A stretch of DNA of 63,471 nucleotides, counting the filler, from Octopus bimaculoides (taxonomy: Eukaryota), in the NCBI RefSeq assembly GCF_001194135.2. It is 4 parts of 4 records of this genome, joined end to end, with 100 filler letters (N's around TTAATTAATTAA, not from the genome) between each part and the next. Parts side by side here need not be neighbours in the genome. Positions count along the whole stretch, not along the records: positions 1 to 19,788 come from NC_068988.1; positions 19,889 to 34,199 come from NC_068986.1; positions 34,300 to 60,869 come from NC_068985.1; positions 60,970 to 63,471 come from NC_068996.1. One strand, written 5' to 3'. The notes under the pieces were generated by a model, which saw only the letters and a list, made by a program, of their open reading frames with translations, was not told the origin of the DNA and searched no databases. Positions 1 through 63,471 of this stretch are shown one piece after another. Numbering within the stretch: position 1 is the first letter of the stretch; the number at the start of each line of letters is the position of its first letter. The translations under genes and the position numbers were made by a program.

Positions 1-13075: not shown

Positions 13076-14633
13076 ACCACACACACACACATACACACAC
13101 ACAATACAGAAATAAACAGACTCTCGTTTATGGCGTTAATCACACTGACAGCCCTGTTTGTTACAATCACAATAACTTATGGTTGTACAAGCTATCACTA
13201 ACCCTTCTACTTCTTCGGAAGACCAGCTAGAAATAACAGCCAAATCTCCCTCAAATCACATCCAATCATTTCCAAAAACGGAATGACACATTGGATAATG
13301 CAGTCCCATATAATATGAGGCTGAAAACAAAAAAAAAAAAAGAAACAATGGAATAATTGTTGCTGGAACATATTTTAGCTCAGTCATTGAAATGTATTTT
13401 CGGATCTCGAGGTACGCCCATGCTTCGAGTCCGGGGAGTGAAACAGCGAAAAGGCAAAAGGTAGGAAATGACTTATTCTGATAAAAAGTAGAGAGAAGGA
13501 AAACCAGAAATGTTTGTTCGTCAAAACAAATTGAAATAAGTTAATATTAAATGCAATACGGAGTAAATCTGATCTTGAATAGTGTGGTGATAACTATGGG
13601 CGTGTTTCGATATTATTACACTTCATCAGTGAAGCAATCTCACTTGTGGATCTTAATAAAGCTCAACAAGTATATTGGATATTTTATGAATGAACACACA
13701 AAGATACTACAAATTATAAGAATGACTGTGAATGAGTACTCAGGGACGTCTGCTGTATGAAAACTTAAGAGTAAAATGTGTATCATATTGCTCGAAACAT
13801 ACATACATACATACATATACATATGTACGTGTGTGCATGTGTACGTCAGTAATGTGGTGGGGGGGCTCAGTGAAACTGTTACGAAATTTGCTTATAACAT
13901 TGAAGTCTTGGAATAGACCCCACTTCATGGCATTGGATCTCTGTATCTTACATCATTACCTCGACGAACCCATGATTTCTAAATGAACTTTCCTAAACAG
14001 AAACTGCGAGGAATTCCATGAGATGGATTGCAACTGTAATTCAAAGTGCCAGCCGTGTCACATATTGTATCAGAGTAGGTGAGAGACGTTTTGGCGTAGG
14101 CGTTTTGGAGCCGCCTATTTGGCGTCGCTGATTCGACGCTGACTTACTTGACATCAAACATTTTAAAGATTTAGCTTTCCCTAATCCTCACTACCTCTCT
14201 CTCTTTCTTTCTCCCTCTAACTTTCTCTTTGTGTGTGTGTCTGTGTGTATTTAATATATGTGAACATATTTCTATTTATGTGTATGAGGAGAGGGAATAT
14301 ATTTACGTTAATCGTGTTCAGTTGATAAATTGTAATGTCTTTCTTTATCTCTCCGTCTCCTCTGCATCCTCCCTTCCTCCTCTTCCTTCTCTCTACTACC
14401 TCTCTCACATTTTCTTTACCTCTACCTGTATATTTCTGCACACGAGTGCGTGTGTGTGTATGTGATTGCATCCAGTACCAAAAAGCACTGTCGTTAAAGC
14501 AGACTCAATATCCAGTCAGCCGTGCAAGTACGTCAGCACCCAATCATCCGTATCCAATCGTATCGTTCCCCTCACAAGGTTGCTAAAGAATACTCAGCCA
14601 CAGTGCACCAGTCGGTCGATCTGTCGAACAAAC

Positions 14634-14678
14634 AATAGTACTTTCATCGCTGAAACAGACGGAGGACCAATCTTTGAA
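14634..14678 (-). mobile_element. Possible Tc1-family first-aspartate motif remnant
   Basis: FKDWSSVCFSDESTI resembles WxxVxFSDESKF; no further motifs recognised. Confidence 0.3.
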
Positions 14679-14687
14679 GTCTATACA

Positions 14688-14740
<53 letters not shown>

Positions 14741-14858
14741 AGGTTATGTAAAGTGTAATGGCAGCTGGTCCTTCAATTGAAAGTGATAAAAAATGATAGG
14801 AAATCCTGGAGGTGATGTTGTCAATTGGTTGGGTTGATGAAGGGAGTCAGCTCCTTGC

Positions 14859-14899
<41 letters not shown>

Positions 14900-16618
14900 T
14901 GTGTGTGTAGTCGTGTGAGTGAATGTAGGAAGAATTATGCGTTGTGTGTGTGTGTGTGTGTGTACACACACACATATAGGTGATGTGTTTGTGTGCGTTT
15001 TGATGCATAGTTTTCTGTGTGTGTGTGTTTGTATGTTTATATTGACTGCCTGTCGAAAAAGAAAAGCAATATCACTAACAACAATAACAACAACAACAAT
15101 AATAATAATCAACAATAATACATTTTATTACCTCAAGTGCGATGGATGGTGGAGTGACATTACAACAACAACAACTGCAACAACAACAATAATAATAATA
15201 ATAATGTTTTCTAACATGATAAGAATAATAACCGTTGTTAATGCTGATGAGGATTACAATAACGAGATCAACTCCAATATCAATGAGCTTAATCATAAAA
15301 AAAAGGGGTTTTATTTCAAAGAAAGCCAAAGAAACTATGAAAAGAAATAAAATGCCCCCCTCCCATACCTTCTACGACGCCATCTTCTCTTCTTTTTCGT
15401 TTTTCTCTTTTCCTGTTTTTTTTTTCTGATTTTGTTATTTTTGCAGATATAAAACAAGGTGAGGGAAGAGGTTAGCAACGTCTATAGCAACCATTCTACC
15501 CACCCACCCCTACTTACCTACCTGCTGATCTTAAGTGTGTTGGGAAGGGAGCGACATGGTGGAACGAATGAACCAGGGCTGAATAATGAAGACATCGAAT
15601 TCAGGAGGGGCGGAGGGGGTGTGCTGTTTTAATGAGGGTTTTTTTTTACCTCAACTGAAAGGAACACCCGTGCAATGTGTGTGTGTGTAGTTGAATACAC
15701 TGACACACACACACAAACACACACATATACACATCCATATGTGTATGCGTGTGGTTTGTGCGTATTACAACTCTTAGTGATAACATATCACTTTCACCTG
15801 ATACGCTTCTTCGGTTTTTCTCTTTCTCTCATATAATTTCTCATGTATGGATGTATGGATGGATGGATGGATNNNNNNNNNNNNNNNNNNNNNNNNNNNN
15901 NNNNNNNNNNNNNNNNNNNNNNNNNNNNNNNNNNNNNNNNNNNNNNNNNNNNNNNNNNNNNNNNNNNNNNNNNNNNNNNNNNNNNNNNNNNNNNNNNNNN
16001 NNNNNNNNNNNNNNNNNNNNNNNNNNNNNNNNNNNNNNNNNNNNNNNNNNNNNNNNNNNNNNNNNNNNNNNNNNNNNNNNNNNNNNNNNNNTCTGAAGTT
16101 CCAAATGTGAGTTTGCGTGTTAACTACATCTCAAAGATGGAGCCTTGTATCTTTGTTGGAAACCGGCTCCCTCCCCAGTAGAAAATTTATAATTAGAAAA
16201 TAGAATAGACACATACATACATACATACATACATACGCACACACAATGTAAGCAGAAAAGCAGCATGAAAATCAGCAACACTACAATTAATGGGGCGAGT
16301 AGAGTTAGTGACATTTGAATGGGGCCCCTGTGCCACTGTGCCACGGTCGCTCTTCACAGCACTGCACTACTGCACTACTGCACTACTGCACTGCGTCTGT
16401 TTAAGTCCTTGGTTTTGTTGTTGCTTTTTCCAAAATAATTTCGTTTTCGTTTTGGGTTTGCAAGACTCTTGATGGGACTTATAAAGAAACATATTTCACT
16501 GTATCTTTGGAGGATCCTTATGACCATTTTAACACACGAGCTGTTTGTGTTTGATTATTTTTACAATTCATTTGTCACTTGCTTAACCATTTAAGGTTTG
16601 ATAAACCTCAGTTTGTTA

Positions 16619-16651
16619 AAGTTCTTCCGTCCCCATTCGAGACCTCATCAG
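16619..16651 (-). ncRNA. Degenerate hammerhead-like motif
   Basis: CTGATGA G GTCTC GAATG GGGAC GGAA GAACTT; GAAA box mutated; stem I not formed. Confidence 0.4.
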
Positions 16652-16696
16652 CGAGGGTCGGAACCTGAAACAGACCTGGTGCAGAGAGGACACATC

Positions 16697-16730
16697 CTTG
16701 ACGAGGTCGCAAATGGCGACGAACGATTAG
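16697..16730 (+). ncRNA. Degenerate hammerhead-like motif
   Basis: CTTGACGA G GTCGC AAATG GCGAC GAAC; perfect 5-bp stem II, imperfect core. Confidence 0.35.
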
Positions 16731-17141
16731 CCCCTTGGTTAACCAATTGACAAACAAATAAATAATAGAGTCAAATAGAACCAGTGCATGTGTTCATTGT
16801 TGGCTTAATGACCCTCTCAAGTTGCAACAAAATCTGTTATTGTTGTTATTCTTATTGTTGCTGAACTCGTCTGTCAGATTCGATTAAGCAAACAAGATGA
16901 AAAACAATCCAGCCATGACAGAAGTGTTTAGATCTCTGTTTAGTTTTCTGACAGAAGGGTTGCACGGGTAGATCTGGTCTTCATAATATATATATATNNN
17001 NNNNNNNNNNNNNNNNNNNNNNNNNNNNNNNNNNNNNNNNNNNNNNNNNNNNNNNNNNNNNNNNNNNNNNNNNNNNNNNNNNNNNNNNNNNNNNNNNNNN
17101 NNNNNNNNNNNNNNNNNNNNNNNNNNNNNNNNNNNNNNNNN

Positions 17142-17183
<42 letters not shown>

Positions 17184-17229
17184 CATTTACTCTACACTCC
17201 GTCATACAGTGAACAATCGTTTGCAGAGC

Positions 17230-17910
17230 AGGGTGACAGTCAAGACATACATTTCTCTCTGTCCATTGTCCAAGTCTTTTTTTGTTCTATTCGAGTGGTA
17301 GCCAGATGAGTGTGGTAGAGTTGGTCTGATACTGTTCCCAAAGACCCAACAATAATTGGCGCTTCACCTTTTTCATTTTCCATAGACGGGCAATTTCGTA
17401 CTCAAGAGGGTTCTATCTATCTATCTATCTATCTATCTTTTCGCTATCCTTCTTGGCTATTCATGGGTCAAAGGGACATGCAACATCAACTATACAACAT
17501 ATGTGGTGCACCTTGTCCATTACCCCCACTATGTCCGGTCTGTTATGCTCTAGCAACTGATCTGTTTGGGTTGGGAAATCTCAGAGGATTTAGCTAGTCT
17601 CCGACAATGCCACTCTCTGCGGTTTGTACTCATACCACGTCTTGCCCCTCTCTAGCCCCCACTTTTCGCACAGTTTCCAATGGAGCAGTTTCGCTATCTG
17701 GTCGTGTTGCCACGACTTGTAGTTTCGGGCAGGTCTACGGCATTCGTTCGTGATATCGGTGATGGTTTCATCCATCCTATTGCAGATGCGGCACAACGGA
17801 GATACTTGCTCATTCCTCAGGCTGACCCTCCAGTTCGTGGCCAAGGCCTGGTCTTGCAATGCCAGTATACTGCTCTCGGTCTCTCTTTTTGGTGTTTGAT
17901 CCCAGCGTGT
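17230..17910 (-). mobile_element. R4/Dong-like non-LTR retrotransposon 3' fragment (zinc knuckle + restriction-like endonuclease)
   Basis: KRETESSILALQDQALATNW, CRICNRMDETITDITNEC, HDQIAKLLHWKLCEKWG, RPDIVGVMDKVHHICCIVDVACPFD (PD..D motif), YEIARLW and IVGSLGTV. Confidence 0.85.
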
Positions 17911-19211
17911 AACGTCCTTACCAAGTGTCTTTTACCAAAATTTAGAGATAATTAAAACTTTGTGTGAAAAATTCACATGACACAAAACGTGGGTACTTGT
18001 CGGGTGGATTGTACCTCTAAATGAAAGGTTCGGCTTTGTCACATACCGTGTTATGCTAAATGTCGTTAGGGTTTATGCTAAGGGATGTATGTGTCTGCGG
18101 AATACTCAACTACTTACATGCTAACTCGGTTAATCGAACTATCGAATTCTCATCGTCGAAACCGACGAAGAACCATTTCGTTATTGTTGCAATTAATCCT
18201 TTTGAGAGACTTTTGGTTCTGTGGTGGTTGTGGTTTGATCACAATAAACCTATAACCAAACACTTCCAGCCATGGCCATCTCGTATCAAGTTTAATTCAC
18301 GAATGTGGACTTCATTTGTAACGGAGAGAGAGGGAGAGAGAGATAAAGAGAGAGAGAAAAAAGAAAGAAAGTGAGATTATTTTTACAAGATGGACTGGGA
18401 ACACAGAGGCTCTCCAGTTTGTTATTGTAGTTATTGTTGGTGGTGGTGGTCGTGCTACTAATAGTGGTATTGTTGTTTTTTTGTTTTGTTGATGTTATTG
18501 CTGTTGTTGGCACTAAAGACTTGTTTGTTTTTTGTTGTCGTTGTTGTTGTTGTTGTTGTTGAGGGTAGTGGTGGGTTTCTTCTTGACACTATTGTTGTTT
18601 CTGCTGTTCATTTCAGTGGCGATGGTGGCAGCAGCAGCAGCCGTGATGGTGCCAGTGGATGGTGGTGGTGGTGGTGGTGGTGAACGTGGTGGTGNNNNNN
18701 NNNNNNNNNNNNNNNNNNNNNNNNNNNNNNNNNNNNNNNNNNNNNNNNNNNNNNNNNNNNNNNNNNNNNNNNNNNNNNNNNNNNNNNNNNNNNNNNNNNN
18801 NNNNNNNNNNNNNNNNNNNNNNNNNNNNNGTGTTGTGGTGGTGGTGGTGGTATTGACCGTTGTCATCTTGGCGGCGGTGATAGCGGCGAGCGAGCGAGCG
18901 AGGGAGGGTTTCGGGCTGCTCTGACACCTCTCTTCTCACTAATATCAGATTATAACAATTTCTTTTGCTAACTGATGCTTTTGTTACGAATTAGCATTTC
19001 TTCTTCTTCTTTTTTTTTTATTACCATTACCGTTGTTGTTGTTGATGTTGTTGTGGCAGTTGTTGATCTTCTTGTTGCTGCCGTTGTCTACTTATAAGAT
19101 ATTGTTTTTAAACAGTCCACAGTTTTACAAAAGAGCAGGGGACGTGCTTTGCCGTATAATACAAATTATGAAATTAGACAAAACATGCGCGCGCGCGCAC
19201 ATACACACAGA

Positions 19212-19260
<49 letters not shown>

Positions 19261-19788
19261 ACAGAGACACACACACACACAGACACACATACACACAGAG
19301 ACACACACACACACACACAGAGACATGCGCGCGAAAAAGGAAGGAATTTAAAGAAACATCAAAACACAACCACTATAACAACAACAACGATGATGATAAG
19401 GAGGAGGAGGAGGAGGATGACGCTAATGGTGATGATGATGATGATGATGATGATGGTGGTGAGGAGGAGGAAGAGCGGGGCGGGAAGGAGGGGTAGGAGG
19501 AGGGATAACCACAGATGTTATCGTTTTAATTTGATGTCTGTAAGTTGCAAATGGTCAACGAGCTTTTCTTTCTGATTTCTCTTTTCATTCTTTTCTCTTT
19601 TCTTATTTTGTATGTGTGTGTGTGTGTTTATGTGTGTGTGTTTATGTGTGTGTGTGTGTTTATGTACTGTGCTTGTATATATTCATAATCTATCTCTTCT
19701 TTGTCTCTCTCTATATATATACATATCTACGCACGCACACACACACACACACACACACACAGTCACACACACACACACACACACACAC

Positions 19789-19888
19789 NNNNNNNNNNNN
19801 NNNNNNNNNNNNNNNNNNNNNNNNNNNNNNNNTTAATTAATTAANNNNNNNNNNNNNNNNNNNNNNNNNNNNNNNNNNNNNNNNNNNN
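19789..19888. other. 100-bp assembly spacer N44-TTAATTAATTAA-N44
   Basis: Identical construct at 34200-34299 and 60870-60969; the 12-mer gives stops in all six frames. Confidence 0.9.
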
Positions 19889-19907
19889 TATTTATGTACT
19901 TGAGTAT

Positions 19908-19963
19908 ATTTCACTGATGAAGGCAGAGCATTTATGCAAAGCCAGAAATCCAGGATTTGAAAT
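19908..19963 (+). ncRNA. Minimal type-I hammerhead ribozyme candidate, complete
   Basis: Stem I ATTTCA(19908-13)/TGAAAT(19958-63); CTGATGA; stem II GGC/GCC with inner GCAT-TT-ATGC hairpin; GAAA; stem III ATCC-A-GGAT; predicted AUU cleavage after 19957. Confidence 0.75.
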
Positions 19964-20116
19964 TATCTTATTATTTTTACTGGCTTATTTGGTCTTTGTC
20001 TTCGCTAATCGTGCCTTGCGGACATTTATTGTGGTTTTGGAGTCAGGATTTGACTGCTATTTTTTCAGCGTGGTGGTATCTCTTGATACCCTGTATTATA
20101 ATTTTAAATAATTTTA

Positions 20117-20148
<32 letters not shown>

Positions 20149-20856
20149 CATATATGTATATATATATATATGTATACATAGGCACACGAGCACCCACACA
20201 CATATATATATATATACATACATATATATATATTTATATATATACACACTAGTATTATGAATTTAATGAATACAAATGCGTACAAATAAACTGCATGTGA
20301 ACTGTTCTGATTATAATACCACTGCTTTCGTCAAAGTTACATCTGTCCCAATCTCATGTGTATGATTCAAGGTGCTTTCATTTCAAATTTAAGCGCGGGT
20401 TTGATATTTAAGTATTGGTTAGTTAGCAATAAAATCAACGAAATGAAATTTTTTAAGTTACAAGTCTAAGAAAACCAAACTAGGGTGTTATAAATTAATA
20501 AAAATTAGACGGACGAAATAACAATACGCCCTGTATGATATAATAAAAAATATATTGCCATACGATTCGATTCAAAATAAAATGAAATACGCGAAAACAA
20601 CGTAAAACATTGTACGTTTTCGAATCCAATACAAATTAGAATTTTGAATTTCACTGATGTATCTCATGCTGTTGATTTTGGTCTCACTTACTATATAGAT
20701 TTCACATAAAAAATGACAGCCAAAAGCGTTGTGTATGGGTCATAGGGAGTCCTCATTTTTTTTGGGGGGGAACGTATTTGTAGAATTTCCCTGTCGTTCT
20801 AATAGGATAAAATACTTGTAGATGAATCGTAAATATAAAGTGTAATATATATATAT

Positions 20857-21014
20857 GAGTTGGTGTGTGGTAAGAAGCATGCTTTCCAACCACATGGTTC
20901 CGGGTTCAGTCCCACTGCGTGGCACAGTGTGCTAGTGCCTTCTACTATAGACCCGAGCCGACCAAAGCCTTGTAAGTGGATAGGTTAGACGGAAACTGAA
21001 AGAAGCTTGTGGAA
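20857..21014 (+). mobile_element. Octopus tRNA-derived SINE head, truncated at (TA)n
   Basis: TGTGTGGTAAGAAGCATGCTTTCCAACCACATGGTTCCGGGTTCAGTCCCACTGCGTGGCAC...GGAAACTGAAAGAAGC. Confidence 0.85.
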
Positions 21015-21883
21015 TATATATATATATATATANNNNNNNNNNNNNNNNNNNNNNNNNNNNNNNNNNNNNNNNNNNNNNNNNNNNNNNNNNNNNNNNNNNN
21101 NNNNNNNNNNNNNNNNNNNNNNNNNNNNNNNNNNNNNNNNNNNNNNNNNNNNNNNNNNNNNNNNNNNNNNNNNNNNNNNNNNNNNNNNNNNNNNNNNNNN
21201 NNNNNNNNNNNNNNNNNNNNNNNNNNNNNNNNNNNNNNNNNNNNNNNNNNNNNNNNNNNNNNNNNNNNNNNNNNNNNNNNNNNNNNNNNNNNNNNNNNNN
21301 NNNNNNNNNNNNNNNNNNNNNNNNNNNNNNNNNNNNNNNNNNNNNNNNNNNNNNNNNNNNNNNNNNNNNNNNNNNNNNNNNNNNNNNNNNNNNNNNNNNN
21401 NNNNNNNNNNNNNNNNNNNNNNNNNNNNNNNNNNNNNNNNNNNNNNNNNNNNNNNNNNNNNNNNNNNNNNNNNNNNNNNNNNNNNNNNNNNNNNNNNNNN
21501 NNNNNNNNNNNNNNNNNNNNNNNNNNNNNNNNNNNNNNNNNNNNNNNNNNNNNNNNNNNNNNNNNNNNNNNNNNNNNNNNNNNNNNNNNNNNNNNNNNNN
21601 NNNNNNNNNNNNNNNNNNNNNNNNNNNNNNNNNNNNNNNNNNNNNNNNNNNNNNNNNNNNNNNNNNNNNNNNNNNNNNNNNNNNNNNNNNNNNNNNNNNN
21701 NNNNNNNNNNNNNNNNNNNNNNNNNNNNNNNNNNNNNNNNNNNNNNNNNNNNNNNNNNNNNNNNNNNNNNNNNNNNNNNNNNNNNNNNNNNNNNNNNNNN
21801 NNNNNNNNNNNNNNNNNNNNNNNNNNNNNNNNNNNNNNNNNNNNNNNNNNNNNNNNNNNNNNNNNNNNNNNNNNNNNNNNNNN

Positions 21884-21918
<35 letters not shown>

Positions 21919-21919
<1 letters not shown>

Positions 21920-22085
21920 GCCGGGGTTCATCCTGTTTCCACCTACCAAATCCACTTAAAAGGCTTTGGTCGGCATGAGGCTATATGGTAGAAGACACTT
22001 GCCCAAGATGCAATGCGGTCGTACTGAACCCGGAACCATGTGGTTGGGAAGCAAGCTTCTTAACACACCGCCACACATGCGTCTA
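21919..22085 (-). mobile_element. Same SINE head in opposite orientation
   Basis: Reverse complement of the 20857 head (GAACCCGGAACCATGTGGTTGGGAAGCAAGCTTCTT on plus). Confidence 0.85.
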
Positions 22086-22860
22086 TATGTAGGATACTTA
22101 AAAATAGCTTCGACTTTATCCAATAATCTCTGATTAAAAATTCTTGAACCTGAAGCACATCACGATATCAGCTAGTACCTGTAATAATTGGTATAGACTC
22201 TTTCTTACAAATAAATTTGAAATTAATACTATATTCAGTTAGATTTTATACAACTATGTTCCTCTACTATTGATCGCATTTAGTAACTAGCGCTAGGAAA
22301 TAAAACTAAATGGAAGAATGTTTGAAAAAATAACGATTTTACAGTTCTAAGCTTTCTTAAAATATGTTTTCACGTTGTGATAATCCATAATGAACATTAA
22401 TTAATTTTACTAATGAATTTAAGACGCATGCAAATCAAAACCGAATGATATGTAAATTAATCGAAGAATTATTCTACATACGAGAAACAAAAAATTATGA
22501 GAGAATTTTTTTTTTATGATACAGAGAGTAATGCATTAAATCTTCATTAAATTGTAATTCTACTTGAAAATAATCTGAAATAAATTTATTCATTTTTAAT
22601 TGTAATTTCAAACAAATTGCAGTAATATTAAGGGTAATTTTTCTCTCGTTCAATCAATATTCTAGAAACAAATATATGTCCCCTGTTAATATTATTCCCG
22701 TGCTCCAATGATATTCTCTTGAATGTCCCTTATCTATTAATTTAATAACAGAACTCAAGGTTTCAGCTTACTGAACCATCCATCATTAACATTTTGAAGA
22801 AAATGATGCAATACATAGGCAGTTGATTCTACACTATGTTCGGCACATAATAGTCTACCT

Positions 22861-23245
22861 GTTGTTGTTGGCACTCCGTCGCTTACGACGTCGAGGGTTC
22901 CAGTTGATCCGATCAACGGAACAGCCTGCTCGTGAAATTAACGTGCAAGTGGCTGAGCACTCCACAGACACGTGTACCCTTAACGTAGTTCTAGGGGATA
23001 TTCAGCGTGACACAGTGTGACAAGGCTGACCTTTTGAATTACAGGTACAACAGAAACAGGAAGAAAGAGTGAGAGAAAGTTGTAGTGAAAGAGTACAGCA
23101 GGGTTCGCCACCACCCCCTGCCGGAGCCTCGTGGAGCTTTAGGTGTTTTCGCTCAATAAACACTCACAACGCCCGGTCTGGGAATCGAAATCGCGATCCT
23201 ATGAACACGAGTCTGCTGCCCTAACCACTGGGCCATTGCGCCTCT
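22861..23245 (-). mobile_element. Full-length tRNA-derived SINE with (AAC)n tail
   Basis: Minus GGCGCAATGGCCCAGTGGTTAGGGCAGC (A box) ... GATTTCGATTCCCAGACC (B-box-like); ends in CAACAACAAC. Confidence 0.85.
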
Positions 23246-25307
23246 ACAATAGTCTTCCTAATAATTACTAAAGTCTCATGTCACATTGGATGGAGAGTAA
23301 AAAAATAAATAAACTCACTTCTCTTGCTTCGAGAAAAAAAAGCCATCTAGAAACGTAGAAGGCCTAAGAAAAGGCCCCGACAGCACACATAAATTAAGGG
23401 AGCATTTCTGGATATTCAAAGCTCTATTTTCAATATACACCATTATCGAAATTTTCCGCTGTAATACCTAATTCTTAAGGAATTTTTATTTAGCAACATA
23501 AATTGAACATATTTCAGTCATAGATAAGTCATCGAACTCCTTCAGTCATTGGATTGTGGCCCTTCTAGAGTACCGCCCTAAAATATTTTATCATACACTC
23601 TCTTTCCTTTTTGCCCTCATGCCAAATTACGGGGACGAAAGCAAAATAACAAGTGTTCTCAAACGGGTATAATGAACAAGAACAAATGCAGGCACTCGCT
23701 GGCGCACGCAGGCGAACGCATACACACGCGCGTCGCACATGCGCACACATATAAATCAAAATGCTCTCTTTTTATTTACCGTCTACTAAATACACTCACA
23801 CTGTTTGGGTTGACTTAAACAATGTGGTAAACGCTTGACCAGCGAGTCGATCAGTGAGACAGAACCGAACGGTGGGCCGAGGAAGAAAAAAGAAACTACT
23901 TAAATACTCATTAACGCTGCGCCTATTTTTTCTCCTTATATTTTCAGAGAGAGACATGTAGCCTTTAACATGTTTATGTTGTCATTGTTTCAAACATTTG
24001 AATCAATGAAATATATACTTTTTTTATACTTAGGGCAGTTTCATGTGTAAGTATACGTTTATATAACCGACAGAATGCATCTGCTACATACTACGCATAA
24101 AGGCGTTGGCACTCTTCTCATTTTACTTTCATAGCACGAAATAATCGTCCGACTGCAATGCAAATACGGCTAATGAATCTAAACATCTAAATTTTTTCAC
24201 CTGCGTTTAGAAAAAATGTTTCAAAATGTATCAACAATTCCATGCATTATGTATTTTAGAAATACATTGAGTAACTTTCATTTTCTTTCTTTTCTCAAAT
24301 TTGTCGGGAAAGAAACCATTTTTACTAAATTGTATCTGAATACCTTCCATAACATTTTGGTATATGTGTAGTGTACTTCTTAATAAAATAAATATAAAAT
24401 ATAAAGGATTACATTTTACCAAATATTCAATGCACGCTAAATGAATCTTGATTGCGTTTAAACAATGAAAATAAAAGAGAAATATATATTATGTTCGTCA
24501 TACAATTGCAACAATAAATAATTTTTGAAAAAATAGTAAATATCTGAAGATGTAAATATACATGCATATACACAAACGCACAGATATATACGCATACAAA
24601 TATATATATATATATGATTATATATATATATATNNNNNNNNNNNNNNNNNNNNNNNNNNNNNNNNNNNNNNNNNNNNNNNNNNNNNNNNNNNNNNNNNNN
24701 NNNNNNNNNNNNNNNNNNNNNNNNNNNNNNNNNNNNNNNNNNNNNNNNNNNNNNNNNNNNNNNNNNNNNNNNNNNNNNNNNNNNNNNNNNNNNNNNNNNN
24801 NNNNNNNNNNNNNNNNNNNNNNNNNNNNNNNNNNNNNNNNNNNNNNNNNNNNNNNNNNNNNNNNNNNNNNNNNNNNNNNNNNNNNNNNNNNNNNNNNNNN
24901 NNNNNNNNNNNNNNNNNNNNNNNNNNNNNNNNNNNNNNNNNNNNNNNNNNNNNNNNNNNNNNNNNNNNNNNNNNNNNNNNNNNNNNNNNNNNNNNNNNNN
25001 NNNNNNNNNNNNNNNNNNNNNNNNNNNNNNNNNNNNNNNNNNNNNNNNNNNNNNNNNNNNNNNNNNNNNNNNNNNNNNNNNNNNNNNNNNNNNNNNNNNN
25101 NNNNNNNNNNNNNNNNNNNNNNNNNNNNNNNNNNNNNNNNNNNNNNNNNNNNNNNNNNNNNNNNNNNNNNNNNNNNNNNNNNNNNNNNNNNNNNNNNNNN
25201 NNNNNNNNNNNNNNNNNNNNNNNNNNNNNNNNNNNNNNNNNNNNNNNNNNNNNNNNNNNNNNNNNNNNNNNNNNNNNNNNNCATATATATACATACATTT
25301 TCATAGG

Positions 25308-25373
<66 letters not shown>

Positions 25374-25594
25374 CACATGCCCACATGCGAAATTAGCATC
25401 AGAAATACACTTGATGATATATGGATAAACATACAATCAATCTGCGATATATATCCTCCTGTCCATATGAAAACAGGTATATAGATACACGTATATGTAC
25501 ACTTGATTACATACACATCTTTAAACACACAAATATATGCATATGTGAAAATGCATATGCGTGTAGAGATGTGTGGTTTTTTTGTGTTTGTGCG

Positions 25595-25900
25595 AGCATA
25601 ATTCAACCGGCAGTTGTCAAAAAAATCCAGCGACAGCGGAGCCATATATACACGCACATTTTCCATATACATTGGTGTACGTGTGTGTGTGTGTGTGTGT
25701 GTGTGTGTCCGTGCGTGTACGTGTGTGTGTTTGTGTGTGTGTGTGTACGTGTGTGTGTGTGTGTGTGTGCGTGCGTGTGTGTGTAACATACTCATTTCAG
25801 TTTCCGTCTCCGAAACCCACTCATCGATGATTTGGTTGTGCCGAGGCTATAGCAGAATACACTTGACAGAGATGCCACTTAGTCGGACTGTAAATGAATA
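25595..25900 (-). mobile_element. Degenerate SINE with expanded internal (GT)n
   Basis: Plus TTTCAGTTTCCGTC...CACTCA...GAGGCTATAGCAGAATACACTTG is the reverse complement of the SINE head; TTGACAACT module at about 25605-25620. Confidence 0.6.
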
Positions 25901-25954
25901 CATGCACTTGGCAAGCTAGCTTCATATATATTCTGCCACGCCTACGCATATATA

Positions 25955-26230
25955 CAGTACCGTGTAAAAGTATTCGGCCACTTTAAACTATTGTAACTTT
26001 GTACTAATTGGAAACTTACAACTGGATATTTCGCATTGCGTTTTTTAAAGATGAAACATTGTTTCTGTTGCGGGTCATTTCAATACCCAATCATTATATT
26101 TTGTGGTAGAGGTTCTGAATAAATGGTGATGATGTGAGGCGATCTGCCAAAATGGACGTGCAGAAATGCTAGTCCACACTATATTTAAATTATAAATCTT
26201 GGGTCTCGGACTTCTATCTGAAAAATTCAA
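25955..26230 (+). mobile_element. Tc1-like transposon left-terminal fragment
   Basis: TA followed by CAGTACCGTGTAAAAGTATTCGGCCAC, resembling Tc1-family TIRs; no partner TIR seen. Confidence 0.45.
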
Positions 26231-29200
26231 ATTACTACCTATACGATACGCAGAGAAATTTTGCTATATACATACATANNNNNNNNNNNNNNNNNNNNNN
26301 NNNNNNNNNNNNNNNNNNNNNNNNNNNNNNNNNNNNNNNNNNNNNNNNNNNNNNNNNNNNNNNNNNNNNNNNNNNNNNNNNNNNNNNNNNNNNNNNNNNN
26401 NNNNNNNNNNNNNNNNNNNNNNNNNNNNNNNNNNNNNNNNNNNNNNNNNNNNNNNNNNNNNNNNNNNNNNNNNNNNNNNNNNNNNNNNNNNNNNNNNNNN
26501 NNNNNNNNNNNNNNNNNNNNNNNNNNNNNNNNNNNNNNNNNNNNNNNNNNNNNNNNNNNNNNNNNNNNNNNNNNNNNNNNNNNNNNNNNNNNNNNNNNNN
26601 NNNNNNNNNNNNNNNNNNNNNNNNNNNNNNNNNNNNNNNNNNNNNNNNNNNNNNNNNNNNNNNNNNNNNNNNNNNNNNNNNNNNNNNNNNNNNNNNNNNN
26701 NNNNNNNNNNNNNNNNNNNNNNNNNNNNNNNNNNNNNNNNNNNNNNNNNNNNNNNNNNNNNNNNNNNNNNNNNNNNNNNNNNNNNNNNNNNNNNNNNNNN
26801 NNNNNNNNNNNNNNNNNNNNNNNNNNNNNNNNNNNNNNNNNNNNNNNNNNNNNNNNNNNNNNNNNNNNNNNNNNNNNNNNNNNNNNNNNNNNATATATAT
26901 ATATATATATACATACATACTTACATGCACATACAAACACACACACATACACACTTACGTATACTCTTATACACGTATCAGCCATGCTGGAGCAAAACCA
27001 TGGTGTTTCTGATGTCCGCAGTTTACAATGGAAACACTTTAAATAGTTCACTGAGTATCTCTCATATCCTTCCTGGGTCTGCTGCTGAGTGAGTTATTCC
27101 CTTGTAACAAGGGTTCCATTTTATACTTTATTGCGGCTGTTTCATTCTAGAATCTATAGATAGCTTTTGGTTTGTTTTTATGCTTGTGTATGTATGTATG
27201 TATGTATGTATGTAGATTTATGTATGTAGGTATATATATGTGTGTGTGTGTGTGTATGGATGTATGTTTTTTTTATGTATGTAGATAAGTTTTGGCGTCG
27301 AGTCTAATGCCACATCTTTCCTCCAGTTGTTTGCTGATAATTTTCGAATATCAGTTCCACCTGCGCCTTTTCTAACATTGCTCAGGCCAGAGGGAATAAA
27401 GCGATGTGCATCCGTGATCCATTTATTCTCATTCTAACAGTTCAAACAGTAGAATTCATATAACTGAGCCACACGACAAGAAAATGTATATTTGTAAATA
27501 AGGGAGAGTGTCTTTTCCTAATCGATATGCTAATTAATATCTGAGAAATGATAATATAATAGATAACTAGGTTAATATTTATATGGTGAGCAAAATTCTT
27601 TCAAGTTAAGGAGCAGTGAAAACGGACAAGCTGACGCAGACCACAGCATCGTTTAATAATATTGCTCTGTTTATTCCATACTGTATGTTTTCGGCATTTG
27701 TAAAAAACAGCCTGTTGAGTACACAAGAAGGAAGCAGAAATAATTATGATTCGATCTCGTCGCACTGAACGTAAAGGAAATCGTAGGCCTCAACATACTT
27801 CTCTGAATGTTTGCCCTTACAACGTGCTCTACACAAGACTCAAAGGACGATGCCCAGGGCAATCTTACTCAATTCATAACCAACGTCCATATCAAAGAAC
27901 AATTTAATGTTCTGGCTGATGCATCGTCCGTCTAAATATATAATTTCTTTGAGCTTTGGGCTTCTTAGTGATGTCAACATGACATCGGAACGCGATTCCT
28001 CCAGCACCATTTTTACTATAATTTGTCATTATTAACTTTGTCCGAAAAAATGTTTTTGGAGAAAGTTGTCTGCATGACACTTATTTAAAAAAAAAATTGT
28101 TACCCTTAGAGAAGCTCTCTGTAAAGCTTAATTCATGCTTGCGGACTGCAAGAGTGACTCTCTTTGGTGTATTGACAATTTTAACCACAAGAGCACAACT
28201 CGAATGTCATCTACAACATTATTTTTCGAATCAGACGTTTCTCAGCAGTTATTAGACTACTCTTATAGAGAATGCAATGCCTCGACAGTCGGGAGAAATT
28301 GCTGCAACGAATACAAAGTAATCGGTAACTCACCGCACGATTAGACATCTTCAAATAAACGTGTGTAAAACAAACGACAAACTTGAAACGAAGGTAAATG
28401 AGACAGCTTCGACGGTTGAAACTCAGAGTAAAGTCATACACAAATAAATGCTTATATTTACGACGCTCAATCTGTGTGTAAGCTCATTACGATACATTTA
28501 GGCGTTGGCAACCACTTCTAGAAACCGGAACAAACATAGTTCGGCTTCTGGAGAGTAGATAATGATTACTAGTAAGAATTTCCGAAGAAAGCAATTACCA
28601 TTATAGGTGGTTAAACACCAGCAATGCAACGCAGAGCAGATTCCTTCCGAATCAGCGTGAAATTCAGTGATAAATCTTGTGATCATTTGACTACAATGAC
28701 AACAAATAATATTTAGACCATTGCATTCGCATGCTTTAGAAATGATTTTCTTCGTTGCAGTTAATGGGGAAATTTCTTCAATGTTGTAATAGAAAGGATG
28801 GCTTAGCGTACTTGGTTATGAACAATTTCATTAGTATATTTTTTTTTTGCTTCAAATAACAGAGACAAATGTACTTGCAGCAGTTATAGTGTTATGCTGT
28901 TGATTGAGAGGGCATTATTTGCATCTTTCTTCCAGCAGCAATTCTGAATACTGATAAACCACTCCTAAGAAGGGAGCACTATTTTAGTGATGAGTAGTTG
29001 TTCCGTCCAAATGCAACGAGCATGGGATGACGTGTAGCTATTACATTCAAGGACTACGAAACACGAGGGGGAACGTATTATATTTTTCGAGTATTAATAT
29101 TTTGTGGTATGAAGTTTATTGTTTGTACTTATACAGAGACTTTTGCATTCATAAAATATCTTAGCTTGGCTGGTGTCATGTGAACCTGCGCTTTGTCGGC

Positions 29201-30270
29201 GACTGCATTATTTACTCTGTTTTCTCTATTTTTTTGTCATAATGTATTGCAAAAAGTCGCAGCAACTTCGCTGCATCTTTTCCGGGTTATATTTTCTTCT
29301 GTGCATGCAAAACCAAAGCGTCTGCAGAAAATTATGTGTGTGTTTGCAGTAATGATATCATGCCTACATTTTTGCATTCATTGAAACTAAGTGCAGATAT
29401 TCCGATAAAAAACAATCGAATGTTTCATCTGAATTTCAATAAATATATATTCCGAAATACAGGCCGAAATCCGAATATTTAATTTTAGATAATAATTTCA
29501 TGGTTTCCATTTATGCTAATATAATAGAATACAATGTATATCTTCGGAAAACAGAACTGATAATCTCAACGCAATCTTAGATTTTTGGTTCTTCTCCGAA
29601 TAACTTTCAGAAAATCAACAACCGGAATGAGATTTATTTCAGAAACTTCATTGTTTATTTGTAACAAGACATTTCAGAGAATTCCTTGTACTATTATTGT
29701 CTACATAGTTGGAAAGATAATCCATAGAATATATCGATCAAATATGTTTCTGCATATCTATGTCTGGCAAACCTCAAATTATATTGCGATTAATTTCTTT
29801 TATAGAGCATGAAAACGATTTGAGAACATGATATATTACAAATTCTATGAATTTACTCGAATAAGAAATTATAGGAGTATTAAGGAATTTCATAAATCCT
29901 GCAAGCAATCATTTATTGCACAAAACTATAGAGTTATAAATATAAGATCAGTATGTTCGACGTTCAGATTGCTATGTGTAAACCGATGAAACTCTTACGT
30001 ATTCTTATAGAAAGAACAACCAAATATCTCTTAAAACATTTGAGCCGTCGAATTTGTCACTACACGGCCAGCGGTTATGCTCGTGCTAGAAGCCAAATAT
30101 ACATCCAATCATGCAATTCAACGAAGGTACTTCTACATCACTATTGGATATGCCCAAAATAAACAATCATCAACTCTCCCCTCATCAAAAGAAATGTAAG
30201 TGCCTATATGCAGATTTTATTTGATTGATATTATATCAAAATGTTTCTTATAACACACTATCTCTTAAAG

Positions 30271-30451
30271 CAGCGCTTCTTAAGCTTTTTTTGTTCGTGA
30301 CCCCATTTTTCATCACGACCCTGGGTATTAATATGTGTTTGTAAAATAACATATAAACTGAAATTCAAGTGTTTGAATTTGATTTTCGTGACCCCAGCAT
30401 TTCTCTTCGCCACCCCAAATGGGGTCGCAACCCATAGTTTAAGAAATTCTG
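30271..30451. mobile_element. 181-bp hAT (Charlie-like) MITE
   Basis: TIRs CAGCGCTTCTTAA / TTAAGAAATTCTG; 8-bp TSD TCTTAAAG / TTTTAAAG (7/8); subterminal GACCCC/GGGGTC motifs. Confidence 0.85.
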
Positions 30452-31605
30452 TTTTAAAGAATAAGGCATAAGGAATTCACAATATTGCCATGATCACAAA
30501 ACGTATGCTAAATATTCTCTGAATTACCTTTAATTATAGGTATTCTCAATCTGCTTCTTCCTGCAAATCAAATAGCAATATCTAAAATACCATCATGAAT
30601 TGCATATGGAAGTATTATAAGGTATAACAAGTATATGACGCAGTGGATTGCTTTCTGTAATACCATATATTCTTTAATATATATTCTCTCGCTGAGTCAG
30701 TTATTCATTCTACTATTAAATTATATTAACTATTGTCAGAATCATGCTGCTTCCAGATGTAACGTAAATAAATGCATAGATGTGTGCATACAACTTAAGG
30801 ACTGATATGGGATTATTATTTCGATCCAGTTGATTTTGAACTAAATGATACCGTAGTTTGCTTTACATTGAAATTTAAGTATATTAAAGGTATAAAATAT
30901 TGTTAAGAAAAGAAATAAAATGGAAATTGGCGTGTGCTTTAGTAAGAAGAAATTTATATTAATGCTCATCACTACTTTAGCATTTTTCTTAACCCTTTAT
31001 TTATTTTCATTCAATGAAAATGCTTACTCGCTAACACAAACATTATCAATGATTAGAATCGATTTTACTTTTACAGTAGTAGGTGCATGTTTTTTTTTTA
31101 TTAGTTTTGATGGATATATCAAATGAATACATAAATAACTGATACGTTGTTTTGGATAGTTTGCCTCTTGGTCAATAGTTAACAAGTACATTTAATTGTG
31201 AGGACATATTTAATAAAAGTTGTATAAGAAAATTTCCCAAGACACACGTAATACACTTCACAAAAAACACTTTTTAGTAGGCATTCAGATAATATTGTAC
31301 ATTGGCTAATGAGAATGTGCCGTTTCTCTTTTAAAAAAATGACTATCTCTGGACGTAGTATGTATGAGATTATCAAAACAAGTTAAAGTTCATAAAATGA
31401 CGCACCATTTTAAGTTATGTCTCTTGGTTATTACAAAAACAGTAGTACACATGTTACATTTCCTCACAGCATTGCAGAGAGCAAATTTAAACGCAACAAT
31501 CCTAACTACAATATATTTATGCGTTCTTCATTCATCTTGGCTGCTTCAAACGTGAATAACCGCCGCAATCTCTTCGTCATCGGAGAACGCTTCTTTCCTT
31601 TAGAC

Positions 31606-31699
31606 GACGTTTCGTAGCATACGCTATATATCAGTTAATCAGTGAAGGGATCGTTTAGGCACTGCAGTGTTTCGACCTTCTTTTGTGTCTCCTCAGTGG
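31606..31699 (-). ncRNA. Tandem pair of degenerate hammerhead-like motifs
   Basis: CTGAGGA GAC..GTC GAAA CACTGCAGTG (palindromic stem III) followed by CTGATAT A TAGC-GTAT-GCTA C GAAACGTC; stem I pairings are poor. Confidence 0.5.
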
Positions 31700-31859
31700 A
31701 GAATTAACTAATAATAGTCAACAGACAACTACAAATTATTCGTCAGAAACCACATTGTTACAAAAACGTGGAAGAATAACAACACATATTTGTAGGAAAT
31801 GAGGCATTTCTTCTGCATTTAAAACTGATATAGAATCATAGAAATTATATTTGGCGCAT

Positions 31860-31917
<58 letters not shown>

Positions 31918-34199
31918 CAATGTCAATGAGTATATGATAAAGAAAAAACTGATTTTTCTTCCGAAATTATTCGCTCCTAATCTTTTACACAAAATATTAA
32001 TTCTATTTGTTTAACAAATAAAATAGCTATTGATGTTTAATGATATTTTTATAACACCGTTACCTTTCAGCAAATATCATTTATATACAATAATATTTCA
32101 TAAAGGAAAGAAGAAACAATTTGATTTATTATCATCAATGATATGTTATGTTTTTGTCTTTAATTATTTCAGTAATTTTTTGTAAGAAAATATACATTAA
32201 AGCAATTTGTGTATAATTGAAATTCAAATACACTTTTGTACATTCATGGCACATTATTTATTATGTTAAAATATATATTGATATATCATAACATCAATTT
32301 AAATATCTCATAATTTAATTTTACTTATTGATTTCGGTTTTTAGTTTGTCAGTATTCGTTCCTTTCATCTAATATTTTGTGACTGAGTGTAATTAATAGA
32401 CTAAATTCAAATATTTACCAATATGAACTATTAATATTTCTTATTAAAAGCAGTATATTGGTATATAAAATACTACTTCCTTAATACAGATCAGCTAAAT
32501 TTTATCCGGACATAATGTAAAATATACTGAACATGCCCTTCCAGAACGTATGTAGTTACAAAATTTTGCTAAGGTGATAACATTTTAGTGTGATTGCATT
32601 GTACACATTATGACGTTCACAAAAAATTTAGTTCGGTATATGGAATATTTTACTGTCTATTGTAAATGTGAGCATTGATAACGACATACACACATAAATT
32701 ACTATATATAGTTTCAGTTCGCATGTATATAAGTTAGTCATTTTTGTTACTTCCCTGTACTGTAAAACAATCTCGTACGATAGATAAATGATTTCAAATA
32801 TTGAATATTCAATTCAGCGAAACAAGACGCCATTCATATTAAGCAATTTTATTACATAATTCGTTTATTTCTTTCAGTGCGTTAAACACTTGAAAGATTG
32901 ATAATTTAATCATTGAGTGAAATAAAAGGATGTATATTTCCTTCCAAGCTCTATTGCATTTCCCTATAAATGTTCGCAATATATTTTTTAAACAATTAAT
33001 TCTCCAGAAATTAATTCAACGTCGCCAAGTAGTGCTAACTTGTTTGAATAAAAAAATAATTAAATGTTGATATGAATAATTCTGGTAAAATTTACGAAGA
33101 GTTTATTTGAAAGGATCTTTTGGAATGTTTGTCCTGAATACTCACGTATAAAGAATACAATGAGTGCATATTCCACTTAAGAATTATTTCTGTGTACACA
33201 AAAACTGAGAGATAACGCTGTTTTATAAACAACGAGTATCTTCTAACGTCATACGAATATATACGGTGCTATTTATTAAAACACTCTACGCAACAACTGA
33301 TGTTACTCATTACGTCTAAAGAAGGGAGACAAGTCCCAAGGATGTTGCAGCCCACTATCACTTACGTTGGTAGCTGGTTTAAACGCTTCTCTTTAACTTC
33401 AGTCAGTCGAATTCTTCTGAGTGAGTATCTTCTGAGGAGAAACGAATGTGAAGTGCCTGACGCATTGTGTCCATGTGGAGCACAACTTCGTTATGGTAGA
33501 TGTGTGGAGGACATATCTCAAGTCTTTCATAAAATAAATAGTAATTTGTGACGATAGATAATAAAAATTGTAAGGTACAGTATCTGCATCGGTTCACAGC
33601 ATGTCCTTTGCTAATTAGAAACTCTCGAATATTCAGGATTATTTTACATGTTGTGTTTGTAAGTTGTTCTTATGAAAGAACCATAATCTATGAATACAGG
33701 ACACATTCAATATGATATGTTCAACTATTTCATGAATATCATAGGTTCAGCTTAGCATATGCCCATGGATGACAGGAAGCAAGTATAGGTATAATTTGTT
33801 TACAATCTTTTATTAGGCGGCGCAAGAATCGGTAGAACGTTGATTGGAATTCTATGACACAGCCTGGTTGTTACAAAACTGTCAATGTTGTGGTTTGGAT
33901 TCCTTCGGGCTATAATGGAACGTATTCATATCATATCATATCTAAGAGGTTGATAGTGGTTAAACTAATTTGGGAGAATGTTGTCATGCGAAGTGTAGTT
34001 ATATTTTAGGCTTAGGCCATGTCATAGTATATTGATTTCTCTTGCACACTGTACAGAATAATGTCAACTATATTGTGACAGGTGAAATATTATCACGCAA
34101 TAAAATGACGTGAATATTTTTCGCGTACTCACTGTATTACATTATATATATATATATATATATATATACAAGAATAAGGGCATGGAATCGTCAATTAAT

Positions 34200-34299
34200 N
34201 NNNNNNNNNNNNNNNNNNNNNNNNNNNNNNNNNNNNNNNNNNNTTAATTAATTAANNNNNNNNNNNNNNNNNNNNNNNNNNNNNNNNNNNNNNNNNNNN
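34200..34299. other. 100-bp assembly spacer
   Basis: Same N44-TTAATTAATTAA-N44 construct. Confidence 0.9.
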
Positions 34300-34312
34300 A
34301 TATATATACATA

Positions 34313-34598
34313 TGGACATGTCTGTCCTTGGCTGGCCTCAAATCTCACCTGCGAACCCATGGAAAACAAACCTCATCCAGCTATTCTGATTATATATCTG
34401 TGCACACGTTTGAATGTGGTGTGTGCCAGAGGGTTTGCAAATCCAATGGGGGTCTTAAAAGACATGTTAGGATCCACAATGAGCAGAACTTACTTGCAGG
34501 TATTGGTAGTGCAAATCAGAGGTGCAATCTGTGTGGGTGTTTTTTCAAAACACTGGTTTAAAAAGCCACATCAGACGCCATGAAAGGGTTAATGTGTA
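34313..34598 (+). pseudogene. Frameshifted triple C2H2 zinc-finger fragment, probably a LINE C-terminus
   Basis: (C)GHVC..LAGLKSHLRTH, CGVCQRVCKSNGGLKRHVRIH and CNLCGCFFKTL.GLKSHIRRH; long non-TGEKPY linkers; frameshifts in fingers 1 and 3. Confidence 0.7.
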
Positions 34599-34649
34599 GG
34601 CGCAGGAGGTGGTCAAACTCTGTTTAAGGAGTAGACAACCACCATATAT

Positions 34650-35070
34650 ATGGACAATAGTTGATGTATATTAGCTGCAGTGAGTCCAAAGCAGAGAATG
34701 TTGGACACTACTCTGCAGTCAGTCAATAGGCTGACTGCAGTGTGTGATGGCACTGTTGTGTACATTGAGACTACGTCAAGACTGAAGGCATATCTGTTTT
34801 GCTTGAGTTGGTCTGGGGGCAGTTGGTGCAGTATTTTGATGACTTCGTTGGAGTTCTTGACGTGTCGAGGAAAATGGAGCATATGGGTTTCAGGATGTGA
34901 GAAAGTAGCCAGGATATTTTATATAGAGGTCCTTCACGCTGGAGATGATGGATCTAATCTGGATCGTGTTGCTATCCTTCTGTGTTTTATTGAGATAGAA
35001 CCTGGGTGATTTACTGTTCTCTGTGATGAAGTTATTCTTGTATTTGCTATGTAGTTGTCTCCATCTACAA
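34650..35070 (-). mobile_element. Penelope-like element, inverted 5' RT segment
   Basis: SPRFY..KTQK..IRSIISS and HVKNSNEVIK..FSLDVVSMYTTVP (PLE RT motifs) on minus strand, ending TAANIHQLLSI. Confidence 0.9.
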
Positions 35071-35075
35071 ATGCC

Positions 35076-36510
35076 ACCGCTGCTAATATACATTAACTAT
35101 TGTCCATCATCATGGATGACACCTACTTCTCTTTCCATGATCACATATACAAACAGACAACAGTCTCCCCATAGGATCCAGTGTCTCTAGCCTACTAGCC
35201 ATCACCTATATGAACCATCTGGAATGTCGAGCACTCAACATCTGCCGCTCATGCGCCTTCTTCACCAGGTACGTAGATGACATCCTCATACTCACATCCT
35301 CCCATGAAGAGGCTGACAGAATATTCACAACATTCAATAACATGGACATGAACATACAGTTCACTATAGAACATCCCGAAAACACTGGACACTATCATTA
35401 CTTGACTTCCAACTGAAAATAACGGAAGAAGGAGAGATCCACACCGAGTTCTACAGGAAAGCAGCCAGCAGAGATATGTTTGTCCAGTACAGTTCAGCCC
35501 TTCCACTCGGTGCCAAAATAGGATATGCCAGAAATGGACTTGCATGCATCCAGAGTAAGTGCAACAAGACAGAGGACAATGTAACCCACACTACACGCTT
35601 CCTAGAGATATTGAAAACCAACGGGTACCCTATATCCATTGTAAATCGGCTTAAGCAACCAAAACGAGAGATATGCCGAACACAAAAGAAATCCCGCAAC
35701 ACATGCTTCCTTAAAATACCCCATTTTAGCAAGAGGATAAGTACAGCCATCTGAAGAGCCATAAGAAGAGAAAGACTAGACATACAATTAGCCCACTCCG
35801 GCCCCTCTCTGAAGAGACACCTAGCAAAGAAATGAGTAAGAGACAGCAATCAATGTACATTAACAAACTGCCTCATCCGTGACACAGATTTATGCCAACG
35901 GATAAATATTGTGTATAGAATACAATGTAACAAATGCAACAAGTTCACAACAAGACCGTTACACATTCGCATCAAAGAACATCTGAACACAAAAGCCTCC
36001 TCCTTCAGAAAACTTCTAGACAAATGCCGGAACACCAACAAAAGCATAACAGTCACAATTGAGGCCAATGAAAGAAATTTGGGTAATCTAAGAATTAAGG
36101 AAGCTATCCTTATACACAGACTAGGGCCCCAAATTAACAACAAGCTGGAGGTTGGCAGTCAATATATTATTTAGCTACATCTGGATGTGCATAGGTTCAC
36201 TTTTGATAACATGCTCATGTGTTGTTTATAAAATAAAAGAAAGAAGAAAGAACAGAAGAAATAAGGGAACTGCACGTATAATACATAACTTAGAAGCAGT
36301 GCTACGGATGTGCCAGCACACACGAGCTTGAGACATGGCCACTCTCATGCACTTCTCATGAGGAATTCCGGAAGGAGTTTTGTTAGACCACTGCAGAGAT
36401 AGTTCCAGGAAAAAAAAAAACTGTTGGAAAACCAATTATAGCAGTGACTCGATCAATTCCTAGGGATCTCTGAAGAAGGAATTTTTGTATTCTGAAATAT
36501 TATATCAGAC
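35076..36510 (+). mobile_element. Penelope-like element 3' part: RT (YVDD), thumb, GIY-YIG-like endonuclease and 3' UTR
   Basis: LLSIIMDDTYFSF..YKQT..PIGS, TRYVDDIL, EFYRK, LKTNGYP, NIVYRIQCNKC, RIKEH, RIKEAILI..GPQINNK; a few stops and frameshifts. Confidence 0.92.
36467..36509 (+). ncRNA. Minimal hammerhead candidate at PLE 3' end
   Basis: TCT CTGAAGA A GGAAT-TTTTGT-ATTCT GAAA; stem III ATAT-T-ATAT; AUC triplet (C36506); only 3-bp stem I TCT/AGA. Confidence 0.6.
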
Positions 36511-37932
36511 TATTGATGATTAAATCATAACAGTTATTATAGTCCATTGTTGCTATTATAGTGCATTGTTGTGCCATTCAACACACATTTTATTTACAAA
36601 CAATACACAATTCTTCAAGCGAACTACAATACTCTCCTAATACTGTAATTATCATAGTATCATTGCTTGTGACCAGAATCTTGTGAAATAGTCTAGTAGT
36701 TTCAAAGTCACAGATTATCAATCTCATTATGTATGTTTTTAATCTTTCACCGTTTCACTGTCCATCTTCAAGGACCCACCTGTCTCTCCCTCCTACCATT
36801 ACTATAGAGGAGATTTGCATTCTATAGAAAAAGTTAAAATCACAAGAGAAGACATATGAACTTTATAGAGAAAGCTACCTTACTGAGAATATTTGTATTT
36901 TAATTCAGAATGTTAATTGAAGATCCATTCTCTAATTTCATATTTTAGATTCCATACAGATTTTTCAACAGAGACTTTTAATATTATAATATTATGACAC
37001 TAATGGCCTACTGTCCATGTAGACAGTTATGTCTATGAAACAAGACAGTATACAGCTTTATAATAATGGTCTTTCATACAGGCATGTTGTAACTGCCACA
37101 GATACAATATTTGAAGCGGGCTACAAATACATGAACCAGGAATGATAGATAGCTTGACATTGTTCAGTCTTAGCACTTCTCAGAGAATGCTTTAGAAATT
37201 ACATTTAAATTACATTTAAGAAAACCTTCCCAGATTAAAGAGTCTCTCTGTATCAGAGAACAGATTTGTATTTTGTAACTGAAGTAATTTTGAGGATTAA
37301 ACTTTAGTCAATACTTAATTAGTTGATGCTTTGTCCAACTCCTAATGGTCTCAAGCTTCAACTACTGTGCCACCTCTCATGCTAACAAATCATTTATCAG
37401 AGAAATTCTTCCAGCTGTTCTCCCTCCATGACACAACTTTCTTTCATCACATGTTACCAACATTATCCTCCTTTAAACTTTAAACCGTTCCTGCATCAGT
37501 TTTCTTCAAACATTTCCTCTCACAGACTTTAGATAATATGGCATATGAATAGCAGTAAACTTTAAGATTTCTCAAAGGTTCCTACTTTAAGGAGTTTTAC
37601 AAATTTCTTGAGTTAAGTATCGCTATGAATTACAAACATTATCCATTAATATGGATGGTTGTTCTATCTCGACTCGTTTACATCATATACATCAAAATTC
37701 AGCTATTTTCTAAATTTCTGTAAGTTTAAGATGGAAGATAGACTTGCTATATATCAATATTTATTAACCAAAAGAACCTTCCTTCTTCCTAACCAATGCT
37801 AGATATGGTTACAGCAAAATAGTTACTGATGTTAGAGAGGAAACTTGATGTCAATATAGTTTTGACAATGGTCAAAACTGTAGGGTTCCATAGAAATGGA
37901 GAGTCACAACATTTGTATATTTACCAATCAAT

Positions 37933-38835
37933 CATCATCATCATCATCATCGTTTAACGTCCGCTTTCCATGCTAGCATGGGTTGGACGATTTGACTGAG
38001 GACTGGTGCAACCGGATGGCTACACCAGGTTCCAATCTAATTTGGCAGAGTTTCTACAGCTGGATGCCCTTCCTAACGCCAACCACTCAGAGAGTGTAGT
38101 GGGTGCTTTTACGTGTCACCCGCACGAAAACGGCCACGCTCGAAATGGTGTCTTTTATGTGCCACCCGCACAAGAGCCAGTCCAGGGGCACTGGCAACGA
38201 TCTCACTTGGCTTGCCGGGTCTTCTCACGCACAGCACATTTCCAAAGGTCTCGGTCAGTAGTCATCGCCTCGGTGAGGCCCAATGTTCGAAGGTCTTGCC
38301 TCACCACCTCAGCCCAGGTCTTCCTGGGCCTACCTCTTCCACGGGTTCCCTCAACTGTTAGGGAGTGGCACTTTTTCATGNNNNNNNNNNATCTAATTTG
38401 GCAGAGTTTCTACAGCTGGATGCCCTTCCTAACGCCAACCACTCAGAGAGTGTAGTGGGTGCTTTTACGTGTCACCCGCACGAAAACGGCCACGCTCGAA
38501 ATGGTGTCTTTTATGTGCCACCCGCACAAGAGCCAGTCCAGGGGCACTGGCAACGATCTCACTTGGCTTGCCGGGTCTTCTCACGCACAGCACATTTCCA
38601 AAGGTCTCGGTCAGTAGTCATCGCCTCGGTGAGGCCCAATGTTCGAAGGTCTTGCCTCACCACCTCAGCCCAGGTCTTCCTGGGCCTACCTCTTCCACGG
38701 GTTCCCTCAACTGTTAGGGAGTGGCACTTTTTCATGCAGCTATCCTCATTCATTTTCACCACATGTCCAAACCAGCGCAATCGTCTCTCTTGCACACCAC
38801 TACTGACGCTTCTTATGTTCAGCTTTTCTCTCAAG
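37933..38835 (-). mobile_element. RTE-clade LINE 3' end with (GAT)n tail (contains an artefactual 346-bp duplication)
   Basis: SILREKLNIRSVSSGVQERRLRWFGHVVKMNEDSCMKKC...GTRGRGRPRKTWAEVVRQDL; tail reads (TCA)n on plus at 37933-37950. Confidence 0.9.
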
Positions 38836-40678
38836 ATACTTACAATGAATAATGCTAATATTTCACAGCCAGATGGATTCCTAACTCCAGCTCTCAATTT
38901 TCCACTCACCAGCTTCCCTGTGTTTGACATGAAAATGTTGGACCAAACCTTCTCACCATTTTACAATGTAAGTATAAGTACAAAGACAAAGAGAAAGACA
39001 ACCCAGCTGGATTTTTTGTTATCACAAACCACAACAATTCATTTTCAACAAACCTGTGATGGAACCTCTACATGACCAATTAACTAGCTCGAAATTACAG
39101 TTAAACCTTCCCCAGAGTATATTCTACCAACTAGATATCTGCTGCATTAGGTCTTATTTAGTGCTTAAGAAGAATAATTGCAACAATCTAGATTTGATTT
39201 GATACTTAACAACAATAATTGCAACAATGTAATCAGCAACGTATTGAGGGAGAAGTGTAGCTATCTGATGAGATAAGCTCTAGAACCCCAGCCAACAATA
39301 CCAGGACTGTTTAACTGAATGTAACAGGATTCCACATAATTGTAGTACAGTTTGCAACATCTCTCTGAGAGATTATCCTGGCATAGTTGTGTACTTAAGA
39401 AACTTTTGTTCCTGAACTATGTGGTTTGGATCCAGTTTCACTGTACCATCTATTATAGCTTCATGTCAACCAAAACCCTTGTGAATGAAATATGCTGAAC
39501 AGAAAGTATGTGGAACCCTACTGCAGGGATCATTCTTGAGTTTTAACTTCCTCCTCTCCTCCACCTACAAACATCTGAAGTTGTGTAGAAGTATTATGAC
39601 CTTCACTAAGCAACCAGAACATTACAGGACTTCCATTAGAGATTAGAGTTTCATTCAGTTTTTTTAACCAGATCTCTGAGCCCCATTAGCTGTGATGGTT
39701 TTTAGTCTTCCAATAACAGTGAACCCAAGTCATGAATTCCCATTCATATACGTTTGATAATCAAGTTACCTCTCCATATTTGGGAAATTCTTCAGCATGA
39801 AACCATTTGGTAACATGAATTAGCAATTATTAGCTATTAATTAAACTTTTAACACACACACTAGGTGAGGTGTTGGGATTTAGCAAACTGACAACATGCT
39901 GGACCTCCTCACATAACATCTGCAGAACTCACAACATCAACATTCCAACTGTATCTCAGACTAGTCTTCTTCTTCAGGGAAAACATTTCAGCTTCCAATA
40001 ATTACCTTCTACAAAGTTCAGGTGAAGCCCACAGTATTATCACATCTGGATCAGTGCTGCTGCTGTCACAGCTGCAACTATCAGTAAATGTAGACTCTTA
40101 GTAAGATATCTTCTCAAATGATTTGTTGAAAAATGCTTTAAATTCATGACACTGGATCGCTAGAGCTACTTTCCCATTTCTAATAATGCAAATTATACTT
40201 GCCACAAATTAATTATGCAAATTATATTTGCTACAAATAATTCTACATGTAAAAATGACCAAATCAAACTGGAAAAGACTAATATTTCATAGATAAATTC
40301 TTATAGGGTAAGAAATATGTTTATAGCAGTCATCTTGTTTAACAACAAATAGAAAAATTCAATTATCTGTGCAATTAATTCTCTGTATTTTGCTAACAAT
40401 TGTTTTCTTTCTCCAACTAAGAAATAAATTTCAATAGCATTAAGAAAGCAAGTTAAAGCAATGAGAAGTTATTTATGTAGCGATTGAGGATATTAGAAAC
40501 AGTAATGGAAACTTCTTCAACCACACCCTACTAACACATAGAATAGTATAATCCACAGTAAATAGCCTTGGATGGCCACAACTGGAATGTCTCATAGCTT
40601 TGTTTAATCAGAAAACTAAATAAGAAAACAATAACTAACTAAATACAATGAAATATCACTCGGGTACATAAAACTCAC

Positions 40679-40764
40679 CAATTCTACCCCTTGGGTATAT
40701 GGGCAGTCATCCCAGTCATTTTCAGGAAAGCGCTGGAGGGTTTTGCCACAGCTGACTCCACTCC
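40679..40764 (-). CDS. SBF2: Internal coding exon of SBF2/MTMR13 (myotubularin-related, uDENN) ortholog
   Basis: TTTTTATTTTGTAG acceptor and GTGAGT donor; 86 bp, phase 1 to 0; encodes [29 protein letters not shown], similar to recalled human SBF2 [29 protein letters not shown]. SBF1/SBF2 are vertebrate paralogs, so a single Sbf ortholog is likely. Flanking exons not found. Confidence 0.88.
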
Positions 40765-43199
40765 CTACAAAATAAAAATGCATAATAAAACCACTGATGA
40801 TGAAGGAAGAGGACATGGATAGATATGGGGAGATAGATACAGGTAGATACAGAGTATTTTCAATAACAAAAGGTTATCAAACCTTTCCAAACTATATTTA
40901 CATGGTAGGAATGAGAGAGAGAGAGAGAGAGACTGTCCATCCAACCTAGTAAATTTTCAACAGAATCGATATTTCAAAGGAGTTTAATATTTCTACCTTT
41001 ATTTATTGCTATGTATGATGTTAGTGTTGGCAAACTGGTGTACATATCATGTTGTCATGGATGTTGAAATGAAATCTTGACAGATTATTATTCAAAAAAT
41101 TAACAACACTTAAGTAGTGTTGATAGTTTGATAATAAATATGAACCTTTTAAGAGAAGCTGTGTAAGGTGAGTTGGTATTAAAAGAGTTAAACAAAGTTT
41201 TTTTTTTTTTTCTTACACTTAACAAAAAACCTGAATTGAATCACCATTTAACTGAATTGTTTGTTAGTTGATTTCAGTGGCATATCATTTGTTTGAAAAC
41301 ACATGTGGTTACACACCAACTCAACATTTTCAAGTGGACAATAGATGGCCTTATGCTTGTTTTATTTTTATAGGTAAATGCAAATGCATACATGTGCATG
41401 CAAGCAGATTATTACAACTTTTACATCTACTTTCCATCAAGTTTATATTTAGACCAAAAATTTGCCTGGAGTTGCTACTATACAGTCAAAGAATAGATTA
41501 CGTTGATATTACTCTTCCTTGAGCAAATATTTCAACCCTTCACTGCATGCATAATTTTAATTCAGAGTTGTCTCCCCTTTACTATCATGATCTTGCTTTC
41601 CATCAATTGGAATTATTTTGCTTCGTTAATTAATCTAACGTGTGAATGGCACCCCAAGGTCAGTTCTTTCAGTAATTATAAATATTTCAATTCTGTTTCC
41701 AACTATTGACTCAAAACACAACCACAAGAAAATATACTAGACAATATAGAAAGTTAGAAATGAAAGAACCTACTTAATTTCTCATTAGGAGACTCAACTG
41801 TGTGTTTGTGTTAATTTGCAGGGATATATTGACTTTCTACAGATCTTGAGATCCTATACTGTTATACAATAAGAACTTTAAAACATTATGGCACTAGCTT
41901 AAAGATTCCTGCTTGTTTCCACTTGATTTAAGAGCCAAAACTCCATCCAAAACATATCAGTAATGTGCTACCTTTTTACTGTTGAGGCCCACAGTATTGT
42001 TCTATAAAGTTGTAGTCCACCTAAAAATCTATTTAAACACCAATTTTTTTCAAACAACAAAAATAGTATACATACATCATGAAGTATATCAGAATGGTAA
42101 AAATATCCATTTAAATAAACAAATTAGTGTAACTGAAAACCTTATAATTCTGGTGAGCTCAGAAGAAGTGTGAAATAGTGATATCTACAACTACAGGAAT
42201 GGTCAATAAATGGGTTTTATGGAAAAATGGAAACACCTTATACTCTTTCACTCATAAGAAAAAGACCTTGCAATGTAAGGAAAAAGGAAAAACCCTCATA
42301 CAATTAATATGCACACAACTGTTACCTTAATATACAAATGTTACTGTGACCCATCTTAGCATACTATTTCTAAGTCATGGGACCCGTGTTATGGTATTGT
42401 ATAACACTGATGTATATCACACACACACACACACACACCACGTGCATGTATGTGCGCACACTGCCACCTGTAAACAATCTTAATTTCAAAACAGCTATTT
42501 TGCCATAAAAATAATTCTGGCCACTAAAATATGTCCAAGATGAGAAGGGGCAGTCAAGGGAAGTGACTATACTGGTCATTCTTTTATCTACTCTGCGAGA
42601 ATAAAAGATAAAATATGGTAAAATACTTACTGAAGCCCAACAATGTAGCCCAAACAGAAAAGTATTAATCCAAATAAAGCCATAATTCCAACAGGACTTT
42701 AATTTCCAAAAGCCTTAATCAACTGAATAATCAAGTTGTGTGGAGTTTGTGCAGATGATCTTTTGTGCCACATCCATTTCTAAAGCCAACCTTTTCTTTA
42801 GCTATTTCTTGTTCAAGGTATGGTTTCAAACATTCTGTACTTGCATGTGGTATCAGAGCGATTGCTTGTTAACTCTCACAGATAAACAGGTCTCCCCTTT
42901 GTGTATAGGCACATATTTTGCTGTGCACCAATCTGACAGTCACTTTTACTCACTCCAGATTTTACAGCATTGGTTGTGGAATATTGCTAAGGCATTCTCT
43001 CCTGCACTCTAGATCAATCCAACTAGTATTGCATCTAGACTTGGTGCTTTCCCATTTTTTTATCTTTTCCAGAGCTCTTTCTACCTATTTCCAGTAATTC
43101 CTATTCAAGTTCTCTCTCTTACTCAAGCCACTTTATTACCCTCATCAATACTGCTGTTATTTGATCCAGTCTTTAAACCTGATCCACATTCAAACTTTC

Positions 43200-45899
43200 A
43201 ATGAAGTCAAACTGAATCAATTTCAAGTGAGATTAGGCATAAGAGGAATTAGAAGTAGTGTGCAAGATAGAATACCATGTAGCAAATTTCATAAGCGAAT
43301 TCAAATATGAACCTGAAGAAGAAGTAACCTTTGAGGTTTACTTTCGAAGATTTCAACAAATTTTGGAAAAAGAATGCAAAGATTGGACAAACAATACAAA
43401 AACTCTAGTGTTATGAAAAACTAGCAACAGCAGAGTACAAGAAGTATAGTAACTTCATATTGCCAAAAAAAAGTGTCTAATATAAATTTCACTGACACAG
43501 TTGACATTTTGTGCAAAATGTTTAATAAAAAGAGCTCACTGTTTAATACTAGACAGAAATGTTTAAACACAAAAAAAAAGGGCAAGGATGAAGACTTCAC
43601 CACTTACACAGGTGGAGTCAACAAAGAAAGTGAGAGATTTAGGCTAGATACGCTTACTCCAGTTTCTTTCAAGAATTTGTACAAGGACTGACAGACAGAA
43701 GGGATGCAGAAATCCAAACAAAAATTCTATCAAAACTAGAAACAAACCAGGATTTGACATTGCAGAAACTGTCCCTAGAGTGTGACAGGATATTAAAATT
43801 AAGGCATGACACGGAAGAAATTCAAAGAGAAGACCAATGCAAAAAAGACGGAAGACAAACTGTTGCAGGAAAAACAGAAAAAATATCGGAATGTAGACCC
43901 ATGTATGGCATGTGGTGGGGTGCATCTGAAAAAAGATTGTCCGTATAAAAAAGCAAAGTGTTTTCGCTGCGAGTTTATAGGACATATAAAAATCGCACTG
44001 CAAAACTAGAATGATAGGAAATTGGAACAAACAAGAAAAAATAAATAGTTTGTCAGCAGGAAAAGTTCTGACTACAACAAACAGAAAATTCATGAAAGTG
44101 AGAATTGAAAACACTAGTGACAGAATGCAAATAGACATGGGAAGTGATATCACAATCATAAACGAGAAAACATGAGAACAAATGGGTAAACCAAAATAGC
44201 ATATAATGTTAAGGGAAGAAAATTATATTTCACGGGCAAATGCACTTATAATATAATGTTGAAAGATCGAACCAAAAAAGTGAATGCTTAGGTGTTAAAA
44301 AAAATCCATTAATTCATTTGGCACCGAATGCATAGAGAAATTTAATTTATGGGATACACCCACAAGCGCTTTGTGCAAAAGTATAAATGGAGCAGTCAAA
44401 CGACCGAACGAGGTCGATGAACTGAAACAAAAAAAGTTATGTGGAATATCATGCATGAACTACCAGTAATAAAAATAAAATAAATAAATAAAAATACAAG
44501 AAATGACAAATTTATGAATGAGACAAAACAAAAACTGTGGTCAACAAAAGGAAATTAAGAAAGGTCCAATGCAAAGAACCGCTAAGATGTAAACGTATAC
44601 TCTATAACTGATGGTGCACCAATGTACACTCAGAGGGTGGTCATGCCACAGATATTACAGAAGAAAATGCTAAAAGGGTTTCATGTGGGACACCCAGGAA
44701 TCTCTAGAATGAAAGTGCTGATGTGAAGTTTCATATACTGGCCAACACTCTGGCCAAGCATGGACAAGGAAGTTGAAAACCTGGTAAAAGGCTGCAGATG
44801 ATGTGTGCTGGCAGTAAAACTACCTACTACAAAATGTGAACTTTGGCTGGAAGTGAAAATATCATGGTCCTGATTGCATATCGATTTTGCAGGCCTGGTA
44901 AATGGATATCATTACTGAATAGTAGTGGACAACTTCACAAAATGGCCTGAGGTCGCAAGGTGTCGCAACCTCATAAACAGTAATGAACTTCTAACACAAG
45001 CTGTTTGCAAGATGTGGCGTACCAGATATAATTGTCTCTGATATCGGAACACAGCTTGTATCCTGTGAGTTTAAAAGATTCTGCTATATTGAATGGAAGG
45101 GCTGAACAGTTCGTGGACACTTTTAAGAGAGCTTTAAAGAAAACTAATAAGGAAGCCACAGACGAGGTCATGATCCAACAATTCTTAAGGGGATACGGGG
45201 TAACTCTGAACCCAAATGTGCCAGAAGGAAGTTCACCAGCAGAATTAATATTTGCCAGAAAGGTGAAGTCAGTATTCAATAAACTATACATGCTAGTGAA
45301 GGCATGCCAAAATTTTAGAATCGGTGATAAGATGTCTGTAAGAATGTACAAAAATGGCAAGCAATACTGGGAAGGAGGAGAAATTGTAACATGCAAAGGG
45401 AGAATAATGTATGGTGTAAGAAGCAGAAATGGAATGGAAAGGAGACATAGATATCAACTTAAGGAAAGAGTCATAGAAAAGGAACCAACAAGAGTAGAAA
45501 TACCGATGGATTGGCTATATGACACTTTTCAGGTTCCAACACCGTTACAAGAAGTTGAAACCCCACGTACAAGGAAAAGAAGAATACTGAATTCCTAAGA
45601 GTAGACCCTAAAAAGAAAAGATATTAATATATGAAAAAAAAAAAGGAGGTAGGATGAATAAAAGGAATCAATTGTTAAATAAAAAATTAAAAGGAGAGAT
45701 GCTGTATAGTGAAACTGTACACCCCTCCCAGTAAAAAGTGGAAGTAGCCAGCCATTATAAATAGACCAGTTGCTGGTCGACAAGAAAAGGTCAGAAGGCC
45801 AAGAGTACATGTAGAATGTGTTTATAGTCGTGTCTGTGCTGATATAGTAATTATACTGAGTGGACATTATATCGATCCAACCTTTTAAGGATAATAACA
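43200..45899 (+). mobile_element. Decayed Gypsy/Ty3 LTR retrotransposon (gag, protease, integrase; RT/RNase H deleted) with probable 3' LTR
   Basis: gag-like FEVYFRRF; knuckles CMACGGVHLKKDC and CFRCEFIGH; protease IDMGSDITII; integrase HVGHPGISRMK, HIDFAG, VVDNFTKWPE, VSDIGTQL, NGRAEQFVDTFKRALKK; PPT AAAAGGAGAGA then TG at 45700 ... AATAACA at 45899. Confidence 0.85.
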
Positions 45900-48541
45900 C
45901 TGTACAACCTCCAGTCGTACAGTGCCAGATAGAACCATACTATTGACAACTTCAGAATATAATAATATCTGTCTGAGCAACAACGATACAACAGTGGCAA
46001 AAGACTGCTTTACAAGCACCATTGTTCCCACCATGACCACCACCACATGGCCACCATTCTTGAATCAGTGATAGGTTGTGCAGATCTGTAATATATCAAC
46101 CTCCCACTGTACCATTTCAATCTCATTTTTAAAATAGTTGTTCAGATTGATGAGATACCAGACATTCAACTAATAACTCAGGAGTTTCAATCATACATCT
46201 GACACTATATTTCACCCATAGTCAGCAGTCAATAAAGGAAGTGATGCAATTCAGTACAAAATGAATTCAAATCCTCTTGAGATGAAACATCTACCCAGGA
46301 ACAGTTTTACATTGTGGAAGCCAGAAATAAACATCAATTTATGGAATTGTATGGTATGGACAAAGATCGACTTCCTCTTCTAATTTTTTATTGTATGATT
46401 CTTGATAACTAGTCCCAGTTCAACAATTATCATCAACCACATTTCTAAGAAGCAATCTGTCTTCTCACGAACCCAAACTATTGCAATTATTTTATTTTTT
46501 TCCACTATTACTCAATGTTTCAGAAAATAAATGATAAAATAAAAATCGTTTAGCCTTGAATAAATGTTAAGAATGTGAAACTAAAAGAAGTGAAAATAGA
46601 GGTGGAGTCTAAATAAACATAATTGCCATCACCACCACCATCACTGCTATGACTGTCATAACAGAGGGAGGGGTATCACCACAACCACCATCATTTCAAC
46701 AGCTATCACCACCCCTAACATTACCCCCAATCCCCACCACAACTACCATTATCATCACCACAGCCAATATATTACTCTCATTACCACCATCACCACTAGA
46801 ACTAAATATCACCACCACCATTACCACAACCACTATTACCATTACCATCACTACCACTAACCTCACCAACAACACCATGTTCAGACAGGTCTCTATGACA
46901 ACAGTGACTGTACAAGTATACAATACATCAATGTTTCAGCATTTCATATATTTCAGAAAAATAATAATGCCAATTTTGAACTAAATTCTACCATTAGACA
47001 TACTGGAATACATGAACTTTAGTGCAAGGCAAGCTGTTCTAACACTTATTGATCTCATCAACCTGATTCTTACATTAAAGAATCTACAACTAACCCAGCA
47101 CACTTATTACAGGTCGATTTGATGGGGAGATTATGTCTCTTTAATTCAGGGTTCACCTCTTTAAAGCCAATAAAATAAGTTCTGGAGTTGATGTAATCCA
47201 CTCTACATTAATCCACTCTACAACAAAAAAAAAACAAACCGAGAAACGAGACATGCAACATAAAGAATATTACCCTTCTTCAGTTGTCCCTGTTCCATCT
47301 ACTCCGCGTTTCAAAGGCAAGGACAATACGCAACTTCGTTGGAGCAGTCCTTCCCGCAAGCAAATTAATTAATATTTGGAAATTTGTGTGGAGGGTGAAA
47401 GTGTAAACAAGAACAGGACAGTGAGAACAAAACAGTAAAAACAAGACAGAACAGTGAGAACAAACGGTAAGGGCTGTTAGGCCAAGACAATAGAAAAATT
47501 ATTCTGAACGCTAGTTAGATGTGAAGGAGAGACAAAAAAATCACGTCTTCTCTAGAGGAAGGCAAGAAATCGAACGAAAGAATCCCTTTCATCACGCGTC
47601 NNNNNNNNNNNNNNNNNNNNNNNNNNNNNNNNNNNNNNNNNNNNNNNNNNNNNNNNNNNNNNNNNNNNNNNNNNNNNNNNNNNNNNNNNNNNNNNNNNNN
47701 NNNNNNNNNNNNNNNNNNNNNNNNNNNNNNNNNNNNNNNNNNNNNNNNNNNNNNNNNNNNNNNNNNNNNNNNNNNNNNNNNNNNNNNNNNNNNNNNNNNN
47801 NNNNNNNNNNNNNNNNNNNNNNNNNNNNNNNNNNNNNNNNNNNNNNNNNNNNNNNNNNNNNNNNNNNNNNNNNNNNNNNNNNNNNNNNNNNNNNNNNNNN
47901 NNNNNNNNNNNNNNNNNNNNNNNNNNNNNNNNNNNNNNNNNNNNNNNNNNNNNNNNNNNNNNNNNNNNNNNNNNNNNNNNNNNNNNNNNNNNNNNNNNNN
48001 NNNNNNNNNNNNNNNNNNNNNNNNNNNNNNNNNNNNNNNNNNNNNNNNNNNNNNNNNNNNNNNNNNNNNNNNNNNNNNNNNNNNNNNNNNNNNNNNNNNN
48101 NNNNNNNNNNNNNNNNNNNNNNNNNNNNNNNNNNNNNNNNNNNNNNNNNNNNNNNNNNNNNNNNNNNNNNNNNNNNNNNNNNNNNNNNNNNNNNNNNNNN
48201 NNNNNNNNNNNNNNNNNNNNNNNNNNNNNNNNNNNNNNNNNNNNNNNNNNNNNNNNNNNNNNNNNNNNNNNNNNNNNNNNNNNNNNNNNNNNNNNNNNNN
48301 NNNNNNNNNNNNNNNNNNNNNNNNNNNNNNNNNNNNNNNNNNNNNNNNNNNNNNNNNNNNNNNNNNNNNNNNNNNNNNNNNNNNNNNNNNNNNNNNNNNN
48401 NNNNNNNNNNNNNNNNNNNATATATATATATATATATATACAGGATATACTTTTCGTATTGAGATAATACAATATCCCTACATTCACTCTCTATTTCCTA
48501 TCTTAACTAAACTAATTATTGCTTAATCATCCTCTCACACC

Positions 48542-48589
48542 GTCTCCGATGAAGAGATATAATAAATATCCTGGAAACAGCTGTAAGAC
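48542..48589 (+). ncRNA. Minimal hammerhead candidate with core U4->C change
   Basis: Stem I GTCT/AGAC; CCGATGA; stem II GATAT-AATAA-ATATC; GAAA; palindromic stem III ACAGCTGT; GUA triplet (A48585). Confidence 0.72.
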
Positions 48590-48805
48590 ATTAGATTTAT
48601 AAATGTTCTATTTTATACACAGCCTTGGTTTTTTTTTTATCTCATTACGAAAAGTATATCCTATATTCACACTCTGATATATGACCTACGTTGGACCCCT
48701 TATTCGATAACCTCCGAACCCGGAGCTTAACGGTGGTCTATCCATAGCACTTACTCAGCATTACCTGAAACCTCTGGGTCTAATTGACACCACTGTCGCT
48801 CATAA

Positions 48806-48849
<44 letters not shown>

Positions 48850-49070
48850 CATACATACATACATACATATATATTTTAATTTATGTATATATTAATATTA
48901 TCTTGGTTGAAAAACTCCGATAATGCAAATATGTAAATAGTTACCTGGGTAGCAAAAATCACACAAAAACTGGGATATTATACCTGGTTAAGGGGTAGAA
49001 ATTCCATGTTAAAGTGATGTATTTTGAGTTGATATAAAGAATAATAATAAATGGAGCAAAACGCATATAA

Positions 49071-51017
49071 CCAATAAGCTCCTTTAATTCCTACACATGT
49101 TTCAAAAATTATATGCACTCTACTCCAAAGAAGTAAGAGATGCTGGTATATACATATAATTTCATCATCAGGGAACCATATTTCAAATGCAAGACTTGTG
49201 CTGAATGCTAACGTTACATACGAGGAATAACACTATAAGTTAAATGGCCGTTAGAAACAAGAACGCTAGTTTACAGGGAGCTGTTTAGGGAGAGAGGCTA
49301 TGAATGCTATACTAAGAGTTTAAATTAAAGGATCACATGATGAACCACAGAAAATTCTTAAAGTTAATAATAATGGTAGTAAAAATTTATTGTAATTTTA
49401 AGGAGAAAGGGAGAGAATCCAATGAATTCTTTATATACGACTAATTATGTAAATAAATGTTTATAAGGAAGGAAAATTAAAGATAGATTGTAAATATAAT
49501 TAACCATTAATGTTGTATCATATTAAGTTACGATAAATAACCTAAATAAATGGCAATACAAGGTACAAAACTATAAAGTAATGAAATAATAAGAATAAAC
49601 ATGCTTACGATAACAAAATCAATAGTATATACGTAAATATACTTAAAATTCTACAAATATAACTTTACGGGGTTTAAACTTGCTGTACTAACTAGAGAAG
49701 GAGAGAGAGTGTGAACAACTGGCATTGGAGTTAGATTTAATTGTTATTTTAGATAATATTGTAATGTAATTATTCTCATTGTTGTTATTATTATTATAAA
49801 TGTAAAAATTAATTTATTATTATTACTATTATTGTTATTGTCTAAAGTTTAATAAAAATAAATACAAAGTGGGGTGATAGTTCATACCACATGTAAAGTG
49901 GCTGTTAACTAGTGAGTATGAAAAAAAAAAAACTAAAATTAGTAAAAAGGATGAAATTAATGAAACGAGCTGAAGGTGTGGTTCCTCCAATGCTGGCATC
50001 TGTATGCTCTCAGTGTTATCTGGTTCATTAAATTATTCTTGGAGAACAGAATGTGGAATAGCTCCAAGTTACAGAGAGGACAAAAATCTTTACCCTTGTC
50101 GTAGAGTATTGAGGTAGCCAGTATTGACCATTCCAAAGAAAATTGTTTATTGCAGTCCTTAAGTTTCCAGATTAACTTACTAAGACCCGGTACTATTATT
50201 TTTATTCCTATCCCTAAAAGTTGAGTAATGGTTAGAGATTCTCCTAAAGACCTGTGACGAAGAGCAACCTATGTAATGCGAGACCTCTGTGTTAGTCGTT
50301 AATTTACATTGATAAACCACATTTTTGGTCCTAGCATTCACACTCAAAAACTTGATTCTATTACAATTAGATTCCGAGATACTAATCTTATTGTTGTGAG
50401 AGTTATTGTTATATTTACTAATGTTGTACTTATTACCTATATCTTTATTTAAATAACTATGGCTACCATAGGAGTGTGTTGTATTACTGGAGTAATTGTT
50501 ATTATTATTATTATTATCATTACTATTATTATCATCATAATTGGTATGGCTGTCTAGAACTGAATCTAAAAGTCTAAAATTATGGGAAGAAATTATTTGT
50601 AACATATTTTTTGTATTAGAAAACCCAAATCTAACCTTATGTGTGTTGATGATTGGGTAATAGTGAGAACCCCTAGGAAAGTTCCTATTCACCGCATTGC
50701 GGAACTGCAAAACCAAATTGGATTTAACTTGTTTCCCAAATGGGACGATGAACCAGATGTTGTCATCATACCTAGGTGGTGTGTTGGTATTGCTAAATAA
50801 ATTAAGTTTTTTGTTTAGAGCCAGTTAAGCCTCCTCTTTTATGTGAACGATTATAAGTAAGTGCCTTTTCTCAGTTAAGTGAGAAGAAGGGGAAGAAATA
50901 GAATTGAGTTTATCCCTGCTAGTAGTGCTAGTATTCTGTTGTACAAAAGATGAAAAATCACTAAATGAGTTGATGTATCTTAACTTGTCTTTGTAACCTG
51001 CCTTCAATAAGGCTGAA
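49071..51017 (-). mobile_element. 5'-truncated Penelope-like element (RT C-terminus, Asn-rich linker, GIY-YIG, 3' UTR with hammerhead)
   Basis: YNSALLKAGYKDKLRYI; NVVYQCKLTTNTEVSHYIGCSSSQVFRRISNHYSTF; LSKLIWKLKD..LEWSILA..CNLE. Confidence 0.85.
49086..49177 (-). ncRNA. Type-I hammerhead candidate, intact core with extended stem II
   Basis: Stem I GGTTCC/GGAATT; CTGATGA; 10-bp stem AAATTATATG/CATATAATTT with inner hairpin; GAAA; stem III ACA-TG-TGT; GUA triplet (49092). Confidence 0.75.
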
Positions 51018-51156
51018 TTATATGCGTTTTGCTCCATTTATTATTATTCTATATATATATATAGTTGGAATTTACAAAAAAGCAAAACAAAAGACAAAGA
51101 CGGGTGTGTAAACAACAAACAGGTGTATTAGTTTAATGCTCAGGAAGTGAGAAAGT

Positions 51157-51192
51157 ATTTTATGTTTTGAGCCTATGCTCTTTCACAGAAAG
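51157..51192 (-). ncRNA. CpG-decayed hammerhead remnant in PLE-type tail
   Basis: CTTT CTGTGAA A GAGC-ATAG-GCTC AAAACAT; stem II intact, both core boxes mutated. Confidence 0.45.
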
Positions 51193-51218
51193 GAACACAG
51201 AAATAAGCAGAGTGAAAG

Positions 51219-51273
<55 letters not shown>

Positions 51274-53169
51274 CGTGCGTGTGTGTGTAAATTTAAATAG
51301 GCAGAAAATGGTGAAAACTTTTGATCAACAAACAAACAAATTGACAAACATCGGTTAATTACTTTTTAATACAAAACATAACATAACATTTCTTACGGCT
51401 ACTTCGGCTGCCAATGTTAATCAAGTGCTTACAAAGAAAACTCCAAAAATAATATTCACCATCTTTATAGCACATTCAGTCTAGTACATGGAGCTTCATC
51501 AGAGTGAATACAAATACATAAAATAAAATAAATGAAGGGAAGAGGAAAGAACAGGGCTTCAAGAAGAGGCCAGAAGGTTCAATATATTAGATTCATAGTA
51601 TTTTGCAGTGTGAAGCTTGAAGTCGATAGGCAAAAGAGTGAACTAGCAAATGAGCTAGAGAAATAATTTATGGGTTATCTCTTTATGTAGGGGTACCAGG
51701 GTGTAGTAGGATAAAACTAGTGCTAAAGTAAAACAGGAAATGCCAATATGTCTAGAAAAAGAATAGTACTTCTGATTTCATAAATAGAGCAAATTAATAA
51801 TTATCCAAAACCAAACCCGTAAAGTTTTTATAATGGTGTACTAACTGAAATATTCTAGAGACCTGTTGTCTGTAATGGAATTGACCAAAGTCCAGTCATC
51901 TCTACAATTGGTCAGTTATATTTAAACCAAGAGCAGATGTAAATAAATAAGAAAACGAACCAGTAAATAAAAAGGTATGGTGGGAGAAGACTATGTCATA
52001 AGTGGCACAAAGGTGCTTATGCCCTTCCACACCATCTCAACATAAAATAAAATAAAAAATGAAAATAAGATAAGTACTAGCAACCAATATGGCTATAAAC
52101 TCTTTTACAGTTAAGGGGAGGCTACTGATAGGGAGGTGAACACTAGTGGAAAATACCTTCAAAAATAATGCTAAATCTAATATCTTAAATAGCCAGCATA
52201 CTTTCAAGTGGTGGTAATACTAGATGAACAAGTAAATGTCTACACGTTCCTGAGTGCATCCTGTCACTTAGACATGCGAGAGGGCAAAAGTACAAAAACT
52301 CCAAACAGTTAAGCGATTACAAGCTAAATCACTTGATAATTACTAACATGGTTACAAACTCCTACTACATTTTACTAAATCTTACTTAATATATATTATA
52401 TTATATTATAATTAAAATTAGATTGTTCATATTACTAAACTTATTGCTATATTAACCTTTACATGGGTGTAGCCATACTGGGTCTACCACAAAATTTCAC
52501 TTCCATTCATACACAATAAGCCTAAAGGTAACAATATCTCGTGGGAAATTATCTACTACAGTGCCCAAATACAGACCTATACCATCTCGAGACGGGATCA
52601 ATTAATATTAAGTTACTAAATTTAAGTTATGTTCTACAGTGGGTTTGTATTGTTCCTAAGCAGGTAGGACTAATAGGGTCCACTATAAGTGGAGGTAGAC
52701 CAGTATGCTGGTTGAAAAGATTACGTTCAGATTGAAACTAGTACAAACAAGCTCACCCATGGTATAAAAGGTACAGAAAAGTAAAATTAGTTGCCAGGGG
52801 ATTTTAACATTGGGGTTTAAGTACCAATGCCCTCTTTATTCAAAATTAGGTTCATGATTGAGAGAGCAAGCATTTGGTAAAGGGAGTGAGTAGGTGATAT
52901 TAAGGAGAAATTGCTTAATAAGTATATAAAGTAGCTAGTTGTTATGGGTGGGGTGGGATTTAAACTTGGATATGTTGATGAAGGGATAGGGGTATTGTTG
53001 TTGGAACACCCACAAGTGACTCAGGTATGTAATACTATTAAACTAGCTTTAATTTAGGAGTTTATATATGCCTTCATTTAATATCAACGGCTACTATTTC
53101 TGTGATGAAGGGCTCTTGGTGCTATTTCTGGGGGCAGTGCAAGGGTTTCTAATGTTATTTATATTTAGT

Positions 53170-54470
53170 GATGGTAAACCTCCCCTTGTGCAGACAGGCT
53201 ATGTTTCTCTCTTCCCTCAAGTAATGGGTGTTGTGCTGCTAGTATGAAAAAATTTCATTGATGCAAAGATAGCATTTCCTGTTTTTTGCATCGTACAGAA
53301 GTATGGAGGCGAGGATTTTCCATTCTAATGCGAAACTAGTATCTGCATCTTTGAGTTCCCAAATTATTTACTTAATCCGGTCAAGTTAATCCTATTTCTA
53401 TTGCTGAAAGAGTATTGATGTGTGGCTAGTCTACATTTCATATCATTTTGGATAACTCCTATGTATATCCTTTCACTAAACTGTTGTGACTGTGCACTGA
53501 TAAATTACATCCTTATTTTTACAGGTATTTCCAAGGGCACAATTATCTTTATCTCTATAGTACATATAGATAGTACATATAGATAGGGGAATTATTTTCT
53601 GGTGGATTAGCGCTAGATTAATAGGGTTATTATGGTTCTGAGTGTTCTCTTTACTAAAATTGGAGTGGTTATGGGGTTTATTGTTTATATTCTTACTATT
53701 ACAGCTGTCGTTGTTATTGTAGTTTCTACTTAAATAGAAAGTGTCTAGTTTTTTATTACTCATGGAGGAAATGATGCTGGCTAAGGTTATGCGTGAGACT
53801 ATCTTTATAACTCTACTATTAATAAGTTTTGAATACCTGCTATTCTTATGAAAGTGTTTATTTATAATGTTAAATATTAGCTTAGCTAAGTCGGTCCTTA
53901 TTTGCATCACATATGGGAGTATGAGCCAGTTAAAGTCTCTCAATTTACTAGTAATCTTGCTGAACATCCTATGTTTATAGCTGTTAGAGTGTTGCATCTG
54001 GTGTATATGTTTATTATCATTAGTTTTATTATCTAGGCTATGAGTATTAATGGTGCTAGGAATCGGTTTCTGCAGGTAATATTTTGAGTTATTACTGTGG
54101 TCTTCGTGATTAGGGGGTTTATTGGCATCATTTATCCCTTGTCTAGTTCCCCTCACTATTCTACCTGTTGTATTTGTGTTATCATTGTAGTTGTTCTTAG
54201 TATTGCTAATTCTGATCCTGTTAGTGTCATGAGCTATAGTTGTCTCTGCTTTATTACTTAGTTTAGATGTATTTTTATGTTCTGTATAATTAAAGTTAAT
54301 GTTATCAATATTATTTCTGTTTGTTGCATTCGCGTGTGGGATATACTTAATTCTACCTCTATAGCCTGCATCTTTAAGTGCCTTATTGTAATTATCTTTA
54401 TGACTATTAAATAAGTCCTCATTAGAAGAGCGATGTGCTTCCATACCCATGCTCAGGGATAACATAGCTG
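53170..54470 (-). mobile_element. Second Penelope-like element (RT C-terminus, Asn-rich linker, GIY-YIG)
   Basis: SSNEDLFNSHKDNYNKALKDAGY; WLILPY; CALGNTCKNKDVIYQCTVTT then IYIG..RLATHQYSF..TGLSK..WELKD..LEWKILA..CYLC after a frameshift. Confidence 0.85.
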
Positions 54471-54542
54471 AAATGATACCAGTAATAAGAAAAAATATTC
54501 TTATCCCTTAGGCAGTTATTCCAGCCACTAACTCTGCTTATA

Positions 54543-54578
<36 letters not shown>

Positions 54579-55622
54579 GAAATATATATGGGAGAATATA
54601 CAAATAATAACAACAGACGAGGACAGGTGGTGTAAATAACAAAAGGATATATTAGTATGACGCTCGGGAATGCGGAAAGTCTTTGACATATATATATATA
54701 TATATATATATATANNNNNNNNNNNNNNNNNNNNNNNNNNNNNNNNNNNNNNNNNNNNNNNNNNNNNNNNNNNNNNNNNNNNNNNNNNNNNNNNNNNNNN
54801 NNNNNNNNNNNNNNNNNNNNNNNNNNNNNNNNNNNNNNNNNNNNNNNNNNNNNNNNNNNNNNNNNNNNNNNNNNNNNNNNNNNNNNNNNNNNNNNNNNNN
54901 NNNNNNNNNNNNNNNNNNNNNNNNNNNNNNNNNNNNNNNNNNNNNNNNNNNNNNNNNNNNNNNNNNNNNNNNNNNNNNNNNNNNNNNNNNNNNNNNNNNN
55001 NNNNNNNNNNNNNNNNNNNNNNNNNNNNNNNNNNNNNNNNNNNNNNNNNNNNNNNNNNNNNNNNNNNNNNNNNNNNNNNNNNNNNNNNNNNNNNNNNNNN
55101 NNNNNNNNNNNNNNNNNNNNNNNNNNNNNNNNNNNNNNNNNNNNNNNNNNNNNNNNNNNNNNNNNNNNNNNNNNNNNNNNNNNNNNNNNNNNNNNNNNNN
55201 NNNNNNNNNNNNNNNNNNNNNNNNNNNNNNNNNNNNNNNNNNNNNNNNNNNNNNNNNNNNNNNNNNNNNNNNNNNNNNNNNNNNNNNNNNNNNNNNNNNN
55301 NNNNNNNNNNNNNNNNNNNNNNNNNNNNNNNNNNNNNNNNNNNNNNNNNNNNNNNNNNNNNNNNNNNNNNNNNNNNNNNNNNNNNNNNNNNNNNNNNNNN
55401 NNNNNNNNNNNNNNNNNNNNNNNNNNNNNNNNNNNNNNNNNNNNNNNNNNNNNNNNNNNNNNNNNNNNNNNNNNNNNNNNNTATATATATATATATACAT
55501 ATGTTGTTGTACTTGGGGATGGTCATATTGCCAGTTAAGCCAATAAAAACACACGCACTGTATATTTGGTGTTAATTTGCTTCAGCTTTATATTACATTA
55601 TATTACATTAATCCTATTTCGG

Positions 55623-55662
55623 CCAGAGTTCTTTCGTCACTCTTCTGTGACCTCATCAGTGG
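55623..55662 (-). ncRNA. Minimal hammerhead candidate, intact core
   Basis: CCA CTGATGA G GTCAC-AGAAGA-GTGAC GAAA G-AA-C TC TGG; CUC triplet (55626); 3-bp stem I. Confidence 0.68.
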
Positions 55663-56710
55663 TCCTTTGCTTTCTTCTTTCTTATGTGTGTCTCACCTTG
55701 CTAACTATCAGCCATTCTGTATTTTGTATTCCTATTGTATGTGTCTACGCATGCGTATCCTTCAATGTGTTTATGTTTTTGTGAGTGCATGTTTGTGTAT
55801 GGGGAGTGCTTGTATTATCTATATCCTCTGTTAATACATGTTCGTTTGTTTTTGTTTTTATTTATTTATTTGTTCATGTGTTTATATCTATTTTTTTTCT
55901 TTTTGTATTCAATTAAATTTTGTTAAAGTATGTAGTATTTAATTCCATTTGTTTATCTATNNNNNNNNNNNNNNNNNNNNNNNNNNNNNNNNNNNNNNNN
56001 NNNNNNNNNNNNNNNNNNNNNNNNNNNNNNNNNNNNNNNNNNNNNNNNNNNNNNNNNNNNATAACCCATTCCCTCCTTCGTAAATTATTTGGTAAAAATG
56101 AAATTGAATACACTTATTTCTTAGTATTTGAACTATTTTAGTTATTTTTTCAATTTACCCAGTACAAGGCTTAAATGAGTTTATAGTATTCTCCTAAACA
56201 ATAGATCCACTTATTTCGGTTAGTGACTTATTCACGAATATACCAACTCTAGCGCTGCTGTGGGTAATATTCTCTGGGAACGCGCACAAGCTTTTTTCAC
56301 AGTTAATTACTTTGAATTGTTATTATCTCATATCTGATTAACCTGTTATTACATAACATGTATCACGATTTTAGTATACATACCTTATTAGTATTTTCTC
56401 CTATGTTCTATATACTCTGGGAACATATTAAAGCCCTTTTTGGATTACTTTATTTGAATTCTTACTATAGGGTAATTAATTTCATGTTATTATATAACTG
56501 ACTTCACAATTAGGGTATCATAACTTATTGGGAATTCCTAAAAACAAGATCCTTTGTAAGACAGTTCGAGATTCTCAATGAACACACAAAAACCATTTTA
56601 AGGGCTACATACTTTGTATTGTTGTTATTGGATTAGTGAAACGATTACGAGAATGGAACCAAGGGATAAGCCCACTTTCCTGGGAATTACTGGGCATGTC
56701 ACTGGGTATA

Positions 56711-56741
<31 letters not shown>

Positions 56742-56906
56742 TTGTTCATATGATGATATCTCCACAATGTGTTGATGATGAGAAAAACATGTAACTCAGC
56801 GTCAAAACTCTCTTTTAAATTAAAAATTTATATATATATATATATCCACCTATATATATGGATATATATATAGAGAGAGAGAGATGTGTGTGTGTGTATA
56901 TATATA

Positions 56907-57317
56907 TATGCTTTCAGTGCAAATGGTTTTTGTTATACGACACCGTATTTTACAATCCTGTAAATAATAATAACGGTATCTTTATATAAGCTTAAAATTT
57001 ATGGCATTCACCGTGCAATGACTAAGGAAAATAGTCTAATAAGGGGGCATATAAGCACTTAACAGAAAAAAAAGAAGGCTTTCCCATCCGTGTGTGAAGG
57101 TAACACAATCATGTTAACAAAGGGATGTGGGTTCACGTCCCACGTGGATGGGAAAGCCTTTTCTTTTCTGTCGAGGGCTTATATGCCTCATTATTAGATT
57201 ATTTTCCTTAGTCATTGCATGGTGACCAGCATAAGCTTTAAGCTTATATAAAAATACCATTATTATTTACAGGTTGTAAAATACAGCACCGTATAATAAA
57301 GCCATTCACACCAAAAG

Positions 57318-57321
<4 letters not shown>
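56907..57321. mobile_element. 415-bp foldback / MITE-like element with about 185-bp imperfect inverted arms
   Basis: 56907-57094 is the reverse complement of 57141-57321 (TATGCTTT...AAAGCATA termini); 46-nt spacer; flanked by TA-rich microsatellites. Confidence 0.9.
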
Positions 57322-57379
<58 letters not shown>

Positions 57380-57398
57380 TATATATATATATATACTT

Positions 57399-57705
57399 AT
57401 TATAGCCTCAGGCCGACCAAAACCTTGTGAGTGGATTTCTTACTCGGAAACTGAAAGAAGACTTTCGTATATATGTGTATATTTGTGTATGTGTGTGCCT
57501 GTGTCTTGTGTTTGTACCCCCACCATTGCTTGACAACTGATGTTGTTGTGTTTACATTCCTGTAACTTAATGATTTGGTAAAAGGCACTGATAGAATGAG
57601 TACTAAGCTTACAAAGAATAAATCCTGTGGTTGATTTCTTCGACCAACGGTGGTGCTCCAACATGGCTGCAGTCACACGACTGAAACAAGTAAAGCAATA
57701 AAAAT
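57399..57705 (+). mobile_element. 5'-truncated octopus SINE (body and tail), CpG-decayed
   Basis: TATAGCCTCAGGCCGACCAAA...GGAAACTGAAAGAAG...GCTTGACAACT...GGTGCTCCAACATGGCTGCAGTC...AAACAAGTAAA. Confidence 0.85.
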
Positions 57706-57983
57706 CTATGCCATTNNNNNNNNNNNNNNNNNNNNNNNNNNNNNNNNNNNNNNNNNNNNNNNNNNNNNNNNNNNNNNNNNNNNNNNNNNNNNNNNNNNNN
57801 NNNNNNNNNNNNNNNNNNNNNNNNNNNNNNNNNNNNNNNNNNNNNNNNNNNNNNNNNNNNNNNNNNNNNNNNNNNNNNNNNNNNNNNNNNNNNNNNNNNN
57901 NNNNNNNNNNNNNNNNNNNNNNNNNNNNNNNNNNNNNNNNNNNNNNNNNNNNNNNNNNNNNNNNNNNNNNNNNNNNNNNNNNN

Positions 57984-58877
57984 TTTCTATTGACCAATGT
58001 TGGTTGTTGTTGCCGGAGTTTCTTATGCATTTCATCCATTTGCTGACAGTGCTTCTCTACTGTAATGGTTTCGCCTGGATCCAAAAAGCTGTGATGGATG
58101 AGACCGGTCGCAGACCACCAAACAGTCACCATGACTTTCTTCTGGTGCAACTTTGGTTTCAGGAAGTGCCATGGAGCTTCGTTGGCATCTAACCACTGAG
58201 CTGAGCGTCACCGGTTGTCATAAAGAATCCACCTTTCATCGCAAGTCACAATCCAGTCAAGAAACAGGTCGTTCTTGTTGCATAAAAGAAGGGAAGACAA
58301 CACTTCAAAACAGTGTTTTCTTTTGGTTGTCGCTCAATTCATGTGGCACCCATTTCTCAAGCATTTTTGTTTTTCCAATTTCTTTCAAGTGGTTGGAAAC
58401 TGTCGTATACATTATGTCTAATTCAGAAGCAAGCTTTCGAACAGTTGTGCATGGATTGGTTTCAACTAAGGCTCTTAGTTGATCGTTGTCAACATCTGAT
58501 GGCTGACCACTACGCTTATCAGCTTCAAGACTCTCGTCACCGCTATGAAATTTCTTGAACCATCATTGTGCTGTACATTCATTAGTGGTTCCTGGGCCAA
58601 ACGCATCATTGATATCGCGAGGTGTTTCAGCAGCTTTTCAGCTTAGCTTGAACTGGAATAAGAAAATTGTGCAAATTTGCTTTTTGTCCATGTTGTATTC
58701 AACGTTCCAGAAAAAAATGGCCTAACTATTCAAAAAGAAAAAGAGGAACATGATTAGATAGAGCAAAAAATGGGCTTTAAAATGATATATAAAGTCAAAG
58801 TAATTTAATGAAAATTTGAAAATACATCATTTAAAACCAAAATTAAAAATTCCGCAAGAACTTTCTTGTCAACCTAA
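57984..58877 (-). mobile_element. Hsmar1-like (cecropia subfamily) mariner, decayed; 3' part lost in gap
   Basis: TA + TTAGGTTGACAAGAAAGTTCTTGCGG TIR; MDKKQICTIFLFQFK..DAFGPGT..WVPHELS; HQKKVMVTVWWSATGLIHHSFLDPGETIT. Confidence 0.92.
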
Positions 58878-59912
58878 TATATAAATCGGCATATGTATGC
58901 ATAGCATAAGTGAGTTCATTCATACATATATAGGTGTGTGTATGCATCAATGTGCATGTATGCATGCATAAATGCCTGCCTACTGCCCAGTCTACATCAC
59001 TGACCTTTGTGACAGCCTCTCATCTCTACAACATCCATATCACTCACACCTCAATTTCTCATCCCTCATATCACACATTGCAATCTCTCATCCTTCTACT
59101 GCCCATACCACTATCACCTAAATCTTTATCTCTTTCCCACTCAACTGATGTCTCTATTATTCTTCCTTTACTTACTCCCTCTTCTTATCAATCACACTTC
59201 ACTATGCTATTCATATGACCGTGCTTCTCTCTACCCCACAATGCACTATCTAACCCTTAACTTTGATGCTCAGCTTTTCTTCACCAATTCTCAACCACTT
59301 CCTACTCTTTTTAATTCTCACTGTATTATGCTCCAATGTGACTGAGGAACACAATGGACATCTTTTGTTCACACAATACTGTTTCCAGTCAAGATGTCAC
59401 TACACTCATACCAACCCTCTCACCATCACTCTTTTATGCAATTCTCTGGTACAAGATGCACCCATTTTCCATTTATGTCACTGCACCACTTAACCCCTCT
59501 GGCCCATCTCATTGCCTATGTGCAGCTGGCTACATTGAGCTATTTCTATCCAATGCACTCCACCTTCACTTTCTCTTACTCTATTGCCTGTCACCACCCC
59601 GTATCCCCTCGTCTCCCAGCATACTTCTTTTACTCCACACACCATGCATCTTTGTCACTCCTGGAGATTGCTCTATCCCCTGGGTCACGTAGTCTTGTCA
59701 TAATGTCACTGATATTACCTTGAATATTCATGTCTATCTCAGAATACTGAGTACTCTTGTACCTTACATTATTTATAAAGATGGATACTCAGACAAGGAA
59801 AGAGAAATAAAGAGAAATGAAAATAATTTCAAGTTTTAATTTTAGATTCTTATGCATATCAAATAACAAGAAATTTTAGTAACTGTGACCCAATTGTTTC
59901 TACCAAGCCCTA

Positions 59913-59987
<75 letters not shown>

Positions 59988-59994
59988 GAGAGAA

Positions 59995-60032
<38 letters not shown>

Positions 60033-60599
60033 CACGCCAGAGTGCTGTAGTGAAATGTCACAGCTAGCAGTGGGAGACTGCACCACTCAAAAGGAAATAG
60101 GTGAAGATTTGGTAGCAGCAGAAATTATACTCAGTGTCTGCTGCTACTACTACTACTACCACCAACACCACTACTACTCATGTTACATGCAAAAACTATT
60201 GTCTTTACTGTGTCCCAGAATATTTCCACCAAATCACCATAATAGTCACTATAACTCAGAATATTATTATCCACCCTCCACATGTTTAACAAAGCCACAA
60301 ATAACTGAAACTGTTTTTCTTTTCTCTCAACTTCCATGTGTGTGTGTGTGTGTACGCGCATAAACAAACACATATTTATATACACTCTCACAACAATAAA
60401 TCAGTTCCTCACATTGTACTGTAACTTCTCCCAGTTAACCTAAGGTCATTCTCTCTCCAATTCTACTTTTCAATGGCGGAAGCTCTTTTCCTTTGTAACT
60501 CACAAGATGTCACCAGTGCTGGTACCAGGAAAATAAAAGACAATATATACTGTAAAGTGGTTGGTGAATTGAGCTGAGACAATACACTGATCGAAAATG

Positions 60600-60805
60600 T
60601 CTTGCCAAGGCATAATGACCTCCATAATGCTAGTACTAGTACATCCAGTACACTCCAGAAGGCAGCTGGTAATCAAGAGGGCAACCTGCCATAGAAACCA
60701 AATGAAATTTGAGACATTAGAACGAGATGTGGCCCTTCAAGCAGTCAGATTGTATTAAACCATACAGTTCGTGCCAGCATGGAAAATGAACATAATTATG
60801 ATGAG
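60600..60805 (+). mobile_element. Degenerate repeat carrying an RTE-type 3' tail
   Basis: GCCAGCATGGAAAATGAACATAATTATGATGA resembles the RTE tail GCTAGCATGGAAAGCGGACGTTAAACGATGATGA (reverse complement at 37933-37985). Confidence 0.45.
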
Positions 60806-60825
60806 TGGAAACACAAACACACACA

Positions 60826-60869
<44 letters not shown>

Positions 60870-60969
60870 NNNNNNNNNNNNNNNNNNNNNNNNNNNNNNN
60901 NNNNNNNNNNNNNTTAATTAATTAANNNNNNNNNNNNNNNNNNNNNNNNNNNNNNNNNNNNNNNNNNNN
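60870..60969. other. 100-bp assembly spacer
   Basis: Same N44-TTAATTAATTAA-N44 construct. Confidence 0.9.
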
Positions 60970-60991
60970 GCGTATATGATCATGCACTTAC

Positions 60992-61258
60992 TGATATTTT
61001 AAATACTTTGTTTGGAAAAACGGATGGCAAGGGGTGATCTTTCGGTAGTCCATTAAAATTGACGAAATGCTGGGAACACATTTGGCTATTTGCAGTGTAA
61101 ACAAAGTCTTTCCTCACAAGTCTCGATCTCTGAAGCCAAATACGACGAATAGCTACGTTTGCAGGATATCTATGTAGCGAAATAACTTTGCCGAACCGGT
61201 CAGTGCAGTATGTGAGTCGTCTGCGGAAGTTAAAGCAAGTCACTGAGCATGCGTACAT
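60992..61258 (-). CDS. THAP zinc-finger domain exon (89 codons, ends at a GTAAGT donor)
   Basis: MYACSVTC...LHRYP...RIWL...CSQHF...PLPSVFP: C4-x3-C8-x52-C61-x2-H64 plus conserved P32, W41, F65, P78; no stops; TCA|GTAAGT donor. Confidence 0.8.
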
Positions 61259-61311
61259 GTCATACGGGAGAGTTCCAATCAAGGGTGGATAACAACCTTA
61301 TAGGAACCCCC

Positions 61312-61470
61312 TATACAGGCGTGGCTGCGTGGTAAGAAGCTTACTTCTCAAACAAAGGGTTCAGGATTCAGCCCCACTGCGTGGCACCTTGGGCAGGTAT
61401 TTTCTACTATAGCCTCAGGCCGACCAAATCCATGTGAGTGCATTGGTAGATAGAAACTAAAAAAAAAAGC
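61312..61470 (+). mobile_element. Octopus SINE head
   Basis: CAGGCGTGGCTGCGTGGTAAGAAGCTTAC...CCACTGCGTGGCACCTTGGGCAGG. Confidence 0.85.
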
Positions 61471-61570
61471 GCGTGCGAGCGTATGTGTGTGTGTGTATGT
61501 GCGTGCGTGAATAAAGTAAATGTATGATACTATGTTATATTTAACTGTTTTGAATAATAACGACAATCAA

Positions 61571-61765
61571 GGTGGCGACCCGGCAGAATAGTTAGCACGC
61601 CTAGCAAAATACTTATTGGCATTTCATCCGTCTTTACGTCCTGAGTTCAAATTTTGCTTAGGTCAACTTTGCCTTTTATCCCTTTCAGGGTCGATAAAAT
61701 AACTACTGGATTGATGTAATCGACTCATCTCCTCACCCGAAATTTCTGGCCTTGTGACAAAATTT
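61571..61765 (+). mobile_element. Nin/Deu-core SINE
   Basis: GGCAGAATAGTTAGCACGCC...GAGTTCAAAT...GGTCAACTTTGCCTTTTATCCTTTCAGGGTCGATAAAAT. Confidence 0.8.
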
Positions 61766-61792
61766 TAAAGCAATAAATTAAGAAGTTTGAAG

Positions 61793-61975
61793 ACGGTGAG
61801 GTGGCAGACTTGTTAGCACGCCGAGCAAAATGCTTTGCGGCATTTCGTCCGTTTTGATTTCAAATTTCACCAAGATCGACTTTGTCTTTTATCTTTTCGA
61901 AGTCAATAAAATAAGTACCGTCGATGTAATCGACTTACCCCCCCCCCCCTTGCCGATATTCCTGGCCTTTTTTGT
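61793..61975 (+). mobile_element. Second tandem Nin/Deu-core SINE
   Basis: CGGTGAGGTGGCAGACTTGTTAGCACGCC...GATCGACTTTGTCTTTTATCTTTTCGAAGTCAATAAAATAAGTACC. Confidence 0.75.
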
Positions 61976-62339
61976 TAGCAAAATACAAGAGAAAGCGGAC
62001 ATCTATGTACCAATAATAAAGAGTTTGTAAATTCATTACCTAAGATACACTTTCAGCTTCATACCTACTTTACAGGAGAAAAAGGATACATACCAACCCG
62101 TCTGGAGCAAAGTGTGACTGAATGTGGGATCTTGTGGAGAGAATGCACATTCTTAATTCATATGCAACAAATGATCAGTGTATCTTGGACAATAAAAATC
62201 TGCAAGACCTTAAGATTTGAAGGATAATGAAGAAGACAAAATGATTTCTTTCAAAACCTTGCTACCAGGTAAGCAGACGGTGAAAATTTACTCTAAATTA
62301 AAAAAAAAAGAGAACACACAGATCCTAGACATCAAAGGG

Positions 62340-62720
62340 AACCTGTCGACGGATTCCCCGACGCTTGAGGTTGTGGCTCACATGTAGATACGCAACCACA
62401 TCATTCTAGTGCAACAACGACGTCCCAGCTGGTTGGAACATGCACACATCATGTCAGGTGCAAAGATTCCAAAAGACCTGCTTTGCCGTGAAATGGTTCC
62501 AGTAAGAGAGTTCAAGGGCAACACCATTTCCGTTTCAAGCATGTCTGCAAGATATACATGAGTTCTATTGACAGAAAACGTTGAAAGATGAGAAAGCTTT
62601 CTTGATGAACGCTCCCGCTGGAGACTAGAATAAGTCACAGAGTTCAAATGATGAGAGTAAATAAAGTTTGCTGACGAAGGGAAGCAATTTCGACGTGGAG
62701 AAAGCAACATGATGAATTAG
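62340..62720 (+). mobile_element. Decayed RTE LINE 3' coding fragment
   Basis: IPTLEV..QQRRPSWLEHAHIMSGAKIPKDLL...FRFKHVCK...ERSRWR. Confidence 0.7.
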
Positions 62721-62787
62721 CAGTGAGCAAAAGCGGCTGCAGCACAAACATGCTACGATGGCCCTAAACGTAAAATAGCAGCAACAA

Positions 62788-63030
62788 ATGGCAAACAAAT
62801 GCCTTTATGGAAACCTGCCGAAAGTTAGCGAGATCAGGCAAAGACGGCTGCGACTATCTGGTCACTGTGTGCGCTACCGTGAACTGAAAGTATCCGACTT
62901 AGTCTTGTGGAATTCACTTTATGGTGATGTAAGAAGAGGAAAACTTCGTCACACTAACATCGACAACTTGATTGCAGACATTGGCCTGGGGGTGTATCCA
63001 CGACCTCGAGAGAGTGATGATGGACCTAGA
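62788..63030 (+). mobile_element. RTE-like LINE 3' coding fragment of a second family
   Basis: NKCLYGNLPKVSEIRQRRLRLSGHCVRYRELKVSDLVLW...RRGKLRHTNIDNLIADIGL. Confidence 0.75.
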
Positions 63031-63315
63031 TGTGAGGCAGGTGAACCTGGGTTGGAACCAAGCAGACAGTGGCTGGAAAAGCAGTCTCTGCGCCTGGAGT
63101 GGCTCTCACATATACGTCTGTATGACCAGAGCAGATGCTGCTATACCATTGAGAAGGAAGCAAGTCGTTCAAGTCGTAGATTCGTGGGGGGGCGTGTGTG
63201 TATGCATATATGTATGTATGTATAAGAACTCGCCAAAAACTATACATATATGTACATATACATATATATACCCGCATACACACCCACACACACACGCACT
63301 CCAACAACCTCGCAC

Positions 63316-63366
63316 CTGAAGAGATGTTGGCGTGGGTTCCCACTCCGGCATCCGAAACTCGGAGTT
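63316..63366 (+). ncRNA. Hammerhead-like motif with long stem II; stem I absent
   Basis: CTGAAGA GATGTTGG-(C GTGG GTTC CCAC T)-CCGGCATC C GAAA; stem III ACTC-G-GAGT. Confidence 0.55.
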
Positions 63367-63471
63367 TTATCATGGCTACCGAATAAGTGTCACATATTTT
63401 TACAGATAAATTCCTCTATTTACACAATATCGAGGTCTCTTTCTTTCTTTTGTTGTCCTTTCTATCAATAT

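What the first reader, a model, noticed from the sequence alone, without database searches (positions are those of the whole stretch)
16619..63366. Dispersed, sequence-diverse set of minimal hammerhead ribozyme motifs (about ten in 63 kb)
Seen: CUGANGA-stem II-GAAA-short stem III-NUH motifs at 19908(+), 36467(+), 48542(+), 49086(-), 55623(-) and 63316(+), with decayed ones at 16619(-), 16697(+), 31606-31699(-, two) and 51157(-). Their helices differ in sequence while the core is kept, and stem III is mostly self-complementary (ATCC-A-GGAT, ACAGCTGT, ATAT-T-ATAT, ACTC-G-GAGT, CACTGCAGTG). Most have an extra or non-Watson-Crick nucleotide between A9 and stem II (A.A, A.G, U.U, extra G). Established: Penelope-like elements and retrozymes carry minimal type-I hammerheads with palindromic stem III that cleave as dimers. 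Inference: octopus hosts many independent PLE/retrozyme lineages with a variant stem II junction; I do not know of a catalogue of them.
Basis: partly seen in the sequence, partly recalled or inferred. Interest (0 to 1): 0.85.

Follow-up and report, generated by a model that had tools for sequence, protein, structure and literature searches.

The report
Octopus Penelope-element hammerhead ribozyme relics
The scattered hammerhead-ribozyme motifs in this octopus-type DNA are real and lie in what are likely the tail ends of mostly broken Penelope-like jumping genes; this pairing, including the odd stem junctions, is already published, and cutting by these copies is untested.

Summary
Of 11 flagged motifs, 4 are complete type-I hammerheads (19908+, 36467+, 49086-, 55623-). 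Two are one step off (48542+ has U4C; 63316+ lacks stem I). Four are relics with independent support, and one (31606-) is weak. Exact core plus stem II plus self-complementary stem III occurs 6 times against a shuffle mean of 0.36 (0 of 500 shuffles reach it). Three broken Penelope-like ORFs lie in the window; two have a complete motif 0.3-0.8 kb downstream on the same strand. Inverted tail arms and (TA)n neighbours fit Penelope-like insertions. The claimed novelty mostly falls away. The extra base after A9 is a published consensus feature. U.U at 10.1/11.1 occurs in 14 of 25 tabulated Hydra-clade hammerheads, and that table already has an Octopus bimaculoides element. What remains: A.A and A.G junctions absent from that table, a long stem II shared by a related copy, one very abundant short family, and high density. 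One RNA run showed no pile-up of ends at the cut site tested. No genome was held, so there is no genome-wide count.

The parts
16619..16651 (-). Decayed type-I hammerhead (A13G, no stem I), extra G after A9; arm 1 of an inverted duplication
   Evidence: arms align, score 88 vs shuffle max 54.5; core and stem II resemble 55659
16698..16728 (+). Decayed hammerhead (U at position 3, GAAA altered); arm 2 of the inverted duplication
19908..19963 (+). Complete type-I hammerhead: 6-bp stem I, A.A junction then 3-bp stem II, 4-bp stem III with 1-nt loop; (TA)n 158 nt downstream
31606..31634 (-). Possible relic of a minimal hammerhead, three core changes; weak
   Evidence: sequence only; not found by any descriptor
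31658..31696 (-). Relic: exact core, G10.1-C11.1, 10-nt palindromic stem III, U16.1 changed, stem I lost
34649..34765 (-). Inverted 5' fragment of PLE-A reverse transcriptase
   Evidence: tblastn E 3e-12
35076..36229 (+). PLE-A: broken 5'-truncated RT + C-terminal GIY-YIG ORF of canonical type (two cysteines in the GIY-YIG core); clade not determined
   Evidence: Pfam RVT_1 E 1e-8; 79-84% to O. bimaculoides proteins; relative P0003 has RVT_1 + GIY-YIG, both below Pfam's curated cut-offs
36467..36509 (+). Complete but weak hammerhead (3-bp stem I, extra A, AU-only stem III), about 0.3 kb downstream of PLE-A on the same strand
48438..48467 (.). Inverted copy of the tail at 48637-48666, marking the 5' end of a short insertion lying between (TA)n tracts
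   Evidence: (score 50; 1% of 300 random sites reach 40)
48542..48589 (+). Near-complete hammerhead: U4C, A.G junction, 8-nt palindromic stem III, 4-bp stem I
   Evidence: missed by the descriptors
49085..49178 (-). Best motif: exact core, 7-pair stem I, U.U junction, long stem II with internal loop (-15.8 kcal/mol), predicted cut after 49092
   Evidence: a gap-free related contig spans 49057-49237
49966..50758 (-). PLE-B: broken 5'-truncated ORF end with Hydra-clade-type GIY-YIG endonuclease, about 0.8 kb upstream of the 49171 motif
   Evidence: (150 of 150 search hits map back; they were found with this stretch)
51018..51056 (.). Inverted copy of the tail 49032-49070 at the 5' truncation of PLE-B
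51064..51221 (-). Short copy of a very abundant repeat carrying a decayed minimal hammerhead (51157-51192), between (TG)n and (TA)n
   Evidence: highest depth; relatives' loose ends restore G12, the C-G of stem III and the outer pair of stem I
53080..54507 (-). PLE-C: second Hydra-type broken ORF; no hammerhead found in the 1.9 kb downstream
   Evidence: (140 of the 153 proteins hit, best E 3e-13)
54594..54687 (-). Second copy (73% identical) of the abundant family's tail, starting 3 nt before its predicted cut site, next to (TA)n
55623..55662 (-). Complete minimal hammerhead: extra G, 5-bp stem II, 2-bp stem III; (TA)n 129 nt downstream
63316..63366 (+). Exact core, long stem II (-17.6 kcal/mol), stem III identical to two published Hydra-clade motifs; no stem I

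Best explanation
The motifs are type-I hammerhead folds that likely come from the 3' pseudo-LTR tails of several Penelope-like retrotransposon families (Hydra-clade-type and canonical), left as mostly 5'-truncated copies that are probably dead. Shown: the folds, three broken PLE ORFs, inverted tail arms, (TA)n neighbours, and multi-copy status of the one element tested. Inferred from the literature: in an active element's RNA the ribozyme would cut the tandem precursor after NUH, either as a dimer pairing through the self-complementary stem III or with help from the element's own protein. Reverse transcription would start in the tail about 50-250 nt further 3', so even the shortest copies keep the hammerhead. 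That 3' bias would explain lone motifs without ORFs. Many families plus neutral decay would explain different helices around one core.
For: Enrichment over shuffles. Complete motifs 0.3 kb and 0.8 kb downstream of PLE-A and PLE-B on the same strand. Overlapping related contigs tile from the 49171 motif towards the PLE-B ORF, with a dropout at a low-complexity stretch, 49758-49835. Inverted arms at 48542, 49086 and the 16.6-kb pair, a described PLE layout (PMC8557442 section 6; opposite-strand pairs in PMC4209133). (TA)5+ within 300 nt downstream for 6 of 10 motifs vs 9.7% of random sites, p about 1e-4; Hydra elements target (TA)n. No stem III is a stable hairpin alone (0 to -0.8 kcal/mol), while 5 of 7 form homoduplexes of -6 to -18.5. 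The fourth stem II pair reads U-G, G-C, A-U across three similar copies. Summed depth is higher at the 3' end than in the ORF.
Against: Only 2 of 11 motifs have an ORF remnant within 1 kb upstream; the rest are assigned by shape and flanks. PLE-C has no motif downstream. The link between 36467 and PLE-A rests on position only. Two stem III segments (36470, 55659) give no stable homoduplex. Inverted arms were absent at 5 of the 9 motifs scanned (score 29 or less); the score at 55659 came from a microsatellite, and 16651 scored 34 until aligned in full. In RNA run X21 the only pile-up of ends was at 48947, none at the predicted cut 49092/49091. The two nearby motifs 16651/16698 lie on opposite strands, so they cannot dimerise in one transcript.
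Confidence: 0.85

Rival explanations
1. Some lone motifs, above all the very abundant 51064-51221 family, are non-autonomous, retrozyme-like or SINE-like elements that amplify as short units using PLE proteins, possibly through circular RNA.
For: Summed depth at 51084-51215 is about 9-10e5 in DNA run X1 against 1e3-1.1e4 in most bins over the PLE-B ORF. Two short copies lie in the window, one starting 3 nt before its cut site. Animal retrozymes are described as PLE derivatives (10.64898/2026.07.22.740005).
Against: No motif lies in a tandem array, the defining retrozyme layout. Extreme 5' truncation of an autonomous family predicts the same depth profile. The laid stretch ended at 51215, so the family's upstream extent is unknown.
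Confidence: 0.25
2. The copies are active and kept by the host, cutting nascent transcripts and affecting gene expression.
For: Four motifs have an intact core; related copies appear in RNA reads (2704 laid of 12.9 million read).
Against: 7 of 11 carry core or stem damage. Only 7 of 2704 laid RNA reads are 99%+ alike, 2066 are under 90%, and 0.91 of what was laid runs on into unlike sequence, which fits other copies read passively inside other RNAs. No end pile-up at the cut site. Published minimal PLE hammerheads are inactive as monomers and weak as dimers, and one needs the element's protein.
Confidence: 0.07
3. The motifs are chance matches in AT-rich repetitive DNA.
For: Bare CTGANGA is not enriched; loose descriptors return several chance-like hits; Rfam finds no hammerhead. 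Plausible for 31606.
Against: 0 of 500 shuffles reach any level of the stepwise test; ORF, inversion and copy-number evidence is independent of the descriptor.
Confidence: 0.02

Closest known systems
Hammerheads of Hydra-clade Penelope-like elements, including Hydra-1_Obim of Octopus bimaculoides (Craig et al. 2021, PMC8557442, Files S1/S2)
   Same: Type-I fold near the 3' end; 3-4-pair self-complementary stem III with a short loop; U or A often at position 17; U.U at 10.1/11.1 in 14 of 25 families; (TA)n targets; CxxC and CxH motifs in the endonuclease (PLE-B, PLE-C). The stem III of 63316 equals that of Hydra-2_aMil and Penelope-16_HM.
   Different: None of the window motifs is the Hydra-1_Obim motif (compared by eye). 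A.A and A.G junctions are not among the 25 Hydra rows. The 61-nt stem II arm of 49171 is longer than any Hydra row.
Minimal hammerheads (min-HHR) of metazoan PLE pseudo-LTRs (Cervera and De la Pena 2014, PMC4209133)
   Same: Extra nucleotide between 9 and 10.1, G10.1-C11.1, palindromic or absent stem III, extreme heterogeneity within a genome, mostly single motifs, opposite-strand pairs. Best fits 36467, 55623, 16619/16698 and 51157.
   Different: No cephalopod among the rows of Table S1 and Fig. S3 that I saw. Counts given there are 2,000-9,000 per genome; this window suggests more, though it was picked for being rich.
Non-LTR retrozymes (PMC7229834; 10.64898/2026.07.22.740005)
   Same: Type-I hammerheads in small non-coding repeats; present in molluscs (mussel, about 5,000 copies).
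   Different: Defined by tandem units of a few hundred bases and abundant circular RNA; the window's motifs are single or inverted.

Membership tests
Type-I hammerhead ribozyme | Core CUGANGA...GAAA...UH with three helices | tested here: met
   4 of 11 complete; 2 more one step off
Type-I hammerhead ribozyme | Self-cleavage after NUH | not testable with these tools
   Needs an in vitro assay; one RNA run showed no end pile-up at the one site tested, which ordinary RNA-seq may not show
Rfam hammerhead families | Match to a curated covariance model | tested here: not met
   No hammerhead family among 118 matches at E<=10
PLE-associated hammerhead | Located 3' of a PLE RT/GIY-YIG ORF on the same strand | tested here: met
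   36467 and 49086 only; the other 9 have no ORF remnant within 1 kb upstream
PLE-associated hammerhead | 5' truncation with inverted copy of the tail | tested here: met
   48542, 49086, the 16.6-kb pair, and the inverted RT fragment of PLE-A
PLE-associated hammerhead | Direct pseudo-LTR repeats flanking a full ORF | tested here: not met
   No such pair in the self-comparison; expected for truncated copies
PLE-associated hammerhead | Self-complementary stem III allowing dimers | tested here: met
   5 of 7 segments form stable homoduplexes, none a stable hairpin
Hydra clade (PLE-B, PLE-C) | C-terminal endonuclease without CCHH, with CxxC and CxH around the conserved E and N | tested here: met
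   Read from translations against PMC8557442 section 11
Hydra clade (PLE-B, PLE-C) | CxCX5C linker | tested here: inconclusive
   Decayed in the window; clear in homologues P0053, P0084, P0120
Hydra clade (PLE-B, PLE-C) | RWK and DKT motifs; RT phylogeny | not testable with these tools
   No RT core was found in either remnant
Hydra clade (PLE-B, PLE-C) | Insertion into (TA)n | tested here: met
   (TA)n at 48808-48843, 51050-51063, 54563-54578, 54689-54714
Non-LTR retrozyme | Tandem units each with a hammerhead | tested here: not met
   None of 81 tandem-repeat rows holds a motif
Non-LTR retrozyme | Abundant circular RNA | not testable with these tools
   No suitable data

The most novel reading that the evidence does not exclude
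Octopus carries on the order of 100,000 hammerhead motifs. Among them are Hydra-type families in which a purine-purine mismatch at 10.1/11.1 and a long, internally looped stem II are working family features, and a very abundant short non-autonomous element. Its copies inside host transcripts pair up through stem III and cut octopus RNAs in vivo.
Probability: 0.1. Interest if true: 0.6.

Novelty: new member of a known kind. Interest (0 to 1): 0.22.

Why it matters
As it stands this adds octopus families to a known pairing of Penelope-like elements and hammerheads, and it shows that Rfam misses them all. What the ribozyme does for these elements is still open: in the one reconstituted system it was protein-assisted and not needed for insertion in vitro (PMC11167929). 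An octopus catalogue would offer many natural variants to test, such as A.A and A.G junctions and long stem II arms. It would matter more if such copies were shown to cut host RNA, which nothing here indicates.

Tried and rejected
No whole genome is held, so there is no genome-wide count or family alignment. Rfam: no hammerhead match. The repeat finder was swamped by N runs; BLAST self-comparison was used instead. Protein searches with the PLE-C ORF and with a translation of the abundant repeat found nothing, so that family's core bases 3-9 remain unread. A 23-base motif scan of metagenome contigs gave L001 and L002, which share only the motif and have no hammerhead core: chance. Run search: no RNA holder listed. 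Earlier findings for this genome and for the repeat sequence: none. Candidates rejected as chance-like: 9164+, 40963-, 31531-, 11582+ (long loose arms), and 13629-, 6507-, 43313+ (no stem III or UH). A possible relic near 36354+ could not be parsed. The idea that copies lacking stem I end exactly at the cut site (16619, 31658, 63316) stays unproven: at 16619 homology to the other arm continues past the site. Lunse, Weinberg and Breaker (PMC5785218) is not held; I saw only its title in a reference list. Its tables may already cover octopus or these junctions. I built no covariance model, because pairing among motifs chosen for pairing would be circular.
Full report
Setting. The window has 58,331 called bases and 20 gaps, and it is rich in microsatellites. 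No genome is held. A reverse-transcriptase fragment at 35141-35413 matches three Octopus bimaculoides proteins at 79-84% identity, so the octopus attribution is reasonable.

Observation. Four are complete: 19908-19963(+), 36467-36509(+), 49085-49178(-) and 55623-55662(-). 48542-48589(+) has U4C and a broken stem II, and my descriptors missed it. 63316-63366(+) lacks stem I. The others are relics; 31606(-) is weak. A strict descriptor gave 3 hits against a shuffle mean of 0.06 (0 of 100). With one core mismatch allowed, the same descriptor was not clearly above chance (3 vs 1.37; 3 of 30). An energy-scored descriptor gave 6 hits at score 12 or more against 0.61 (0 of 100); one of the six, 9164+, looks like chance. 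In a stepwise test on 500 shuffles, core plus stem II was 9 vs 2.05, adding stem III 6 vs 0.36, adding UH 4 vs 0.07, and adding stem I 3 vs 0.006; no shuffle reached any observed value. The bare core word is not enriched (29 vs 24.1). The descriptors were written after seeing the motifs. Rfam returned no hammerhead among 118 matches.

Context: ORFs. Three broken Penelope-like ORFs lie in the window. I scanned 150 of 208 stop-free frames against Pfam and mapped 153 retrieved proteins back by tblastn. [quoted passage not shown] PLE-B (49966-50758,-) and PLE-C (53080-54507,-) have endonucleases with the CxxC and CxH motifs given for the Hydra clade; no RT core was found in either. The 36467 motif lies about 0.3 kb downstream of PLE-A and the 49086 motif about 0.8 kb downstream of PLE-B, each on the same strand. 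PLE-C has none in the next 1.9 kb.

Context: flanks. Short inverted copies of the tail sit upstream of 48542 and 49086 (scores 50 and 73; 1% of 300 random sites reach 40). Five of the 9 motifs scanned had no such arm, and one high score came from a microsatellite. The 16619/16698 motifs are the two arms of a roughly 190-base inverted duplication (score 88, shuffle maximum 54.5). Six of 10 motifs have (TA)5+ within 300 bases downstream, against 9.7% of random sites. No motif lies in a tandem array.

Reads on 48900-51215 (four runs, 80% likeness). The whole of PLE-B is multi-copy in both non-RNA runs, which carry two organism labels. Summed depth in X1 is about 1.1-1.8e5 over 48978-49133, 1.7e4 over 49134-49211, about 1e3-1.1e4 in most ORF bins, and 9-10e5 over 51084-51215; listed single contigs have depths of 48-159. 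The tool warns that this is no copy number. Read loosely, it suggests on the order of 10,000 copies for the last family (inference). A gap-free contig spans 49057-49237, so the long stem II is shared by at least one other copy. Joints to the inverted arm start at 49063-49099, near the predicted cut at 49092; this is suggestive only. Of 601 variant rows 40 were shown, so conservation of U.U across copies could not be read. In RNA run X21, 2704 of 12.9 million reads were laid: 7 at 99% or more, 2066 under 90%, in both mate directions about equally. The only pile-up of ends was at 48947.

Mechanism. Shown: the folds, their enrichment, the PLE remnants, the inversions and the copy abundance. Computed: none of 7 stem III segments is a stable hairpin, and 5 of 7 form stable homoduplexes. 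Inferred: in active elements the ribozyme would trim tandem precursor RNA as a dimer or with protein help, and 3'-primed, early-terminating reverse transcription would scatter hammerhead-bearing tails. Cervera and De la Pena found a minimal motif inactive as a monomer and weak as a dimer. Frangieh et al. found a lizard element's hammerhead protein-assisted, not needed for insertion in vitro, and with no RNA-seq ends at the cut site. Most copies here are probably silent.

Comparison with the literature. PMC4209133 (main text parts 1-2 of 4; supplement parts 1-2 of 3) lists the extra base after position 9, palindromic stem III, extreme heterogeneity, lone motifs and opposite-strand pairs as general features. 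PMC8557442 (passages, sections 6 and 11, supplement searches and part 2 of 59) tabulates hammerheads of 25 Hydra families, one duplicate row counted once. Fourteen have U.U at 10.1/11.1 and one has U.C; none has A.A or A.G; one is Hydra-1_Obim from O. bimaculoides. PMC3088659 (passages) reports natural U10.1.U11.1. Passages only: PMC11167929, PMC6765202, PMC7229834 (mussel about 5,000 copies; axolotl up to 120,000), PMC13282606 (PLE expansion in O. vulgaris; no ribozyme mention), PMC6962438 (235 Rfam hammerheads in giant squid) and PMC8967140. Preprint 10.64898/2026.07.22.740005: parts 1-2 of 5; its supplements were not seen. PMC5785218: title only. The listings showed no genome-wide octopus catalogue, but the library lacks most subscription papers.

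Density. Four complete motifs in 58 kb is one per 15 kb. Scaled to an octopus genome of about 2.7 Gb (size recalled), that would be on the order of 100,000. This is likely too high, because the window was flagged for being rich. Unchecked notes from this scan report similar loads in other animal genomes.

Verdict. A real feature, correctly linked to Penelope-like elements, and a new set of members of a known kind. The retrozyme label fails its defining test, and the junction variants are largely published. Interest 0.22.

Noticed in passing
window 51064-51221 and 54594-54687: Two copies of a very abundant short repeat with a minimal hammerhead; highest depth in all four runs; one copy starts 3 nt before the predicted cut site.
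   Followed up: partly
window 49056-49211: Summed depth falls about tenfold inside the stem II arm of the 49171 motif, and 41 RNA reads switch strand between 49066 and 49146: many related copies may begin or invert there.
   Followed up: no
window 56910-57318: About 400-base imperfect palindrome, 79% self-complementary; possibly a foldback element.
   Followed up: no
window 38035-38736: Identical 346-base stretch repeated across a 10-base gap; probably an assembly artefact.
   Followed up: no
window 57986-58562(-): Mariner/Tc1 transposase remnant (Transposase_1, E 2e-26).
   Followed up: no
window 60983-61297(-): THAP domain (E 7e-6).
   Followed up: no
window 34301-34558(+): Single C2H2 zinc finger (E 3e-6) just upstream of PLE-A.
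   Followed up: no
window 17593-17931(-): Weak zf-RVT match (E 0.001), probably a LINE remnant.
   Followed up: no
window about 43200-45900(+): Broken reading frames that look by eye like a Gypsy-type gag/protease/integrase remnant; not tested.
   Followed up: no
window 20864-21004, 21927-22074, 57398-57460, 61321-61465; 5454-5546, 61582-61969; 5735-5906, 22875-23044: Three further dispersed repeat families at 72-83% identity.
   Followed up: no
window 36354-36400(+): Possible heavily decayed hammerhead about 0.2 kb after the PLE-A ORF; could not be parsed.
   Followed up: partly
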